From: Sulfolobales archaeon | Lineage (GTDB): Archaea; Thermoproteota; Thermoprotei_A; Sulfolobales; AG1 | Length of the DNA stretch: 64,000 nucleotides | Assembly: GCA_038867615.1 (NCBI GenBank) | Contig: JAWBYA010000001.1 | Span: 1 to 64,000, forward strand | Direction of reading: 5' to 3' | The notes under the pieces: generated by a model | Seen by the model: the letters and a program-made list of their open reading frames with translations, nothing else | The model's database searches: none | What the model was told of the DNA's origin: nothing | Shown here: positions 1-64,000 of the stretch, piece by piece | Layout: each line of letters starts with the position of its first letter | Numbering within the stretch: the first letter of the stretch is position 1 | Made by a program: the position numbers and the translations under genes

Positions 1-120
1 ATTGTTGGGCGGCATTCCAGTGAAATATAAGAGCTTATATAAGGTTACATTACTGCAGAACCTCGAGTTTAATATCAACCCCTATAAACCATCATGAAAT
101 CTGAAACAGCTGGCTATGGC
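1..120 (-). mobile_element. Family-1 TnpB-derived MITE, left part (copy A, truncated by window start)
   Basis: Reverse complement GCCATAGCCAGCTGTTTCAGATTTCATGATGGTTTATAGGGG...GTAACCTTATATAAGCTCTTATATTTCACTGGAATGCCGCCCAACAAT is near-identical to 8967-9086 and 20279-20397. Confidence 0.9.
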
Positions 121-744
121 TTATTCGCGAAGTATGAGTATCGAGAAACCTCTATAGAGTATGAGGGCAGCGAAGATCAACATGACCGAGACAGAGAAGA
201 TCTTTATTGCTAGTGCTGCAACTCCCTTGCCATACATATAGCCTGTCCTTATTGCTAGAGGGAATGTTAGGATCCATATTAATATGGCTATGAAAAGCCC
301 TAGGATCGACCCGAATCCGAATAGATCCATGAAGGAGAGACCCGCCGAAAGCCACCAGAGGATCTGGTAAGGGTTAGTCATGCCGAGAGCAAGTGCTGAT
401 AGAAAGGAGACTACCGAGCCAACCTTATTGCCCTTATCTCTTCTATCAGCATTGTTATCCACCCTAGCCCTTAGGATCCATAGGGCTAGTATGATCATGT
501 AGACTCCTCCTGCTAAATATACAGGCACAAGTGATAGGCTCTTTATAAAGCCATAGGCTGTGTATGTGAGGATCATGAAGATAAGATCAGCTGTCATAGC
601 ACCAAGGCCTGTTAGAAAACCCTCTCTATATGAATATAGAGATCTGCTAGCTATGAGAGCGTTCATCGGACCGGGTGGAACAGCCAGTGAGAAGCCATAT
701 AGAAGGCCTGATACAAACCCGAACAGAGGATCGGTTAGAGGCAT
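121..744 (-). CDS. LysE/RhtB family amino-acid exporter
   Basis: N-terminal 'SLAVPPGPMN' and 'NPY..LWW' motifs, about 6 hydrophobic segments. Confidence 0.85.
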   Translation of the reverse strand: MPLTDPLFGFVSGLLYGFSLAVPPGPMNALIASRSLYSYREGFLTGLGAMTADLIFMILTYTAYGFIKSLSLVPVYLAGGVYMIILALWILRARVDNNADRRDKGNKVGSVVSFLSALALGMTNPYQILWWLSAGLSFMDLFGFGSILGLFIAILIWILTFPLAIRTGYMYGKGVAALAIKIFSVSVMLIFAALILYRGFSILILRE

Positions 745-750
745 TTATAA

Positions 751-2142
751 TCACCTGTAGTGTTCCATTCTAGATAGCCTCACCGTTTGTCCCTGGATGT
801 TCATTCCAATCATTTTATATTCATTCATGGTCTCATCCAGGGACTTCAACCTCGCCCACAGGGATCTTTTTATCCCCGTGGGTTCATGGGCTGCCGTCGA
901 GCCCAACGGCATGGGGCTCCCATCTAGGATTAGCCCTGGGTGGCTTGGAGCGCTGCTCCCATCACCACCCAGGGCTTTTAACAATAAATTATAGCATGCA
1001 ACGACATCCCTATGCCATTTCTCCCTACCTAGCGAGCATATACCTATTCTCGAGCCGTTATATTTTATTTCTGATCTATGTATTGGGCATTGCTTAGATG
1101 TATTCCTAGGATTAACATAGATTACTGGGACGCTGTGTTCTTTAGCCTTCTCCTCAATGGCTCTCTGGATGCCTTTAAACGCTGCTTGGAAGATCCTGTG
1201 TCTTAATTGCTCATCCCTAATCCTGGAGATCATGTTCTCAGCAGGCTTATCGCCGAGATCCTCGAGAACAACACCATATCCATGTTTTAATGCCTCTCTA
1301 ACGATTATGTTCGCTACCTTCCATCTGGTATTGTCTTTCTTTTCTTCCTCCCTAAGCTTCCTCAAGATCTTCCTCTTAGCACGGCATCTAGCATCGTAGA
1401 TCTTATCGTATTTCTCCTGAACCCTCTTCCTCCTATAATAATAGCCAAGTGTTATTTTCTCAATATTTGTTTCAAATAGATATACCTTTCTGTTTATAAG
1501 CACTGCTACATTATTCTCATTAACATCCACAGCTATATAACCACTAGGCTTATATAACCTAACATCCTTTCTAAAAATGAGATATATGATCAACCTTCTT
1601 TCCTTTCTATCAAGCTTTATCCTTGCCTCAGAAGCTAATCTCCAGCCGGAGTTGATATATTTATAGAATTGCTTGTGAGGAACTAGATCTACCTTGATCA
1701 ATCCTCTATGCGTTGATATAGCTATCCTTGTTAAGCCCTCAAGCCTCCATAGGTGGTCGTCAAGCCATATTGAGATCCTCTTAACACTTGGGTATTCCTT
1801 ATCTGTTGATCCCTCTTTCTTTAGTTTTAGGAAGCTCTTAACCCTCGTGGATGCGTCCTGGCATGCCGTGTGAACATAGTGTGATGGTAAATGTGGATAG
1901 AGGTTACGCATCTCCCTATATTTTAAAGCCCTAAGCTTTATGAAAGATTTTATCCCCTCCCTAGCAGAGTATATTACTAGCTGCTCATCAGTATTCCTAT
2001 ACATACCCTCAAGCTCTACAAAAACCCTGAACAGCTTCTTAGAAATCCTCTCAGACCTAACAATAACAGTCCTCGTAACAATCAAAGCATCTTCTTCGTC
2101 ATTAGTAAGCGCTAGGGATGCTTGTGGGAAGCAGCCCACCAA
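751..2142 (-). CDS. tnpB: RNA-guided endonuclease TnpB (family 2), catalytic D/E/D intact
   Basis: RuvC-I 'YIAVDVNENN', RuvC-II 'VVLEDL', 'NTSKQCPIH', RuvC-III 'WHRDVVACYNL'; start codon uncertain; ORF reads through the element right end. Confidence 0.9.
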   Translation of the reverse strand: MVGCFPQASLALTNDEEDALIVTRTVIVRSERISKKLFRVFVELEGMYRNTDEQLVIYSAREGIKSFIKLRALKYREMRNLYPHLPSHYVHTACQDASTRVKSFLKLKKEGSTDKEYPSVKRISIWLDDHLWRLEGLTRIAISTHRGLIKVDLVPHKQFYKYINSGWRLASEARIKLDRKERRLIIYLIFRKDVRLYKPSGYIAVDVNENNVAVLINRKVYLFETNIEKITLGYYYRRKRVQEKYDKIYDARCRAKRKILRKLREEEKKDNTRWKVANIIVREALKHGYGVVLEDLGDKPAENMISRIRDEQLRHRIFQAAFKGIQRAIEEKAKEHSVPVIYVNPRNTSKQCPIHRSEIKYNGSRIGICSLGREKWHRDVVACYNLLLKALGGDGSSAPSHPGLILDGSPMPLGSTAAHEPTGIKRSLWARLKSLDETMNEYKMIGMNIQGQTVRLSRMEHYR

Positions 2143-2282
2143 AACATGCTTAGCAAGGGCCTTATAAATTTTTCCCTATAGCATCAATAGAGAAACAGCC
2201 CATTAGATATACTGCCTCTAATACCCATAAAAATTTCCAAAATCTATCAATTACCCCTATGGATATCAAAAAGAAAACAGCC
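783..2282 (-). mobile_element. Family-2 TnpB-only IS element (IS607/IS605-like, no transposase gene)
   Basis: Left end GGG|CTGTTTTCTTTTTGATAT at about 2282 and right end GTCCCTGGAT...ATCCAGGGACAAACGG at about 783; both ends shared with MITEs at 10697-11036 and 46862-47184. Confidence 0.85.
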
Positions 2283-2286
2283 CTTC

Positions 2287-3420
2287 TTAGCCCTTCTTAG
2301 CCTCTCTCAACACGTCATCCACCTCTACCGCTGCTCTTTTTTTCTCAACAACGGCTCTTAAGGCATAGTAATGGGCAGGGATTTGGAAAGAATACCTCAT
2401 ACCTATCCACGGCTCGGCCGGGATCCTGGAGAGCCTTGTAGTGGCTATGTGCATAGGTATCAGTATATCGCTCTTTACTAGGTAGTATACAGCCCAGCTA
2501 TTGCCTAGATTATCTAGATCCTCTATAATCCTACCCATCTCAAGCAAGGTTTTATCAATACCACCATACCTCCTTATAGAACGAAACACGGCTTTTCTGA
2601 GGCTCCTTATCACCACAAGCTCAACCCACTTCTCAAGCCCGAGGGTCTTTATCTTTATAAGGGCCCTGGGATTTCCTCCAGCAAGTCTCCAAAGAAGATC
2701 TCTATCAAGATCTATGCCCAGCTGGTCTGCAAGATTATCTGACGCCTCTCTAGGGAGATTCCAGATCAGGGACCAAGTTATACCGAGATCCATATCGCCA
2801 GCAACGCCTCTCCAAACCTCTCTAATAAGGGCACCACCAACCATGATTATAAGGGATATACCCCTACCACCTCCCTCGATATGCATCCTATGATCACGCT
2901 CTATGGTTCTATAGAGCCTCTCAAGCCTCCTCCTAAATAGCCTCACACCTTTGAGCGTACCCACCCTGATACCGTCTAGTATAATAACCACATCTCTACC
3001 GCTACCGCTATATTTCCTAGCCATATAGCCTGACAATATATTGATGAGATCGAGTGCACGTATAGAGCCTATAACCCTCCCATAATGATCCACATCGAAA
3101 CCAAACCACCTACCAGCCTCTCTAACAAGGGCTAACAAACCCCTCGAAGCTAGGATCTCCCTAGCCCCCAAACTACCCTCCCCAGAGCTGACAAACACCA
3201 TGTTAGTGTTGAGGCCCAAGCTACCCACAGACCCCATCAAAACCCTGAGGAGAGTTGTTTTCCCACAACCCCGGGGACCGTAGAGCATAGTTACATAGCC
3301 CGGAAATACAGGGATCCTGCTAAAGATCCTGGATACTTCTACCTCTCTATCTGTGAACACAACTCCTTCTTCAAACCCCTCAATCATGATCCTTTGCCTC
3401 TCCATATGCTCAAGCACCAT
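2287..3420 (-). CDS. Archaeal AAA-type ATPase (ATPase_2-like)
   Basis: 'FTDREVE', Walker A 'GPRGCGKT', 'GGNPRAL'; Walker B reads 'ILDG'; start uncertain (ORF open to 3540). Confidence 0.75.
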   Translation of the reverse strand: MVLEHMERQRIMIEGFEEGVVFTDREVEVSRIFSRIPVFPGYVTMLYGPRGCGKTTLLRVLMGSVGSLGLNTNMVFVSSGEGSLGAREILASRGLLALVREAGRWFGFDVDHYGRVIGSIRALDLINILSGYMARKYSGSGRDVVIILDGIRVGTLKGVRLFRRRLERLYRTIERDHRMHIEGGGRGISLIIMVGGALIREVWRGVAGDMDLGITWSLIWNLPREASDNLADQLGIDLDRDLLWRLAGGNPRALIKIKTLGLEKWVELVVIRSLRKAVFRSIRRYGGIDKTLLEMGRIIEDLDNLGNSWAVYYLVKSDILIPMHIATTRLSRIPAEPWIGMRYSFQIPAHYYALRAVVEKKRAAVEVDDVLREAKKG

Positions 3421-3629
3421 GTTAACCGAGGCTCCCGTCATACCAAGCACTTCTATATTCACATAACAGTCGTAAGGAATATTAATCCCAACAAAGTCCT
3501 GATTCTCACACGGATCCGTATGTTTGTGGTCAAAATGCAACAGATCGTGGAGAAAACTCTAAGTAGATAAACAATGCTAAACTACATATAGCCTTGGGCT
3601 TTGTTTTTAAGAACGTATGCGAATTGAGT

Positions 3630-4616
3630 ATGATAGATACTATGACAAGCAAAGCTGTCGAAGCCCACGATCTTGTAAAGAGGTATGTAACAAAGAAGAG
3701 GAAAGGCTTATTCGGAGGAGAGAGGGTTTATATAGATGCGTTGAGAGGGATTAGCTTCTCATTCGATAGAGGCTCCGTATTCGGCCTCCTAGGCCCCAAC
3801 GGGGCTGGGAAAACAACTACGGTGAAGATCCTAGCCACAGTGCTCACACCAGACTCTGGGGATGCATATATAAACGGCTACTCAGTTGTCAAAGAGCCTG
3901 AGAGGGTTAGGGAGAACCTCGGAGTGGTGTTCTCCGTAGATAAGGGCTTCTATGGGAGGCTGACTGGTTTTGAGAATCTAGTATACTATGGCATGCTCTA
4001 TGGCATGAGTAGAAGCGATGCTTCTAGAAAGGCTGCTGAGCTACTCGAGCTAGTAGATCTCAGCGACTCTAGGCATAGACTGTATGAGGAGTATAGCTTA
4101 GGAATGAGGGCAAGGCTTGCAGTGGCCAAAGCCCTTATACATGACCCAGATGTTGTTATACTCGATGAACCCACAATAGGTCTCGACCCTGTCTCGTCGA
4201 GAAAGATCAGGGACGTGCTTTTAAGACTAGCTAGGAGTGGAAGATCTATAATGATCACCACCCATAATATGTGGGAAGCAGAGATCATGTGTGACAGGGT
4301 GGCTATAATATACAAAGGCAAGATAGCTGTTGAAGGCAGGCCTGATGATCTAAAGGAAAGGCTGAACGGGAGGAGATATATAGAGGTTGAGCTTCTAGAA
4401 AACCCCCAGGGATCTCTTAACGGTGCAGAGATCATCATGAGTGGTGGGAACACATATATAGCTAGGATCGAGGCTGGGGTAGATATGGCTAGATCGCTTG
4501 AAGAGATCCTCAAGCAGGCTAAAGAGAAGGGATTAAGGGTAGCATCGATCAGGGTTAAGGAGCCAAGCCTAGAGGATGTGTTTGTAGAGGTGGTTGGGGA
4601 TTCATCGAAGATCTAG
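3630..4616 (+). CDS. ABC transporter ATP-binding subunit (DrrA-like exporter)
   Basis: 'GPNGAGKTT', signature 'YSLGM', 'LDEPT', C-terminal 'EPSLEDVF'. Confidence 0.92.
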   Translation: MIDTMTSKAVEAHDLVKRYVTKKRKGLFGGERVYIDALRGISFSFDRGSVFGLLGPNGAGKTTTVKILATVLTPDSGDAYINGYSVVKEPERVRENLGVVFSVDKGFYGRLTGFENLVYYGMLYGMSRSDASRKAAELLELVDLSDSRHRLYEEYSLGMRARLAVAKALIHDPDVVILDEPTIGLDPVSSRKIRDVLLRLARSGRSIMITTHNMWEAEIMCDRVAIIYKGKIAVEGRPDDLKERLNGRRYIEVELLENPQGSLNGAEIIMSGGNTYIARIEAGVDMARSLEEILKQAKEKGLRVASIRVKEPSLEDVFVEVVGDSSKI

Positions 4617-5409
4617 GCTGAGCCCTATAGTAGCAGTTGTTGAGGCCGAGGTTAAGGAATTTATACTCAGGGACATGGTATCGATACTAGCAGTGGTTGG
4701 GCTAACATACCTCTTCATAGCCCTTATAGCCCTGGCAGGCCTCGCAATAGGCAGAGATCCGAGCGGGTTTAGATCAATAACGGGGTATAGCGATCCGCTC
4801 TCATACCAATCCATAGGAGCCTCTATAGTTGTTATAAGCATGATCATAATCTCCTCCATGGGGCAGTATATAAATTCAGCCTCAATTAGCGGAAGGCTTG
4901 AATCATTGTTAGCAGCTCCTGTTAGGATCTCGACTGTTGTTATTGCCACAAGCATACCCATGATAATATTCGGCTTGATCACATTCACACTATCATCGCT
5001 ACCGATTGTGTATAAGGCTATCTCAAGCTATGGCCTCCACGTGGTCTTAATAGCCACAGCTATCCTGGGGCTTGGTATGATACCTATCTTCGTGCTAGGA
5101 CTTCTAATCTCACTAGCTATAGCAAAGATAGGCTCCCCAATAGCGCTCAACCTAGCCCAGGCCGTTATATTCACATTCTCAGGCTCTCTATACCCAGTAA
5201 CCATATTGCCAGAGATCCTTGGGTTCTTCTCGAAATCCCTCCCAATCATATATATAGCCGATTCCCTCAGATCCCTCCTCATAACAGGAAACCCGGATCT
5301 TGGGGGAATCCCAACCCTGCTGCTCATAACCATAGCTTACGGATCTATCGGCGGTTTTCTATATAGAAGATTCTCGAGAACTCTGAGATCAGGTGGTGCC
5401 CTTGCCTAG
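4594..5409 (+). CDS. ABC-2 type permease
   Basis: Multi-TM, 'FSGSLYP', overlaps the ATPase gene. Confidence 0.8.
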   Translation: MGIHRRSRLSPIVAVVEAEVKEFILRDMVSILAVVGLTYLFIALIALAGLAIGRDPSGFRSITGYSDPLSYQSIGASIVVISMIIISSMGQYINSASISGRLESLLAAPVRISTVVIATSIPMIIFGLITFTLSSLPIVYKAISSYGLHVVLIATAILGLGMIPIFVLGLLISLAIAKIGSPIALNLAQAVIFTFSGSLYPVTILPEILGFFSKSLPIIYIADSLRSLLITGNPDLGGIPTLLLITIAYGSIGGFLYRRFSRTLRSGGALA

Positions 5410-6202
5410 AAACACAAGCAACCCTATCCATACTATAGTATTAGCAGAGATCTGGAGAGCGATCAGGGTGAGCTTTAGGGGCTTCGATGCGTTCATAGAG
5501 GTTGTCTCATCAGTAATATTCATACTAGGCATAACACTCACAATAGCTGTGCAGAACCCCTCTATATTGAGAGACCCACATGGGGTTAGCGGTATTTCCT
5601 GGGGTGTTATAGTGTTTATAATGATCTCGGATAAGCTCTGGATCTTGGGGCATAGTCTGGAGCGTGAGAAGAGGGGCAAGATACTTGAGAATATACTTGC
5701 AACCAACACACCCCTATGGATCCACATCCTCTCCCAAATGCCAGCAGCTATGGTATGGACCCTGGCATCGCTAGCTATAGCCTCCCTCACAGTATTCCCC
5801 ATGCTGGGTGTCAACCCGGTACCAGCGGATCCCTTGATATTCATAGCAGGCTATGTGTTATCTGAAACCATGGCCTCGGGGATCGCCCTCATATATAGCA
5901 TCGCTGTAATGGTAATGAGAAGACCGTGGGTAGCGACCAACGCACTCCAATTCGTGCTTCCAGTTATATCTGGGATGATCCCTTACACCTATGCTCCCCA
6001 ATATCTCAGGGAAATCATGTCGGTAAACCCCCTCTCATACCCTATAGAGATGCTGAGGAGAGGGGCTACTGGGATCAATTATATGCCTATAGATCCTCAT
6101 CTAATGATGATATATTCGCTATCAGGGATCGCTGCTATATATATTGTAGCGATAGTTCTCACAAACCACATATCACAGAGGCTTAGGAGAACCTCTATAT
6201 AG
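5393..6202 (+). CDS. ABC-2 type permease
   Basis: 'EREKRGKILE', 'NPLSY..E.LR', multi-TM, same operon. Confidence 0.8.
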   Translation: MVPLPRNTSNPIHTIVLAEIWRAIRVSFRGFDAFIEVVSSVIFILGITLTIAVQNPSILRDPHGVSGISWGVIVFIMISDKLWILGHSLEREKRGKILENILATNTPLWIHILSQMPAAMVWTLASLAIASLTVFPMLGVNPVPADPLIFIAGYVLSETMASGIALIYSIAVMVMRRPWVATNALQFVLPVISGMIPYTYAPQYLREIMSVNPLSYPIEMLRRGATGINYMPIDPHLMMIYSLSGIAAIYIVAIVLTNHISQRLRRTSI

Positions 6203-6223
6203 TTAAAAACTAATATTCCGACA

Positions 6224-6781
6224 CTAGACCCTCTTCCTAGCGAAAAGCTTTGTAGGGGCAACTCTATAGAAAACCCTGCCAGCACTGTGAAGAAGTAGGT
6301 TAGCCTTGCTAAGATCTAGACCCCACTCATCAGCAATACCCTCGAGAACCCTTACCAAGAGGATCTCGAAGATATAGAGCATAACCTCGCCCACAGGATA
6401 TTTACCCATTACTCTGCCCTCGAGGATTGCTAGAGAACCTTGGAGCCCTGGTGGTTTGATCTTAACGCTTGGTACTAGCTCCACCGAGAACTTCCCAACC
6501 TTATCGACAGATCTTCCCGATACAGAGCCTAGATCATATACCAACTGAATCTGTGTGTCGCTAGCAACATTTATAGTAGCCTCGCCATGGTATTCTAGAC
6601 ACTCATATGTATATGTGGTTCTATCAACAGCAATAGCAACCGTAGGCGGCTCCTCACTCACAGGAGTATTCCAGCTAGCTGGCATTAGATTTACTCTCCC
6701 ATTCTTACAAAGCGTACCAAGAACCACTGTTGGTCTCGGGTGGAGAGGCCTGTAGAACTTCCCTTTGTACTCGATATACAT
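6224..6781 (-). CDS. Flavin reductase-like (flavoredoxin family) protein
   Basis: 'PRPTVV', 'NLMPASW', 'GSVSGRSVDK' motifs. Confidence 0.85.
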   Translation of the reverse strand: MYIEYKGKFYRPLHPRPTVVLGTLCKNGRVNLMPASWNTPVSEEPPTVAIAVDRTTYTYECLEYHGEATINVASDTQIQLVYDLGSVSGRSVDKVGKFSVELVPSVKIKPPGLQGSLAILEGRVMGKYPVGEVMLYIFEILLVRVLEGIADEWGLDLSKANLLLHSAGRVFYRVAPTKLFARKRV

Positions 6782-6820
6782 TCACAACACCGTGTTTTTC
6801 TCCACAACACAGGTATAAGT

Positions 6821-7927
6821 CTATCTAGGAGATCCTCCTTGCATATGGCTTCCAAGGATCTCTAGGATCTCGTCTGAGAGCTCCTTGAGATCCTCTGTAG
6901 ATATGCCACCCATAGTCCCTATTCTTATTAGCCTCTCTTTATCCTCACCAAGGCCCGGGGCTATAATATATCCCTTTTTCTCCAGCATATCTACCAACAT
7001 GCTTGCATTAAGATCCTTGCTATTTACTCTGAACACGGCAACAGTGTTGGATCTATGGTCTTGAGAGCCTATCAAGGGGCTTATAGCCTCGTTATTAAGC
7101 CTTCTGTAGAGTATCGATGCCCTCTCCCTATGGATCTCTATGCTCTTCTCAACACCGATCCTCAAGATCCTGTCCAAAGCACCATCAAGAGCGTACATAA
7201 GGCTTATGGCTGGTGTGAAGGGCGTCGATCCCTTAGCTATGCTTTCAACGTACATAGATAGATCTAGATATCTTGGTGGAGGATGCTCCCTAGAGATCTT
7301 GCCCACACGGCCAACCATATCCTCGGGAAGCATAACGAAAGACACGCCTGGAAACGAGCCAAGAGCCTTGTGGGAGCACGAGGCTATAGCTCCAAGACCC
7401 CTCCAATATACTAGCTCCTCACCCCCGAGAGATGACACAGCATCGACAAGAACCCTAGATCCTAGCGATTCTGCTAGTCCTGCAAGAGCCCTCAGCTCCT
7501 GAAACCTATGCCCCTTGCTCGTCTCAACATGGGCTACAGCTATCCAGTCTATCTTCTCTCTAGAGACGAGATCCTCTACCAAGCCAAGATCTACAGGCTC
7601 TCCAGGGTTTCTCCTAACAACAAATACCCTGGCACCTCTTCTACTAGCACTCTCAACAAGCCTATCACCAAACACACCATAGCTTATAACAAGCACACCG
7701 TCTCCCGGAGCAACAATACTATAGATCATAGCCTCTGTAGCTAGTGTTCCACTCCCACTTAAAAGCACCGAAACACCATCGAGTTTTACGAGCTTTGAGA
7801 GCTTCTCCGAGACACTTGCTAAGAGTTTCTTAAACTCCACAGACCTGTGGCTTATCATGGGTCTCTGTAAGGCTTCTAAAGCCTCTCTATAGGGCTCAAC
7901 AGGCCCTGGGGTGAAGATCCTCTGCAT
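6821..7927 (-). CDS. Class V PLP aminotransferase (serine-pyruvate/alanine-glyoxylate type)
   Basis: 'FTPGP', 'HVETS', 'DAVSS', PLP Lys 'SHKAL', 'RIGTMG'; co-oriented with serA-like gene. Confidence 0.88.
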   Translation of the reverse strand: MQRIFTPGPVEPYREALEALQRPMISHRSVEFKKLLASVSEKLSKLVKLDGVSVLLSGSGTLATEAMIYSIVAPGDGVLVISYGVFGDRLVESASRRGARVFVVRRNPGEPVDLGLVEDLVSREKIDWIAVAHVETSKGHRFQELRALAGLAESLGSRVLVDAVSSLGGEELVYWRGLGAIASCSHKALGSFPGVSFVMLPEDMVGRVGKISREHPPPRYLDLSMYVESIAKGSTPFTPAISLMYALDGALDRILRIGVEKSIEIHRERASILYRRLNNEAISPLIGSQDHRSNTVAVFRVNSKDLNASMLVDMLEKKGYIIAPGLGEDKERLIRIGTMGGISTEDLKELSDEILEILGSHMQGGSPR

Positions 7928-7928
7928 T

Positions 7929-8873
7929 CTAACCAAACCTCTTCAGTATCTCGTTAAGAGCTATTAAGGCTCCCCTCTCCTGGGCCTCGTGTGTCTGGAA
8001 CCCTATGTGTGGTGTAGGGATCACTTTGGGGTGTTTAACCAAGATCTCTTCAACGCTTCCCCTCTCTGGAGGCTCTCTATCAAACACATCGAGAGCTGCA
8101 CAGCTAACCCTACCACTCTCAAGAGCCTCTAGAAGAGCCTCAGGATCTATAACCCCTCCTCTTGAAGTGTTTATAAACACACAGCCATTCTTGAGCATTG
8201 AGAACTCTCTTTTTGAGAACATCCTTCTAGTAGTGTTGTTAAGGGGTACGTGGAGCGAGATGTAGTCACATAGGGGTAGCATTGAGTATAGATCTCTATA
8301 AAGCGTAACACCGAGTTTAGAGGCCTTATCGCTCAGATCCAGGATATCGTTCGCAACAACAACCATCCCCAGGGATTTTGCCAGCTGTGCTACTCTAGAT
8401 CCTATCCTCCCGAGCCCAACTATACATAGCGTCTTTCCATAGAGTTCCGAACCCATTGGTCTCTCCCACAAGCCCTTCTTAACTTTATCAACAACCTCAT
8501 AGAGACTACGTGCACACATGATCATCAAACCTAGTGCTAGTTCAGCGGTAGATATTATTGGAGCCTCGGGTGTGTTGATAACCTCTATACCTCTTTTAGA
8601 AGCCTCTTCCAGATCTATGTTATCAAGTCCGATCCCGACCCTCACTATAAGTCTCAACCTGCCGGCTTTCTCAAACATCTCTCCTCCAATTCTATGCCTG
8701 CTCCTAACTATGAGAATGTCGTAGTGACCAACTATGTTTACAAGATCCCTATACTCGATCCCGGGTCTGTAGGTAACATCAAAGCCTTTCTCGATAAGGC
8801 TCTCTACAAGTGTTTTTGAAACCGCATCTACTATTAGAATTCTAGCCTTCTTCTCGACGACAAACGAAACCAC
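7929..8873 (-). CDS. serA: D-3-phosphoglycerate / D-2-hydroxyacid dehydrogenase
   Basis: 'GIGLDNID', 'GLGRIG', 'NTSRG', 'TPHIG'. Confidence 0.8.
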   Translation of the reverse strand: MVSFVVEKKARILIVDAVSKTLVESLIEKGFDVTYRPGIEYRDLVNIVGHYDILIVRSRHRIGGEMFEKAGRLRLIVRVGIGLDNIDLEEASKRGIEVINTPEAPIISTAELALGLMIMCARSLYEVVDKVKKGLWERPMGSELYGKTLCIVGLGRIGSRVAQLAKSLGMVVVANDILDLSDKASKLGVTLYRDLYSMLPLCDYISLHVPLNNTTRRMFSKREFSMLKNGCVFINTSRGGVIDPEALLEALESGRVSCAALDVFDREPPERGSVEEILVKHPKVIPTPHIGFQTHEAQERGALIALNEILKRFG

Positions 8874-8966
8874 CGCAATAGCTATTTGTAAACATCCTTA
8901 TAAATATTTTCCTACGCATGGTTATCTACGAGTCTCGATTCCCCATAGAGCAGTCCCAGCTTTATC

Positions 8967-9312
8967 GTCGTAGCCAACTGTTTCGGGTTCCATGATGGTT
9001 TATAGGGGTTTATATTAAACCCGGGTTCTGCAGTAATGTAACCTTATATAAGCTCTTATATTTCACTGGGATGCCGCCCAACAATGATTGTAGAGATATG
9101 GATTCGAGTGGGCGGGGTAAAGGCAAAGAGAGCCAGGATGAGTTTTTCTACAGCTATGAGTCAGAGGTAAACTATGAAGGGGAGCTGTGGGTTGGGGTTT
9201 CTCTGGACGGGTAGAGGCCAATGATAAGAACCCCGATGAAAGGAGCCCTGAGGCCCACGAAGCCAAGGAAAGAGTGGTTGATAGAGAAGAGCCACGATGA
9301 AACCTGAACCCC
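8967..9312 (+). mobile_element. Family-1 MITE (copy B): left end, promoter, omegaRNA-like scaffold
   Basis: GTCGTAGCCAACTGTTTCGGG ... TTATATAA (9044-9051) ... GAAACCTGAACCCC; 3' part homologous to 12510-12700. Confidence 0.88.
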
Positions 9313-9355
9313 GCTTTTATCCTTCCATAGGGATCTAGATGCTGAGAGAAATACA

Positions 9356-10483
9356 TTGAGGGTTCTTCTGAGCAGGGCTTCCTGGGATGAGTATGTTGAT
9401 AAAGACCTGTCACAGCTATACATAGGGCTCTTAAGGATTAACAAGATCTATAACGAGGTTAGGAAAGATCCAGAGCAATATAGATCGTTCCTCCTAGGCG
9501 TTATAGGGGGTAGGAGTGTTGGCCATTCACAGAGGATTATGAAGATTATGGGGAATCTCTTCGGGATCCGTGTATCTGGTGCTAGAGAAGCCCTGAGGCT
9601 GGTGGCAAGCGGTGTTCCGCTTGATAGCGCCTCAAAGGATGTTTCATTCAGCTTTAGCGATAGAACAGGTTTTAGAAACCTTGTAGAGGTATCAATACTC
9701 TCTCTAGAATCGATCCTGAAAGATGCTTCGAGAGACCTTGCTAGGATCACTGAAGAGGTCGAGAAGATCGTTATGAGAGATCTCGCAGCTTTAAAGAGCG
9801 ACCCCCTACATATTGTTAAGATCCTGGGTGGCGTTGCATCAGCAAGCACGAGAATAATGCCTCTGAGAAACCCCCATAGCCTCGTTATAGCATCCCTCAC
9901 TGGGATCCCGGTATCTGTTTTCAAAAAACTCTTTGGGGATCCTGGAGAGCTTGTGAAAGCCTCCGGAGGTATTATAGATCCCCAGGTTGTTTTGCCGCTC
10001 GACGAGGAGGATCTATCCGTGATATCGCTCAAACAAGGATCGATCGGAGAGAAAATAGCATATGTTATAGAGAACGCATATAAAATCCACTCTATGATTA
10101 GGAAGACCTGTAGATACTATATACACGGCGAGGATGAAAAGCTACTCCACATGGTTGTAATGACGCCAGAGGCTAGGAGGATTGCCGGTAACATAGGGAT
10201 AGATCTAGGTGTTGAGAGACTCTTAATAAGATCCGCTAGAAAGATCTCAGAACCACATCCAGATATAGCCATTATAAAGGGAACAGCTATAGTAAAACCA
10301 AGCATGTGTAGGGCAAGCCTAGGCAGTGGTATCGAAACCGATTGCCGCAGATTGCTAGAATACCTAGGATTAAAGGTAGGCCTTGGAACTGGGAGAATAT
10401 CTATTATTGGTAGGCCTGAGAGGAGAGTAAGGATCGTGTGGTGGGTATCTATAGAACGCGCCAAACTCAAGGAGGCAGTGTGA
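9356..10483 (+). CDS. Hypothetical protein; 5' end possibly cut by MITE B
   Basis: 375-aa ORF with host-like codon usage; frame open back to the MITE right end. Confidence 0.65.
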   Translation: MRVLLSRASWDEYVDKDLSQLYIGLLRINKIYNEVRKDPEQYRSFLLGVIGGRSVGHSQRIMKIMGNLFGIRVSGAREALRLVASGVPLDSASKDVSFSFSDRTGFRNLVEVSILSLESILKDASRDLARITEEVEKIVMRDLAALKSDPLHIVKILGGVASASTRIMPLRNPHSLVIASLTGIPVSVFKKLFGDPGELVKASGGIIDPQVVLPLDEEDLSVISLKQGSIGEKIAYVIENAYKIHSMIRKTCRYYIHGEDEKLLHMVVMTPEARRIAGNIGIDLGVERLLIRSARKISEPHPDIAIIKGTAIVKPSMCRASLGSGIETDCRRLLEYLGLKVGLGTGRISIIGRPERRVRIVWWVSIERAKLKEAV

Positions 10484-10696
10484 TCAGAGCACTATATCTC
10501 AGCTATATCGGGGCGGATTCTCTTCACTTTGTCAACAAGGGAGAGATACCAAGAAGGAACCTCTATTCCCTCCACTCTTCTAGAGAAGGTATATGGCTTT
10601 ATATCAAGGACGGGCGTCCCGTCGAAGAGATCTAGATTATCAACATACAGAACCCTACCCTCCCTCCCGATAAACGTCACTATGCTTACCGCTATG

Positions 10697-11036
10697 GGCT
10701 GTTTTCTTTTTGATATATAGGGAGATTAATAGGCTTTGGAAATTTTCATGGGTATTGGGGCATGCCTGGAGGCTGCTTCCCCGCCAACACCTAAGGGTAT
10801 TTATAAGCCTTGAAAGATAATGTCCTCGGTGTGGGTCTCCCCACACAGGTCTCGGGTGGTGATGGGAGCAGTGCTCCAAGCCACCCGGGGCTCAACCTAG
10901 ATGGGAGCCGCGTGCTGTTCGGCTCGACGACCGCCCATGAACCCACAGGATTAGAGATCCTGAGGGTTGAGGTGGAAGTCCCTGGATAAGACCATGAATA
11001 AAAAGATGATTGGAATGAACATCCAGGGACAAACAG
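10697..11036 (+). mobile_element. Family-2 MITE inside tsaA
   Basis: Ends match the 783-2282 element; TTTATAAG at 10800, then scaffold GGGTGGTGATGGGAGCAGTGCTCCAAGCCACCC...GTCCCTGGAT/ATCCAGGGAC. Confidence 0.9.
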
Positions 11037-11133
11037 TTGGGTCTGTACGGCGAGTCGGTGCAGAAAACACCCACCATAGGTACTTCTTCCTCAGACAGTC
11101 CAAGCCTGATCAGTCTTTTAGGCCTCACCTTAA

Positions 11134-12700
11134 GCCGTAGCTAACTGTTTCGGATTTCATAGAAGTTTGTATGGATTGATATCAGTTTACGGTTAAGAGG
11201 GTTTGCTGAGGTCTGGGGAGATTATTAAGTTAGGTATTGCTGAAAAAAGTAGCCTGGATAGGTATTTGGGTGTAGGAATTAGGATCTATTGAGGTGTGAA
11301 AGCCAGCTAAGCCCTGTATTGTGGGTTGGGAGTAACATTATATAAGGGGTTATTATTAATTGAGCAGAGACCATGGAAAACTTGCTAGAGACTCGCGAGG
11401 TTGTTAGAACATATAGCGTGCCAATAAACGATGATAGGGTTGAGGATCTGATCACATGGTATGCTGAGATGCTCCAGAAAACAATAGAAAAGATATGGAA
11501 TAACATTATATGGGAGTATAGATTCCCAGAGATAGTTAGGAAGAAGAGAGGAATTAGAGTTAAGATCGGGAGGAAGATCAGGGTTCCAAAAATACCCAGC
11601 GACAAGAACTTTAAGAATAACCTCAGGGATTCCTTATTAACACAATGCCCTTACGCTAAACACTGGGTAGACGCTGTTATCAGAACAGCATACTCTATAA
11701 TCAGTTCTTGGAGGAAGAGGTATCTAAAAGGAAAGGCTAGAAAGACAAAACCAAGGATTAGGAGGAGGTTCGCAAGATGCAAGATAACACTAATGAGTAT
11801 GGATTATGAGAGAAAAATAATAAGAGTAACGTTGAAGCCGGGAGAGTATCTGGAGATCTCTTGGGCTAATAGGTGGTTCGTTAATAGGGTTAGAAATTGG
11901 AGCGTAGGAGAGATCATCATAAAGGATGATAGAGTTCTAATACCATTTAAGAGGAATGAGGTAGAGGTAATAGAGGATCTTGTTGCTTGGGATTCTAACG
12001 AGCTATCACTAGATGGATACTCACCTAGCAGGGGCTTTATAAAAGTCGATCTGAGATATCTGCAGAGTATAAAGATAGTCTATGAGGGGAAGAAGGCAAA
12101 AGCACAGTCAATCGGGAAGAGAGAGCTTTTTGAGAAATACTCTAGGAGGGAGAGGAATAGGGAGAAAGATTTCATAAACAAGCTAGTAAAACAGATAGCA
12201 ATACTATTACCAAAAGCAATACATATACTAGAGGATCTTGAGAAAGAGGATATGGTTAGAAAGGGAGAGGTTGAGAAAAATAGGAGGAAGAGGAACTCAA
12301 GAACACCATGGAAACAAATACACAGAAAGCTATCGGAGAAAGCATTCATAGCAAAGGTATCTCCCAAGAATACTTCACGAACCTGCCCACAATGCGGGTA
12401 TATAGTAAAGACCCAAGTGGGCAGGATATTCAAGTGTAAGAAATGTGGTTTCGAACTAGATAGACAGAAACTCGCATCCCTAAACATATATCTAAAACAT
12501 CTAAAACACACCAAGATGTGGGGGTTCCCCCACAGCAATGAACCCGAGGAAATCTATGAAGGGGAGCTGTGGGTTGGGGTCACCCTGAACGGGTGGAGGC
12601 CAAGGATATGGGCCCCGATGATAGGGGCCCTGAGGCCTATGAAACCAAGGGAAGAGCGGTTGATATCATTTGATATCAACCGCTATGAAGCCCGAACCCC
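11134..12700 (+). mobile_element. Family-1 full-length TnpB-only element (copy C) inside tsaA
   Basis: Left end GCCGTAGCTAACTGTTTCGGATTTCAT, right end CTATGAAGCCCGAACCCC; removal restores the tsaA frame. Confidence 0.9.
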
Positions 12701-12746
12701 TCCTATCGCTTGGAACTATTTTGTGGAGATACGCGATCACTATTAA
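11373..12746 (+). CDS. tnpB: TnpB (family 1) with RuvC-III Asp to Gln substitution
   Basis: RuvC-I 'VAWDSNE', RuvC-II 'ILEDL', Zn finger CPQC..CKKC, RuvC-III 'LDRQKLASLNI'; TATA TTATATAA at 11338. Confidence 0.9.
   Translation: MENLLETREVVRTYSVPINDDRVEDLITWYAEMLQKTIEKIWNNIIWEYRFPEIVRKKRGIRVKIGRKIRVPKIPSDKNFKNNLRDSLLTQCPYAKHWVDAVIRTAYSIISSWRKRYLKGKARKTKPRIRRRFARCKITLMSMDYERKIIRVTLKPGEYLEISWANRWFVNRVRNWSVGEIIIKDDRVLIPFKRNEVEVIEDLVAWDSNELSLDGYSPSRGFIKVDLRYLQSIKIVYEGKKAKAQSIGKRELFEKYSRRERNREKDFINKLVKQIAILLPKAIHILEDLEKEDMVRKGEVEKNRRKRNSRTPWKQIHRKLSEKAFIAKVSPKNTSRTCPQCGYIVKTQVGRIFKCKKCGFELDRQKLASLNIYLKHLKHTKMWGFPHSNEPEEIYEGELWVGVTLNGWRPRIWAPMIGALRPMKPREERLISFDINRYEARTPPIAWNYFVEIRDHY
12510..12720 (+). 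ncRNA. Predicted omegaRNA (scaffold plus host-derived guide) of family-1 TnpB
   Basis: Hairpins GTGGGG/CCCCAC, GGGCCCC/GGGGCCC and perfect 14-bp AGCGGTTGATATCA-TT-TGATATCAACCGCT (12655-12684); this region is the part retained by the MITEs; guide position inferred from known TnpB biology. Confidence 0.7.
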
Positions 12747-12973
12747 GTGGGAGAAACCATCGATACCATCGAGGGCCTCTTCATACTCAGGCAAGACCTC
12801 TATGATGCCAGAGACTCCTCTAATAGATTCCCTAACAACATCATCTGGGAGAGATACCCTTACAAACCCTATAGGTCTTAATATGAACTCCAAAAGCATA
12901 CCCAACATCTCTATACAAACACAGGCTTATCTATTGAAAACCATCTAAACTTAAACCCTCTAGCTATTCTACC

Positions 12974-13726
12974 ATGGTGCTTGGTATGGCGGTAAAGGGA
13001 TACGTTGATCAAGATCACATAGCATGGGCTGTGATTAGCAGGCCTGAGAGGAGGAATGCTTGGAACTCTGAGGTATCAAGGCTCCTAGCAGACTTCATAT
13101 CAAGGATTTCAAATGATGAGAAAATCCTAGGACTTGTTATAACAGGTGATGGTGAGTATTTCTCAGCAGGTGTAGATCTCAGAGAGATCCTTAGTGCGGG
13201 GGATAGAAAGAAGATCTACGAGATCTTTGATTCAGCGAGAAAAGCCTTCGAATCGATCGCTTTGTTCGAAAAACCCGTGGTAGCGGCTGTTAACGGTCCA
13301 GCCTACGGGATCTCTGTCGAGCTAACCCATCTAGTCGATTACGTGATAGCCTCGAAGAAGGCTTCATTCGCAATAACCGGTGCCAGACTAGGGCTAGTAC
13401 CCCCCATATCCCCTGTCATCGGGTGGATCAATATAGGTGTTAGGAGAGCCTCCTATCTAACAATAAGCGGTTCAACAATCACTCCCGAGGATGCCTTAAG
13501 AATAGGGCTTGTCGACGAGATAGCAGATCCAGCTGGTCTGGAGGATAGAGCCAGATCTATAATCAAGGAGATCTCAAAATCAGACCCATATGCTGTCTCA
13601 ACAATAAAGAGGGTAATAGCTCAGCAGAGGCTTAGGGACATAGAGGAAGGCTTTAAACTTATAGCTGAGTCAGCGTTGAGAGAAGATACAAGGAAAAGAA
13701 TAGGAGATTTCCTTAGCAAAAGATAA
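12974..13726 (+). CDS. Enoyl-CoA hydratase/isomerase family
   Basis: 'RPERRNA', 'FSAGVDL', 'KPVVAAVNG', 'IGLVDEI'. Confidence 0.88.
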   Translation: MVLGMAVKGYVDQDHIAWAVISRPERRNAWNSEVSRLLADFISRISNDEKILGLVITGDGEYFSAGVDLREILSAGDRKKIYEIFDSARKAFESIALFEKPVVAAVNGPAYGISVELTHLVDYVIASKKASFAITGARLGLVPPISPVIGWINIGVRRASYLTISGSTITPEDALRIGLVDEIADPAGLEDRARSIIKEISKSDPYAVSTIKRVIAQQRLRDIEEGFKLIAESALREDTRKRIGDFLSKR

Positions 13727-13758
13727 ACGTTTTTCTAGAAACCCAATAGGCTTGAGCA

Positions 13759-14376
13759 TTAATCGGCAGGGACATGTCGTCTTTGAGGTGTCGCTAGATA
13801 GCTCCCTATAATAATACCTGGGATTAGCTCAAAATATGCGACAAGCCTTTCAACTCCTCCGGGACCGAGTCCAAGATCGATTCTTGCTATAAAGAGCACC
13901 AGAAAAACTATTGCTAGAACCCCCATTGTTGGAACGATTATCCTGATATAGCCTTTGAGGATTCTATAGCTTGCTATGGGTGCCGCAGCTCCAAAGATAA
14001 ATGTCACTGCTGCAAAGAGAGTGTGGAGTGAGCCGAATGTCTCGTCAAAGATACCTACACCAATGGATCCTATCCCGGTTATGAACAAGAAGATAGAGAG
14101 ATAAGGATCACCACCGCCCCTCCTAAACATTACAGAGGATAGAATCGCCATTATTCCCAGCAGAATTACAGAGATAGTGAATATCGTCGATGATGGTTGG
14201 AACACCACGCATGAGTGAGCTCTGCAAGTAGCACCTAGATCGCTGATATAGTTCTGCGAAATGCTATAACCAGGATATAGCGAGCTAGCCACAATGAGAA
14301 ATACGAGGAACTGAGAGCATCCGAGGAGTAGGAAGAGTCCTGCGAGGTTCAAGAACCCAGGATCTTTTTGAACCAT
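13759..14376 (-). CDS. DUF998-like membrane protein
   Basis: 'YPGYSISQNYISDLG' and 'GGVERL' motifs, multi-TM. Confidence 0.75.
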   Translation of the reverse strand: MVQKDPGFLNLAGLFLLLGCSQFLVFLIVASSLYPGYSISQNYISDLGATCRAHSCVVFQPSSTIFTISVILLGIMAILSSVMFRRGGGDPYLSIFLFITGIGSIGVGIFDETFGSLHTLFAAVTFIFGAAAPIASYRILKGYIRIIVPTMGVLAIVFLVLFIARIDLGLGPGGVERLVAYFELIPGIIIGSYLATPQRRHVPAD

Positions 14377-14437
14377 ACTAACCCACCCATAAAAATCAAG
14401 CTAATATGATAAAAACCTAGCCATATGATCATAACAC

Positions 14438-14786
14438 GCCAAACCAGCTGCTTCGAGTTTCATGAGGGTTTATAAGGATTGATATTAAACTCGAGGTTCT
14501 GCAGTAATGTAACCTTATATAAGCTCTTATATTTCACTGGGATGCCCGCACAACAACGAGGGTGGGGATAGAGATCCAAGTGGGCGGGTTAAAATAAAAA
14601 CCAGGATGTGGGGGTTTCCCCACAGCTATGAGTCAGAGGTAAACTATGAAGGGGGGCTGTGGGTCGGGGTCACCCCGAATGGGTGGAGGCCAATGATAAG
14701 GGCCCCAATGATAGAGGCCCTGAGGCCCATGAAGCCATGGGAAGAGCGGTTGGTATAAAAATCAACTGCTATGAAGCCCGAACCCC
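14438..14786 (+). mobile_element. Family-1 MITE (copy D)
   Basis: GCCAAACCAGCTGCTTCGAG ... TTATATAA (14515) ... full scaffold ... CTATGAAGCCCGAACCCC. Confidence 0.9.
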
Positions 14787-15440
14787 AAGCCAGCCCAGCA
14801 CGCTCGATGCTGGTGCGTATACTACTATCAGCTCTAGCCATACTATATGGACTATGGTAGAACCCAAAACACCCTGTCTCGCTGCTACAAAGCCTGTTAC
14901 TATGCCAACAAAGAAAGCCCCGGCTATTAGGGGTGGATTGAGGGTTGGTATGTGGACTAGAGTGTAGTATAGGGATGAGAGGAGCATAGCTATAGAACCC
15001 CTAATCCCCAGGATCTCTGCTACAATGTAGCTTTGTACAAAGCCTCTCCAGAAGATCTCCTCCATAAGGCCTATAATAGCTAAATATAACGGTAACAGAT
15101 CTTTGTAACCCCCTATAGAGCTCTCGATAGACGTATAAACCATATCCACATAAGGCCATAACCCCATGAGGATCGAGATATACCCGCCAGCTATAAATAT
15201 AAAATATAGAACCACAGTCGCTATCATCGATAGGATCACTGTCGAGGATATCCAGCCCCTCAGCAAGATCTTCCGAAAATCGCTCCTCCTAGATATTATT
15301 AGTATAGATGTAAACCCCATAATGATCGTCGATATAGCCATCGATACTATGAACCTCTCTCTAAACACTATGAATGATAGTGGGAAGAAAAAGAGAGGCA
15401 TAGCAACTACTGCTAGATCTATTGCCCTATATCTAGGCAT
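14769..15440 (-). CDS. CPBP (CAAX/Abi) intramembrane metalloprotease
   Basis: 'EEIFWRG', 'YTLVH', 'H..W' motifs; stop codon lies inside MITE D. Confidence 0.85.
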   Translation of the reverse strand: MPRYRAIDLAVVAMPLFFFPLSFIVFRERFIVSMAISTIIMGFTSILIISRRSDFRKILLRGWISSTVILSMIATVVLYFIFIAGGYISILMGLWPYVDMVYTSIESSIGGYKDLLPLYLAIIGLMEEIFWRGFVQSYIVAEILGIRGSIAMLLSSLYYTLVHIPTLNPPLIAGAFFVGIVTGFVAARQGVLGSTIVHIVWLELIVVYAPASSVLGWLGVRAS

Positions 15441-15441
15441 C

Positions 15442-17346
15442 CTAGGAACCCTTCTTCCTAGCCTCCCCTCCTCCCTGGCTAGTCAGCCCTAGCTTCTCTT
15501 TAATCCATGATAATTTGATCTCAAGCCTCTTCCTCCTATGCCTGGGCTCTGCAGAAATGCTATGCCCATGACTACCCTTTGTGAAGATAACCAGCCTCGA
15601 CTCCTTCTCAGCCGATATCATTGCTACATGCATTGAGAGCGACTGGTCTATAAAGCATCTATAATCCTCCATGCTGTGTATAAGCAGGAGGGGAGTCTTA
15701 ACCCTCGATACATGAAAAGCAGGGCTCTTTCTAACATACTCCTCTAGGTTATCGATAGGAGTCCCCCCGATCTGGTCTGGATCGAACCAGAAGCCTATAT
15801 CAGAAGCCCAGTAATCAGCTATCCAGTCAGCTATACCGTTCTCACTAACAGCAGCTGCAAATCTATCTGTCTTTGTTATTATCACGTTCGTCATATAGCC
15901 TCCATAGCTTATCCCAGTCACGGCCATCCTCTTATCATCCACTGGGTACTTGTTTAGAACCATGTCTAGGAAACCCATGATCTGCTCGTAGTCCTTCTCA
16001 CCATACATACCCCTTATATCGGCAAACTCCTCAGAGTAACCATTACTCCCCCTCGGGTTGCAGAAAGCCACCATAAAACCCTCGGAAGCCATGAGCTGCA
16101 TCTCTGGGTTGAAGTGATAGCCATACATACCTTTGGGCCCGCCATGTATGTAGAGGATCAGTGGTTTCTTACCATCGCCCTCGGGAACCAAAACCCACCC
16201 ATCTATCCTCTCCCCGTTGACCTCGACAGGCTCGTATATCGGGTTATAGAGCTTCACCTCTCTGGAAAGCCACTCATTAACCCTAGAGATCTTTCTCACA
16301 GAACCCTGGCTAAACATATAAACCTCTGGAGGTTCTGATGGCGATGCATAGATATAGGCAGCCCTATCGCCCTTCGAGTTAGCCGAATATACAACCCCGT
16401 CCTTCCTAACAATATCTCTCAGAGAACCACGATCCACTATGGAGAGCACTGTTCTCCCAGAATCTGAATATATGATCGACGGGCTGCCCATATAGTCGCC
16501 AGCTATCATCTCGATATTCCTGTCGAGAAGCCCGCAGGATATGCATGTAGGGCTGGAACTATCTATTCTCCAGAGCCTGTAGTGGCTAGCAATCCCTATG
16601 CTCCTCTGATGCGCCAGCATATAGATCTCACCATCTATGCAGGAGATCTGCGATACCGTGTAACCCCTAATAATATCCTCCACACCGCCATCCGGCTTAA
16701 GCCTTCTAACAATATGGTGAAGGGGTTTTCTCCAATCCTCCCTGGTGTAATAGTAGATCCCATCTTTACAGACCGAGAAGCCCTGGACCCCGTTTGGCTC
16801 ATCAGTAATTTTAGAAACCCTTCCGGAATCGATGTCAACCAGATGGATCTGTTGTGTGATGTGCGAGACAAACCCCCTCCCATCAAACCATACCGGGATC
16901 CTATCGCTAACTATATAATCACCATCTGGATCATATAGCTGTGCTCTCGGAATACTTGCTAGAACCACTAGCGTGTTTTCATCAAGCCACTCGAGATCTG
17001 CAACACCGTCTTTAAACCACGCAACTCTCCTAGCCTCACCCTTCAAGCCCCATACAAAGACACCAGACCCCTTATCCTCTTTCCCAGCACCCCTCCTGCT
17101 TATAAAGGCGAGCTTCGTTGCTGATGGAGACCATCTGGGTGAGGAGTCGCCCTCACCAGCTAGGTAGAACTCCTCGCCAGCATGGGTTGAGATCCTTATC
17201 TCAGAGACATATCTATTCTTATCAACATCCGGTATGCTCACTATATACGCCAGATCCCCTTTTCCGGAAAGCCTAACATCAACGATCCTCGAGATCCTTA
17301 TCACATCATCTATACCAAACCTCCTCAACCAAAGACCCCCGCACAT
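15442..17346 (-). CDS. S9 family acylaminoacyl peptidase
   Basis: 'IHGGP', 'NPRGSNGY', nucleophile 'GISYGG', 'EDYRC', 'SHGHS'. Confidence 0.92.
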   Translation of the reverse strand: MCGGLWLRRFGIDDVIRISRIVDVRLSGKGDLAYIVSIPDVDKNRYVSEIRISTHAGEEFYLAGEGDSSPRWSPSATKLAFISRRGAGKEDKGSGVFVWGLKGEARRVAWFKDGVADLEWLDENTLVVLASIPRAQLYDPDGDYIVSDRIPVWFDGRGFVSHITQQIHLVDIDSGRVSKITDEPNGVQGFSVCKDGIYYYTREDWRKPLHHIVRRLKPDGGVEDIIRGYTVSQISCIDGEIYMLAHQRSIGIASHYRLWRIDSSSPTCISCGLLDRNIEMIAGDYMGSPSIIYSDSGRTVLSIVDRGSLRDIVRKDGVVYSANSKGDRAAYIYASPSEPPEVYMFSQGSVRKISRVNEWLSREVKLYNPIYEPVEVNGERIDGWVLVPEGDGKKPLILYIHGGPKGMYGYHFNPEMQLMASEGFMVAFCNPRGSNGYSEEFADIRGMYGEKDYEQIMGFLDMVLNKYPVDDKRMAVTGISYGGYMTNVIITKTDRFAAAVSENGIADWIADYWASDIGFWFDPDQIGGTPIDNLEEYVRKSPAFHVSRVKTPLLLIHSMEDYRCFIDQSLSMHVAMISAEKESRLVIFTKGSHGHSISAEPRHRRKRLEIKLSWIKEKLGLTSQGGGEARKKGS

Positions 17347-17406
17347 TATGATAAGAAATCCAATATAAGTGAGTGGTAGATGTTGGTAACAAGCATAACA
17401 AGAGAC

Positions 17407-18603
17407 TTAGGATAGAATGTTGATCGTAGATAGTGCAAAGATGATTATAAAGCCAACCGTAGTTAATATCTGTAAAGGCCTTGAGAATCTCCTTGGCAGT
17501 ACCGTGTCGAGGAACTTGCCGCCGTCTGTTATAAAGAGCGGGGCGGCGTTTATTATTGCAAGACTTAGGCCTATTATAGCCGTCCACAAGAGGATCTTCA
17601 TGGCTTCTTCGAGAACGTATAGCCTAGCATAGCCGTGCTCGCTAACAGCTACAAGGGCTCCCATAGATAGGCCGAAGATCAGGGGTACAACGCTTAGATA
17701 GATCCCTAGCCTTGTTGTGTTAGAGGGTTTATAGATCGTTGACGAGTATTTAGTCCCGTTGGGGTATATACCCTCTATCTCAATATATACACTCCTATTA
17801 GAAACTATATGCTCCCTGAATCTGAGGAAATCATCAAGACTACCGATCCTCGTGCTATTTATACTCAGTATAAGAAGACCGGGAGAGATACCGCTCCTCT
17901 CAGCAAGAGACCCTTCCTCAACACTCTCTATAATCACACCCTGCGAGACACCAATAGCGGGGGCTGCATACACAATACCCAGCACCGCTCCTGAGGCTAT
18001 AGCAAAAATAACCATGTTCATCAAAACACCGCCAGCCAAGATCCTTCCTGCCGCGAGCCCCCCGCTCTTCAGCGCATCCTCTTCCTCTAGCTCGACAAAG
18101 GCTACTGGGAAGAAGAGCAGGAGTCCTGCACCATAGCTTTTAAGCCTCTTATTCTCAGCCTTAGCAGCGATCGCATGGCCTAGTTCGTGGATAGTTACAT
18201 TGATCCCTATTGCTATTAATAGATATATAATATCCCATCCAGTGATCGTTAACCCCGGTATTATTGGAACCAAAGGAGAGGCAGGCGGCTCGCCTCCAGA
18301 TGAGGCTACCCTGATATATTTAGCCACAAAATCTATACCAACAACATAGACAAATATGTAGAAGAGCACCATGGAGACAACCATTACAGGAATCCCTAGT
18401 GTAAAAAACGCCCTAGCACTCCTAGACCCTACAAACCTATCAAGAGGGCTAACACCACTCTTCCTCTTTATCAGAAAACCCAGGGGAAATGGCTCTATAC
18501 CTATTCTAGCCAGGAGATCCTTTATCCTCGGCGACGAACTCGCCAGGAAGTATAATACCACCTCTACAAGAAGTATAAAGGCTATGAGCTGGAGCGGGTT
18601 CAT
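17407..18603 (-). CDS. Site-2 protease (M50) with PDZ domain
   Basis: 'HELGH', 'NAAPLFITDGG', PDZ-like 'SVEEGSLAERSGI'. Confidence 0.9.
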   Translation of the reverse strand: MNPLQLIAFILLVEVVLYFLASSSPRIKDLLARIGIEPFPLGFLIKRKSGVSPLDRFVGSRSARAFFTLGIPVMVVSMVLFYIFVYVVGIDFVAKYIRVASSGGEPPASPLVPIIPGLTITGWDIIYLLIAIGINVTIHELGHAIAAKAENKRLKSYGAGLLLFFPVAFVELEEEDALKSGGLAAGRILAGGVLMNMVIFAIASGAVLGIVYAAPAIGVSQGVIIESVEEGSLAERSGISPGLLILSINSTRIGSLDDFLRFREHIVSNRSVYIEIEGIYPNGTKYSSTIYKPSNTTRLGIYLSVVPLIFGLSMGALVAVSEHGYARLYVLEEAMKILLWTAIIGLSLAIINAAPLFITDGGKFLDTVLPRRFSRPLQILTTVGFIIIFALSTINILS

Positions 18604-18803
18604 AGCACTTGCCCCATAGACATATAATTAGAAGCTAAAAACGTTACAGCCATTTATTAATGCAAGAGTTATCATTCATATTTAGAACTTTGCTGGACAG
18701 CCTCTCAGAGATATTCGGCTTAGCTGGTAATCACAGTTACTCATCCATGTGACCGACACTCCCACCGTTTACGCCTTCCCTCATCCATATGAAGAAGTTG
18801 CTG

Positions 18804-19147
18804 AGGACTCGAGTTTCATACCGGTTAATATTTTTGATATTAACAGCTTATCCCTCGGCTTTACCGAATCCCAGGGCCCTCTATCATTAGAACCCTTATC
18901 ACTGGCCCCACCATTCGGGGTGGCCCTCCTCATAGTCCCATCTCACGTATTAGCTCTGGCTTACTGCTGTAGAGAAACCCCACATCCCGGCTCTCTACTC
19001 TGATTGCTTGGATCTTTATAGCCGCCCGTATCGTGGGTAGAACCGCTGTAAATTATATTTCATAGCCATTGGTTGTGTTCTCGTAGAATTACGAGCTTAA
19101 TATCAGCTCCCATAAACCCTCATAAAATCAGAAACAGTCGTTACGGC
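18804..19147 (-). mobile_element. Degenerate family-1 MITE (copy E)
   Basis: Reverse complement starts GCCGTAACGACTGTTTCTGATTTTATGAGGGTTTATGG, contains GGATGTGGGGTTTCTCTACAG, ends TTAACCGGTATGAAACTCGAGTCCT. Confidence 0.75.
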
Positions 19148-19234
19148 TTAGCTAAATACAGCATTAAAGATTCCTATCAATACTACCTATAGAATAGTTC
19201 TTATATTAGATCTCTATCTCTTCACAAGATCTAG

Positions 19235-20119
19235 CTATCTGCATCCTTCTCTAAGAACTATCATGGATGCCCATATTCTGTTTGACAATTGCTCTGCTCG
19301 GAAAAAGTTCTGATCAATGCATGATTCAGTATTGAGTAGTTCGTGATAGAGTGGAACAGGGTCATGATCATTTATGAGGATCAGTCTATATATCCTTTTA
19401 TCCTTGTTCTCGCGGATCTTTTCCTTTGTAGCTGTACGCATTTCATAGGGCTTTAAGCCGGTAATATTCATAGCCACTGCACTGCTTTTCAGAATAGCAC
19501 TTGAGATCCTCTCCTCCATTTTGTTAACTAAGCTGATCGCCCTCTCGTGGAACCCTTCTCTTAGTTTTGCTTTGTTTTCCTCGAGAGCCTGGGAGATTTC
19601 TTGAGCACAACACCCGGCCTTTAGCATGATACCCAGGATCTTGGGTAAAAGTATTCTCTCCTCATCCTCTCTATGATCCTCCGTAGTCTCATAATATATA
19701 GCTGCTCTTGATGCGAGTTCTCTTCCCAAATCCTCTGGGGCATAGGTTTGTGCTTCTATGAGATCCTTAAACCTATACTCAATTGTTAAATGAGCATCTT
19801 TTAGATCCCTGAACAACCTAAATACATACCTCTTGGTAAAAGAACCCAACAGCTCTGTTAATGCAGCTAAAGCCTCTTCACTCCTCTCATGGTGTGAGAT
19901 GAACGCATGCCCAAATTCTATATATATGGGTAGCACCTGCTCAAAAGGCTCTTTCTCATCTAGCATATATGCCGATGCAGCAGAAAGTAGCAACGTGTTT
20001 GAAGCTCTCCTAAGAAGCATATGTTCCTTAACATGCCCATCCAGCCACCTAGAGCTCTTCCTCCACCCCCCCCCATACATGGAATACAGGGTCAAAAAAT
20101 ATATAGAACGTGGAACCAT
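19235..20119 (-). CDS. Hemerythrin-like domain protein with C-terminal DUF2249-like domain
   Basis: 'HVKEH', 'HHERSEE', 'DAH', 'HREDEERILLP' ligand pattern; 'LINDHDPVPLY'. Confidence 0.7.
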   Translation of the reverse strand: MVPRSIYFLTLYSMYGGGWRKSSRWLDGHVKEHMLLRRASNTLLLSAASAYMLDEKEPFEQVLPIYIEFGHAFISHHERSEEALAALTELLGSFTKRYVFRLFRDLKDAHLTIEYRFKDLIEAQTYAPEDLGRELASRAAIYYETTEDHREDEERILLPKILGIMLKAGCCAQEISQALEENKAKLREGFHERAISLVNKMEERISSAILKSSAVAMNITGLKPYEMRTATKEKIRENKDKRIYRLILINDHDPVPLYHELLNTESCIDQNFFRAEQLSNRIWASMIVLREGCR

Positions 20120-20278
20120 CCCTCCTATATATAATGTGATTCGAGGTATATATATGTTTACACACATATACAAAGCTATATAGCTGCATGTGCTTACATG
20201 CTAGAAAATATGTATGCTAAGCAGCAATACTTTTACCAACAGAATAAAAATACCTTAAAGCTATAGCTAGCAGAAAAA

Positions 20279-20539
20279 GCCATAGCCAGCTGTTTCAGGT
20301 TTCATGATGGTTTATAGGGGTTTATATTAAACCCGGGTTCTGCAGTAATGGAACACTATATAAGCTCTTATATTTCACTGGGATGCCGCCCAACAATGAG
20401 GGTGGGGATAGAGATCCAAGTGGGCGGGTTAAATAAAAACCAGGATGTGGGGGTTTCCCCACAGCATTGAGCTGAGGCCGAGGAAGCCATGGGAAGAGCG
20501 GTTGATATCAAAAATCAACTGCTATGAAGCCCGAACCCC
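20279..20539 (+). mobile_element. Family-1 MITE with internal scaffold deletion (copy F)
   Basis: Near-identical to copies A/B/D; lacks about 90 nt of the central scaffold. Confidence 0.9.
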
Positions 20540-20584
20540 GTAAAGATATAAGGAATGGTACTAGAACGCAGAATAGCTACTTTA

Positions 20585-22531
20585 CTATTTACCATCTTTA
20601 AGGTATATTGTCTCAGCACCCTCATTAACAACCTTCTCAACAGCTTTTATAACCTCTGTCTCTGTTATAGGTCTTCCGGTCCATTTCAGGGCTTTGTGTT
20701 TTATTACATAGCCTGTCTCCATAGCAATGACTCTGGCGGCTTGTCCCAGGTAGTTGTTCTCTATATCGATCACTAGTCTGGAGGATTCGAGGACTTTTTT
20801 AACGATCCTCTTGGGGAAGGGGCTGAAGACCCTTATTTGGAGGAACCCTACTTTGTAGCCCTTCTCCTTGAGAAGATCCAGAGCGTCTAGAATAGCTCCT
20901 TTGGTTGTTCCCCAGCTAACTATCATTATGTCTGGGTTCTCTTCCCCATATATGGCTACCCTCTCCTCTTCTGGTATCTCTTTATCAGCTGTTTCTAGCT
21001 TTTTAAGCCTCTTCATATACATCTCATACCTAGTCTCAGGATCCTCTGTTATGTGTCCCAGAGGATCGTGCTCATCGCCTGTATACCACATAACAACCCC
21101 AGGTGTTCCTATAAAGGCTCTGGGCGATATACCCTCCTCTGTTATCTCGAATCTCCTGTAATTATTAGCAGGATCTCTGACAAGCTTTCCTCTCTCAATC
21201 TTTACCTTATTCTTATCGATCTTAACCAAGGTCCACGAGTTAGCCAGGTTCTTCTCCACCAGATGTATTACAGGGCATTGATAGATCTCTGCCCAGTTAA
21301 GGGCTCTTACAGCATCGTAGACAGCCTCCTCATGATCTCCTGAGGATACCACGATCCTTGGGAACTCGCCGTGACCTGCGAAGAGTGCGAAAAGCAGATC
21401 AGCCTGGCTATCCCTTGTCGGGAGCCCGGTGCTTGGACCACCTCTCATGTATAGTGTTACAACAACGGGAACCTCGTTAATCCCAGCCCATCCAAGACCC
21501 TCAGCCATTAGTGAGAAGCCAGGTCCGCTGGTTGCTGTAGCGCTCCTAGCACCTGTTAGGGCGGCACCTATAGCCATGTTTATAGCTGCTATCTCATCCT
21601 CGCTTTGGAACACCACTATCCCGGCTCCTTTAAGAAGTTCTGCCTCGTCTTTAAACTCAGGATCTATCTCGATCGCCTCGTAACTCTCTAGGAAGAAGCT
21701 CTCATCGGCAGCAGGCGTTATGGGGTAGTATGTCTGGAAAGTCAGCCCCCCAAGGATCTTCCCTACTGCTACAGCCTCGTTGCCGTTAAGTATAACCATT
21801 GGTTCTTTTCTTGGTTCAAAGCCCTCGAGTTTTTTATCAAAATGGTTAAAGTTATTCTTAACATAGTTATAAACTATATCAGCCACAACCAGGTTCTGCT
21901 CAATAACCTGGGGTCTTTTAGCGCCAAACACATCCTCAAGACCTGCTCTGAAAGCCCCTATTGATACACCTATCATGGCGGTAACTGCTGATAACACTAC
22001 TGTGTTGAGGAATCTCTGAACAGCTGAGAGGCTTCCAGCTTTTAGCCTTTCAGCAGCCTCTGCTAGGATTTTCTGGTATGGGAGTGGGCAGAGCTTTGCT
22101 CCCAGCTTCTCCTCAGCATACATCAGGGCTCCTTTTACACTGGGCTCGTAGCCATTGCTTCTGAGCTTCTCTTTCACATGCTCTTTCGTATCGCTCTCCA
22201 TCATTCCCAGGGCGTCTATTTTAACCTGGCTGAAGGTGGGGTCGAATATTATCGCTCCGCCGGGGACTATGTCGTCGAAGTGGGTTGCTATCGACTCTGC
22301 GTCAAGCCCTGCTACTATATCTACTCTGCTTCTCACAGACCTAACAGGTTTATCCCTAGCCCTTACCTGAAAATAGCTATGCCTACCCATTATGTTAGAG
22401 AAGTACTCTCTCTTTCCATAAACATATAGCCCCATCCTTGCAAGAGACCTTATGAAGATCTGAGCGGCAGTCTCTATACCTCCCCCCTGCGGGCCCCCCA
22501 GTATAACCTCGATCTCGGGCATTCTATGCAC
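20585..22531 (-). CDS. 2-oxoacid:ferredoxin oxidoreductase alpha subunit (fused gamma-alpha type)
   Basis: 'GGPQGGGI', 'YYPITPA', 'EDEIAA', 'ATSGPGFSLM', 'RGGPSTGLPT'. Confidence 0.93.
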   Translation of the reverse strand: MHRMPEIEVILGGPQGGGIETAAQIFIRSLARMGLYVYGKREYFSNIMGRHSYFQVRARDKPVRSVRSRVDIVAGLDAESIATHFDDIVPGGAIIFDPTFSQVKIDALGMMESDTKEHVKEKLRSNGYEPSVKGALMYAEEKLGAKLCPLPYQKILAEAAERLKAGSLSAVQRFLNTVVLSAVTAMIGVSIGAFRAGLEDVFGAKRPQVIEQNLVVADIVYNYVKNNFNHFDKKLEGFEPRKEPMVILNGNEAVAVGKILGGLTFQTYYPITPAADESFFLESYEAIEIDPEFKDEAELLKGAGIVVFQSEDEIAAINMAIGAALTGARSATATSGPGFSLMAEGLGWAGINEVPVVVTLYMRGGPSTGLPTRDSQADLLFALFAGHGEFPRIVVSSGDHEEAVYDAVRALNWAEIYQCPVIHLVEKNLANSWTLVKIDKNKVKIERGKLVRDPANNYRRFEITEEGISPRAFIGTPGVVMWYTGDEHDPLGHITEDPETRYEMYMKRLKKLETADKEIPEEERVAIYGEENPDIMIVSWGTTKGAILDALDLLKEKGYKVGFLQIRVFSPFPKRIVKKVLESSRLVIDIENNYLGQAARVIAMETGYVIKHKALKWTGRPITETEVIKAVEKVVNEGAETIYLKDGK

Positions 22532-22544
22532 CGCTCAGTAATAT

Positions 22545-22618
22545 ATATTGTTTGAACCCTTATATTTGGATATACATACCGGCGATATTGTCTGAATCCT
22601 TATATTTGAGTATACATA
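22545..22618 (-). promoter_or_regulatory. Tandem 40-bp-period repeat carrying two TATA-like boxes upstream of the OFOR alpha gene
   Basis: ATATTGTTTGAACCCTTATATTTGGATATACATA (22545-22578) vs ATATTGTCTGAATCCTTATATTTGAGTATACATA (22585-22618). Confidence 0.6.
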
Positions 22619-22684
22619 TGTATGATCGGTTTTGCGGCTGCTATTCAGTATTATGTTAGGCCCTTTATAAAGTATAAAACGGGA

Positions 22685-23179
22685 TCATTTGTAACAGAGG
22701 TCTTTCATAATACTTATAACCTCCTCCTCATCTGTTAACGATATAGGGGCATTAATCCTCGATTTAAAGATATATATGAAGTGAGGCGCGGATCCCAATG
22801 CTAGGTATTCCCCAGCACCCACGTGTAGTGGTTTGAAATATGTGAATATACATAGGAGTATTGGGTTAAGGAAGAACGCCCTCGGGCTTACATAGCCCTT
22901 CGCCATATATATTGTTGAGGTGATTCTTGATGATGTGTATATTTTATCTGCCTTCACGGATAGAGATTTATTTTTTATAGCGATGTCTCTGAACGTTATG
23001 ATGGTATTTGCGGGGCATAGGCGAAGTTTTATTCTTATAAACCCTATCGATATTGATAAGAGATGGATCGTCAGTATTATTACTAATACGATTGCTAGAA
23101 TATTTATGCTGAGAGATACTAGGAGTGCCGTGATAAGGCTTGGTATCGATATAGATACTACTCTCTTAGAGCTCCACAT
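22685..23179 (-). CDS. Hypothetical membrane-anchored protein
   Basis: N-terminal hydrophobic helices, directly downstream of the MFS gene. Confidence 0.55.
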   Translation of the reverse strand: MWSSKRVVSISIPSLITALLVSLSINILAIVLVIILTIHLLSISIGFIRIKLRLCPANTIITFRDIAIKNKSLSVKADKIYTSSRITSTIYMAKGYVSPRAFFLNPILLCIFTYFKPLHVGAGEYLALGSAPHFIYIFKSRINAPISLTDEEEVISIMKDLCYK

Positions 23180-23188
23180 ATTGGGCTT

Positions 23189-24340
23189 CTACCTATATCT
23201 CGCGGTGTCCTTTATATATAAGTATGGTATTGATAGCAGTATCCTGATAATGCCGATTGCAAGCATAAGGGTATCTATAGAGCTCACAGGATCCTCGAGT
23301 GTCGATATATAGGTGTAGAGAGCGCCTCCCGCTACGGAGCCTATGACGGTCGCAACACCGTTGAAGAAGCTATAGAGTGAGAGCGCTTTCCTCTTATCGA
23401 TCGAGTGGTCCATGACGTATGCCGTATACGCTATCACAGCAGAGTTCGTATAGCCAGCTACGAGCTGGATTAGGTAGAGCTCGTATACATTGCTTGAAAG
23501 AGCATAGCCTAGGGGGAATACTGCTAAGAGCAACCGTCCAGAGAACATCGCTATCTTTCTATTAAAATCCACGAGTACTCCAACGATCCTTTGGAGTATA
23601 AGTGTTGAGACGCCTGCTATAACTGTTAAGAGCCCAACCTCGGCAGCCCCCATTTTAAACTTATAAACCTGGGCGATGGGGAAGAGAGGCCATGCTAGGG
23701 ACATAACCACCATGTATGATGCATTGACTAGATAGAAGGTTCTGAGGGCATTTATACTTGATGCGATCCTAGTGGTGCTTGTGCTCGTTGTCTCCGTCTC
23801 TCTGTATTCCTCCTCATGTTTATAACTTAGTAGGGATAGAGAGCTCAGGATCATGAGGGCTCCGGATGCTATGAAGAAATAACCCATGTTGTTTAGATTC
23901 TTACCAACCACATATCCTGTAAGCAGCGTTGCTGTGAGCGAGCCTATGTTTGCATAGAAAGAATACCTCGCAAGTTCCATGCCTCTCTTACCACGACTGA
24001 TCTTCTCGAGGATAAGTGTCCATCCGAGGGAAGCTATCCCTGCTGTTAGCTGGGTTGTGAGGTATAAGCCCACGAAGAGAGGACCAAGGGTTGCTGCTAT
24101 TCCCGCAAGGATCCATAGTATGCCTGAGAATAATGTACCCATAATAGCAAGAGCCTTTGGATTCGACTTAAGCTTCAGAATAGCTATTTGGGAGACTCCT
24201 GGGAGCGCGGTTGATGCGGACGATATTAGTGATACGAAGTGTATAGAGAGCCCTGAGGATACTGCGAAGAAGCCTACGAAGGGGTTGCCGAGCCCGTTAG
24301 CGAGGTTATTTAGGATCGAGTAGATCTTCAGGTTCTTCAA
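23189..24340 (-). CDS. MFS transporter
   Basis: About 12 TM segments, 'GVLVDFNRK' motif-A-like. Confidence 0.82.
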   Translation of the reverse strand: MKNLKIYSILNNLANGLGNPFVGFFAVSSGLSIHFVSLISSASTALPGVSQIAILKLKSNPKALAIMGTLFSGILWILAGIAATLGPLFVGLYLTTQLTAGIASLGWTLILEKISRGKRGMELARYSFYANIGSLTATLLTGYVVGKNLNNMGYFFIASGALMILSSLSLLSYKHEEEYRETETTSTSTTRIASSINALRTFYLVNASYMVVMSLAWPLFPIAQVYKFKMGAAEVGLLTVIAGVSTLILQRIVGVLVDFNRKIAMFSGRLLLAVFPLGYALSSNVYELYLIQLVAGYTNSAVIAYTAYVMDHSIDKRKALSLYSFFNGVATVIGSVAGGALYTYISTLEDPVSSIDTLMLAIGIIRILLSIPYLYIKDTARYR

Positions 24341-24454
24341 AGGTTAACGTCCAAATCAAAAACCTTCTTAGACCTAATAAGGGTAAAAACCTATATCACC
24401 GTGACACAATGGATCCCGGGTTTGCAAGCTTAATTTCCTCTTGTGATTTTTAAT

Positions 24455-25720
24455 ATGGTGAGAAAAGTGGGAGAAAAAGCCTTAGATCCGTATGAGAATG
24501 CTGTTATGCAGTTAAAAAAAGCTATTAATGTTCTAGGGCTTGACGATGAAGCTTTTGAGGCTTTAAAAACCCACGAGAGAGTTATCCAGGTAAAGATCCC
24601 GGTGAGAATGGATGACGGTAAAACAAGGATCTTTATTGGGTGGAGGGCTCAGCATAACAGCGCCCTTGGCCCCTATAAGGGGGGTGTTAGGTATCATCCC
24701 GAGACGAATATGAGCGAGGTTATGGCCCTCTCCATGTGGATGACATGGAAATGCTCGTTGTTACAGCTACCATTTGGTGGTGGAAAAGGAGGCATTAGGG
24801 TTGATCCTAGGAGGCTGAGTTTCAGGGAGATCGAGGCTCTGAGCAGAGGATACTTTGCAGCGATCTCAAGACTTGTTGGTGAAGATCTAGATATACCGGC
24901 ACCAGATGTCTATACAAACCCACAGACCATGGCTTGGTACATAGATGAGTATTATAGAATAATTGGACATAACATATTCGGTGTGGTTACTGGGAAGCCC
25001 CAGCAGCTGGGAGGCCTGGGAACAAGGATAGTTGCCACAGGTTTTGGTGTAGCAGCAATCGCTAGAGAGGCTGCTAACAAGGTGTTCGGAGGCATAGAGG
25101 GTAAGAAGGTTGCTGTCCAGGGTTTTGGTAATGTTGGCTCCTATGCTGCCTATTATCTAAGCAACTGGGGGGCGAGGGTTGTTGCTGTGAGCGACTCGAG
25201 CGGCGGGATCTATGATCCAAAGGGTTTGAGGATTGATGATGTTGTGAGGATCAAGAATGAGAAGGGGAAGGTGATCGAATATCCAGATGCTAAGAGAATA
25301 TCTAATGAGGAGCTTCTAACATTAGATGTAGATATACTCATCCCAGCGGCGCTGGAGAATGTTATAACCGTCGATAATGCTCCAAAGATAAGGGCTAAGC
25401 TTATTGTTGAGGGTGCTAATGGTCCTACAACTCCTGAGGCCGACGATATATTATTCAAGAGAGGAGTCCTTGTCGTTCCCGATATTCTGGCCAATGCTGG
25501 TGGTGTTACAGCGAGCTGGATAGAGTGGGTTAATAACAAGACAGGGGGATGGATAACAGATGACGAGGCTATGAGGAAGCTTGAGGAGAAGATGATCACA
25601 GCGTTTAGAACACTCTATAGCTATATGAATAAGAGGAGCGATATAGATCCTAGAACAGCTGCGCAAGCCGTAGCAGTGGAAAGAGTATATAATGCAATGA
25701 AACTGAGGGGATGGATATAG
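24455..25720 (+). CDS. gdhA: Glutamate dehydrogenase
   Basis: 'GPYKGGVRY', 'GGGKGG', 'DIPAPD', 'QGFGNVG', 'EGANGP'. Confidence 0.96.
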   Translation: MVRKVGEKALDPYENAVMQLKKAINVLGLDDEAFEALKTHERVIQVKIPVRMDDGKTRIFIGWRAQHNSALGPYKGGVRYHPETNMSEVMALSMWMTWKCSLLQLPFGGGKGGIRVDPRRLSFREIEALSRGYFAAISRLVGEDLDIPAPDVYTNPQTMAWYIDEYYRIIGHNIFGVVTGKPQQLGGLGTRIVATGFGVAAIAREAANKVFGGIEGKKVAVQGFGNVGSYAAYYLSNWGARVVAVSDSSGGIYDPKGLRIDDVVRIKNEKGKVIEYPDAKRISNEELLTLDVDILIPAALENVITVDNAPKIRAKLIVEGANGPTTPEADDILFKRGVLVVPDILANAGGVTASWIEWVNNKTGGWITDDEAMRKLEEKMITAFRTLYSYMNKRSDIDPRTAAQAVAVERVYNAMKLRGWI

Positions 25721-25733
25721 ATAAGTATGCTTG

Positions 25734-25741
25734 CTTTTTTT
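25734..25741 (+). terminator. Oligo-T archaeal terminator after gdhA
   Basis: T-tract about 14 nt after the stop codon. Confidence 0.45.
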
Positions 25742-25857
25742 ATTATTATTGTTTATCTAGCCATTCAGTGTTGATCCTTGCGACAATGTAACTTTTACAT
25801 GTTTTTAACACATGTTTATATATAGATACTCATATTTTAAATCGATGGTAATAGGTT

Positions 25858-26709
25858 ATGGCGTTCCTTAACGAGATCGTTAACATAGATCTCGGGGGTA
25901 CTGTTGCTAGAGTAGTAGATTTTATAAGATCCTATGTAGGATCTTCAGGAGCTTCTGGCGTCGTGGTGGGGTTAAGCGGCGGTGTTGATAGCTCGGTAAC
26001 AGTGACTCTTCTCTCCAAGGCTATAGAGGCTAAGAGGATCTTAGGTCTAGTCATGCCCACAAGCTTCACACCAAAAAGTGATGTTGAAGACGCAATAGAG
26101 CTTGCTGAGACACTTGGGATAAGATATAAAGTAATCCCGATAGATGATATTGTCGAGGGGTTCAAAAAAGCAGCTTCTGTTGAGGAGAACGTAAAGACCA
26201 AGGTTGCTATAGCTAATCTTAGGGCTAGGGTTAGGATGTCCCTTCTATATCTACACGCTAACCTTGAAAACCTATTAGTGGCTGGAACATCTGATAAGAG
26301 CGAGATCCTGTTGGGATACTATACAAAATATGGTGATGGAGCCTCGGATTTTCTTGTAATATCACATCTATACAAAACACAGGTGAGGCTTTTAGGCAGA
26401 TATCTCGGGCTGCCTGAGAGGATATATGGAAAGCCATCATCGCCCCAGCTATACCCAGGACACAGGGCTGTTGACGAGCTTCCAGCTGACTATGATATAC
26501 TGGATCAGATACTCTACCTGATCTTTGATAAGGGTCTAGGGGTGAGAACGACTGCTGAGCTTTTAAGGATAGATCCTGGCATTGTTACTGCTGTTGTGAG
26601 AAGGTTCATCGATACACAGCACAAGAGATCGCTTCCCCCGGCTCCAGAACCTCTATCCATTAGGATCAATGTAGAGGTTCTTAAGAAAGAGATCTCTGGG
26701 AAATTTTAA
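25858..26709 (+). CDS. nadE: NH3-dependent NAD+ synthetase
   Basis: 'GLSGGVDS', 'NLRARVRM', 'GYYTKYGDG'. Confidence 0.95.
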   Translation: MAFLNEIVNIDLGGTVARVVDFIRSYVGSSGASGVVVGLSGGVDSSVTVTLLSKAIEAKRILGLVMPTSFTPKSDVEDAIELAETLGIRYKVIPIDDIVEGFKKAASVEENVKTKVAIANLRARVRMSLLYLHANLENLLVAGTSDKSEILLGYYTKYGDGASDFLVISHLYKTQVRLLGRYLGLPERIYGKPSSPQLYPGHRAVDELPADYDILDQILYLIFDKGLGVRTTAELLRIDPGIVTAVVRRFIDTQHKRSLPPAPEPLSIRINVEVLKKEISGKF

Positions 26710-26796
26710 ACAGATCCATAAAGATGTTTTGACTTAAGGCGTTAAAACTAATATACTACGGTTGGGTAGATATTTATATGGTGTTGAGATGCTGGG

Positions 26797-27117
26797 GTGA
26801 GTGGTATGAGCTACAAGGTCTCTGAGGAGGAGTTGAAAAAAGCCCTAGATCTCGAGGCTAAGGCTAAGAAGGATCCTAAGAAAAGATGGGTTGAGAGAAT
26901 GATGAGGAGTGCGAAGCAGTATCACAAAATATGCCCATACTATGATAAAAAGACGGTGGTGTGTTTCCTAAGGCTTGGTGAGAAATGCGATAGAGACGGA
27001 AGATTTGAGGCATGCCCGGTATTCATAGCATTCCTTGAGAAGAAATACGATGAGATCACAAAGGCTGGGAAACCCCTCCCAGTGGATTTTCTAGACCCGC
27101 TTATAACCTATGGATGA
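26797..27117 (+). CDS. Small Cys-containing hypothetical protein
   Basis: 106-aa ORF with a CPYY..C..C..CP pattern, host-like codons. Confidence 0.65.
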   Translation: MSGMSYKVSEEELKKALDLEAKAKKDPKKRWVERMMRSAKQYHKICPYYDKKTVVCFLRLGEKCDRDGRFEACPVFIAFLEKKYDEITKAGKPLPVDFLDPLITYG

Positions 27118-27126
27118 TTCAAATAA

Positions 27127-27702
27127 ATGGTAGCCTGGTTGGAAAAAACACTCTCAGAAGTGCTGGGAGCCCTTAAAAACATACCGAGAACCGGGTGGGT
27201 TCAGAGGGGAATCCCCCCAGCAATAGCTGAGACCGTAGCGTCGCATGTTTATGAAGCATCCGTGCTATGCCTAGAGATAGGCTCTGAACTTGCGTATACA
27301 GGTATTATTAGCGAGAGAGACATCTCCAGGGCTGTTATGATCACACTGGTTCACGATATAGGTGAGGGTATAGTTGGGGATCTTAATAGATTTGTCTCGG
27401 AAGAGATCGGGGAGCTTAAAGAGAAGATCGAGGAGAAAGCCATAGCTAAAATAGGATCTAGAGCTATACTACCCCTCTACAGAGAATATAGAGAGAAATC
27501 ATCGATACCATCCATGCTGGCCCACATATGTGATAAGCTGTCAACATATCTCCAGGCGGATAGATACTCCTCCCTAGGATTCGATGTGAGGGAAATAGCC
27601 GAAACATCGTTGAAAGAGATCAGGATCCTGGCTAGAGAGCTATGCCGTGGAAGCGATAAATGCATAGAGATTATCGAGAAGCATATGTATAAGAGATCCT
27701 AG
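27127..27702 (+). CDS. HD-domain hydrolase (YfbR/HDDC2-like)
   Basis: 'LKNIPRTGW', 'ETVASH', 'HDIGE', 'DKL'. Confidence 0.88.
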   Translation: MVAWLEKTLSEVLGALKNIPRTGWVQRGIPPAIAETVASHVYEASVLCLEIGSELAYTGIISERDISRAVMITLVHDIGEGIVGDLNRFVSEEIGELKEKIEEKAIAKIGSRAILPLYREYREKSSIPSMLAHICDKLSTYLQADRYSSLGFDVREIAETSLKEIRILARELCRGSDKCIEIIEKHMYKRS

Positions 27703-27948
27703 TACACATCCAAGGATCTATCCTGCGTTAGGATCTGCTAATAAGATCTTCATAGAAAGGCTGTTAATATTGTCTCTCAGAAATAGCATAGGTTTAAAAA
27801 TCTATCTCGCGGAGTAGTTAGCAGTTTATATATCGAACATCTATTCCTTGATATAATGAATATATTGAAGAAGGATCCCCACACAGTATACAAGGATCTC
27901 TAACACGCTTTTACACGGCTTATAAGCAATAGCTGATTATACTACTAT

Positions 27949-29100
27949 GTGGATAGCTTGAAGAGATATCTAGTCATAGTCATGCTTTTTGGCTTTGTGA
28001 GCATGTTTGCCGACATGACCTATGAAGGCGCTAGGTCTATTCTACCCCAGTACCTAGGATACCTAGGCGCAAACCTAGCTGTTATAGGTTTTCTCGGGGG
28101 TTTTGGGGAGTTTGCCAGCTATCTATTGAGGTTTGTGTCCGGCCTAGTATCATCTAAATACGGGCTTCTCTGGACGCTAACGATCTCTGGATACATGCTC
28201 ACAGGACTCTCCGTGGCTCTTATCGCGATCGCGCCTGGCTGGGTCTATGTTGCGTTGTTAACAATCATGGAGAGGATTGCTAAAGGGCTTAGAACGCCGC
28301 CGAGGGATGCACTTATAAGCATAGTAGCCGCCAAGGGGCGGAGTGGGAGGGCGTTTGGACTTCATGGTGCTATAGATCAGGTTGGGGCTGTCCTAGGTCC
28401 TTTGATAGCTGCTTATATGCTTGCATCCTATGGATTCTCGCCTCTTACATTTATTGTACTCTCGGTATTTTCATTCATGGCGGTTTCGATCCTCGTCTAT
28501 ACAAGATCTATATACCCGAGGGATGTGGAAGTAACCCCCAGGAAACCTGTGGTAGGGATCCTCAGGGGGCCTCTCACACTATATAATATTTCAATATCGA
28601 TTCCTGCTCTTTCATCGATCTCTCTTTTCGTAGCTATATACTGGGTGGGTAAGAGCGATCCCCTAATCGGTGTTATGTATTTCATTGCAATCCAGGTTAT
28701 AGAGATCCTTATGTCGATAGTGCTTGGTGAGCTATATGATAGGATAGGTATAAGGGCTATCTATATATACTACATGATCATTCCCCTAACGGTTCTTGGA
28801 CTGATCCTGAGCCCCCTGCTACTATTAATAGGAGTGATATTTGCTATAGAGAACAGTATCCAGAAAGCAGTGATCGGGGATCTAGCTAGGGGTAATGAGC
28901 CGCTTGCATATGGATATTACCACATGGTCTATGGAATAGCACTAGCGGTGGGAGGCTATATAGTGGGGCTCCTAGCCCAGCAGGGATTAATAGATATCCT
29001 CCTAGCCCTATCACTAAGCCTATCAATACTCGGAGCGTTGATGATGCGGGTAACGATACGTATTGCCAGGGCTGGAGGATATAGTGGCAAAGCGGTTTGA
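27949..29100 (+). CDS. MFS transporter
   Basis: 'FADMTYEG', 'ERIAKGLRTPPRDALI', 'GRAFGLH'. Confidence 0.88.
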   Translation: MDSLKRYLVIVMLFGFVSMFADMTYEGARSILPQYLGYLGANLAVIGFLGGFGEFASYLLRFVSGLVSSKYGLLWTLTISGYMLTGLSVALIAIAPGWVYVALLTIMERIAKGLRTPPRDALISIVAAKGRSGRAFGLHGAIDQVGAVLGPLIAAYMLASYGFSPLTFIVLSVFSFMAVSILVYTRSIYPRDVEVTPRKPVVGILRGPLTLYNISISIPALSSISLFVAIYWVGKSDPLIGVMYFIAIQVIEILMSIVLGELYDRIGIRAIYIYYMIIPLTVLGLILSPLLLLIGVIFAIENSIQKAVIGDLARGNEPLAYGYYHMVYGIALAVGGYIVGLLAQQGLIDILLALSLSLSILGALMMRVTIRIARAGGYSGKAV

Positions 29101-29156
29101 GCGGATCTGGAGATCTACAGGGCTTCAACAAGGGCATTTCTCTGGCCTGGTTTAGT

Positions 29157-30071
29157 CTATGTGTTCCTGCTAACCTTATTACCAGGCTTTCTAGGGATTG
29201 TTGATATAGCTGACCCTCCCACTATGAGGAGACCACCGATTATGTCGCCCAATCCTAGCTTTTCACCAAGTATCACATACCCTAGAAGCGCTGTGAACAC
29301 TGGTAATAGGTTTGAATACGGTGCGGCAGTTCCAGAGCCGACTATCGATACGGCTTTATTCCACATATAATATGCAACCGCCCCCGGGAGGGCGGCTATC
29401 CATAGCAACTGTAACAGGATCTCAGGTCTAGATATAACTGAAACCTCTTTGTATATGAATGGTGAAGAGACCGCAGCTAGCAGAGAGGTTGATAGGACTA
29501 GTGAGGTGTATGTTATGAGCCTCTGATCCCCTTCGGGGAATAGTTTCTTCTGCATAACTGTATATATAGCCCATATGAAGCCTGTCAGGATCCCTAGGAG
29601 GATCCCTATGGAATCCCTATAAGCCTCTATATCTATCCCTCTGGCTGTGAATAGCAGGATAACGCCTATCGATGAGAGAACAGAGCCCAGGATTTGAAGG
29701 GTGTCGGGCTTAGAGACTTTCATAACAACCCCCACAATAATGATCGATATAGGTGTGAACCCGTAGGCTAGCCCTACTATAGAGGATGGAGCAAGGGCTA
29801 GCGCCTGGTAAAGAGCTATATTAAATATAGCGAAACCAACTAGACCTAGGATAAGGGTTCTAGCATTTGCGTAGATAGATAAACCTTTAACCACACCGAA
29901 ACCCATCACCAATGGATATACCAAAGAGGCTAGGAGCCATCTAAGTGTTGTTATCGCTAGTGGGCTCAAATACTCGCTAAGACTTCTACCAATTATATTG
30001 TTGGTGCTCCAAAGAAAATGGCAAAGGATTAAAAACAGGACAGCCTGGATCTTTCTATCCACGTCAGCCAC
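29157..30071 (-). CDS. DMT/EamA family transporter
   Basis: About 10 TM segments, 'LLPVF..LLG...LGE'. Confidence 0.87.
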   Translation of the reverse strand: MADVDRKIQAVLFLILCHFLWSTNNIIGRSLSEYLSPLAITTLRWLLASLVYPLVMGFGVVKGLSIYANARTLILGLVGFAIFNIALYQALALAPSSIVGLAYGFTPISIIIVGVVMKVSKPDTLQILGSVLSSIGVILLFTARGIDIEAYRDSIGILLGILTGFIWAIYTVMQKKLFPEGDQRLITYTSLVLSTSLLAAVSSPFIYKEVSVISRPEILLQLLWIAALPGAVAYYMWNKAVSIVGSGTAAPYSNLLPVFTALLGYVILGEKLGLGDIIGGLLIVGGSAISTIPRKPGNKVSRNT

Positions 30072-30326
30072 CTCTTGTTGTTAGCTGCAGGGTTATTTTG
30101 GCTTAGCATCTCAATAGACCCTAAACCCTCCTAGGTTCATAGTTGCGAGCCGATCTCAGGGGAAAGGAGGTTTAAGCTAGTAATAGCCGGCATCTAGTCG
30201 TCATGCCTCCTGGTCGGGATCCTCTTTGTAGATTTAGTCTACTCATTGCATAACCAGCGTTCTTTCTATTATTCTTAATGCATTGGTGTGGAAGATCTCT
30301 TGGTAGTAGCCCATGTCAATCAGCTA

Positions 30327-30510
30327 GGCTGTTTTTGATTATATTGCATGCTCTCGATGGGTTTGGGCACGGGATTTTCCTTCAAGAACCTAGTCACGAT
30401 CTTTCCTACCAAATCCTCCCAGATATTTATGTCGTAAGATCGCGAGGATCTAGCTGAGGATCGGTAGAATCATGTTAATAATATGATCCTTTGGTAAAAC
30501 CTGGACAGCC
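30327..30510 (+). mobile_element. Possible heavily decayed family-2 MITE relic
   Basis: Weak similarity only: GGCTGTTTTTGATTATA to the left end and CATGTTAATAATATGAT...CCTGGACA to the right end. Confidence 0.25.
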
Positions 30511-30551
30511 TGCTTAAGCCTAGAGCTAATACTATTTGGGGTGCATGATTC

Positions 30552-31442
30552 TTGGTGGATATTATGCATAGTGCTAAGGTTGAGGTTGTGAGGGATCTTG
30601 AAACGCACAGAATAGATCCCAGGATACTGGGCATATTTAGGGAATATATCGGGTATGTTGGTGATGGTTATTGCGAGTTTGAGGAAACCCTGCTCGTATG
30701 TGTTATAAGCATTCCCAAGGTTCTGGGCAACGGGATCCCGCAGGTTGAGCTATTCAGGGTATTCATAGTAGTGGATCCAGATGTTGATAAGATGTATATC
30801 TACCCGGAGGATGGAGAGGCATTCCTAGCAGGTCTTGGGATGGAGAGGCTTGAGAGGGCTGGTGATTATAGGGAGGCTCTCCAAGAACTTCTCAACCACT
30901 TGGTTGGGAGCTATAATGCGATTCTTAGTAGTATACAGGATGCTGTAGATAGGGTTGAGGATATGGTTGAGAGCGGGGATCTCGGGTATGTTGTTAAGGC
31001 GACATACGTGCTGAGGAGATCCCTTATAAATACTAGAAGAGGGCTTAAAAACCTTGTCCAGATGCTGAGGGAGATCAACAGTGATCAGAGAAAATCCTCT
31101 ATGGTAAAAAGCCACCACATACTCCTAGAACTGATCGACGAGGCTTTAGCAGGACTCGAAATCGTGGAGATATATAGAGAAACCATAATATCGCTGAGAG
31201 AGGCGCACGCATCCCTACTAGGGCTTAAGCTGAACGATATAGTTAAAAGGCTCACAGCCATAACGGTTGTGCTCATGCTCCCAACCCTCATAGCCTCTAT
31301 ATATGGTATGAACTTCGATAGATCCTACCCCCTAAACATGCCAGAGCTATCTTGGAGCTTCGGCTATATATATGCCCTGCTCCTCATGGTCTCCTCATCA
31401 GTGGCTGGTTACTTTTTACTAAAGGTAAAAGGATGGTTCTAA
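30552..31442 (+). CDS. corA: CorA Mg2+/Co2+ transporter
   Basis: 'YGMNF' and 'MPEL' motifs. Confidence 0.92.
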   Translation: MVDIMHSAKVEVVRDLETHRIDPRILGIFREYIGYVGDGYCEFEETLLVCVISIPKVLGNGIPQVELFRVFIVVDPDVDKMYIYPEDGEAFLAGLGMERLERAGDYREALQELLNHLVGSYNAILSSIQDAVDRVEDMVESGDLGYVVKATYVLRRSLINTRRGLKNLVQMLREINSDQRKSSMVKSHHILLELIDEALAGLEIVEIYRETIISLREAHASLLGLKLNDIVKRLTAITVVLMLPTLIASIYGMNFDRSYPLNMPELSWSFGYIYALLLMVSSSVAGYFLLKVKGWF

Positions 31443-31460
31443 TAACATGATATAGCAGCT

Positions 31461-31937
31461 GTGGTGGCGATCTTGAAAGGGCGTGAGGCTATAAAGGAGA
31501 TCCTTGATAGGTACGGCATAGCACATAAGTTCGTTTCTGTTGAGAATGCAAGAACTGTGGATGATGCTGCTAGATCCCTCGGCGTTGGTAGAGATAGGAT
31601 TGCAAAGACCATTATAGTAATAACAGACCAGGGAGCTATAGCTGTTTTTCTCAGGGGCATTGACAGGGTTGATATGGGCAAGCTGAAGAAAAGCCTAGGA
31701 TTGAAGAACGCTAGGCTGGCATCACAGGAAGAGGTTGCGATGCTAACAGGCTATAAGGCTGGTGGAGTGCCCCCTGTGATAGAGGGTATGGAGACCATAG
31801 TTGATTCCAGGCTTGCTAGGGAGGAGGATGAGATCTTCTGTGGAGGCGGTGATGAGAAAACGCTCCTTGCTCTGAAACCTAGAGAGCTGGTTGAGAAGCT
31901 TGGTCTCAGGATCCTGGATCTCGCAGCACTGAAATGA
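31461..31937 (+). CDS. YbaK/EbsC aminoacyl-tRNA deacylase family
   Basis: 'IAKTI', 'TGYKAGGVPP', 'CGGG'. Confidence 0.88.
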   Translation: MVAILKGREAIKEILDRYGIAHKFVSVENARTVDDAARSLGVGRDRIAKTIIVITDQGAIAVFLRGIDRVDMGKLKKSLGLKNARLASQEEVAMLTGYKAGGVPPVIEGMETIVDSRLAREEDEIFCGGGDEKTLLALKPRELVEKLGLRILDLAALK

Positions 31938-31959
31938 GAACACCGATATTGAGGTAGAA

Positions 31960-32811
31960 CTACTGATCCTTAAGGGAATCCATGATAACTCTGATTATAT
32001 CTTTCTCGGTAACTATTCCTGCAGGAGACTCGGGAGATCCGACCAAGACACACTTAGATCTAGTGTTTAGCAGCTTTTTAGCAAGCGAGACCAGGCTTGT
32101 ATCCTCTGGTACGAATAGCGGCTCCTCATACCCTATTCCAGAGATGCTTTTCCCAATAAGAACCTCGTCGGGGTTGCCCTTTATATGGGCTTCGGAGACT
32201 TTTGATATTATGTCGAGCATCACAACAACCCCGATAACGACGCCTTTATCGCTCACAACAAGTCTTCTAAATCCTCTCTGAACCATAACCCCTATTGCTT
32301 CTAATAATGGGGCTTCGAGATCTATAGTCTCTATGGGGCTTGAGGCTATATCCCCTGCCCTCAGCTCTGGGGGTATGGCTCTGACCAGAACTCTTATCAA
32401 GCTATCCTCTGTGATGCACCCCACAGGGTTCCCCGAATCGTCTGTGAGTGATAAGCATTCATCGCTATATATGCCGTTAACTGCTTCGTAGAGCTTCGAC
32501 GAGATCGGTATGTTCCTGATCTTGTCGGAGATCTCTATGACGTTTCTATCAAGGATCCATGAGATCCTCCCTCTCTCAACCACAACCAAACCCTCTTCAG
32601 AGAGCTCGAAAAGCTCTCTAGCAACTCGTCTAGCTGTAACATAGAGTCCCAGATCTCCTGAGGGATCCTTGTTAAACACCACAGCACAGGGTCTTCTCAG
32701 CCTGTTCATCTTTATAGCTGTCTCCCATACTTTGGTTGTCGCGCTGGCAGCCGGGACAAAAGGATCCACAAGGTCTGTTAGGTTCTCTATATATTCATCT
32801 CTGCTAGACAA
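31960..32811 (-). CDS. CBS domain protein
   Basis: Repeated CBS motifs 'GCITEDS', 'FRRLVV', 'GIVTEKDII'. Confidence 0.8.
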   Translation of the reverse strand: MSSRDEYIENLTDLVDPFVPAASATTKVWETAIKMNRLRRPCAVVFNKDPSGDLGLYVTARRVARELFELSEEGLVVVERGRISWILDRNVIEISDKIRNIPISSKLYEAVNGIYSDECLSLTDDSGNPVGCITEDSLIRVLVRAIPPELRAGDIASSPIETIDLEAPLLEAIGVMVQRGFRRLVVSDKGVVIGVVVMLDIISKVSEAHIKGNPDEVLIGKSISGIGYEEPLFVPEDTSLVSLAKKLLNTRSKCVLVGSPESPAGIVTEKDIIRVIMDSLKDQ

Positions 32812-32973
32812 GGTGACCCTCCAGCCCAGCCTAAGTGAGCATTAGCTAGGGGTAATATAAAGACATCAAACTAGATCTTGTGATCCTTATTAAAGCCTTG
32901 GATCTGTTGTACATGCCTCACCATATTATCTAGATCGCGTTTAACACGGGGATCAGGGGGTCTGTTGTTAGGT

Positions 32974-33573
32974 CTAGCTTGTTACCCGTTTCTGTGCAAC
33001 TATGTAGTATGAGAACCTCAGATCCCCATGATCGATCACTGAGAGCTTATCCCAAACATATTTTATAACCCTAGACCTTACACTATCTAGTTTCTTCTTC
33101 CCATGCTCTGGGATCATGCTCATAATAATGGTCGGGTTTAGATCCACTATAATGATCCTCCCACCCGGTTTTAGAACCCTCAGCATCTCGTCTAGAGCAG
33201 CTTCTATATCGTTTATATGGTGCATCGTCATATGGCTAACCACATAGTCGAAGGAACCACTATTATAAGGAAGGGATCTAGCGTCTACCACATCTAGAGA
33301 GAGGATCCCTTCTTCAACATATCTCTCAAAGATCTTCCTAGCCCTCCTAATAGCCTTAGGATCTATATCTATACTTGTAAGCACACCGCCAACGCTCCTA
33401 AGAAACTCTAGAAGAGCCCAAGTGTTTATCCCAAACCCTGTAGCAACCTCAAGCACTCTTGGTTTCCTACTAGCTATATGCTTCCTATATATAGCCCTAA
33501 CATCCACTATCGTGTTTAAAGCCCTTGACGAGACATACCAAAGGATTCTTAACAAGCATCTACCCTCCAACAC
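32974..33573 (-). CDS. Class I SAM-dependent methyltransferase
   Basis: 'VLEVATGFG', 'LPY..GSFD', 'RVLKPGG'; start uncertain. Confidence 0.85.
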   Translation of the reverse strand: MLEGRCLLRILWYVSSRALNTIVDVRAIYRKHIASRKPRVLEVATGFGINTWALLEFLRSVGGVLTSIDIDPKAIRRARKIFERYVEEGILSLDVVDARSLPYNSGSFDYVVSHMTMHHINDIEAALDEMLRVLKPGGRIIIVDLNPTIIMSMIPEHGKKKLDSVRSRVIKYVWDKLSVIDHGDLRFSYYIVAQKRVTS

Positions 33574-33956
33574 TCCTATAGATAATCCTCGCCATCAGTA
33601 AAATGGATAGGGCTAGAATAAATATTACGAGCCCAACTAGATGGGGTAGATCCCTTTCAAGAATAACATAAGGGATCATTGGGAAAGCTATTGTGAAGCA
33701 TCTCGGCCTCCTCATCATAGCTCAAGAAGATCAGTATTTTTCACGGATAGTGGGCTAAGATCAGGGAAACACGCTCCACGATTAAAGCTCCATTAGTGGA
33801 AGGCTCTCGGCGGTGCTTAAAAAGAGCTTTGAACTAAACCCCTGGGATATGGTTAGCAATGTTAAGCAGTATAGTGCTTGGTACTCTGCCCTTCATACTG
33901 CTGCTGGCTTTAAGGAAGTATATATAGATAACGAGAGTATGAAATTCAGTGGTGGA

Positions 33957-34361
33957 GTGCTAATTGGGGTTTTTAAAGTCAATGCGAGAGTGTGGTGTAT
34001 AGAGAGTGGTATTGCTAGAGAAGTAACTCTGCTGGCAGATACTGGAGCTATATATACTGTTCTCCCAAGGAGTCTCCTTGAGGAGCTTGGTGTCAAACCT
34101 ATTGGTAAAAGGAGATTTAGGCTAGCAGATGGTAGGGTTGTTGAGAGGGAGATCGGGCTGATCGGGATCGAGATTGGAGGTCGAGCTGTGCATACGATCG
34201 CGGTTTTTGGCGATGAGGGAACACATCTCTTGGGAGTAGTAACGCTTGGGGAACTAGGTCTCCAGGTAGATCCTGTGAGTGGCGAGCTCAAACCGCTTGA
34301 ACTGTTACTAATGGTTCTAGTGCCGGAAGCCTATAATCTAAATCGATGTTGCGCAACCTAA
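33957..34361 (+). CDS. Clan AA (retropepsin-like) aspartyl protease
   Basis: 'LADTGA', 'LLGVVTL..LGL.VDP'; start inferred after GGTGGA. Confidence 0.8.
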   Translation: MLIGVFKVNARVWCIESGIAREVTLLADTGAIYTVLPRSLLEELGVKPIGKRRFRLADGRVVEREIGLIGIEIGGRAVHTIAVFGDEGTHLLGVVTLGELGLQVDPVSGELKPLELLLMVLVPEAYNLNRCCAT

Positions 34362-35662
34362 TACCCGGTGTCAGGTATCCTGGCTCTTCTATACCTATGC
34401 CTCTCACTGATCGGTACTGTAGCATCTATCCCCAGCTTGTCTCCGATACCATTGTGGGCTGACGGGTCGAGGCTGCTGAGCCTAGCCTCCCTTATGATCA
34501 CTATCCCTCTCGATGCCTGGAGTCTTGTGGCTATTGCCCATTCAACCTCCTCTGGGTTATCGATATCTATATCTCCATCAACAACGGTTACGATTTTTAA
34601 TGATGGGTGGGCTGCGAATGCGGCTAGTATTGCGTTTTTTGAGTCTCCATCAACGCTCTTCTCTATAGATATCAATGCGTGGAGCCATCCACCGCTAGCC
34701 CTTGTTAGCCTCACTTTATAGACTCTTCTAACAACCCTCGATACTGAGTAATATATATCGGCCTCCTTACCAATCCCCATGAGCAATACGTGCTCTGTTC
34801 TCCCCGCGAGGACTGTGTGGAAGGGTCTATCAACCTTCGATCTATAGATCTTGTCGAACACTATGAGGGGCTCCATCCTGATAGAATCATATGTTAGGAG
34901 AGCGTCGGCAAAAGGTCCTTCCTCAACATCTTCAAGCGTGACCCGGCCCTCGAGGACATGGGAGCATTCACATGGTACTGGGAGGTTATGGATAGGTGTT
35001 CTGCAGAGCCTCAGACTACCGCCGAGTAGTTTGTTAGCAACCTCAATTTCAAATACTCCATATCTTGGCTGAAGGGCTGCTCCGAGGAATACTATGGGGT
35101 GGGGTGAGAAGCACACAGCTATGGGGGTTTCTTTATTCCTAGATCTATAGGCATCTATGATCTTTCTTAGATGTCTTGGTACAATCCTAGCCGCGCCGGT
35201 CATTCTACCTTTAATAAGGATTCTATGTATCGATGCATTATAGATCTCCTGATCAGGGTCTCGTGCTATAAATATTGATGAGGTGAAATACCTACCAGCA
35301 TCGCCTTCGTAGAAGTGTAGTGCTGGGAGCTCCTCCAGGGATCTGTTATCCTCTATATAGTGATCCCCGAAGCTTTCTTCGGAACACCTAGCAGGATTGT
35401 CAATAGCGTTGGTTAGTTTTAAATATAGCTCTTCATCGCTTCTCACTCCTAGGTAGTTCTTCAGGATCTCTCTTGATGGTATAAGGTTAGATACTATGTC
35501 GATTCCATCGCAACAGTTACTCCTAAAAATAATTGCTTTTCCGAGAGAGTCGGCCCTCTCTATAGCCTTGGCGGCCTCGAACCTCCAGGAAAGGATCCTG
35601 GGTTCTCTTATAAGTAACCCCATATCCTCGAGAAGCTTTATCGCGCTGATTATATCTGGCAT
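34358..35662 (-). CDS. UbiD family (prFMN) decarboxylase/dehydratase
   Basis: 'NASIHR', 'EGPF', 'VVDGDID', 'EWAIATR'. Confidence 0.9.
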   Translation of the reverse strand: MPDIISAIKLLEDMGLLIREPRILSWRFEAAKAIERADSLGKAIIFRSNCCDGIDIVSNLIPSREILKNYLGVRSDEELYLKLTNAIDNPARCSEESFGDHYIEDNRSLEELPALHFYEGDAGRYFTSSIFIARDPDQEIYNASIHRILIKGRMTGAARIVPRHLRKIIDAYRSRNKETPIAVCFSPHPIVFLGAALQPRYGVFEIEVANKLLGGSLRLCRTPIHNLPVPCECSHVLEGRVTLEDVEEGPFADALLTYDSIRMEPLIVFDKIYRSKVDRPFHTVLAGRTEHVLLMGIGKEADIYYSVSRVVRRVYKVRLTRASGGWLHALISIEKSVDGDSKNAILAAFAAHPSLKIVTVVDGDIDIDNPEEVEWAIATRLQASRGIVIIREARLSSLDPSAHNGIGDKLGIDATVPISERHRYRRARIPDTGY

Positions 35663-36921
35663 CTCGAACCCCTCCAGCTATCCTCGTAACTCTCGTCTAG
35701 TTTTATTCGTCCTATGATTATCGCGCTCACATCTCCCTGGTATCTAGTCACCACATTGATCCTAAGGTTTTCGGGGTCTACGCTATCAATTATACATGGA
35801 TATTCTTCTCTTGCTCTCGATACGAGGGAACATAAGAGCCCCTTCTCGCTTCCCCTGGGGATCACAACCACCTCCCTACCATCCCTAAGCCTAAGAGGCT
35901 TATCACTCTCCCTCCCACCCTCGGTGAACGCATAGATCGTGTTCTCAAGGATCGATGCATAGAGCACTTTTGTTGAGAGAGCCTCAGAGAGCTGTGAGAG
36001 CTCTTCCCCCGAAACAGGGCTTCCTGAGAAGAGGCACGAGCCTGTGATGATAACCTCGCTTATCGAGAACGATCTCATTACAGAGCCTTCGAAAGCCTTT
36101 TTATAAGCCTGGCTCCTCAGAGCCCTCCGCTCCTCCCTCGACCTGACCCTAACGCCTTGGGGGGATCTCAGAACCACGATCTCTGCAAAGCCCTTTCTGG
36201 GGAGATGCCCCATGAAAGATCCCCCGGCTAGGGCCACGATATGGCTTGCCCCGACATATCTAGCTATATCTAGCTTCATCTCGATAGCCTGGGGAGATGA
36301 GACCCAGCCGTCGGTGTTTATCACTATTAGATCGCTCTGGGTTGATGCTCTGGATACGAGATCTGCTATAGATGCTATTAGCCTATAAGAGCCCATCAAT
36401 GGGTTGTTATGCCCTATAAACCTCATAGCCTGGGGCTCTAGATCTCTTAGCCATACGAACTGTTTTGACGGGCATGAGAGGGCTACAAAGCCCGGCGGTC
36501 CTATATCTTCCTGACCTACATCTCCATCTACTATACATGGTCTTAACCCCTGCTCGATAGCTATGTTGGCTAGCAATACCGAGAACGAGGTTTTCCCAGA
36601 TTCCGTGGGGCCTATAACAACAACCCTAGATCCCTTGGTGGCAAGTTTATAGGCGGCTTCGAGCCATTCGAAGAGAGACTCTTCCTCGGGTTTAGCGACA
36701 TCGACCCCGGCTCCTTCTCCAAGCTCTATTTCAACCAGAGCTCTTGATCTCGAATATATGGCTTGTGATTTATAGGCGCTAATAATAACCTGCAGTCCTT
36801 TCGAGAGCTTTGCGCCTGAGATGTAGCACTCACCGTCTATGACGTTGATCCTGGCGGGTCCGCGGATCCTTATGGATTTGTTCTCAGAGATCTCAACAGA
36901 GATCCTCAGACCAGCCACCAT
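35650..36921 (-). CDS. Clp1/Grc3-type polynucleotide 5'-kinase
   Basis: 'GPTESGKTS', 'DGDVGQ..IGPPG', 'INTDGW', 'RSREERR..R'. Confidence 0.88.
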   Translation of the reverse strand: MVAGLRISVEISENKSIRIRGPARINVIDGECYISGAKLSKGLQVIISAYKSQAIYSRSRALVEIELGEGAGVDVAKPEEESLFEWLEAAYKLATKGSRVVVIGPTESGKTSFSVLLANIAIEQGLRPCIVDGDVGQEDIGPPGFVALSCPSKQFVWLRDLEPQAMRFIGHNNPLMGSYRLIASIADLVSRASTQSDLIVINTDGWVSSPQAIEMKLDIARYVGASHIVALAGGSFMGHLPRKGFAEIVVLRSPQGVRVRSREERRALRSQAYKKAFEGSVMRSFSISEVIITGSCLFSGSPVSGEELSQLSEALSTKVLYASILENTIYAFTEGGRESDKPLRLRDGREVVVIPRGSEKGLLCSLVSRAREEYPCIIDSVDPENLRINVVTRYQGDVSAIIIGRIKLDESYEDSWRGSRCQI

Positions 36922-36982
36922 GAAAGTATAGGCGCAGGAGCTATATCCTTAACTCTATGTTAAAAACAATAGTCCATAGAGA

Positions 36983-37315
36983 TTAGGTTATCAGTATAAC
37001 TACCCTATCTCCTCTCCTCTCAACTCTATAGAGTCTCATCGGTTTTGTAGTGACCTCAGGTGTTAGTGAGGCGCCATCTGTAAGCCTGAAGGTTGACCAG
37101 TGGCATGTGCATGTGATGGTTTTATCCTCATCGTTAAGGTAGCCATCGCTTAGGAAGCACCCCTCGTGAGGGCATTCATCGTCGGCCGCATATATATCGT
37201 TCCCTATCCTTACTATGAGGACTCCTCTGAGCCCTCCGATCTCCTTTCTAATGGGGGTTTTATCGGGGATCTCGTTTAAGCTTAGCTCTATATACTGCTT
37301 CTCCTCCTGAACCAA
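36983..37315 (-). CDS. Rieske [2Fe-2S] ferredoxin
   Basis: 'CPH' ... 'CTCH' ligand motifs. Confidence 0.88.
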   Translation of the reverse strand: MVQEEKQYIELSLNEIPDKTPIRKEIGGLRGVLIVRIGNDIYAADDECPHEGCFLSDGYLNDEDKTITCTCHWSTFRLTDGASLTPEVTTKPMRLYRVERRGDRVVILIT

Positions 37316-37491
37316 GGCTGGTACCTCATTATAAGAGCCTAGTAAAGCCTATAAGCATTCCCACACAACAAGGAACCAGTTGCTGCCGAAGATATGAACA
37401 ACCCTATCCAGTAGTTTCAATGTGGAGTGGTTTTTGTAGACCTACTAGATCGTGATATACAGGCTATATATCGATCAAAACGGGCTTTGCT

Positions 37492-38877
37492 TTACTTCTG
37501 CCTTTTCCTTATAAGGAAATGCTTAGGCCTTCCTAGAGCGAGTTCTGAGATCTCTCCCAGTATTTCTGAGATTGTGGGGTGTGGATGTATAGTGAGGGAT
37601 AGATCCTCTATAGATGCCCCCATCTCTATAGCGAGTGTTGCTTCTGACACAATCTCCGAGGCGTGTGGAGCCATAGCCACAAAGCCTAGGAGCTGTTTTG
37701 TATCCTCGTCGTATATGATCTTTGCGAACCCTTCCTCGCCCCCCTCTATCACGGCTCTAGCAACTCCTCCTAGGGGCATTTTGAGGCTTTTAGGCTTATA
37801 GCCATTCCTCCTCGCCTCTTCCTCACTCATTCCAACAAAAGCCATCTCTGGTTCTGTAAAGATTACCGAAGGTACTGCTCTTGGGTCGTATAAGACCTTC
37901 TTACCAGCAGCATTTTCTGCAGCAACTAATGACTGCATGAAAGCCCTATGGGCTAATAGCGGAGGGCCTGTTATATCGCCCGAGGCATATATATTTTCAA
38001 CCGAGGTTCTCATGCTACCATCAACCTTTATATACCCTTTTTCATCGAGCTCGACACCTGCTTCTCTCAGGCCTAGGTTCTCCGACCTTGGTTTTCTACC
38101 AACAGCTACCAGGATCTTCTCGACGGACAGTCTCTCCCCGCTTGATAATTCCACATGTGCCTCGTTCTGCCTCTTCTCAATAGATTTAACAGTTGTGTTC
38201 GTGCGGATCTTTACTCCTAGGTTTTTGAGCATCCTTTCCGCCGCTCTCGACAGATCCTGATCCATTCCTGGCAAAAGGTTCGGCATGATCTCTGCTAGGT
38301 GCACTTCAACACCTATCTTTGAGTATAGGCTTGCGAACTCAACACCTATGTATCCTCCGCCAACTATTAGGATCGATGATGGCTTCTTCCTAATCCCAAG
38401 TATGGTTCTATTATTATGGATCACTTCTCCGTCGACTTTAAGGAGTGGGAGGTCTGAGGGGTTTGTCCCTGTAGCGATGAGGATCTTTTCTGCTTTGATC
38501 TCGCCCATGTTCTCAATATATAGGGTGTTTCTGTCGAGAAGCTTTGCCTCACCTCTATAGAGATCAACGCCATAGCCTTTGAGAAGCATCTCAACACCCC
38601 CAGAGATCCTCTCTACGATCGATGAGACCCACGAGAGGTATTCGTTGAAATCTAGATCCAGTTCCCCTTTAACGAACTTCATAGACTTAACACTCCAGAT
38701 CGTGTTAGCGGGTTTTAGCAAAGCCTTGGTTGGTATGCACCCGTAGTTTGTGCACTCACCGCCAAGCCTATCGGCTTCGACCAACGCTACTCTTAATCCT
38801 AGCTGTGATGCCCTTATAGCGCCTGGATATCCTCCGGGGCCTCCTCCTATAACTACCAAATCGTATTTCGAATCCAC
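37492..38877 (-). CDS. lpdA: Dihydrolipoamide dehydrogenase (E3)
   Basis: 'GGGPGGY', 'GGECTNYGCIPTK', 'HPHPT'. Confidence 0.96.
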   Translation of the reverse strand: MDSKYDLVVIGGGPGGYPGAIRASQLGLRVALVEADRLGGECTNYGCIPTKALLKPANTIWSVKSMKFVKGELDLDFNEYLSWVSSIVERISGGVEMLLKGYGVDLYRGEAKLLDRNTLYIENMGEIKAEKILIATGTNPSDLPLLKVDGEVIHNNRTILGIRKKPSSILIVGGGYIGVEFASLYSKIGVEVHLAEIMPNLLPGMDQDLSRAAERMLKNLGVKIRTNTTVKSIEKRQNEAHVELSSGERLSVEKILVAVGRKPRSENLGLREAGVELDEKGYIKVDGSMRTSVENIYASGDITGPPLLAHRAFMQSLVAAENAAGKKVLYDPRAVPSVIFTEPEMAFVGMSEEEARRNGYKPKSLKMPLGGVARAVIEGGEEGFAKIIYDEDTKQLLGFVAMAPHASEIVSEATLAIEMGASIEDLSLTIHPHPTISEILGEISELALGRPKHFLIRKRQK

Positions 38878-38887
38878 AGATCCACAC

Positions 38888-40141
38888 CTATTTGAACTCT
38901 TCCTCCTGTGCTAGGAATAATAATGGGTTTTCGAGATAGTTCTTAAGGGTTGATAGGAATCTTGCTGCGTAGCCGCCCTCTATGAATCTATGGTCAAAGC
39001 TGAGGGATATGTTTAGATAATACCTTGGCTCTAGCCTATCCTCGTAATAGCCTGGCTTCTTAACTATCCTGTGGATCCCGAGGATCGCTGATTCTGGGTA
39101 GTTTATTATTGGGAACCCGAGGGTAGATCCTATAGCCCCCACATTCGTTATCGTGAAGGTCCCATCCCTTATATCCTCGAGGGTTAGTTTGCCCTGGCGA
39201 GCCTTCTCAGCAAGCTCCTCTATCTCTCTAGCTATCTGGAAGAGACCTTTTTTATCAGCGTTCTTTATATTTGGTACAACTAACCCTTGCTCTGTATCAA
39301 TAGCTATCCCTATGTTATAGTACTTCTTAACAACGATCTCTCCCCTAGCATCGTCGAGAGAAGCATTGAGGAGTGGGAACTCCTTGAGAGCCTTGGTAAC
39401 AGCCTTTATTATGAATGGTAGGTAGGTTAGCTTAACACCCTTGCTCTCTGCAAGCCTTTTGAGATTCTCCCTAAGCCTTACAAGCTCTGTAGCGTCAACC
39501 TCCTCTGCTAGGTAGACATGGGGTATTTTGCTCTTAGCCTCGGCCATCTTCTCGGCCATTCTCCTCTTTATACCTCTAAGCGGGATCCTCTCAATAGGTG
39601 CAGCAACCTGGGCAGGAGGTGTGACAGGAGCCGCAGGAACAGCCTGCTGTGCAGCTAGTTTTGGTTTGACATGCTCCTCATAGAATTTCATAACATCTTC
39701 TCTCGTTATAACACCCCCAGGGCCTGTACCAACAACAAGGCTTAGATCCACGCCCAGCTCTTGTGCAAGCCTCCTAACAGACGGAGGAGCCCTCACAACC
39801 TGCCTAGCAACCTGCTCCTGGGGTTTAGCCTGCACCTCGGCAGTCTTTGGAGGTGCTTCCCTCCCAGCCTCCTGGATAGCTATCTGGGGCTGCGCGTCCT
39901 CCACCTCTATCTCTGCTATCACAGCACCAACTCTTACCCTCTCCCCTTCTTTTGCAAGAAGCTTTACAACCCTCCCTGTATAGGGGGATGGTATCTCAAC
40001 ACTAGCCTTGTCGGTGAGTACCTCTACCATTGATTGGAATTGCTTGATCTGCTCTCCCTCTTTAACAAGCCATCTAACAATCTCTCCCTCAGCTATACCC
40101 TCACCTATGTCTGGGAGCTTTACCTTCTCAACCCTTGGCAT
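38888..40141 (-). CDS. Dihydrolipoamide acyltransferase (E2)
   Basis: Lipoyl 'TDKA', E3-binding 'PSVRRLA', catalytic 'DHRFIEG'. Confidence 0.94.
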   Translation of the reverse strand: MPRVEKVKLPDIGEGIAEGEIVRWLVKEGEQIKQFQSMVEVLTDKASVEIPSPYTGRVVKLLAKEGERVRVGAVIAEIEVEDAQPQIAIQEAGREAPPKTAEVQAKPQEQVARQVVRAPPSVRRLAQELGVDLSLVVGTGPGGVITREDVMKFYEEHVKPKLAAQQAVPAAPVTPPAQVAAPIERIPLRGIKRRMAEKMAEAKSKIPHVYLAEEVDATELVRLRENLKRLAESKGVKLTYLPFIIKAVTKALKEFPLLNASLDDARGEIVVKKYYNIGIAIDTEQGLVVPNIKNADKKGLFQIAREIEELAEKARQGKLTLEDIRDGTFTITNVGAIGSTLGFPIINYPESAILGIHRIVKKPGYYEDRLEPRYYLNISLSFDHRFIEGGYAARFLSTLKNYLENPLLFLAQEEEFK

Positions 40142-40152
40142 TCGCCTCAGCC

Positions 40153-41130
40153 TCAGTACATCATTATTTTCTGCATAGCGAGATATATCCTAGCTATGTT
40201 AGGCATATAGAGCTTCTCGTGAACCAGCGGGAAGGGCGTATCATAGCCTGTGACCCTTATTATGGGTCCTCTCAGAAGATCTATAGCGCTCTCCGAGATA
40301 TAGGCAGCTATTTCTGCACCAAGCCCCAGGGTTTTTGGGGCCTCATGGACTATTATAAGCCTTCCTGTTTTCTCTACACTCTTTATAATGAGATCTTTGT
40401 CGAAGGGGAAGAGCGTTCTAAGATCTATGATCTCGGTGCTCCACCCATGCTTCTCTTCAGCCAGTTTAGCAGCCTCAAGGGCTGTGTAAACCATAGCACC
40501 ATAGGTTACGATCGTTATGTCAGACCCCTCTCTAACTATCCTACCCTTTCCTATCGGGATTATGTAGTCCTCTTCAGGCACCTCCTCCTTTATAGTTCTA
40601 TAGATCGATTTTGGCTCGAGGAAGATCACGGGATCCTCAGCCCTTATAGCAGCCTTGAGCATTCCTTTAGCATCGTAGGGACTAGAGGGCATCATGGTTA
40701 TCAACCCTGCTGTGTGTATGAAGTAGCTCTCAGGGCTCTGGCTATGATGCATTGCTCCCTTGACACCACCACAGCAAGGGGCTCTCACAACTATTGGGGC
40801 TGTGAACATGCCTCCCGTCTTTGACCTCATCTTAGCTGCTTCCGAGACTATCTGGTCGAATGCCTCGTAGACGAAGTCTATGAACTGTATCTCGGCAACC
40901 GGTTTGAAGCCATATAGTGCGAGACCAACAGCGATCCCTACAATCCCCATCTCGGTTAAAGGCGTATCTATCACCCTCATCTCGCCGAACTCGTCTATAA
41001 GGCCCTCTGTTACTAGGAATACTCCTCCCCTTCTACCAACATCCTCGCCCAGCACGATGACCCTGGGGTCTCTCTTCATCTCCTCTCTAAGAGCTGTGTT
41101 GAGGGCCTGTACCATGTTCATTACAGGCAT
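40153..41130 (-). CDS. 2-oxoacid dehydrogenase E1 beta
   Basis: 'GEDVG', 'DTPLTE', 'HHSQS', 'IDLRTL'. Confidence 0.95.
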   Translation of the reverse strand: MPVMNMVQALNTALREEMKRDPRVIVLGEDVGRRGGVFLVTEGLIDEFGEMRVIDTPLTEMGIVGIAVGLALYGFKPVAEIQFIDFVYEAFDQIVSEAAKMRSKTGGMFTAPIVVRAPCCGGVKGAMHHSQSPESYFIHTAGLITMMPSSPYDAKGMLKAAIRAEDPVIFLEPKSIYRTIKEEVPEEDYIIPIGKGRIVREGSDITIVTYGAMVYTALEAAKLAEEKHGWSTEIIDLRTLFPFDKDLIIKSVEKTGRLIIVHEAPKTLGLGAEIAAYISESAIDLLRGPIIRVTGYDTPFPLVHEKLYMPNIARIYLAMQKIMMY

Positions 41131-42309
41131 CTACTCCACCCTGATTCCGAGTTTCTTCATAATCTCGAGGGATTCTCTGAACTCGGAAGCCTGCTCCTCA
41201 AGGTTCCAGAACCTTTTTGAATATACATCATCAAATATAACCTCCTCAGGTAGCTGTGGTTTTGATAGACACTTTCTAACAGTATCTTCTATCCTTCTGC
41301 TCCACTCTTCATAGATCTCTTTGTCTTCTTTTTCCGATATATAGCCTCTATCTATCAAGTATCTCCGAAACCTCTGTATCGGATCGTATCTCTCGATCTT
41401 TTTAACCTCCTCAGGCGGTCTATACCTACTAGGATCATCAGCTGTTGTGTGGGGCCCCATTCTATAAGTAACAGCCTCTATTAATATGGGGCCTCTACCC
41501 TCCCTAGCCCTATCAACAGCCTCCTTAGCAGTCATATATACCGCAACTACATCGTTGCCATCAACCCTCATTCCCGGTATGTTGTAGGCAACGCCCTTGA
41601 TAGCGAATGTAGGGGAGCCTGTCTGCTTCTTAGCCGGGACTGATATTGCCCACTGATTGTTCTCTATAATGAAAACCACAGGGAGTCTATGGATCCCAGC
41701 GAAGTTAAGCCCGGCGTGGAAGCCTCCTCTAGATGTTGCTCCATCTCCAAATATCGTCATAACAACTATATTCTCCCCAGCTATTCGTGCACCTAGTGCG
41801 AAGCCAACCGCATGGGGGATCTGATTTCCCACAGGTACTGTGACAGGCCCTATTCTATGTCTCTTCGAACCAAGAATCGTGAACTCTTTTCCCTTAAAAG
41901 GGTCGTCTATGTTAGCCATATTCCTATCTATTATCTCCTCCTCAGAAATCCCTCTGGCTATGAACACGCCTATGTTTCTATAGTATGGGAATACCCAGTC
42001 CTCTTTACTGAGGGCAAGCGCTGATCCAACTGAGACGGCTTCTTCGCCTATGTTTGGGGCGTGAAGCGCTACTTTCCCCATCCTCTGGAGCTTTAGGAGC
42101 CACCCATCAAGGATCCTGGTTCTAATCATATAGATGTATATGTTGATAAGCAGTTCTCTCGGCAGATCTGGCTCTTTATCGGCAACAACTCTGCCGTCGG
42201 TGTCAATGATTCTATAGATGCTGAGGGCTCTCTCTAGATCTAAACCTTCCATTATATCATTTAAATTATAAAAGGTTTCGAAAGGATTTTGGGACATTTT
42301 AGTCCCCAT
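41131..42309 (-). CDS. 2-oxoacid dehydrogenase E1 alpha
   Basis: TPP motif 'GDGATS...NNQWAIS', 'HTTADDP'. Confidence 0.95.
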   Translation of the reverse strand: MGTKMSQNPFETFYNLNDIMEGLDLERALSIYRIIDTDGRVVADKEPDLPRELLINIYIYMIRTRILDGWLLKLQRMGKVALHAPNIGEEAVSVGSALALSKEDWVFPYYRNIGVFIARGISEEEIIDRNMANIDDPFKGKEFTILGSKRHRIGPVTVPVGNQIPHAVGFALGARIAGENIVVMTIFGDGATSRGGFHAGLNFAGIHRLPVVFIIENNQWAISVPAKKQTGSPTFAIKGVAYNIPGMRVDGNDVVAVYMTAKEAVDRAREGRGPILIEAVTYRMGPHTTADDPSRYRPPEEVKKIERYDPIQRFRRYLIDRGYISEKEDKEIYEEWSRRIEDTVRKCLSKPQLPEEVIFDDVYSKRFWNLEEQASEFRESLEIMKKLGIRVE

Positions 42310-42432
42310 ACCTATTCCTTACGAGGTTAAAAACTAGAATGATGGCTTTTGGGTAATCTTCCACGAAGCCTGTATATATATTGAAAACTTACCGGCGAGT
42401 TCTGGAATAGCTATTAACTGGTGATAGTTTGT

Positions 42433-42791
42433 GACGTAGTAGCTGTTTCAGTTTAACGAAAGTTTATAATAATCATATTGATTCTCATATTAGTTCTTAA
42501 TTGTTTTATAGATAAGCTTATAATATATTAAATATAATTTACTATTATGCATAGCCATAACGTATAGTCCATAGGAGACTCATGCGGGCGGTGGTTAGAG
42601 ATAAAAAGAGCCAGAATATAGGGTTTCCCATGGCATTGAGTCGAGCCATGCTATAGGGGGCTGATTGCTAGGGTAGCTCTTATGGATTGAGGCTAGGGAT
42701 ATTTTCTAGTAGATGAAAAAGAGCCCTGGATTGATAGAGTCGAGGTCTGGCCTGGTTTGCTCGTTATTAACCGCTATGAGGTTCGAGCCCC
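42433..42791 (+). mobile_element. Degenerate family-1 MITE (copy H)
   Basis: GACGTAGTAGCTGTTTCAG left end; GGGCGG..ATAAAAAGAGCCAGAATATAGGGTTTCCC scaffold; right end TTAACCGCTATGAGGTTCGAGCCCC. Confidence 0.7.
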
Positions 42792-43466
42792 TACAGGCAG
42801 TTCTACTACTATGTTAAACAGTATGCATAGCGCCCAGCATCTGATCCTCAGGAAACCTACTTTGGATAGTACGTGTATAAACTTCTCTAGGGGTGGGACG
42901 TTCAATAGTGTTTTCACTATTACTAGGTAGTGCTTAGCATGCCTGGGCGCTGCGGCTGCTACTAGGGCCATGATCGCTACCATGTAGAGTACTTCGATGA
43001 GTAATAGTAAGAGGGAGCCGGGTCGCCAGAAATCGAGAATAATGATCCTTCTTCTACTCGTGTGAATCATGGAAGCTATAGCTCTGGAGAGGCTCATAAC
43101 GTCTCTAAGCATGAAGCCTGCTATGATTGTGTCAAAGGCGTCTTGTCTGAATGGTGCGTATTCTATATATCCCTGGACAACATCTACATCGGGATCTATA
43201 TTTAGTCTTGATAGTATTTTTAGGAAGCGGGGTAGTGGTTCTAGTGCCACTATATAGCTATCTCTATAGATTTTTTTGACATGCCTAATCATGGATCCGC
43301 TGCCGCTCCCCACGTCAAGGATCCTGCCTGGCTTTGCTGCGCTAACAGCTTCTGTCCTAAATCTGTTCTCAAGGCATAGGGTAAAGATCCTTGATGTCTT
43401 GTCATAGGTATCGGCGATATTGTTAAGTTCTTTGAGTATATGGTCTGGATCTATTGTGTGCTCCAT
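42774..43466 (-). CDS. UbiE/MenG-like SAM methyltransferase
   Basis: 'NIADTYD', 'ILDVGSGSG', 'FMLRDV'; stop codon inside MITE H. Confidence 0.8.
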   Translation of the reverse strand: MEHTIDPDHILKELNNIADTYDKTSRIFTLCLENRFRTEAVSAAKPGRILDVGSGSGSMIRHVKKIYRDSYIVALEPLPRFLKILSRLNIDPDVDVVQGYIEYAPFRQDAFDTIIAGFMLRDVMSLSRAIASMIHTSRRRIIILDFWRPGSLLLLLIEVLYMVAIMALVAAAAPRHAKHYLVIVKTLLNVPPLEKFIHVLSKVGFLRIRCWALCILFNIVVELPVGARTS

Positions 43467-43505
43467 CGATCACCGATCTCCGTGTTGATCGCTAGTATGG
43501 TGGGG

Positions 43506-44213
43506 CTACTGTGGTCTGAAGAAGCTGTCTATAAATGCTACCTGTTTTACCTCTGGGAAGTATTTGAATATATCATCAGCCACTGCTTTTTTAAAGATCT
43601 GGAGATCCTCTGCTAGCAGGATCTCTTCGGGCGTATCGATCTCCACCTTGATCATATCTTGCGAGATCCTAACATTAAGCCCTTCTATATTGATCCTTCT
43701 AGATCTCCTGGCTATTAGGTGCTTGATCTTCTCTACAGGATCCTCAAGCTTCTTAACAACCTTGTACGTGAATACAAGCGTTTTCCCAGAAAGCGGGTGG
43801 TTAAAATCAACAACAACCCTTCCGCCGGAGATGCTCTTAACAACACCGATCGCCCCCCCGATCTCTATGGTCTTCCCAGGCTCGGGGATTATGTTGAGCT
43901 TAGCCAGCTCTCTAAGGCTGAGAATCCTGACCTTCTCAGGATCCCTTTCGCCAAAAGCCTTGGAGGGCTCTACATCTATGGTTTTCTCCTCACCAACCTC
44001 AGATGAAGCTACAGCCTCTTCAAAGCCCTTCACATATCTACCCTCGCCAATTATCATGAGCCTTGGTCTATAGACCTCGCCTTCTCTGTAGATCCCGCTG
44101 TTTTTAGCAACATCTTCGCTCGTGGTTTCGATAACCTCCCCAGTATCCTTAACCCTCATCGTATATTCAACCAGAACGAAGTCCCTCTCCTTAAAAGTCA
44201 TCCCATGCACCAA
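43506..44213 (-). CDS. Long-type archaeal FKBP peptidyl-prolyl isomerase (SlyD-like)
   Basis: 'KAFGERD', 'VDFNHPLSGK'. Confidence 0.9.
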   Translation of the reverse strand: MVHGMTFKERDFVLVEYTMRVKDTGEVIETTSEDVAKNSGIYREGEVYRPRLMIIGEGRYVKGFEEAVASSEVGEEKTIDVEPSKAFGERDPEKVRILSLRELAKLNIIPEPGKTIEIGGAIGVVKSISGGRVVVDFNHPLSGKTLVFTYKVVKKLEDPVEKIKHLIARRSRRINIEGLNVRISQDMIKVEIDTPEEILLAEDLQIFKKAVADDIFKYFPEVKQVAFIDSFFRPQ

Positions 44214-44298
44214 GCTATTATCACATATGGCTCATATAAGCTCTAACACGACATACAATCATGATTGTATTGCTATGTACAGAGCTTACTTATTAATA

Positions 44299-44388
44299 GC
44301 TAGTGAGGATAGGGGGTATTTGATGTTTGACGGACAGAGCTGTGCGGTAACGCGTAGCCAGACCTAAATACCCCCTGTCGCTATTAGC
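44299..44388 (+). ncRNA. Candidate structured RNA: long rod-like hairpin with GNRA loop
   Basis: GATAGGGGGTATTT (44308-21) pairs with AAATACCCCCTGTC (44366-79); apical GCTGTGCG-GTAA-CGCGTAGC; several G-U pairs on the + strand. Confidence 0.5.
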
Positions 44389-44487
44389 ATATATTAGGAT
44401 CTTGCTAAGCTATTCCACAGAACAAGCTGTAGGAGGATCTTGTGGAAATATTTTTGACCATATATTATTGAGTATTGGTGTGTATGG

Positions 44488-44817
44488 TTGGCTAAATACA
44501 AGGTCTGGAAGTGTGGGCTATGTGGGGAGCAGGTGATTGAGGGTCAGAGATTCCTTGTTATAAAGAACATAGGTTTCGCACATCTTGAGTGTGTTGTTGA
44601 AGAGCTTGTGAAGAGGCATCAAAACATATCTAGAGACGCATTATCATTGATAGACGCTAATGAGGCTATCACATACGCTATAGTTAGGCTCAAGACTGCT
44701 GAGCTCCAGGCCCAGAGTGATGCACAGAGATCTATGATCTCTGCTGCTAGAAAGGATCTCGAGAAGCATTCGGCATTCCTAGGCAATGAGCTTGGAAAGC
44801 TCCTCGGGTACGCCTAG
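44488..44817 (+). CDS. DUF2175-like Zn-binding protein
   Basis: 'WKCGLCG...GQRF...AHLEC'. Confidence 0.75.
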   Translation: MAKYKVWKCGLCGEQVIEGQRFLVIKNIGFAHLECVVEELVKRHQNISRDALSLIDANEAITYAIVRLKTAELQAQSDAQRSMISAARKDLEKHSAFLGNELGKLLGYA

Positions 44818-44861
44818 TCTCGAGGCCATAGCCAAAGCCCTATCACCACAGGTGGGAATCT

Positions 44862-45533
44862 TTGGGTGAGGATGAGATTCTCCAGATAGAGGAGGTAGAT
44901 CTAGAGCTTGCTAGGAGACTTATAACCGTTGCTAGAAAGGCTATAGAGCTCTATATGGATCTCGGTGACGAAGATGCTGTATTCTCAGCTCTTTCAGAGC
45001 TTGTGGGAAAGGATCCCAGGATGGGTAAAAAAGCAGCTGTCTTTGTAACGCTCGAAAAGGTGAGCGGTTCTTCTAGAATGCTTAGAGGCTGTATAGGTTT
45101 TATCGTGCACCACCTAGAACTCGCAAGCGCTGTGATGGGATCCGCGATATCCTCAGCATTCAAAGACCCTAGGTTTAGGCCTGTTGAAAAAGGGGAGCTA
45201 GGATCCATTGCTATCGAGATAGCACTGCTCGGACCAAAGATACCGATCAAAGACCCCAGCGATATATCTATAGGGAGGGATGCGATATATGTTGAGAGCA
45301 TATATGGCTCAGGAATACTCCTCCCACAAGTTCCTATAGATTATTGCTGGGATGAGGAGACGTTTCTCGGCGAGACATGCCTTAAAGCAGGTCTGGATCT
45401 AGCATGCTGGATGAGACGTGGCGTGAAGGTATATAGAATCCCTGGCAGGGTCTTCTACGAGGAGAAACCCTTGGGAGAGGTTGTTGAGAGAGATCTTGTT
45501 AAGGAGTATAGGTCTAGGTGTGCCGTTACATAG
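44862..45533 (+). CDS. AMMECR1 domain protein
   Basis: 'VFVTL', 'LRGCIG', 'DPRF', 'LLPQV', 'C.KAGL'. Confidence 0.92.
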   Translation: MGEDEILQIEEVDLELARRLITVARKAIELYMDLGDEDAVFSALSELVGKDPRMGKKAAVFVTLEKVSGSSRMLRGCIGFIVHHLELASAVMGSAISSAFKDPRFRPVEKGELGSIAIEIALLGPKIPIKDPSDISIGRDAIYVESIYGSGILLPQVPIDYCWDEETFLGETCLKAGLDLACWMRRGVKVYRIPGRVFYEEKPLGEVVERDLVKEYRSRCAVT

Positions 45534-45549
45534 TATTGCTAATAAAAGG

Positions 45550-46191
45550 CTATATATTCTCAACCTTTATCCCGAGCCTCTCAGCAACCTCCTTTATCCT
45601 GGCCCTTATAGTGACCTCTGTTAACCCTGTCTCTATCGAGAGTTTGTTCTTACTTAGTCTATGACCAAGTCTCTCTGATGCTATATATATTGCTGCGGTA
45701 GCATATCCGGTGGGATCTTTACCCTCTATAGGTGTTTTTATCCTAATCTCATCGAGAATCTTGAGGGCCTCGCTAACCACCTCGTTACCAAGCCCCAGCC
45801 TCTTTGCTATATACCCTATATAGCTCCTAGGATCCGGGGGTCTTATCTCTCTAAGCTCTCTCTCAAAGGTCTCTAAGATCGAGTTGTAACACGACCTCAG
45901 ATCTTTCAGGGGTACTCCAGCTATCGTTGAGATACGCTTCAGTGGGAATGGTCTCCCCAAGATCCTTGATGCTGCATAGAGAGCTGCTAAGGCTACACAC
46001 CTATAGGATCTACCCCTGGTAAGGCCTTTCTCAATACACCTTATAGCTATATCGAGAGCCTTATCGGTTATATCTCTCGGCGCCTCTATCGAGTCAGCAA
46101 GCTCTTTGATCAAGGACTCCATTCTAGTCATAGCGCTTTTGCTAACATAATAAGTCATGCTGGTATTACGAATAACCACGCGCGGCCCCAT
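45550..46191 (-). CDS. TFB paralog with two cyclin folds but no N-terminal Zn ribbon
   Basis: 'GLTRGRS...AALYAA', 'DP..YI', 'GKDP.G.A.AAIYIA', HTH 'TEVTIRAR'; TATA-like box about 25 nt upstream of ATG 46191. Confidence 0.82.
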   Translation of the reverse strand: MGPRVVIRNTSMTYYVSKSAMTRMESLIKELADSIEAPRDITDKALDIAIRCIEKGLTRGRSYRCVALAALYAASRILGRPFPLKRISTIAGVPLKDLRSCYNSILETFERELREIRPPDPRSYIGYIAKRLGLGNEVVSEALKILDEIRIKTPIEGKDPTGYATAAIYIASERLGHRLSKNKLSIETGLTEVTIRARIKEVAERLGIKVENI

Positions 46192-46301
46192 ACATAAATA
46201 TCGCCCCAAATTAAAATATATTTTTAGCCATGGGTCTCTTCCGGAAAGACGTGGTGACATTTAATATAAACGCCACATATACTTAATTCAAAATCTTTAT
46301 A

Positions 46302-46802
46302 TTATAAAGGGGCAGCCATTAGATAGGCGTCCTCACCATCCATGTAATATCTCCTGAGGATCCTGACAACCTTGAAGCCAAGGCTTCTATATAGATTCGT
46401 GGCAGGCTCATTACTAACCCTAACCTCGAGCACAACCTCCTCAGCCCCGTATATCTTCTTCATCCTATACATACCCTCGAGCATAAGGGCCTTACCAACA
46501 CCCCTCCTCCTATACTCCCTAAGCACCGCTATGCTTACGACATGCCCCCTCAGGACAAAATCGCCTTTAAAGAAACCCTCGTCATTCTCAATCCTATTCA
46601 TCATATACCCAATAATACCGCCTGGCGCTTCAGCAACAAGAAAGATCTTGCCCCACTCCTCTATATGTTGCTCCCAGAAATACCTCGGATAGTGCTCTGG
46701 AAGGCTCCTCATATTTATCTCGATAATCTTATCGAGATCCGAGTATGAAGCCTCACGAATCCTGAACTCACAGTCATCGGAAGTATCGCTAGCGAGTACC
46801 AT
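46302..46802 (-). CDS. Ard1/RimI-type N-terminal acetyltransferase
   Basis: 'LPEHY', 'GHVVSIAV', 'RRRGVG', 'LEVRVSN', 'YYMDGEDA'. Confidence 0.92.
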   Translation of the reverse strand: MVLASDTSDDCEFRIREASYSDLDKIIEINMRSLPEHYPRYFWEQHIEEWGKIFLVAEAPGGIIGYMMNRIENDEGFFKGDFVLRGHVVSIAVLREYRRRGVGKALMLEGMYRMKKIYGAEEVVLEVRVSNEPATNLYRSLGFKVVRILRRYYMDGEDAYLMAAPL

Positions 46803-46861
46803 GTATCCACCAAACCTAGAAGTGGTGATGGGGATAAATCTTCAACTAATAGCAGGACAAA

Positions 46862-47184
46862 CGGTTTGACCCTGGATGTTTATACCACTCACTTTATTCA
46901 TGGCCTCATCCAGGGGTTTTCGCCTCTACCCTCAGGATCTCGGATCTCTAATCCTGCTGGGTCATGGGCGGCCGTCGAGCCAATCGGCACGTGGCTCCCA
47001 TCTAGGTTAAGCTGGATGGCTTGGGGCGCTGCTCCCATCTCTGCCCGAGACCTGTGTGGAGAAACCCATATCGAGAGCAGTCCATCTCAAAACTAAAGCT
47101 CAATAAATATCCCTAGACATCGATGGGTACTCACTAATATTCCCCAAACCTATCAACCCCCTATATATCGAAAGAAAACAACCC
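46862..47184 (-). mobile_element. Family-2 MITE
   Basis: Reverse complement GGGTTGTTTTCTTTCGATATATAGGG ... GATGGGAGCAGCGCCCCAAGCC ... ATCCAGGGTCAAAC, colinear with 10697-11036. Confidence 0.85.
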
Positions 47185-47252
47185 GGCTCTGTAGATCTAT
47201 GTTCAACGAGCTATACCACAGCTTTAATAGGCTGTGATCATGGATTTAATGG

Positions 47253-48107
47253 TTAGATCTTTCTATATAGTAGCTCTGAAACAACTCTTAATAAGACACC
47301 GCTCTCGATCCTCCCTCTCGCATAGCCCGCGATCTCGGCATATGCTTTCTCAACCCTTCTCTCATCCCTCACGTATTTTCCACAAAGCCATAGTATTGAG
47401 TCGAGGTTAACCATAGGGATCCCTGATATTTCTGATACCCTGGCCCATGCTTTTTGAGCATCTCTATAGTTTCTCATTATCTCCTCGATAGGGTCTGGCT
47501 TTGAGGTATCAGCAATCCCTGAGGTGTATGTTACTGCTGCTACCCTTCTATCCACTGGGATCTCTATAGTTGCTGGGGGTGTGGATTTATATCCACAGAT
47601 CCTTGATACGTAGTAGAACATCTTTACAGCGAAGACTATTGTCTTCTCGTACCCCGTTTTGCCTAGAGATCTGCTCAACAAGATCCTCAGGATCTCAGGG
47701 TTACTTGAGATCTCATCGATCTTTGCATAGATCTCTATGTGGGTCTGTGAGGTTAGGAGTCTCCTCACCCTAGAGATCTTCTTATCCCTTGAAGCAATGT
47801 TGCCCCTCGATGATTCCAGGAATGATATGAAATCCCTCACCAGAGAATCGGGATCGCTGGGCTTGAAGGGATATGTAGCAAACTCCCACCAGTAATCCTC
47901 ACCCGGGGCTGAGAGTTGATATGCCGAGATCGCATTAAGAACCGTGAGGAGAGCTGCAGAGCTGCAATCCCCAATCCTCTTAACCAGATGCTCTAAGGCT
48001 CTATACTGGGGATCTCCCTCCTCTATGATCATAACCCCCTCTAGCCCTAGCCTCCCTAGGGCTTCTCCAACGGCCTTTATTCTCTGGCTGTTTATGGTTA
48101 TGGCCAT
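47253..48107 (-). CDS. AGOG 8-oxoguanine N-glycosylase/DNA lyase
   Basis: 'DPQY', 'SAYQL..GE.YW', 'KTIVFAVKM', 'IPVDRR', 'LDSILW'. Confidence 0.9.
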   Translation of the reverse strand: MAITINSQRIKAVGEALGRLGLEGVMIIEEGDPQYRALEHLVKRIGDCSSAALLTVLNAISAYQLSAPGEDYWWEFATYPFKPSDPDSLVRDFISFLESSRGNIASRDKKISRVRRLLTSQTHIEIYAKIDEISSNPEILRILLSRSLGKTGYEKTIVFAVKMFYYVSRICGYKSTPPATIEIPVDRRVAAVTYTSGIADTSKPDPIEEIMRNYRDAQKAWARVSEISGIPMVNLDSILWLCGKYVRDERRVEKAYAEIAGYARGRIESGVLLRVVSELLYRKI

Positions 48108-48631
48108 AGCTCCTCCTTAACACCCCTCGTCTGGTTAACATATCTTGCAAGGACATACAATAGATCCGAGATCCTGTTTAGAAGGACTAGGTGGTTCTTC
48201 ATGATCATGTTTGAATGGTACAGCTTTGACGCAACCCTCTCAGCCCTTCTACACACTGTTCTTGCGAAGTGGAGCATAGCTGCTACGGGATCTCCTGTTG
48301 GGTAGACGAAGACAAGCCTGGGCTCAGAGATCTTCTCCCAGATCTCTTTAGTCATATTCTCAACCCACGCTATATCCTGCTCAGCTATCCTTGGCGATGT
48401 GAGCCTCTCTATAGGTGTTGCAATATCACTCCCATATCTAAAAAGGGTTTCCTGAAGCCGTCTGAGCATCTGGTCAACATCCTCCGGGGGTTTAAGGCTT
48501 CTCACAACTCCTATAAGCGAGTTGAGTTCATCAATAGAGCCCATGAGATCAACTATATCGTCCTCCTTGGCAACCCTCTCACCATACATTATATAGGTAT
48601 AGCCCTCATCGCCTGTATGGGCTTTCTTCAC
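48098..48631 (-). CDS. PduO-type cob(I)alamin adenosyltransferase
   Basis: 'GDEGYT', 'GSIDELNS', 'RTVCRRAER', 'NRISD'. Confidence 0.9.
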   Translation of the reverse strand: MKKAHTGDEGYTYIMYGERVAKEDDIVDLMGSIDELNSLIGVVRSLKPPEDVDQMLRRLQETLFRYGSDIATPIERLTSPRIAEQDIAWVENMTKEIWEKISEPRLVFVYPTGDPVAAMLHFARTVCRRAERVASKLYHSNMIMKNHLVLLNRISDLLYVLARYVNQTRGVKEELWP

Positions 48632-48687
48632 ATATAATCACCATAAGAGATGACTGTGGCGGGTATTAACAACACTCAATAGGATCC

Positions 48688-49365
48688 TCAGATCAGTTTT
48701 TTCTGATAAGATACCTTCCCAAGGGATTTCTCTCTAGAGATCCTGTCAGCCCAGTATATGGGTTCTGGAAGAGATCTCCCACTAATGGTTATCCTCCTAG
48801 CTATTTCTTCGAGATCCTCTATATCGACCATATGGCCTATAGTTATGTATAGATCTGATTTTCCAAGCCTGAGCGCCACGCCAGCTACAACATCATCTAT
48901 AACAATAAGCCTCTTACCGTTCCTCTCAACCACACTTCCGGCCAAGAGTCTCTTGGCAACACCGATCGATGGTAATCCCATTATGACTCCTAAGTAACTG
49001 GCTATGCCGCACTTCCTGGGATGAGCTATCCCGTGTCCGTTCACAACAAGCAGATCCTTCTCCCCCTTAAGCATCATAAGAGCCTTGAGCATCAGGGGCG
49101 CCTCTCTAAACGCTAGATAGCCGGGTATGTATGGGAACACCACCTTTCCCTCGGCAATCCCTATCTCCTCGATCTCGAGGGTTTTGTAGTTAATTGAGAC
49201 AGCAGCTGCAAAGCCTGTTTCCCCTCTATAGGATACGTCTAAACCCACCACAGATCTGGGTTCCCTCGATAGCCTCTGGATCTTTACTTTTCTAGCTATC
49301 ATAACCTGTGCTTGTGAAGCTTTAAAAAGATCTATGTCGCGATAACCCATATAAGAAGCACGCAC
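48688..49365 (-). CDS. nfi: Endonuclease V
   Basis: 'GLDVSY', 'FPYIPGYLAFRE', 'NGHGIAHPR', 'GVAK', 'PEP'. Confidence 0.93.
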   Translation of the reverse strand: MRASYMGYRDIDLFKASQAQVMIARKVKIQRLSREPRSVVGLDVSYRGETGFAAAVSINYKTLEIEEIGIAEGKVVFPYIPGYLAFREAPLMLKALMMLKGEKDLLVVNGHGIAHPRKCGIASYLGVIMGLPSIGVAKRLLAGSVVERNGKRLIVIDDVVAGVALRLGKSDLYITIGHMVDIEDLEEIARRITISGRSLPEPIYWADRISREKSLGKVSYQKKLI

Positions 49366-49374
49366 GCGGCGAGA

Positions 49375-50010
49375 CTATCTTATTGGGTATGTTCTTTCCT
49401 CAACACCATTACTCCTAACAATAGCAACATCTACTCCATCGCCTGACATAGCATCCCTCGCAGCAGCAGCCCTTATAGCCTTTACAACCAGATTCACAGC
49501 GTTCTCAACAAGCTCCTCCTGCCGCGATGTTTTCTGCAAAGACACCAAACCCTGGTACTCGCTCTCAATAATCCCTATCGCTATGGGTGCCCCAGTACCG
49601 ACTGCGGCATAGTCATCCTCTATAAGCGACCCCAGAGGATCCATCACAAAGACGTGGGCTCCCTCGTCATCAACACCGCCTACTATTAGCTCTGTTATGA
49701 ATGGCATGTATTTGTAGGAGTAAAGTATCGCTGAAAGGAGCTTTGCTGCTCCCTTCACAGATATCCTTGATCCGGAGGATATCTCGTAGTACCTGATCTC
49801 CGTGGATATTATTCTTGAGAGTGTGAGCATGTCTGCAAAGATCCCTGCAGCTGCTACCGCGATCTTATCGTGGATCTTGAACACCTTCTTAGCAGACCTA
49901 CTCATAACAAAACCTCCATAGCCAAACCTCTTCTCCGAGCCGAGAACAACTATATCGCCTACCCTCAGACCAACTGCTGTAGCACCCATCCCCAGACTCT
50001 CGTAAGCCAC
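49375..50010 (-). CDS. psmB: Proteasome beta subunit (non-catalytic type, Thr1 position is Ala)
   Basis: 'GATAVG', 'AG..AD', 'GGVD', 'GTGAPIA', 'RDAMSGDG'. Confidence 0.9.
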   Translation of the reverse strand: MAYESLGMGATAVGLRVGDIVVLGSEKRFGYGGFVMSRSAKKVFKIHDKIAVAAAGIFADMLTLSRIISTEIRYYEISSGSRISVKGAAKLLSAILYSYKYMPFITELIVGGVDDEGAHVFVMDPLGSLIEDDYAAVGTGAPIAIGIIESEYQGLVSLQKTSRQEELVENAVNLVVKAIRAAAARDAMSGDGVDVAIVRSNGVEERTYPIR

Positions 50011-50093
50011 TTACTCCACCATCCTAATAATCTCCAAAGGAAGTATTAAATGGGGCTGGGGGTTCTAGCCAGGCTATGCATCGTAGCATTATA

Positions 50094-51743
50094 GCCGTAG
50101 CTAACTGTTTCGGATTTCATGAAGGTTTGTATGGGTTGATATCAGTTACGGTTAAGAGAGTTTGCTGGGATCTGGAGAGATATGGGAGGCTGGAGATCGG
50201 TTGGGTTTGGTAGTGGTTGGGAGGGCTGTATGTCTGTGGAGGGTAGTAGATAGAGGTTTGGGGGGAGATGTTGGGAAGATATAGGTATTGCTAAAAAGAG
50301 TAGCCTGGACAAGTATTTAGGTATAGAATAGGATCTATTGAGGTGTGGAAGCCAGCTAAGCCCTGTATTGTGGGTTGGGAGTAACATAAATATAAGGGGT
50401 TATTATTAATTGAGCAGAGGCCATGGAAAACACGCTAAAGACTCGCGAGGTTGTTAGGACATATAGTGTGCTAATAAGTGATGATAGGGTTGGGGATCTG
50501 ATCACATGGTATACTGAGATGCTCCAGAGAACAATAGAAAAAAATATGGAATAACATTATATGGAAGTACAAATTCCCAGAGATAGTTAAAAAAGAGAAA
50601 AGAATCAGAGTAAAGATCGGGGGGAAGATCAGGGTTCCAAAAATACCTAGCGACAAGAACTTTAAGAAGAACCTCAGGGATTCCCTATTAACACAATGCC
50701 CTTATGCTAGGCACTGGGTTGATAGCTTGATTAGAACAGCATACTCTATAATCAATTCATGGAGGAAGAGATATCTAAAAGGAAAGGCTAGGAAGACGAT
50801 GCCTAGGATTAGGAGGAGGTTTGCTAGATGCAAAATAACACTAATGAGAATAGATTATGAGAGAAGAATAATAAGAGTAACTCTAAAGCCTGGTGAGTAT
50901 CTAGAGATCTCGTGGGCTAACAGGTGGTTTATCAACAGGGTTAGAGATTGGAATGTTGGAGAGATCATTATAAAGGATAACAGGATCCTAATACCATTCA
51001 AGAAGAACGAGGTAGAGATAATAGAGGATCTTGTTGCATGGGACTCTAACGAGCTTTCGCTAGATGGATACTCACCTAGCAGGGGCTTTATAAAAGTCGA
51101 TCTGAGATATCTGCAGAGTATAAAGATAGTCTATGAGGGGAAGAAGGCAAAAGCACAGTCGCTCGGGAAGAGAGAGCTTTTTGAGAAATACTCTAGGAGG
51201 GAGAGGAATAAGGAGAAGGACTTCATAAACAAGCTAGCAAAACAAATAACAATACTATTCCCAAAAGCATTTACATATACTAGAGGATCTTGAGAAAGAG
51301 GATATGGTGAGGAGAGGAGAGGTTGATAAGGCTAGGAGGAAGAGAAACTCAAGAACACCATGGAAACAGATACACAGAAAACTCTCAGAAAAAGCATTCA
51401 TAGCAAAAATATCTCCCAAGAATACCTCTAGAACCTGCCCACAATGCGGGTATATAGTAAAGACCCAAGTGGGCAGGATATTCAAATGTAAGAAATGCGG
51501 CTTCAAACTAGATAGGCAGAAACTAGCATCAATAAACATATATCTAAAATACACCAGGATGTGGGGGTTTCCCCACAGCTATGAGCCTGAGATATCCTAT
51601 GAAGGGGAGCTGTGGGTCGGGGTCACCCTGAACGGGTGGAGGCCGAGGATAAGGGCCCCAATGATAGAGGCCCTGAGGCCTATGAAACCAAGGGAAGAGC
51701 GGTTGATATCGCTCGACATCAACCGCTATGAAACCCGAACCCC
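50094..51743 (+). mobile_element. Family-1 full-length element (copy G) in the psmB-rps7 divergent region
   Basis: Same ends as copy C; about 90 bp longer leader. Confidence 0.9.
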
Positions 51744-51747
51744 TTAA
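50423..51747 (+). pseudogene. tnpB: Frameshifted family-1 tnpB
   Basis: Closely matches 11373-12746; +1 frameshifts at the A7 run near 50540 and near 51270; also LDRQK. Confidence 0.9.
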
Positions 51748-51775
51748 CCTTAAAAGACTGTTTAACTACATAACT

Positions 51776-52396
51776 GTGGGTCTTGTGGTGACAAGCGAGG
51801 CCGTGGATCTGTCCGAGAGTGTTGTCTCGATCACAGATATAAAGCTGTTTAATAAGTGGAGCTATGTTGGCATAGACGTAAGGGATCCGAGCCTGAAGAA
51901 ATACATATCCCTCAAGCCAGTATTCCTCCCCCATACAGGGGGTAGGCATGAGCATAGAAGGTTTGGTAAAGCCAGGGTCCCTATAGTGGAGAGACTTATA
52001 AACAACCTCATGAGGAGAGGAAGGAATATCGGGAAAAAGGTATTAGCATATAACATTGTTAAGAACGCCTTCGAAATAATACATCTAAGAACAGGTGAAA
52101 ACCCACTACAGATCCTGGTGAGAGCTATAGAGAATGCCGCACCAAGGGAGGAGACCACAAGGATCATGTACGGAGGAATAGTATACCACGTTGCAGTAGA
52201 CATAGCACCAATGAGGAGAGTCGATCTAGCCTTAAGACATATAGTAGAAGGAGCAAGGCTCTGCGCCTTCAAGAGCGTAAGGCCAATAGAGGAATGCCTA
52301 GCAGAAGAGATAATAGCAGCAGCATCCAACGATCCCAAAAGCCACGCAATAGCTAGGAAAGATGAGATAGAAAGAATAGCACTCAGCTCTAGGTAG
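51776..52396 (+). CDS. rps7: 30S ribosomal protein S7 (uS7)
   Basis: 'KLFNKWS', 'PHTGGRH', 'ENAAPREE', 'ERIALSSR'; start GTG inferred from the TATA-like box at about 51749. Confidence 0.96.
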
Positions 52397-52588
52397 GCAT
52401 ACACATCTTTTCCTCTGCCTATCCAAAACCCAGGCTTGGAGACCGTTTCTTATTCATTCTTCATAGCGATTATGGGTATTGCTATACTGGGGTATCACGC
52501 CGGTGTTAGTAATAGCCCTAAATACGGTGGAATTGCTTCTGCTAATACTCTTATAAAAGATCTGTTATTGAGAGGCTCTGTGTTGATG

Positions 52589-52665
52589 TGGTGGGCCCGG
52601 GGGGATTTGAACCCCCGACCCCCCGGTTATCAGCCGGGTGCTCCACCAGGCTGAGCTACGGGCCC
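52589..52665 (-). tRNA. tRNA-Ile (GAU), intron-less, CCA encoded
   Basis: GGGCCCGTAGCTCAGCCTGGTGGAGCACCCGGCT-GAT-AACCGGGGGGTCGGGGGTTCAAATCCCCCCGGGCCCACCA. Confidence 0.96.
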
Positions 52666-52791
52666 ACCATTTATCTTTATATTCCAAGCCCTATAACTTT
52701 CAACACTGTAGATCTATATGTGCGGTCTTAAAGCTAGATACTCGTGTGCCCTGATATAACTCGCACTAGACATATCTATCGATGATTATTG

Positions 52792-53138
52792 GGGGTTCAA
52801 GCCTCATATAGGTTGATCAAAGTATCAACAGCGCTTCTCATTGTTTCACAGGCCTCGGGGCCATCTGTCATTGAGGCCCTTATCCTTGGTATCCGCCGTT
52901 AGGGGTTGCACCATCCCAACTACATTTACCGTTTTGCCCTGGTTATTGCTTAGGAAGCACTATATCCGTGTTCTCTTTATCCACCCCGCTATCTACACGC
53001 CCCTCGGGTCTTTATAGCTACCCATTGTTAGACTGATATCCCCATAGAATAATAGAGCCATGCTATGTTCCCACAGAACTACATACTTAGTATTATTCCT
53101 TGTAAACACTCTTGAAACTCGAAGCAATTGGCTATAGC
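52792..53138 (-). mobile_element. Degenerate family-1 MITE (copy I)
   Basis: Plus strand GGGGTTCAAGCCTCATATAGGTTGATC..ATCAACAGCGCTTC (right end) and TAAACACTCTTGAAACTCGAAGCAATTGGCTATAGC (left end). Confidence 0.72.
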
Positions 53139-53208
53139 CTTGCCCCAGTGTTTTCGCTATGGACTGGATTCTTTTTATCCCCGAAAATCATTATCTCTGG
53201 GAATCCTT

Positions 53209-55440
53209 ATGGGTAGGGCTGGACAGAGACAAGCCAAGCCATCGGAGACTGTGCAGAAGACCCCGCAGGTTGTGATCCCAAGGATTGTTAGGATCTCTGG
53301 CTATGTTGTTCTCGCAGCAACGATTATGATCGCTGTGTATCTCCGCATCCTCCCATATATCAATACAATTAGCTATGGCTATCCCCCATATCTGGATGAG
53401 CTGGATCCCTATGAAGCGTACTATGTTGTGAGTTATATGCTTCAACATGGACCCCTATCATATTTCGATCTAAGGCCTCCCAACCCGGCTACAATGATCT
53501 TCTGGTATCCGTGGGGAAGGGATTTCCTGACAACAGAGCTTCCGGGCTTGATGTATACGATCTATCTCACATACCTGCCTCTAAAGCTCTTCGGCGTTGA
53601 TCTCATGACATATATGGTTCTCTTCCCCGCGATAGCTACGGCGATCGCTTTGATCGGGATCTATCTCGTCTCGAAAGAGATCTCTGGGAGCATGTTGGCA
53701 GCGATAGTCTCGACAGCGTTCTTTGCATTCCTCTTCACGGATAGAACGCTTGCTGGCTTTACTGTTAAGTATACTATGGCTTTAATGCTACTCCCATACG
53801 GGATCTATACATTTGTAAGGGCGTATAAATCGTTCAAGCCTCTTGACTTCCTCATCCATGGTCTTGTAGTAGCCTATATGGCTGCATCCTCTGGTCTCTA
53901 TATAGGTGTGCTCGCTGTCTCATCCCTCGTTATGATCCTATACCCCTTTGTGGCTAGGAATGTGGATCCTGCTAAGATCATGATAAACACTGCATTGATC
54001 ATGATCCCTCCGTTGATCGTATTTGTATCATACCCCCTGTACGGGGTATCCTATGTATATAAAAGCATTGGCGGGATCACGATACTCACCCTAGCCCTAA
54101 TAGCTGTGAGATACTATCTCATACCAATGGTGGCTAGGAAGAATGCGAATATTATCTATCTAGGGATCCTTGTGCTAACCGTAGTAACAGGTCTAGTCCT
54201 GGTGGCTGTGGGTCATCTTGTTGGTGGAAAGGCTGCCCAGGCTCTCGGGATAACCCATATCCTTGGTACGCTCTCATTCACGATAGCTGAGTATCAGCCG
54301 ACAAACCCGAGCTTTCTCATGAGTTATTACGGGGTTCTCATTATAGTGGCTATCCTCTCAGTGCTATACAGTATCTATCTCATCATTGCGAAGAGGGATC
54401 TCATAGCACTCTATGTTGCGGTGCTCGGTATCTCAACACTATATGTTCTTGAGAATCTAAGCTATTTCGTGTCTTTCGCAGCCCTTGTGATGAGCATAAT
54501 GGCGTCATACTTTATAGGGCTTCTATCATCCACCATATCCTCAAGGCTTTTTGCTGCGAGGAGAAGGAGGTCTTCATCAATAGCTCCAATAATATCCATA
54601 GTTCTTCTAGTAACGCTGATACCGGCTCAGGGTTATATTTCATATTCGTATCATATAAATGCTTATAAGAACCACCTACCAATGGTGCTTACATCAGGTA
54701 TAGGTCTTGCATCTCCAAACACGGCATGGCTCGATGCTCTTGAATGGATGAGGGAGAATACTTCTAAGGATTCTGTGATTGTCTCGTGGTGGGATTATGG
54801 CTACTGGATCTCTGTGCTTGGTCAGAGGGCTTCTGTCGCTGATGGTGCTACTATCAATGGTACCCAGATAGAGCTCTTGGCAAAAATGTTCACTTCTAGG
54901 GAGGATGAGGCTGCCAGGATCCTTGTCCAGAACTTCAAAGCAGTACCTGGGAAAACATATGTTCTTGTATACGATACCTTTGTATCTGCGCAAGGTTCTG
55001 TCTATCCTCTGGTCAATGCAGATGCTGCTAAGGCTATCTCAGCTATTCTTAGGATAGCCGGCTATGATATAGATGCCGATATATATGGTAACAATCCTAG
55101 AGAGCCTAGCTATATTGGTAGCGGGCCTCAGAAGTATGTTAAGGTTGTTAACCTTGGGCAGCAGATAAAGCTGAGGCCCAACTGGGAGTCGCCGTCTCTA
55201 CAGAATATGCTGCTCTTCAGAATAATGATCAACGGTGTCTATACAGCATTCCCAGGATCTGTGTTCTACTCAGACCAGCCGGGTGCTGGAGGCACCTTTG
55301 TAGATCCAGCGGGTAAGGGTAACATGACGTACTTCAAACCAGCAGCTATATTTAAGAGTGCGGCGGTATCGATACCGGGTGCGTATGATATATATGTGAT
55401 AGTATTTATATACCAGCTGGTTGGAGCGCCTGGGGCATAG
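53209..55440 (+). CDS. aglB: Oligosaccharyltransferase AglB/STT3
   Basis: 'ELDPY', 'YPWGR', 'TIAE', 'SWWDYG', multi-TM; the ORF-track start at 53128 lies in MITE I. Confidence 0.93.
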   Translation: MGRAGQRQAKPSETVQKTPQVVIPRIVRISGYVVLAATIMIAVYLRILPYINTISYGYPPYLDELDPYEAYYVVSYMLQHGPLSYFDLRPPNPATMIFWYPWGRDFLTTELPGLMYTIYLTYLPLKLFGVDLMTYMVLFPAIATAIALIGIYLVSKEISGSMLAAIVSTAFFAFLFTDRTLAGFTVKYTMALMLLPYGIYTFVRAYKSFKPLDFLIHGLVVAYMAASSGLYIGVLAVSSLVMILYPFVARNVDPAKIMINTALIMIPPLIVFVSYPLYGVSYVYKSIGGITILTLALIAVRYYLIPMVARKNANIIYLGILVLTVVTGLVLVAVGHLVGGKAAQALGITHILGTLSFTIAEYQPTNPSFLMSYYGVLIIVAILSVLYSIYLIIAKRDLIALYVAVLGISTLYVLENLSYFVSFAALVMSIMASYFIGLLSSTISSRLFAARRRRSSSIAPIISIVLLVTLIPAQGYISYSYHINAYKNHLPMVLTSGIGLASPNTAWLDALEWMRENTSKDSVIVSWWDYGYWISVLGQRASVADGATINGTQIELLAKMFTSREDEAARILVQNFKAVPGKTYVLVYDTFVSAQGSVYPLVNADAAKAISAILRIAGYDIDADIYGNNPREPSYIGSGPQKYVKVVNLGQQIKLRPNWESPSLQNMLLFRIMINGVYTAFPGSVFYSDQPGAGGTFVDPAGKGNMTYFKPAAIFKSAAVSIPGAYDIYVIVFIYQLVGAPGA

Positions 55441-55479
55441 GAACGCCACTGGTTTTATATGGCTTAGAATGATCTATGG

Positions 55480-56148
55480 GTGTTTTATTGGCGGTGTCTC
55501 TTTTTATCCCTTCGTAGTACGCTGGATAACAACTGGTCATGTGGGCTATATCTTTTATCTATATTTATGGCAAGCCATATGCTGGGTATTTGCTTGAGCA
55601 CTGCGCAGGAGCAGGTTACCCCAAATACTGGTAGTGCCAGCAGTGAACAGGGTGGTCAGGATCGGCAGGGTGTGGTTGGTAGCAATAATTCCTCCTTGAT
55701 TGTTGATGGTAGTGTGGGTGTGATAGATATTGTTGGTGTTATAGATAGGATCAATACTGATCTTAGGTCTATAAGCGATAGGGTTGAGGGTCTCGATAAT
55801 TCTCTGAAAAGTCTGAAGAGTAGTGTTGATGTGATCGCGGATATTAGGCGGGATATAGAGTCTCTGGGATCTGCTATACAGTCTATGAAGGGGTATGTCG
55901 AGTCTGTTAGGAAAGAAGCATCGATATCAAGGCTGATAGGCGTTGTGGGGGTTTGGAAGCTAGCTCTATGCCTGAATAATAAGTCTGGCGTGTGCTATGC
56001 TTGGAGGCTTGGTGAGAATATACATGAGATAACAGCTATATATGGAGACCAGGTTGTTGTCGAGGTTGATGGTGTTAAGAGAGTAAGGGTGTCTATGGCG
56101 TACCACCTATGCGGTATATGTCCTCTATTTAGGCCCAGAGCACCATGA
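55480..56148 (+). CDS. Hypothetical coiled-coil protein with C-terminal Cys cluster
   Basis: Heptad-like segment then 'C...C...CGICP'; true start probably about 55567-55595. Confidence 0.6.
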   Translation: MFYWRCLFLSLRSTLDNNWSCGLYLLSIFMASHMLGICLSTAQEQVTPNTGSASSEQGGQDRQGVVGSNNSSLIVDGSVGVIDIVGVIDRINTDLRSISDRVEGLDNSLKSLKSSVDVIADIRRDIESLGSAIQSMKGYVESVRKEASISRLIGVVGVWKLALCLNNKSGVCYAWRLGENIHEITAIYGDQVVVEVDGVKRVRVSMAYHLCGICPLFRPRAP

Positions 56149-56192
56149 TCTACTAGTAACCCAACCCGATCTTTTTCTAACGATGGGAAAGG

Positions 56193-56867
56193 CTATGTAG
56201 CTCTATCCCCGCTATTGATAATCTCTCTAGCTTTTTTCAAGGCATGCTCCCTCTCTATACAGCCCTTACACTTACCACAAGGAGACGGCCTGTTATCATA
56301 ACAGCTCCAGCTCCTCTCAATAGGAGCCCCGATCCCTAGTCCCAGGGCTGTAACCTCAACCTTGTTTAGGGGTAATAGGGGTGAGCAGATCCTTATCCCC
56401 GGGACATAGTATCTAGCTATCTTCGCGATATCCTCTAAGAAAGCCTGGGACACGTCTGGAAGGCGTTGGGAATCATCACCATTATGGGCAGTCAATATAG
56501 CACATGCACCGTGGATCTCAGCTATATAGAGGGCATATCCAAAGAATATCACGTTCCTCGCAGGCACATAGTAAGGCTCCCTACCGGTCATAGCACTATA
56601 TCCAAGCCCAACGAGCTCCACAGCCTCCATAAGATCCCTAGCATCTACCTCATAGAAAGCCTCAACACCCTTTATAGCCGAGAGCATATCCCTAAGCGCC
56701 TCCCTCTCCCTAGGAGCCCTACTCCTAGTATTTATACTGAGAGCGATAATCCTAGCACCATAGATCTCAAGAAGCCTTAAAAGAACAGCAGTATCAAGAC
56801 CCCCAGAAGCAAGAACAACAACCCTCCTACACAAACCCCCTCCAAGACAATCATCAACACTCCTCAA
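56193..56867 (-). CDS. queC: 7-cyano-7-deazaguanine synthase
   Basis: PP-loop 'SGGLDT', 'YVPARN', 'WSCY...PCGKC.GC'; start uncertain (ORF open to 56969). Confidence 0.88.
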   Translation of the reverse strand: MRSVDDCLGGGLCRRVVVLASGGLDTAVLLRLLEIYGARIIALSINTRSRAPREREALRDMLSAIKGVEAFYEVDARDLMEAVELVGLGYSAMTGREPYYVPARNVIFFGYALYIAEIHGACAILTAHNGDDSQRLPDVSQAFLEDIAKIARYYVPGIRICSPLLPLNKVEVTALGLGIGAPIERSWSCYDNRPSPCGKCKGCIEREHALKKAREIINSGDRAT

Positions 56868-57318
56868 AGCCCTATCAAAAAAGCGACCCAGAAAACCCGT
56901 ATTACCAACCGCGAACCTCGACGCTAGCAACCCCAGCCCAACTAAATACAGCCAGAAAGCTAATATCAAAAAGAAAAACCTTGTATAACATCACCACACA
57001 TGCTTTGATTGCTCAATATTATATGAGAATGTATACATTGGATCTGGCAGAAATCCCATTTCAGCCCCAATCTAACACGTTCTACAGAACCTAACTCGGA
57101 TGGGATCCCACGATTATGCTGTCCAAGCGTATGCTTATATATCTTCAGTTTAGATTAATCTGCCTTCTTTCGGAATTATTGAATCATTGCTGATCCTCTT
57201 TCTCCTTCTACTTAGACTCATTAAACAAACTGGTTGAGATATCCAGCATCTAACCATAATTTTAATAATTTTCTGGATAATATTATTAGGCAAATAAAGG
57301 GGTTATGAGGGTTGAATA

Positions 57319-60300
57319 TTGAGTAGAGTATCAAGTATAGAAAAAGATAGGCGTTTAATTGAAGAATCCCTCCCGTTGAGCGAGATCAGCCTTGATACTA
57401 TTATCGAGGTCGGTTTTAAAGGGCTTGAAAAAGGAAAAAGACAAGAATATTTAAAGGTCTTTAAGATTAAGCCAATGGTTAGAGGTCCAAGGATTCGGAA
57501 TCTTCATACGTGGTTTGCAAGAAGACCCTGCTCTCTGTCTCGCATGCTGACCTTAAGCTCTGTGGTAAGCTCGGAAACTACAAAGGATGTTTTGTTTAAC
57601 GCGCTAGGTGTTAAAGGACTTTCGATCGTTGCACATAAATACGGTTCTGGTCTTCTTTTCTATGCAAAGCCTGATAAAGATCTGGTAGAAAAAATCGTTA
57701 ACGAGAGTATGAAAAAGCCTCCGACCGAGGTCACGGTCTTAGATCCTATGGCAGGTGGAGGTAGCATCCCTCTAGAGTCTGCTCGGCTTGGTTTTCGAAC
57801 TATCGCTATGGAATATAATCCTGTCGCCTACCTCGTTCTAAAGGCAACTGTAGAGTTTCCGGCGAAATACGCTGATTCAGGACTATTCGAAGAGACCTTA
57901 AAGGCCTCTAGAGATTTTATTCGCAGAGCTCGTGAGGAGTTAAGTCGATATTATGGAGAGGATGTTGAAAACTATATCTTCGCTCGTGGGGTTAGATGTC
58001 CGTTCTGTAAGGGGCTTATCCCTATCCAGGGGATAGAGCCTGAGATAACTAAGGATTCAAGCTTTAAAAAGAGGTTTCTAAAAATAACCTATGACAAACA
58101 GAGAAAGACCTTTTCAACAGAGACAACGGATGAACCCATACGCTCCGCAACTATTGCTAAGCGTGGGAACTATATTATGTGTCCATACTGTGGTAAGTGG
58201 TTTCAGCTAAGAGGACGAACAGAGGGCGGGGCTACAGCGTTCGATAAATGGTTCCGGGATCACGCGCTTTTGATGGAAAACATAGTAGAGGGTTTTACAC
58301 CCATTACCACAGAGATCGAGGAAAGCGTATTCAACCTACATATACCGCTTGTAAAGCAGGTTGGCAACAGCTTTCAATCGGTCTGGGGTGATGAGGTTGA
58401 GAGAGGAAAGTTCCTCGATTCCTTATATACCCTCAGCAACGAGCTTCTAGATCTTCAGGACTATATTCCGCTCGATGAGATCCCTCCGGATAACGTGTGG
58501 GCGAGGACAGCAAGAAGCAAGGGCTTGACAAAGTGGTATATGCTATTCAATCCCAGACAGCTGCTAAGTATAGCTAAGCTTGCAAAGCTAGTAGCAGAAA
58601 CAGCGGAAAGTTTAGCCTCGAAGAACGGTGAGTTCGGCGCTGCCATAGCAACCTATCTAGCATTAGCCATAGACAAAATAGTAGATTATAACACAATAGC
58701 AACAATGTGGCATAAAAGTCGTGCGATAATTGCGCCTATGCTTAGGGGAGAGAGCACCCTTGACTTCAGAAAAGAGTACTGTGAAATAAAGCGTATAGAT
58801 AAAGCAATAACTTGGACTTTAGAGCCAGATATAGCTGAATCTTACGCTCTGACAAAAACTGCTGGGGGTGTTCTTCCAGTATTGAGATTCCTTTGCGACG
58901 AGTTCAGGGATGGGGATGCTAAAGGGCTGGTGAGAATCTATATGGGTGATGCGACCAGGCTTTCAAGTATTCTGGAGCCTAAGAGTGTGGATGTTATAAA
59001 TGTTGATCCTCCGTACTTTGAGCAGGTGATCTATAGTGATAGGAGTGAGTTCTTCTGGGTTATACTTCGTAGGGCTTTGGCTCCGGTTCTTGATCTGCTG
59101 TTTAGCCAGAATCTGAAGCTAACTGGTTGGACTTGGACTAAACCGACTGTTCCTAGGGAGAGGGAAGTTGTGGCTTATGATAAGGAGGATAGAGAGGGGA
59201 GGTTTAGCAAGCTATTTAAGGACTTCATAGCGGAGACCTCGAAAGTGTTGAGGGATGATGGGGTTTTAGTCCTATGGTTTACGCATCCAACGGCGCAGGC
59301 GTGGGGAGTGGTAAGTGAATCTCTATATGAAAGCGGCTACGTGGTTCCTAAGGTCTGGCCTGTTCAGACGGAGATGAGGACCCGTTATAAGAGGCATGTG
59401 AATGTCGTGGCGCAGGAGATGAGCCTTATCATAGTGGGGCGTAAATATCCTCGCCAGAAGCTCTTAGAGGTATCGCCCCACAATGTTAGAGAGAGTATTA
59501 TGGAGAACAGCCTGTTTAGGGAGACCGTTGAGAGGGTTGTTGAGGATACAAGAGAGGTTATAGCAGGGGTTAGCGCTTCTCCAGCTGATAGGGCAGCTCT
59601 TATGTTTGGGGCAGCGCTTAGTGTTGCATCAAGGTTCGAGCTTCCTGTAGGTGCTAAATTTACCGATCTCTATGATGCGGCTATAACTGCTGTGATGTCT
59701 AAGTATATAGAACCTCTGATCCGCAAGGTACTTGTAGAGACCGGCCCTGTAAAGCTGGATGAGAGCACTGCTCGAAGAGTAGTGGAGAAAGTAGCCCAGG
59801 CAATGCTCTGGGATCCGGCTACTCGCTCATACCTAACTCTATGGCTTATATCTCGTCTAGACTTGGCGACAGGAGAGATTTATAAAGAGCCATTAGGACT
59901 ATACTTCGATCTTGTCCAGACTGTGGGTAAGCTATGCGGCTTTGGTATAGAGAAGCTGAAAGAATATGGCCTTATAGCTGAGAAAGCTGCGAGGGAGGGG
60001 GAGAAGGCTTACTACCCACAGTTCCTAGAAATGCTATCCCTACCTGGTGGACGAACCCACCTGTATAAGTTAATGCAAGTAGCCCCAGGAAGAGCTGTGG
60101 TTCTGGCACAGATGAGCATGACGGAGAGCGGGGATCCAGCGCTTAGGGCTAAAAGTGTTAAAGCTAAGATAAGTGAATATGGTAAATACGATGAGAGAGA
60201 GCTCTCGCGCTATGCCTCTCTAGCGATAGTCTTGCTAGAAACGGCGCGTGACCAGGATCTCGGCTATAGGGTAGCTGATGGTACAAAGCTGACTAAATAT

Positions 60301-60381
60301 ATTCCAGGTATGGATGAAAGTGAAATTGCAAAGGTTGTAAGAGAATTAGCGATAAAAACTTTGACACATTTAGTCTTTTAG
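57319..60381 (+). CDS. DUF1156-type amino-DNA methyltransferase with Zn ribbon
   Basis: 'LHTWFARRP', motif I 'DPMAGGGS', CPFC..CPYC, motif IV 'DPPY'. Confidence 0.88.
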   Translation: MSRVSSIEKDRRLIEESLPLSEISLDTIIEVGFKGLEKGKRQEYLKVFKIKPMVRGPRIRNLHTWFARRPCSLSRMLTLSSVVSSETTKDVLFNALGVKGLSIVAHKYGSGLLFYAKPDKDLVEKIVNESMKKPPTEVTVLDPMAGGGSIPLESARLGFRTIAMEYNPVAYLVLKATVEFPAKYADSGLFEETLKASRDFIRRAREELSRYYGEDVENYIFARGVRCPFCKGLIPIQGIEPEITKDSSFKKRFLKITYDKQRKTFSTETTDEPIRSATIAKRGNYIMCPYCGKWFQLRGRTEGGATAFDKWFRDHALLMENIVEGFTPITTEIEESVFNLHIPLVKQVGNSFQSVWGDEVERGKFLDSLYTLSNELLDLQDYIPLDEIPPDNVWARTARSKGLTKWYMLFNPRQLLSIAKLAKLVAETAESLASKNGEFGAAIATYLALAIDKIVDYNTIATMWHKSRAIIAPMLRGESTLDFRKEYCEIKRIDKAITWTLEPDIAESYALTKTAGGVLPVLRFLCDEFRDGDAKGLVRIYMGDATRLSSILEPKSVDVINVDPPYFEQVIYSDRSEFFWVILRRALAPVLDLLFSQNLKLTGWTWTKPTVPREREVVAYDKEDREGRFSKLFKDFIAETSKVLRDDGVLVLWFTHPTAQAWGVVSESLYESGYVVPKVWPVQTEMRTRYKRHVNVVAQEMSLIIVGRKYPRQKLLEVSPHNVRESIMENSLFRETVERVVEDTREVIAGVSASPADRAALMFGAALSVASRFELPVGAKFTDLYDAAITAVMSKYIEPLIRKVLVETGPVKLDESTARRVVEKVAQAMLWDPATRSYLTLWLISRLDLATGEIYKEPLGLYFDLVQTVGKLCGFGIEKLKEYGLIAEKAAREGEKAYYPQFLEMLSLPGGRTHLYKLMQVAPGRAVVLAQMSMTESGDPALRAKSVKAKISEYGKYDERELSRYASLAIVLLETARDQDLGYRVADGTKLTKYIPGMDESEIAKVVRELAIKTLTHLVF

Positions 60382-60393
60382 AGAGGTGAAAAT

Positions 60394-63300
60394 TTGAAAA
60401 CAATAGGTCAAGTCTTTCAATTAAAAGAATCTTTAGAATCTTTAAAATCCGAGCTAATACCTAGTTTCGATGAAGTGATAAGAAGCTACCTAGGCCAGCA
60501 TGTGAGGACAAGATTCAAAGATCCGGGGTATGTGGTGGAGGTCACGTTTCTTACACCACCATTACAGATCTTTATAAAAAGGATCCTAAAAGCCCTCGAA
60601 ACCCCAACGGTTCAAGGTACATATCTCATTAAGGGTTTTGGCTTTGGAAAAACCCATGCTATAATACTTCTGTGGCATATGTTGAACTCAAAAGAGGGGG
60701 CAAGCTCGCTGTTAGCAAAACAGCTCGAGCTTGATGAGAGAATAGTTAGAGAGACCTTGGTTTTGGGTATAGATTTTAAAGAAGAACAGCCTTTCTCCCG
60801 TTTGTTTAATCAGCTTAAGGCAATAGCGAAGAGACAGCCGGAGCAGTGGCAGATAAAAGATCCAAAGCTTTCTAGTGCTATAATAGAAGTGCTTAGAGAA
60901 ATAAATGAAGCTGAGATTTTATCTAAGCCGTCAGAGGATTTCGCAAACGTGATAGTCAAGATCCTTGAAAGATATAGAGAGACAGGAGCAGATCCGAAAC
61001 TTCTGCTCCTAATAGACGAGCTTGGAATAGGTATAATTGGGAGGCTGACAAGCTATATAGAAAGCTATATAAAAACCGGTAGATATAATGAGGAGAAATA
61101 CGGCGAGATCGAGTTTATAATCAATTTTATAGAGCATCTCTATACAAAACTAAGTGGAAAGGGGATATCGGCTTACATTATAGTAGCCCTCGCGGAGCAA
61201 GATATTAGAGAGTTGGAATACATCTATCTCCAGCAGTCAGACAAGCCCGAGATCCGGGAAAAGATAAGGGGTCTTCAAAAGCGCCTCGATATCTTGAGAG
61301 AGCGCTTGGGCAGAGCAGCCGGGGGCTTGGGTGAGGAGATAGCCTTGTCCTACGATCTAGAGCATGTTATAAACATAGCGAAGCACAGAGTGCTTAAAAA
61401 GATAGGAAAAGAGGTAGATGTGGGAGAGGCTCTTTTATCGCATTTAGCGTTACAGGCTCAGCAATATAACTTGCAGAAGACCCTTGAGGTGTATAAGGAG
61501 CAGATCAAGAACTACTACCCCTTATCCCCAAGCATGATATGGTTATTCAGGAAAATATTAAACCCCTACGATGTTCCAAGGACGGAGTATGTTAGAACAG
61601 TTATAAATATACTTGCAAGGGCTGCTGAAGAAGCCCTTAAACATGATGTTCAAGCACTGAGCATTGGGGTAAAACACCTCCCACTCGGAATGTCAGGTGT
61701 GGTCGACCTTATGGGAGAGTTTGAAGTAGAATGGGCAAGCGCTATCTCAGATATAGAGCACACCATAAGATCAGCAAATCCAGAGATACAGAAAACAGTA
61801 GAGGTAATAGCTAAAGAAATACTTGCGAAGGGTACTACGGCTAACGTGTTAGCCCTCATAGAATTGAAAGATGCGAAGGAGATCAAAGCATATGGTGTTT
61901 CGCTGGAGGAAATACAGATAGATATACTAGCAACGTTACCACCTGAAGAGGCATCAAAAACCATAGCGAAGCTTCAAGACGCCATAGAATACTTAAAAAC
62001 ACAGAGCGCAAGGATCGATGAAAAGGAATATGACGCGCAAAAATTCTACATACCATCGCCCATGAGAACCATTTATGATAAACTTGCAGCCTTTGTAGTA
62101 GAGCAGAGAAAAGTACTTGAAGAGCCATTAAGAATTCCAGCCTATTTGCAGGATGCGGGTTTACCCAGTCTCTTTTACAATCCAAGGGTGGCGATACCAG
62201 CGAGGGAGGGGGAGGTTAAAGTACTGCTTAAAGACTACAACACCGTTGAAAACGTTGAGGAGCTCATAAACAGCAGAGATCTGAGGGAGGCTCAAAACGA
62301 AGGAAAGCTTTCCATAGTAGTTGTTCCGCCTTGGGATAGTTTTCTCTTCTACGAATTATACCAGAGGAACAAGAGTTATCATGTTATTGTGAAAGAGATA
62401 GCGCGAAAGCTTGAAAACAAGGTTATGGAGGGAGAGATCGCTCGTCAATATCACCTTCTAATCCTTGTACCAAATATAAGTAAAGATAAACTGGCACAAC
62501 TAATAGACGATGCGATCTCATACATGGCAGTAAAGAATTTCATAGATCATCTCAAGAATAAAGAGAAAATACTGGAGGAGAAAATGAGCGATTATGAGAG
62601 AACAATTAAGAAGAGACTTACGCAGAGCTTAATGGAGTATTTCGAGGAGCAGCGCAAAAAGCTAGAAGCATTCGTAGATCGCCAGGTAAGGGATGCAAGA
62701 CTATCTGCCCAAAGAGAGCTTATAAAACTATCGAGGAAAATAGCTACAGACGTGATCGAGCTATTTGAGGATGTGATCTTCTATAGCATGCAGTCTGAGG
62801 GTTTCACAACCCAAAGCCTGGTCAAGCTCTTTGGTGAACTATCTGGCGAAGCCTCGAAACTGGAGGAGAATAAAAAATCCTCTTTATCAGAATATTCTCT
62901 TATTATGAATATGTTCTTTAGAAAGGTAGTCGAGTCCACCTGGTTCACTTGGGATCCAAAGATTATATCTGATGCTATATACAGGCGCTATAAGATGGAG
63001 ATTGAAAACAACGTGTTCCGAGAATCGGACAGAATAAGTGAGATAATCGAAAACGCGATGCTCGGTACATATGGTGTAAAGCCTCTGAGTGTTAATGTGG
63101 TTCGCGAGGCTATTAGCATGTTAAATGAAAAAACAATAGAGGTTAAGAACAGAAGAGTAATATTGAAGGTAGATGAAAAGGCGGATCTGATATTCTTTAA
63201 AGAAGAAATTATAGAAGAGGTAAAACCGGTCGAGGAAACCATAGAGATACAGAGAAAAGAGCAGGAGAAGGAGGTAACCGTAAGAGTTGATCAAACCCGT

Positions 63301-63672
63301 AGAGAGGAAAAAGTTGTGGAAGAGAGAGACCATGTTGTGATCGAGATAGGGAGGGGGTTTGATTATGAGGATTTCAAACGGAGATTAAGCTCGCTTTCTC
63401 AAACACCTGGTGTCGAGATCAAGTTAATAAGTATCAATGCTTTTGGAGATCCTATTGAGGCGACTCTCAAGTTCAAGGGCTCAAAGCACGAGATCCCCAT
63501 GATAATTAGTGCGACAAGATTCCTCGTTCAAATATCTGAGAAATACAATGTAGCCCCTCAGCTCGAGATCATGCTTACAAAGCCTCTTCCAGAAGATAAG
63601 CTTAAAGAAATACTTGGTCCGTTCTATATTAAAAAGGTGAGTAGGAGCTGGGATAAATTCCTACCAACTTGA
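60394..63672 (+). CDS. DUF499-like large P-loop ATPase (BrxC-related)
   Basis: Walker A 'GFGFGKTH', Walker B 'LLLIDEL', 'YPLSP', long helical C-terminus; operonic with the methyltransferase. Confidence 0.78.
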   Translation: MKTIGQVFQLKESLESLKSELIPSFDEVIRSYLGQHVRTRFKDPGYVVEVTFLTPPLQIFIKRILKALETPTVQGTYLIKGFGFGKTHAIILLWHMLNSKEGASSLLAKQLELDERIVRETLVLGIDFKEEQPFSRLFNQLKAIAKRQPEQWQIKDPKLSSAIIEVLREINEAEILSKPSEDFANVIVKILERYRETGADPKLLLLIDELGIGIIGRLTSYIESYIKTGRYNEEKYGEIEFIINFIEHLYTKLSGKGISAYIIVALAEQDIRELEYIYLQQSDKPEIREKIRGLQKRLDILRERLGRAAGGLGEEIALSYDLEHVINIAKHRVLKKIGKEVDVGEALLSHLALQAQQYNLQKTLEVYKEQIKNYYPLSPSMIWLFRKILNPYDVPRTEYVRTVINILARAAEEALKHDVQALSIGVKHLPLGMSGVVDLMGEFEVEWASAISDIEHTIRSANPEIQKTVEVIAKEILAKGTTANVLALIELKDAKEIKAYGVSLEEIQIDILATLPPEEASKTIAKLQDAIEYLKTQSARIDEKEYDAQKFYIPSPMRTIYDKLAAFVVEQRKVLEEPLRIPAYLQDAGLPSLFYNPRVAIPAREGEVKVLLKDYNTVENVEELINSRDLREAQNEGKLSIVVVPPWDSFLFYELYQRNKSYHVIVKEIARKLENKVMEGEIARQYHLLILVPNISKDKLAQLIDDAISYMAVKNFIDHLKNKEKILEEKMSDYERTIKKRLTQSLMEYFEEQRKKLEAFVDRQVRDARLSAQRELIKLSRKIATDVIELFEDVIFYSMQSEGFTTQSLVKLFGELSGEASKLEENKKSSLSEYSLIMNMFFRKVVESTWFTWDPKIISDAIYRRYKMEIENNVFRESDRISEIIENAMLGTYGVKPLSVNVVREAISMLNEKTIEVKNRRVILKVDEKADLIFFKEEIIEEVKPVEETIEIQRKEQEKEVTVRVDQTRREEKVVEERDHVVIEIGRGFDYEDFKRRLSSLSQTPGVEIKLISINAFGDPIEATLKFKGSKHEIPMIISATRFLVQISEKYNVAPQLEIMLTKPLPEDKLKEILGPFYIKKVSRSWDKFLPT

Positions 63673-63682
63673 AGGGGAGACC

Positions 63683-64000
63683 TTGACGGAGTTAGAGGAA
63701 AAGATCCGGAAAGCCTTTGGGGATGTGGTTGTTGATAAAGGACTAGCTATACGTCATGAGGTTGCGAGACTGCCCCGCTTTATATCAGAGTATCTAATAT
63801 CTAGATATAGTGCTAAGTATCCGAATCGTGAGACTGCTTTTAACAAGCTTGCTGAAGTAGTTGCGGAGTACTTCCCAGAGCCGAGGGATAAGGATCGGGT
63901 GTTCTATAAGTTAATGCAGCAAGGCTGGGTTAGGCTTATAGATGAGTTCAAAGTAAGTGTAGACCTGCAGAGAAACATATACAGGCTGCATATACCATGC
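63683..64000 (+). CDS. BrxL-like (BREX Lon-like/MCM-like) protein, N-terminal part, truncated by window
   Basis: My translation: MTELEEKIRKAFGDVVVDKGLAIRHEVARLPRFISEYLIS...FYKLMQQGWVRLIDEFKVSVDLQRNIYRLHIP, resembling the BrxL N-terminus (F...VV.K, P.yV.EyL, ID...V.vd). Confidence 0.7.
   Translation, partial: MTELEEKIRKAFGDVVVDKGLAIRHEVARLPRFISEYLISRYSAKYPNRETAFNKLAEVVAEYFPEPRDKDRVFYKLMQQGWVRLIDEFKVSVDLQRNIYRLHIPC

Follow-up and report, generated by a model that had tools for sequence, protein, structure and literature searches.

Stand-alone omegaRNAs, reported by Altae-Tran et al. (2021) and summarised in PMC10691335, are described in that summary as mobilised and functional in trans: an omegaRNA occurs without an effector or transposase, effector loci are found in the same genome, and the guide is the DNA past the transposon end. 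PATEs, as described by Dyall-Smith et al. (2011, PMC3119063), are gene-less, core-deleted TnpB-type transposons of the IS605 type (Y1 transposase) with near-terminal palindromes at both ends; they have neither inverted terminal repeats nor target duplication, outnumber the coding elements and insert at strain-specific sites. According to a preprint (Meers et al. 2023, PMC10055086), PATEs often encode omegaRNAs that depend on TnpB in trans. IS607 elements with TnpB, as presented in another preprint (Zedaveinyte et al. 2023, 10.1101/2023.11.20.567912), pair a serine recombinase with tnpB and have no inverted repeats, no duplication and a scarless donor joint. There, a core dinucleotide, GG, is common to the target and the element end and is overlapped by the TAM; the role proposed for TnpB is to put the element back once it has been excised.

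The elements considered here, family 1 of a Sulfolobales archaeon (GCA_038867615.1), can be set beside each of these systems. Their short copies share with the stand-alone omegaRNAs of that summary the absence of effector and transposase, the presence of effector loci elsewhere in the genome and a guide that is taken from the DNA past the element end; use in trans is reported for the former and putative for the latter. They differ in their hyperthermophile-type archaeal host, in their IS607-type family, and in the fusion of the tnpB promoter to RNA modules that include a retained coding-region hairpin. Like PATEs, the short copies lack genes, far outnumber the coding elements and sit at strain-specific sites. 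They are too short to encode a transposase, derive from a TnpB transposon by loss of its core, and lack terminal repeats and target duplication; unlike PATEs, family 1 has a serine-recombinase autonomous relative and only a weak left-end palindrome. The autonomous relative of family 1 carries the IS607 gene pair, and the family shares the scarless, repeat-free ends and the overlap of TAM and core dinucleotide described in that preprint. It is distinguished by CC instead of GG as the core, GCC instead of TGGG as the motif, an archaeal host and the lack of an intron, and by the finding of only tnpA-less and gene-less forms in this genome. The short copies are a real but previously described type of element.

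Nine family-1 loci lie inside the window, the whole 64-kb stretch of DNA that was analysed, as judged by a covariance model and a profile HMM trained on 18 copies from the same genome (HMM E-values for window copies of 1e-32 to 1e-116). They are the nine claimed in an earlier note on this DNA, with coordinates that were off by a few bases at most. The full element at 11137..12700 (+) has no tnpA; its left outer flank is GCC (11134-11136) and its right end GAACCCC (12694-12700). Because CC stands both before the left end and at the terminus of the right end, the junctions are ambiguous by 2 nt, and limits of 11135-12698 are also possible. The tnpB ORF (11373..12746, +, 457 aa), the sole intact family-1 copy in a search of the organism's own genome, runs through the omegaRNA-type scaffold (12500..12700, +; covariance model 231 bits; HMM match 12505-12700) and 46 nt past the right end, while the predicted guide starts at 12701. 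A second full-length element at 50097..51743 (+), 89% identical to the intact one, has a tnpB that is broken up by TAG and TAA stops, and a scaffold at 51543-51743 (226 bits; HMM 51546-51743).

The remaining loci are short. Complete copies occupy 8970..9312 (+; HMM E 6e-97 over 8971-9312; covariance model 159 bits), where the guide runs from 9313 and begins GCTTTTATCC, and 14440..14786 (+; HMM E 1e-115 over 14443-14786; 236 bits), where GCC at 14437-14439 precedes the copy and the guide, beginning AAGCCAGCCC, runs from 14787. Diverged copies are found on the minus strand at 18804..19145 (HMM E 1e-37 over 18808-19139; covariance model 76 bits over 18804-19001, also minus), for which the outer limit of the left end is an estimate, and at 52792..53135 (HMM E 7e-42 over 52792-53134; 69 bits). 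The left-end half of another copy, at 1..117 (-; HMM positions 1-117 matched over 1-116, E 6e-32; flank AAGCC), is truncated by the contig start. The copy at 20282..20539 (+) belongs to a scaffold-deletion subfamily: over 20283-20539 it matches the HMM in segments 1-194 and 281-347 and misses mid-scaffold positions 195-280. Finally, a distant relative at 42433..42791 (+) falls below HMM detection at E<=1e-3 and is recognised by the covariance model in its scaffold only (42600-42791, 34 bits, E 6e-10), its left limit being taken from the earlier reading.

Across the whole genome, 127 HMM matches merge into 99 family-1 loci, which sum to 22,411 bp, or 1% of 2.22 Mb. The anticipated abundance of further copies is therefore real, but it reaches only about one third of the number predicted from the window density of 9 per 64 kb. 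Long persistence had also been proposed; it is not supported for single loci, since the five short copies that were checked are all absent from a sister genome whose flanks are 92-95% identical and whose genes are otherwise collinear. The family itself is present in six of six genus genomes searched (this one included). The genome of the Sulfolobales archaeon also holds mini-elements of like design that belong to a second TnpB family, unrelated to family 1.

Alignment of the short copy with the full element resolves four collinear blocks: short-copy positions 1-45 equal the element left end, 71-99 the TATA region, 110-151 tnpB nt 1252-1294 with the zinc-finger-region hairpin, and 155-347 the last 197 nt of the element, at 88% identity. 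About 1 kb of tnpB and 75 nt between retained blocks have been removed. On this alignment the short copies are internal-deletion derivatives of the tnpB element, which agrees with the original proposal that they fuse the left end and tnpB promoter to the scaffold and right end. The label of MITE, given to them at the same time, does not suit them. They are short, numerous and non-coding and need a transposase in trans, as MITEs do, but family 1 has neither of the features that define MITEs, terminal inverted repeats and target-site duplications: no inverted pair joins the ends, no direct repeat flanks them, as exemplified by the copy at 14440-14786, and the empty sites contain no duplication. 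The left end has an 11-nt inverted repeat of its own, 91% complementary, which forms a weak palindrome.

The empty sites fix the exact element ends. All five short copies checked and the full element have clean vacant counterparts in same-genus genomes, six of them in G003 and four of these in G002 as well; the latter include the sites of the copies at 8970..9312 and 14440..14786 and that of the full element (syntenic G003:C13 and G002:C23). These sites show neither duplication nor footprint, and the GCC motif stands directly before the guide sequence, an arrangement that was contiguous at all five short-copy sites and at that of the full element and is the classic TnpB homing geometry. Among 48 left flanks the consensus is G (45), C (44), C (41), and the right end is GAACCCC. 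Each copy does have its own flanking guide, as had been claimed, and the three guides quoted in that claim are present as written, along with the quoted TATA strings. These guides are plain chromosomal DNA adjoining the insertion, so the sole predicted target of each is its own locus in an allele that lacks the copy.

This bears directly on the suggestion of a distributed, CRISPR-like library, in which the copies would supply guides that send TnpB, for defence or regulation, to foreign DNA or to second sites in the genome. The presence of many distinct guides beside one nuclease speaks for it. Yet every guide is the chromosomal sequence that followed GCC before insertion, and the search for second-site matches that had been recommended found them, at no more than one mismatch, for 14 of 67 guides compared with 45 of 264 control 16-mers, none of the extra sites being preceded by GCC. 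There is also neither acquisition machinery nor an array, and we consider a role of this kind highly improbable.

In regard to family assignment, an autonomous form is available in L006, where a left end (849-891), a TnpA (786-1514) with HTH_17/MerR and Resolvase domains, a tnpB that is 71% identical and a scaffold (2609-2798) occur together. The lack of terminal inverted repeats and duplication, the scarless vacant site and the core dinucleotide CC are all IS607 traits. Judged by its autonomous relative, family 1 is best described as an archaeal IS607-type TnpB transposon family. An IS200/IS605 (Y1) origin was rejected: the Y1 HUH transposase (PF01797) has no match in this genome and matches in 3 of the 21 genomes searched, and a tnpA-tnpB element in G004 does not carry family-1 ends. 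In the Sulfolobales archaeon genome (94% complete) no IS607-type serine recombinase was found; a single resolvase is encoded there, on C23, and it is without an HTH. Without excision, the guides would have no target inside the cell.

The protein encoded at 11373-12746 matches Cas12f1-like_TNB (PF07282) at E 7.9e-14 (52 bits, cut-off 26.3) and weakly matches TnpB and Cas12f chains of known structure. Comparison with homologues shows conservation of its WDSNE, EDLEK, LDRQ and zinc-finger columns, and we take the D, E and D of WDSNE, EDLEK and LDRQ to be the catalytic residues. One intact cognate tnpB stands against 74 scaffold matches in this genome, so any use of RNAs from the short copies would necessarily be in trans.

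As an omegaRNA would, the scaffold lies inside ORF 11373-12746 and stops at the right end set by the empty sites. Its covariance model has 47 pairs, and covariation was examined in 16 distinct sequences taken from other genomes: 21 of the 47 pairs change on both sides, compared with 7.1 +/- 2.0 in shuffles and with none of 500 shuffles reaching 21, although alignment A3 is biased towards the structure, having been fitted to the model. In the same 16 sequences, 93.5% of scaffold cells pair, whereas slid partners do so in 30-53%. The fold z-score is -5.44, and the right end includes a stem of 9 bp, closed 17 nt short of the terminus. Pairing-preserving substitutions in the subterminal stem, noted before in the window copies, are seen at alignment columns 165-190 and 166-189, and across genomes 6 of the 9 pairs of this helix change on both sides. 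From these comparisons the 190-nt 3' scaffold is a conserved structured RNA. When whole predicted transcripts are folded one sequence at a time, they do only moderately better than shuffles (z -3.07 and -2.62), and the 5' hairpin is absent from the fold of the transcript predicted for the copy at 14440-14786. In the window, a tRNA was the single Rfam family to reach gathering score, and at 12300-12760 there were only chance-level matches.

Upstream of the scaffold, two further features were retained. The putative tnpB TATA box, TTATATAA (11338..11345, +), starts 35 nt before the ATG. This is the usual promoter position in the genome: ahead of 1213 long ORFs, TATA-like hexamers are most frequent at -40 to -35 from the ATG, and the box presumably acts as the tnpB promoter. 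The hairpin CCTGCCCAC ... GTGGGCAGG (12382..12425, +) explains the 5' stem CCGCCCA..TGGGCGG described earlier in the short copies, which is there as quoted but originates in the part of tnpB that encodes the zinc finger, a piece of which was retained. The hairpin is kept, with compensating changes, by tnpB genes in other genomes at 36-89% identity; across 35 distinct rows its outer stem of 7 bp is 93.5% paired, and one pair is C-G in 25 short-copy rows and U-A in 8 tnpB-linked rows. This upstream hairpin may be part of the omegaRNA. Conservation over 17 full copies is highest in the TATA segment (0.935), followed by the scaffold (0.92), left end (0.91) and hairpin (0.90), with the spacers least conserved (0.78 and 0.86); similarity within one copy family partly reflects common descent, not locus-by-locus selection.

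This architecture is plausibly that of a promoter-plus-omegaRNA mini-gene used in trans. Our favoured interpretation, which we hold to be probable, is that an archaeal IS607-type TnpB transposon gave rise to the short copies as non-autonomous mini-elements, whose RNAs serve TnpB in trans, for retention and homing. Internal deletions have taken out nearly all of tnpB and left the ends, TATA, hairpin and scaffold. Transcription from the retained promoter would give an RNA of about 250 nt with a 3' tail of host DNA beyond the right end, and the single intact TnpB would take it up. The complex would read GCC and then the guide, a combination present only in the mini-element-free allele; that allele would be cut and repaired from an element-bearing copy, so that the mini-element is restored or spread. 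We infer each of these steps, from transcription through TnpB binding and cleavage to homing. Movement to new sites would require the serine recombinase TnpA in trans.

Alternatively, the short copies may be inert debris: deletion derivatives that spread through their kept transposase ends and decayed neutrally, making no functional RNA and of no use to TnpB. Copies differ pairwise by 8-20%, many are decayed, at least one block is missing in 72 of 99 loci by HMM coverage, and the fact that no cognate transposase was found in this genome fits as well. Eight loci genome-wide lack HMM positions 195-280, several with identical breakpoints, and in four both scaffold blocks (about positions 174-248) are gone; since these subfamilies also multiplied, an intact scaffold is not required for spread. 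Against neutral decay, what was kept is exactly the promoter and two structured RNA modules, and the compensating change preserves the hairpin after the loss of its coding role. The TATA segment, not the spacers, is the most conserved, and the largest class by block content is that of the 27 loci with all six blocks, compared with the 8 and 4 above. A second TnpB family has converged on a like design, and stand-alone omegaRNAs are reported active in trans elsewhere, according to the summary in PMC10691335. We regard this explanation as possible but doubtful.

Effects on the host might instead be the main role: the outward TATA and structured RNA of a copy would alter neighbour expression by means of antisense RNA, read-through or changed 3' ends, which would be why certain copies are kept. 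The promoter block is well conserved, ORF 14769-15440(-) terminates within the copy at 14440-14786, the copy at 8970-9312 sits 44 nt upstream of ORF 9356-10483, and that at 52792-53135(-) is directed at a tRNA gene (52592-52665, -) 127 nt from its right end. By inspection, however, six window copies have no consistent orientation to their neighbours, and all five checked copies are absent from matching loci of the sister species; we consider this role very unlikely.

Our findings do not define a new category, as stand-alone omegaRNAs and PATE-borne omegaRNAs have already been described. With one TnpB, some 70 flank-derived guides and no visible transposase, the mini-elements could conceivably act together, across the whole chromosome, as an allele drive or a barrier to recombination, though we think this improbable. 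If they did, incoming mini-element-free alleles, with GCC and guide undisturbed, would be cut during DNA exchange among related strains of hot springs and either converted to the element-bearing form or lost, chromosome stretches would hitch-hike with mini-elements, and gene flow would be shaped by differing insertion sets. Conceivably, too, the deletion subfamilies are natural minimal omegaRNA scaffolds that have kept their function. More broadly, family 1 is a natural example, and a clean one, of a TnpB transposon in a thermophilic archaeon that has been pared to a promoter and guide-RNA gene, and the locus supplies exact element ends and a predicted GCC target motif. Its natural scaffold-deletion variants may aid in defining a minimal thermostable TnpB guide, and a genus in which nearly every checked insertion differs between close genomes would suit the study of homing and of transposase action in trans.

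The short, gene-less copies of family 1 (mini-elements) join the left end and promoter region of a TnpB transposon to its 3' RNA scaffold, an anatomy in which our confidence is high. The window is the opening 64 kb of contig C1 in a 2.22-Mb assembly (28 contigs, 46% G+C). We built a 347-position profile HMM from 18 near-full copies; across the assembly it gave 127 matches at E<=1e-3, which merge into 99 loci spanning 22,411 bp, or roughly 1% of the genome. Within the window the HMM recovered every copy listed in the earlier note except 42433-42791, where the scaffold covariance model picks up a scaffold at 42600-42791 (E 6e-10); the observation of mini-elements is thus confirmed. Four collinear blocks of the HMM consensus match the full element: the left end (consensus 1-45, 78% identity), the TATA region (71-99, 76%, E 0.012), element nucleotides 1252-1294 (110-151, 79%, E 2e-5), and the last 197 nt (155-347, 88%). 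The proposed promoter-plus-scaffold layout was therefore right, and because the third block is the zinc-finger coding part of tnpB, what had been read as a 5' stem is a retained piece of that gene.

The intact tnpB (11373-12746, +) encodes 457 aa with a Pfam Cas12f1-like TNB domain (E 7.9e-14). Its TATA box, TTATATAA (11338-11345), begins 35 nt upstream of the ATG, and across 1213 long ORFs of this genome TATA-like hexamers are most frequent between -40 and -35 relative to the ATG. In the second full copy (50097-51743, 89% identical), tnpB is interrupted by stop codons. The intact and broken family-1 genes account for two of the five TNB-domain matches in the genome, the others being a 43%-identical gene on contig C6, one on contig C2, and window 751-2142(-). 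In public records, the relatives that share the window TnpB are hot-spring Desulfurococcaceae or archaea of the order Sulfolobales, among them a Desulfurococcaceae isolate with an 89%-identical TnpB. The sequencing runs containing window DNA are labelled as hot-spring or sediment metagenomes, and of the 24 runs listed none is recorded as RNA.

Both retained modules downstream of the promoter are structured. The zinc-finger-region piece folds as a hairpin in the intact tnpB (12382-12425) and also in tnpB genes of other genomes (36-89% protein identity), with compensating changes. Its outer 7-bp stem is 93.5% paired across 39 aligned sequences (35 distinct), and at one pair the 25 rows from short copies have C-G and the 8 rows from tnpB-linked copies U-A. 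The stem was therefore maintained after its coding role ended. For the scaffold, RNAalifold on 19 copies predicts 47 pairs, and the fold of the tnpB-linked scaffold has a z-score of -5.44. A covariance model from this structure found 17 scaffolds in loci of other genomes; in their alignment (16 distinct rows), 93.5% of cells are paired, compared with 30-53% when partners are slid, and both sides have changed in 21 of the 47 pairs, compared with 7.1 +/- 2.0 in shuffles, none of 500 attaining 21. Having been fitted to the covariance model, this alignment is biased towards the structure, but the margin over shuffles is large. This scaffold is a structured RNA. Whole predicted transcripts folded as single sequences gave only moderate z-scores, which we do not count as support. 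Rfam at the gathering score reported only a tRNA in the window, and at E<=10 it gave no meaningful match in 12300-12760. The tnpB ORF runs through the entire scaffold (window 12500-12746), ending 46 nt beyond the right end, and since the roughly 75 C-terminal TnpB residues encoded there are conserved in homologues, this stretch is protein-coding sequence and structured RNA at once.

When a 14-kb stretch was compared against 20 relatives, two genomes of the same genus, G003 (flanks 93-94% identical) and G002 (85-88%), proved collinear with the window while lacking copies 8970-9312 and 14440-14786, the full tnpB element, and an unrelated 337-bp repeat (10699-11035). The empty-site junctions are clean, with neither duplication nor footprint. 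Three more short copies on contig C1, outside this stretch, are missing in G003, so that empty sites exist for all five short copies checked and for the full element. These comparisons define the element as R-TAGCC... through ...GAACCCC. The three positions before the left end are G in 45, C in 44 and C in 41 of 48 loci, and because the element also terminates in CC, the junction is ambiguous by 2 nt. At an empty site, GCC lies immediately 5' of the sequence found past the right end at the occupied site, the same geometry as that of vacant-site recognition by TnpB homing endonucleases in passages of PMC10055086 and 10.1101/2023.11.20.567912. In four metagenome DNA runs examined over window 8300-15400, contigs break at the repeats and none spans any element cleanly; the joints listed among these contigs connect different repeat copies.

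ORFs 14769-15440(-), 42774-43466(-) and 53128-55440(+) extend a few codons into mini-element ends; these neighbours are a CAAX-protease-like protein, a methyltransferase and an AglB/STT3-like protein, and insertions abutting gene ends may have shifted termini or the calling of start codons. The right end of a diverged copy (52792-53135(-)) is followed, 127 nt downstream, by a tRNA gene (52592-52665(-), 70.9 bits), which lies on the strand that this copy's predicted promoter would read. Gene 19235-20173(-), which encodes 312 aa with no Pfam match and has 75%-identical paralogues elsewhere, sits between two family-1 copies with left ends inward (18804-19145(-) and 20282-20539(+)); collinearity with G003 and G002 ends at 18691 and picks up at about 20577-20586 on other contigs, leaving 18692-20576 between. 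Outside the window, a 2.75-kb segment (C1:105095-107842) absent from G003 and G002 begins directly after the CCA end of a tRNA gene (ATGCC, then GTAAC...), contains an ORF of 663 aa that matches nothing in Pfam, and terminates in the remnant of a family-1 hairpin followed by scaffold and right end. It might represent a cargo-carrying derivative, but its G003 site is not a clean empty site.

The empty sites also bear on the proposal that the copies form a distributed, CRISPR-like guide library. On present evidence this fails, since the guides are pre-existing host sequence. The search for second sites that had been suggested as a check yielded no excess: at <=1 mismatch, 14 of 67 guides have one, compared with 45 of 264 control 16-mers, and none of the guide second sites is preceded by GCC; at <=2 mismatches, guide matches are at chance level. 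As a separate observation, the guide of one short copy, C1:235505(-), falls inside another repeat. It has six further sites at <=2 mismatches, in which AAGCC leads into ATCCAGGGGATGATCT or a close variant of it (ATCTAGGTGATGATCT), all with the GCC motif directly before, and may mark a preferred target within another repeat family.

At E<=1e-5, the scaffold has 74 matches in this genome, 2, 88, 41, 30 and 70 in five others of the genus (G001 to G005, respectively), 3 and 5 in two genomes of the sister genus (G008 and G011), and none in 13 further genomes. Long persistence, as first suggested, holds for the family and not for individual loci. The earlier interpretation as a whole is partly supported: the promoter-scaffold anatomy stands; the library and the persistence of loci do not.

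The transposon type of family 1 is indicated by loci in public records. In one, L006, a family-1 left end (849-891) leads into a frame of 242 codons carrying HTH_17/MerR and Resolvase domains, followed by a tnpB 71% identical to that of the window and a scaffold at 2609-2798; another, L007, has the same start up to a masked stretch. The L006 layout is the IS607 arrangement. Family 1 resembles IS607 further in the CC dinucleotide shared by target and element end, lack of inverted repeats and scarless vacant sites, although the dinucleotide is GG for IS607 in passages of the Zedaveinyte et al. preprint (10.1101/2023.11.20.567912). The L006 recombinase has no match in this genome, and each of the five others in the genus has one. 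The matches in G003 and G002 belong to a different element: the IS607 elements there, with a TnpA about 50% identical to the L006 protein, lack family-1 ends and were rejected as carriers. The only resolvase in this genome, on contig C23, is not supported as a mobiliser, as it lacks a MerR-type HTH and adjoining family-1 ends. A Y1 transposase was rejected because none occurs in this genome (94% complete) and the one intact tnpA-tnpB element found, in G004, lacks family-1 ends; Y1 genes occur in 3 of 21 genomes searched. At C18:13500-17626, G004 carries an IS605-type pair, likewise lacking family-1 ends, in which a Y1 tnpA of 148 aa precedes a tnpB broken into several frames.

A second TnpB family, unrelated to family 1, occupies window 751-2280(-), 10699-11035(+) and 46864-47075(-), with ORF 751-2142(-) as its TNB-domain gene. 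Its 337-bp mini-element (10699-11035) matches the left end (2280-2220) and last 180 nt (970-785) of the second element, with a TATA-like box between the two parts, so that its mini-elements are built in the same way as those of family 1. There are 47 BLAST matches in this genome, 14 near full length, and the 3' 180 nt matches genomes from other families of the order.

Whether the RNA is kept by selection can be weighed from the copies themselves. Conservation across 17 full copies is highest in the TATA segment (0.935) and lowest in the spacers (0.78 and 0.86), and two structured modules are retained while the 75 nt between them are gone. By HMM coverage, all six scored blocks are present in 27 of the 99 loci, the largest class; the hairpin alone is missing in 9, positions 195-280 in 8 and both scaffold blocks (~174-248) in 4, and the remaining loci are fragments. 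TATA conservation, the kept modules, the size of the class with all blocks and the parallel second family would fit selection for an expressed RNA among the lineages that multiplied. On the other side, the same internal breakpoints recur at different genomic places, implying that deleted forms, including scaffold-deleted subfamilies, themselves spread; the family-1 copies are 8-20% diverged; and, the cell having no transposase, the guides lack a target inside it.

Related systems are known. Passages of PMC10691335 describe stand-alone omegaRNAs, evidently mobilised, without effector or transposase, beside effector-bearing loci and shown to work in trans. PATEs were defined from haloarchaea, as TnpB transposons that have lost their core and show neither inverted repeats nor duplications, and their insertions vary among strains despite no intact transposase (sections of Dyall-Smith et al. 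2011, PMC3119063), and they often encode omegaRNAs necessarily used in trans by TnpB (sections of PMC10055086). In the literature searched, partly in excerpt, we found no report of archaeal IS607 mini-elements fusing the tnpB promoter to the scaffold, nor any description of the fused promoter, the retained coding-region hairpin, the GCC motif or the parallel second family, which does not prove absence. The family-1 mini-elements belong to this known kind of stand-alone or PATE-borne omegaRNA, as an archaeal member of IS607 type. As to function, we judge it somewhat probable that the mini-elements act as stand-alone omegaRNAs that would promote their own retention by using TnpB in trans.

Follow-up and report, generated by a model that had tools for sequence, protein, structure and literature searches.

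Does a TnpB protein whose third RuvC catalytic residue is a glutamine still cut DNA, or has it become an RNA-guided binder or even a host regulator? The question is raised by a gene for a 457-residue protein at positions 11373..12746 (plus strand) of the window, by which we mean the whole stretch of 64,000 nucleotides analyzed here. We refer to this TnpB and its close copies as family 1, to distinguish it from a second TnpB family in the same window, family 2. An earlier note on the window, made from its letters alone, had described family 1 as the most abundant TnpB family, with an apparently inactivated RuvC-III motif, and had proposed that, as a binding-only or altered-chemistry TnpB comparable to the TldR type, it might be an RNA-guided regulator or a transposition aid.

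The protein has the zinc-ribbon TNB domain and the RuvC/Cas12f-like fold of TnpB. Pfam assigned it the Cas12f1-like TNB domain PF07282 (E = 7.9e-14), and a profile from an alignment of 42 sequences (A2) matched ISDra2 TnpB in the PDB at E = 9e-27. An AlphaFold2 (AF2) model computed from a 58-sequence input had a mean pLDDT of 74.9, with a confident RuvC core and values below 50 at residues 380-457, and its top Foldseek matches were structures of Cas12f, Fanzor2, and TnpB (E = 3e-13 to 1e-5). In an alignment of 58 sequences (A1), the invariant positions included the RuvC-I aspartate D207 (11991..11993), the RuvC-II glutamate E287 (12231..12233), the four cysteines of a C4 zinc finger (C338, C341, C355, and C358; 12384..12446), R364, and N371; D207 was also invariant in A2, where E287 was at least 90% conserved. 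All of these features lie on the plus strand, as does the one that sets the protein apart: the Asp-Glu-Asp triad of TnpB is present only in part, with glutamine Q365 (CAG, 12465..12467) as its third member, within the motif CGFELDRQKLASLNI (in the fuller stretch, CPQCGYIVKTQVGRIFKCKKCGFELDRQKLASLNI). HMMER aligned the query (ELDRQKLASLNI) over Cas12f (SANADFNASQNI) with no gaps across the motif, placing Q365 opposite the catalytic Asp in the Cas12f stretch NADFNASQNI, and the family-1 profile (kiDRqlnAaiNi) likewise ran without gaps over ISDra2 TnpB (THDRDENAALNI), in which the motif is HDRDENAALNI. Because both alignments are gapless across the motif, Q365 sits where RuvC-III has its aspartate. 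Flanking DNA supplies the final 15 codons of the open reading frame, since the transposon stops at 12700. The product is a TnpB of full length whose zinc finger is intact and whose RuvC site is D207-E287-Q365.

The pattern C..CGF.LDRQKLAS.NI that the earlier note had read in two family-1 genes fits the focal gene and also the second gene (50423-51747), which reads CKKCGFKLDRQKLASINI; the retention of the RuvC-I Asp and RuvC-II Glu was likewise read correctly. The second gene, however, is a pseudogene, with frame changes and TAG and TAA stops. It belongs to a second family-1 element (50089..51744, plus strand) in which DRQ is kept and which has 89% nucleotide identity to the first copy. Family 1 comprises, in the source genome, one intact gene, one broken gene, one paralog on contig C6 (43% identity, also DRQ), and 49 right ends. 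The family-2 TnpB (751-2142, minus strand) reads WHRDVVACYNLL and, as had been noted, keeps the catalytic Asp (HRD). In the source genome its family numbers two genes, up to 43 right ends, and 18 left ends, and the abundance claimed for family 1 is thus marginal. Because a family with the canonical Asp has like copy numbers, dispersed guides are not peculiar to the glutamine family.

The family-1 gene lies in a transposon with defined ends. Copies 1 and 2 are alike over 11130-12701 at ~89% identity. The left end of the element (GTAGCTAACTGTTTCGG..., 11137..11190, plus strand) is common to copy 2 and ~16 dispersed left-end copies, several of which are paired with right ends as ~350 bp elements. 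Abutting it is a target/TAM-like AAGCC motif (11132..11136, plus strand), whose last two bases, CC, are an overlap common with the right end; for most of the 16 left-end copies, the flank finishes in (A)AGCC or NGCC. The right end (12510..12700, plus strand), situated entirely within the tnpB open reading frame, is predicted to be the scaffold of the guide RNA (omega RNA). Its final features are a hairpin and ATGAAGCCCGAACCCC, past which the copies are no longer alike. About 20 of its 49 copies in the source genome span ~190 nt and the others are shorter. The RNA fold z-score of the right end was −4.86, double-sided changes were present in 10 of 33 consensus pairs across 28 right-end copies, and no Rfam family matched it, the only Rfam match in the window being a tRNA elsewhere. 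A structured scaffold followed by a guide taken from the flank is the arrangement of TnpB, and it is predicted here from 49 copies with differing flanks. For the window's copy, the predicted guide is the flank directly past the right end (12701..12720, plus strand), which begins where copy identity stops and fits the TAM and target at empty sites. Blastn located four right-end copies without a gene in the window, at 14600..14787, 9150-9313, and 20472-20540 on the plus strand and 52791-52918 on the minus strand. The family-1 copies in the source genome are old, with sequence identities of 84-90%.

Comparison with close relatives revealed how the element inserts. A metagenome-assembled genome (MAG) of the same genus has the element (locus L031) where the source genome has an empty site (contig C2:202715). 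The empty site reads GGAGCC followed directly by TCCTTC, and the filled site GGAGCC-GTAGC...GAACCCC-TCCTTC, with no target duplication beyond the common CC. The resulting two-base overlap at both ends is a feature of the IS607 family, in which insertion uses a two-base overlap core common to both ends. The second of two filled/empty site polymorphisms is a junction in one hot-spring metagenome contig (depth 7.2) that links 11134 to 12700 across the window's copy; its shorter side is 30 nt, the match has one mismatch, and it gives a weak hint of an empty allele of that copy. The element inserts beside (A)AGCC without duplication, and it has moved among close relatives.

The source genome, which is 94% complete, had no match to the Y1 transposase (PF01797) that would mark an IS200/IS605 element, and we found in it no transposase able to move the window's element. 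A Y1 transposase adjoins another TnpB type in the genomes of two of five relatives. The single resolvase of the source genome (contig C23) stands alone and is not linked to tnpB; judged from the translation, its HTH is C-terminal. Between the left end and tnpB, the window's element has no open reading frame longer than 29 aa, and the MerR-HTH serine transposase that is encoded upstream of tnpB in IS607 elements is absent from it. Among ten loci from other genomes of the order, which hold eight recognisable TnpBs (seven Q and one D), an open reading frame with a MerR-HTH and a resolvase domain was found directly upstream of tnpB in six, overlapping it in most, and Pfam confirmed the domains in all three cases tested. 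DRQ is intact in five of the six serine-transposase loci; the TnpB of the sixth (L107) is truncated and no motif was found in it. All five such elements that were compared start with GCCGT..CAGTTTC and finish with ATGAAGC(C/T)CAAACCCC, which are the termini of the window's element. Since that element has no transposase of its own but shares its termini with autonomous relatives, we assign it to an archaeal IS607-type family as a member that lacks the transposase.

The earlier note had allowed for a substitution private to the source genome; we found the glutamine to be clade-wide. A word-indexed protein search (E ≤ 1e-5) retrieved 245 proteins, and among the best 120 of these 245 together with the query and the contig C6 paralog, the RuvC-III column contained Q in 113, H in nine, and D in none of 122. 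In the same 122 close relatives, the Asn position of the DxN motif was occupied by Leu in 97, Val in 14, and Asn in six. An exhaustive search of 50%-identity representatives (E ≤ 0.001) retrieved 1099 proteins, of which the best 150 were considered. A wider sample of 150 rows, for which we kept one in six of the close relatives and all other retrieved proteins, each with a minimum length of 330 aa, had the triads D-E-Q (124), D-E-H (10), D-G-H (1), and D-E-D (10). Five rows with truncation or misalignment at the RuvC-III column were excluded, and a FastTree phylogeny of the remaining 145, from which the Q column had been taken out beforehand, contained one clade of 122 rows (local support 97) with 118 Q, three H, and one D, the last a D-type TnpB nested within the Q clade. 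A mixed group of 21 rows comprised nine D, eight H, and four Q. The tree required at least nine changes among the D, H, and Q states, compared to a mean of 20.5 when the states were shuffled. By name, the sources of the members included Desulfurococcales-like archaea, Ignisphaera, Methanomethylicia, Asgard archaea, Methanoperedens, and others.

The codons of Asp, His, and Gln (GAY, CAY, and CAR) can be reached one from the next by single-base steps. The Gln codon was CAG in 17 and CAA in two of 19 related loci. Nineteen pairs of related genes, none saturated at synonymous sites, gave a dN/dS of 0.11-0.20 for the body of the protein (residues 5-376) and 0.20-0.63 for the tail (380-440), where coding sequence and RNA scaffold overlap; synonymous divergence was lower in the tail than in the body in 13 of the 19 pairs. 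Within the order, 26 of 121 genomes, the source genome counted, had a match to the family-1 TnpB at E ≤ 1e-30, mostly one to four per genome, a distribution that is patchy and low-copy. The reading frame was open across the entire match in 14 of 27 full-length related loci examined, and one related genome contained many broken copies of the family-1 type. The glutamine is an old, clade-wide state under purifying selection that spans several archaeal phyla.

The search for a compensating acidic residue that the earlier note had suggested was carried out by comparing Q, H, and D rows column by column in sequence alignments, and it found none specific to the Q clade. Two candidates were rejected. 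D214 is acidic in all 124 Q rows but has its counterpart in the TDG motif of ISDra2 TnpB and so is shared beyond the Q clade. E392 lies in the tail that the AF2 model places below a pLDDT of 50, where the alignment is unreliable.

The observation that dispersed guides lie near gene ends was borne out. Of the 49 right ends, 38 were outside crudely predicted genes, whereas random draws of 49 sites placed a mean of 40.9 inside genes. Fifteen lay no more than 60 nt from a stop codon, whereas the random draws gave a mean of 4.6 and, over 200 draws, at most 13; seven were that close to a start. This position bias fits the survival of harmless intergenic insertions. A low-power search for second targets of the guides (16-mers with up to two mismatches) returned 195 extra matches compared to 125 for reversed guides, with no clear excess, and the family-1 guides are simply flanking DNA. 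These results bear on the earlier proposal of a domesticated, TldR-type host regulator, a host-fixed gene that represses through dispersed guides. The family-1 TnpB resembles the TldRs described in the text of 10.1101/2023.11.30.569447 in its TnpB descent and in having an altered catalytic residue; many guide-bearing right ends, their excess near stop codons, and the single intact family-1 gene of the genome also point in that direction. TldRs, however, have at least two triad changes, often a truncated C-terminus, no transposon ends, new and fixed partner genes, and promoter-matching guides, none of which the family-1 TnpB has. It has a single triad change, its zinc finger, RuvC-III helix, and C-terminus are intact, its transposon ends are present, and its insertion site is polymorphic and non-syntenic within the genus. 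With the position bias accounted for by intergenic survival, no clear second targets, and the same dispersed copies and lifestyle in the canonical-Asp family 2, we consider domestication improbable: the setting is that of an ordinary mobile element. More improbable still is a decaying relic without function, in which the glutamine would be one among many disabling changes. Copy 2 is a pseudogene and one related genome is rich in broken copies, as expected of a relic, but the selection analysis already contradicts it: the body of the protein evolves at a dN/dS of 0.11-0.20 and both Gln codons are in use, so the gene is maintained, and the glutamine is fixed across phyla and accompanied by an open frame in about half of the full-length related loci (14 of 27).

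We propose, at roughly even odds, that the best explanation of the D-E-Q TnpB is an altered but working nuclease, and our sequence comparisons suggest that altered chemistry is at least as likely as the "apparently inactivated" state of the earlier note. Such a protein would keep the usual role of TnpB, maturing its own guide RNA and cutting the emptied donor site, recognized by TAM and guide match, so that repair would copy the element back. The amide of the glutamine would stand in for Asp as a ligand of metal A, and the likely cost would be an activity that is lower or Mn-dependent. At the topologically equivalent position, other enzymes with the RNase H fold are said to have either Asp or His. 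Activity is favored by the long purifying selection within mobile elements, autonomous ones included, by the way D, H, and Q replace one another across the tree, and by the like number of right ends (up to 43) of the canonical-Asp family 2 in the same genome. In published work, conserved RuvC-III alterations probably retain activity according to the main text of PMC10691335, and one RuvC-II-rearranged TnpB cuts DNA according to passages of PMC10278001. On the other side, alanine changes at any triad residue abolished TnpB cleavage in the text of 10.1101/2023.11.30.569447, and Cas12m2, as portrayed in passages of PMC10442227, has a conserved non-canonical triad and only binds DNA, so the conservation of D207 and E287 is no proof of cutting. 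A working nuclease must also be squared with the rejection of D214 and E392 as compensating carboxylates, with a DxN motif that has lost its Asn in the close family, with the age of the family-1 copies, with a 94%-complete source genome in which we found no transposase for the element, and with a literature that, in the texts consulted, yielded no report of an assayed DEQ or DEH TnpB.

Several of the same observations would be explained if the D-E-Q site no longer hydrolyzed DNA and the protein were a transposon-borne RNA-guided binder, a reading that we regard as tenable but doubtful. D207 and E287 would then be kept for one metal and the displaced strand, or for processing guide RNA from mRNA, and the protein might flag the emptied donor site, protect it, or aid the serine transposase. 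The metal-A carboxylate is lost, as is the DxN Asn in the close family, no acidic residue was found to compensate, and the gene is under selection in a genome in which no matching transposase was found. Cas12m2 provides a precedent (PMC10442227, in part), and because passages of PMC10278001 report that RuvC is required for guide RNA processing, the conserved Asp and Glu could serve RNA rather than DNA. A binder is harder to reconcile with a clade that still resides in mobile elements, including autonomous ones with a transposase, with a genomic lifestyle equal to that of family 2, or with the D/H/Q interchange and the D-type protein nested in the Q clade. Moreover, we know of no function for a non-cutting TnpB inside a transposon. 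Rather unlikely, in our judgment, is the specific proposal that the clade gave up DNA hydrolysis and keeps a one-metal D-E-Q site to cut its own mRNA into guide RNA, acting as an RNA-guided binder within a selfish element. Such binders might stay on the emptied donor site, flag it, or direct the IS607 serine transposase, and the ~49 dispersed right ends would provide extra guides in trans.

DNA cutting is the only way in which TnpB is known to benefit its transposon. Here, a large, old, and still-mobile clade found across several archaeal phyla does without the third catalytic carboxylate. If RuvC can work with an amide at metal A, this would help in the understanding and engineering of compact heat-stable editors; alternatively, a non-cutting TnpB would benefit its transposon in a way so far undescribed. 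The window offers a clean natural example, with defined ends, a target motif, a guide scaffold, and empty sites.

Branches of archaeal TnpB that have an altered RuvC-III and are presumed active were already known from the census of Altae-Tran et al. 2023, whose main text (PMC10691335) describes six large branches with such a change and names nearly archaea-only ones, including Ser-6, which is associated with a serine recombinase, and RIIIr-6. Going by these main-text descriptions, the DRQ clade is most likely Ser-6 or RIIIr-6. Like those branches, it is archaeal and transposon-borne with a conserved non-Asp residue, and DRQ relatives are linked to a serine recombinase. Unlike them, it has Gln, whereas the only replacement named in the main text is Asp-to-His in RIIIr-4; "glutamine" occurs there once, in a passage on glutamine amidotransferase. 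A text search of the literature found no description of a Gln RuvC-III state, and no catalytic data on TnpB in Desulfurococc- archaea. RIIIr-4, or RHH(MazE)-TnpB, also has its RuvC-III Asp replaced and is partly archaeal, but according to the same main text it has His, is without the C4 zinc finger, and is preceded by a small RHH/AbrB gene, in contrast to the Gln, the invariant C4 zinc finger, and the lack of an upstream open reading frame longer than 29 aa in the family-1 element.

With ISDra2 TnpB and Cas12f (8exa, 8h1j, 9nzq, and others) the family-1 protein shares its fold, its zinc finger, its RuvC-I and RuvC-II residues, and a right-end guide RNA, predicted here, but those proteins are canonical D-E-D, and ISDra2 has a Y1 transposase whereas family 1 is linked to a serine transposase. 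Cas12m2 is likewise a small protein of the Cas12/TnpB fold with a conserved non-canonical RuvC triad; it differs, in the passages of PMC10442227 that describe it, in having an H-D-D triad altered at positions I and II rather than III, in being CRISPR-associated, and in having been shown to bind without cutting. We established no tie to the characterised SisTnpB1, for which papers name only D187 and E271. One protein, P0137, has exactly D187, E271, and Q348, but its relatives come from Asgard and methanogen MAGs, and we take the agreement with SisTnpB1 to be coincidence. An identification of SisTnpB1 as a serine-transposase-linked DRQ protein was likewise rejected, the D-to-E spacing in the DRQ proteins being 85, not 84.

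The stop codon of the family-1 tnpB gene (the Gln-bearing IS607-type family; copy 1, 11373-12746, + strand) lies 46 nt past the transposon end, in flanking sequence at 12701-12746. The last 15 residues of TnpB therefore vary with the insertion site, and the entire predicted guide RNA scaffold (12510-12700) is contained within the tnpB coding sequence. Right ends of this family also occur as dispersed copies, two of them close to tRNA sequences: within the window, a tRNA gene (52592-52665, - strand) is about 130 nt from a right-end fragment (52791-52918, - strand), and outside it, on contig C2 of the same genome (position 300387), a tRNA-like sequence directly adjoins another right-end copy.

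The upstream side of copy 1 borders on sequence that may belong to the second TnpB family. An ORF at 10967-11140, with the translation ...MNKKMIGMNIQGQTV, is similar to the C-terminus of the family-2 TnpB, and metagenome contig depth was high across positions 10800-11030; together these observations suggest that the family-1 left end is immediately preceded by a family-2 right-end copy, the two insertions being either nested or adjacent (10900-11140). The family-2 TnpB (751-2142, - strand, and contig C2 at about position 203360) carries the canonical HRD at RuvC-III, but its zinc finger (CPIH...C..G) looks degenerate. This genome carries up to 43 copies of the family-2 right end and 18 of the left end. 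Between the family-1 left end and tnpB, the interval is polymorphic in length (11187-11280 and 50181-50282): metagenome contigs from three runs skipped 92 nt of 11187-11280, and copy 2, the second family-1 element, has about 100 additional bases at the matching place (50181-50282).

Among related genomes, one Desulfurococcales MAG contained about 30 family-1 loci, many of them located at contig ends. All four of the loci that were opened (L075, L079, L088, and L092) are broken by early stops, and the loci of this MAG look like the product of a burst followed by decay. When a same-genus genome in which the element is present (locus L032) was compared with the site at C4:140642-141182 in our genome, the latter held about 540 bp that are missing beside the element in the relative, and thus it is not a simple empty site.
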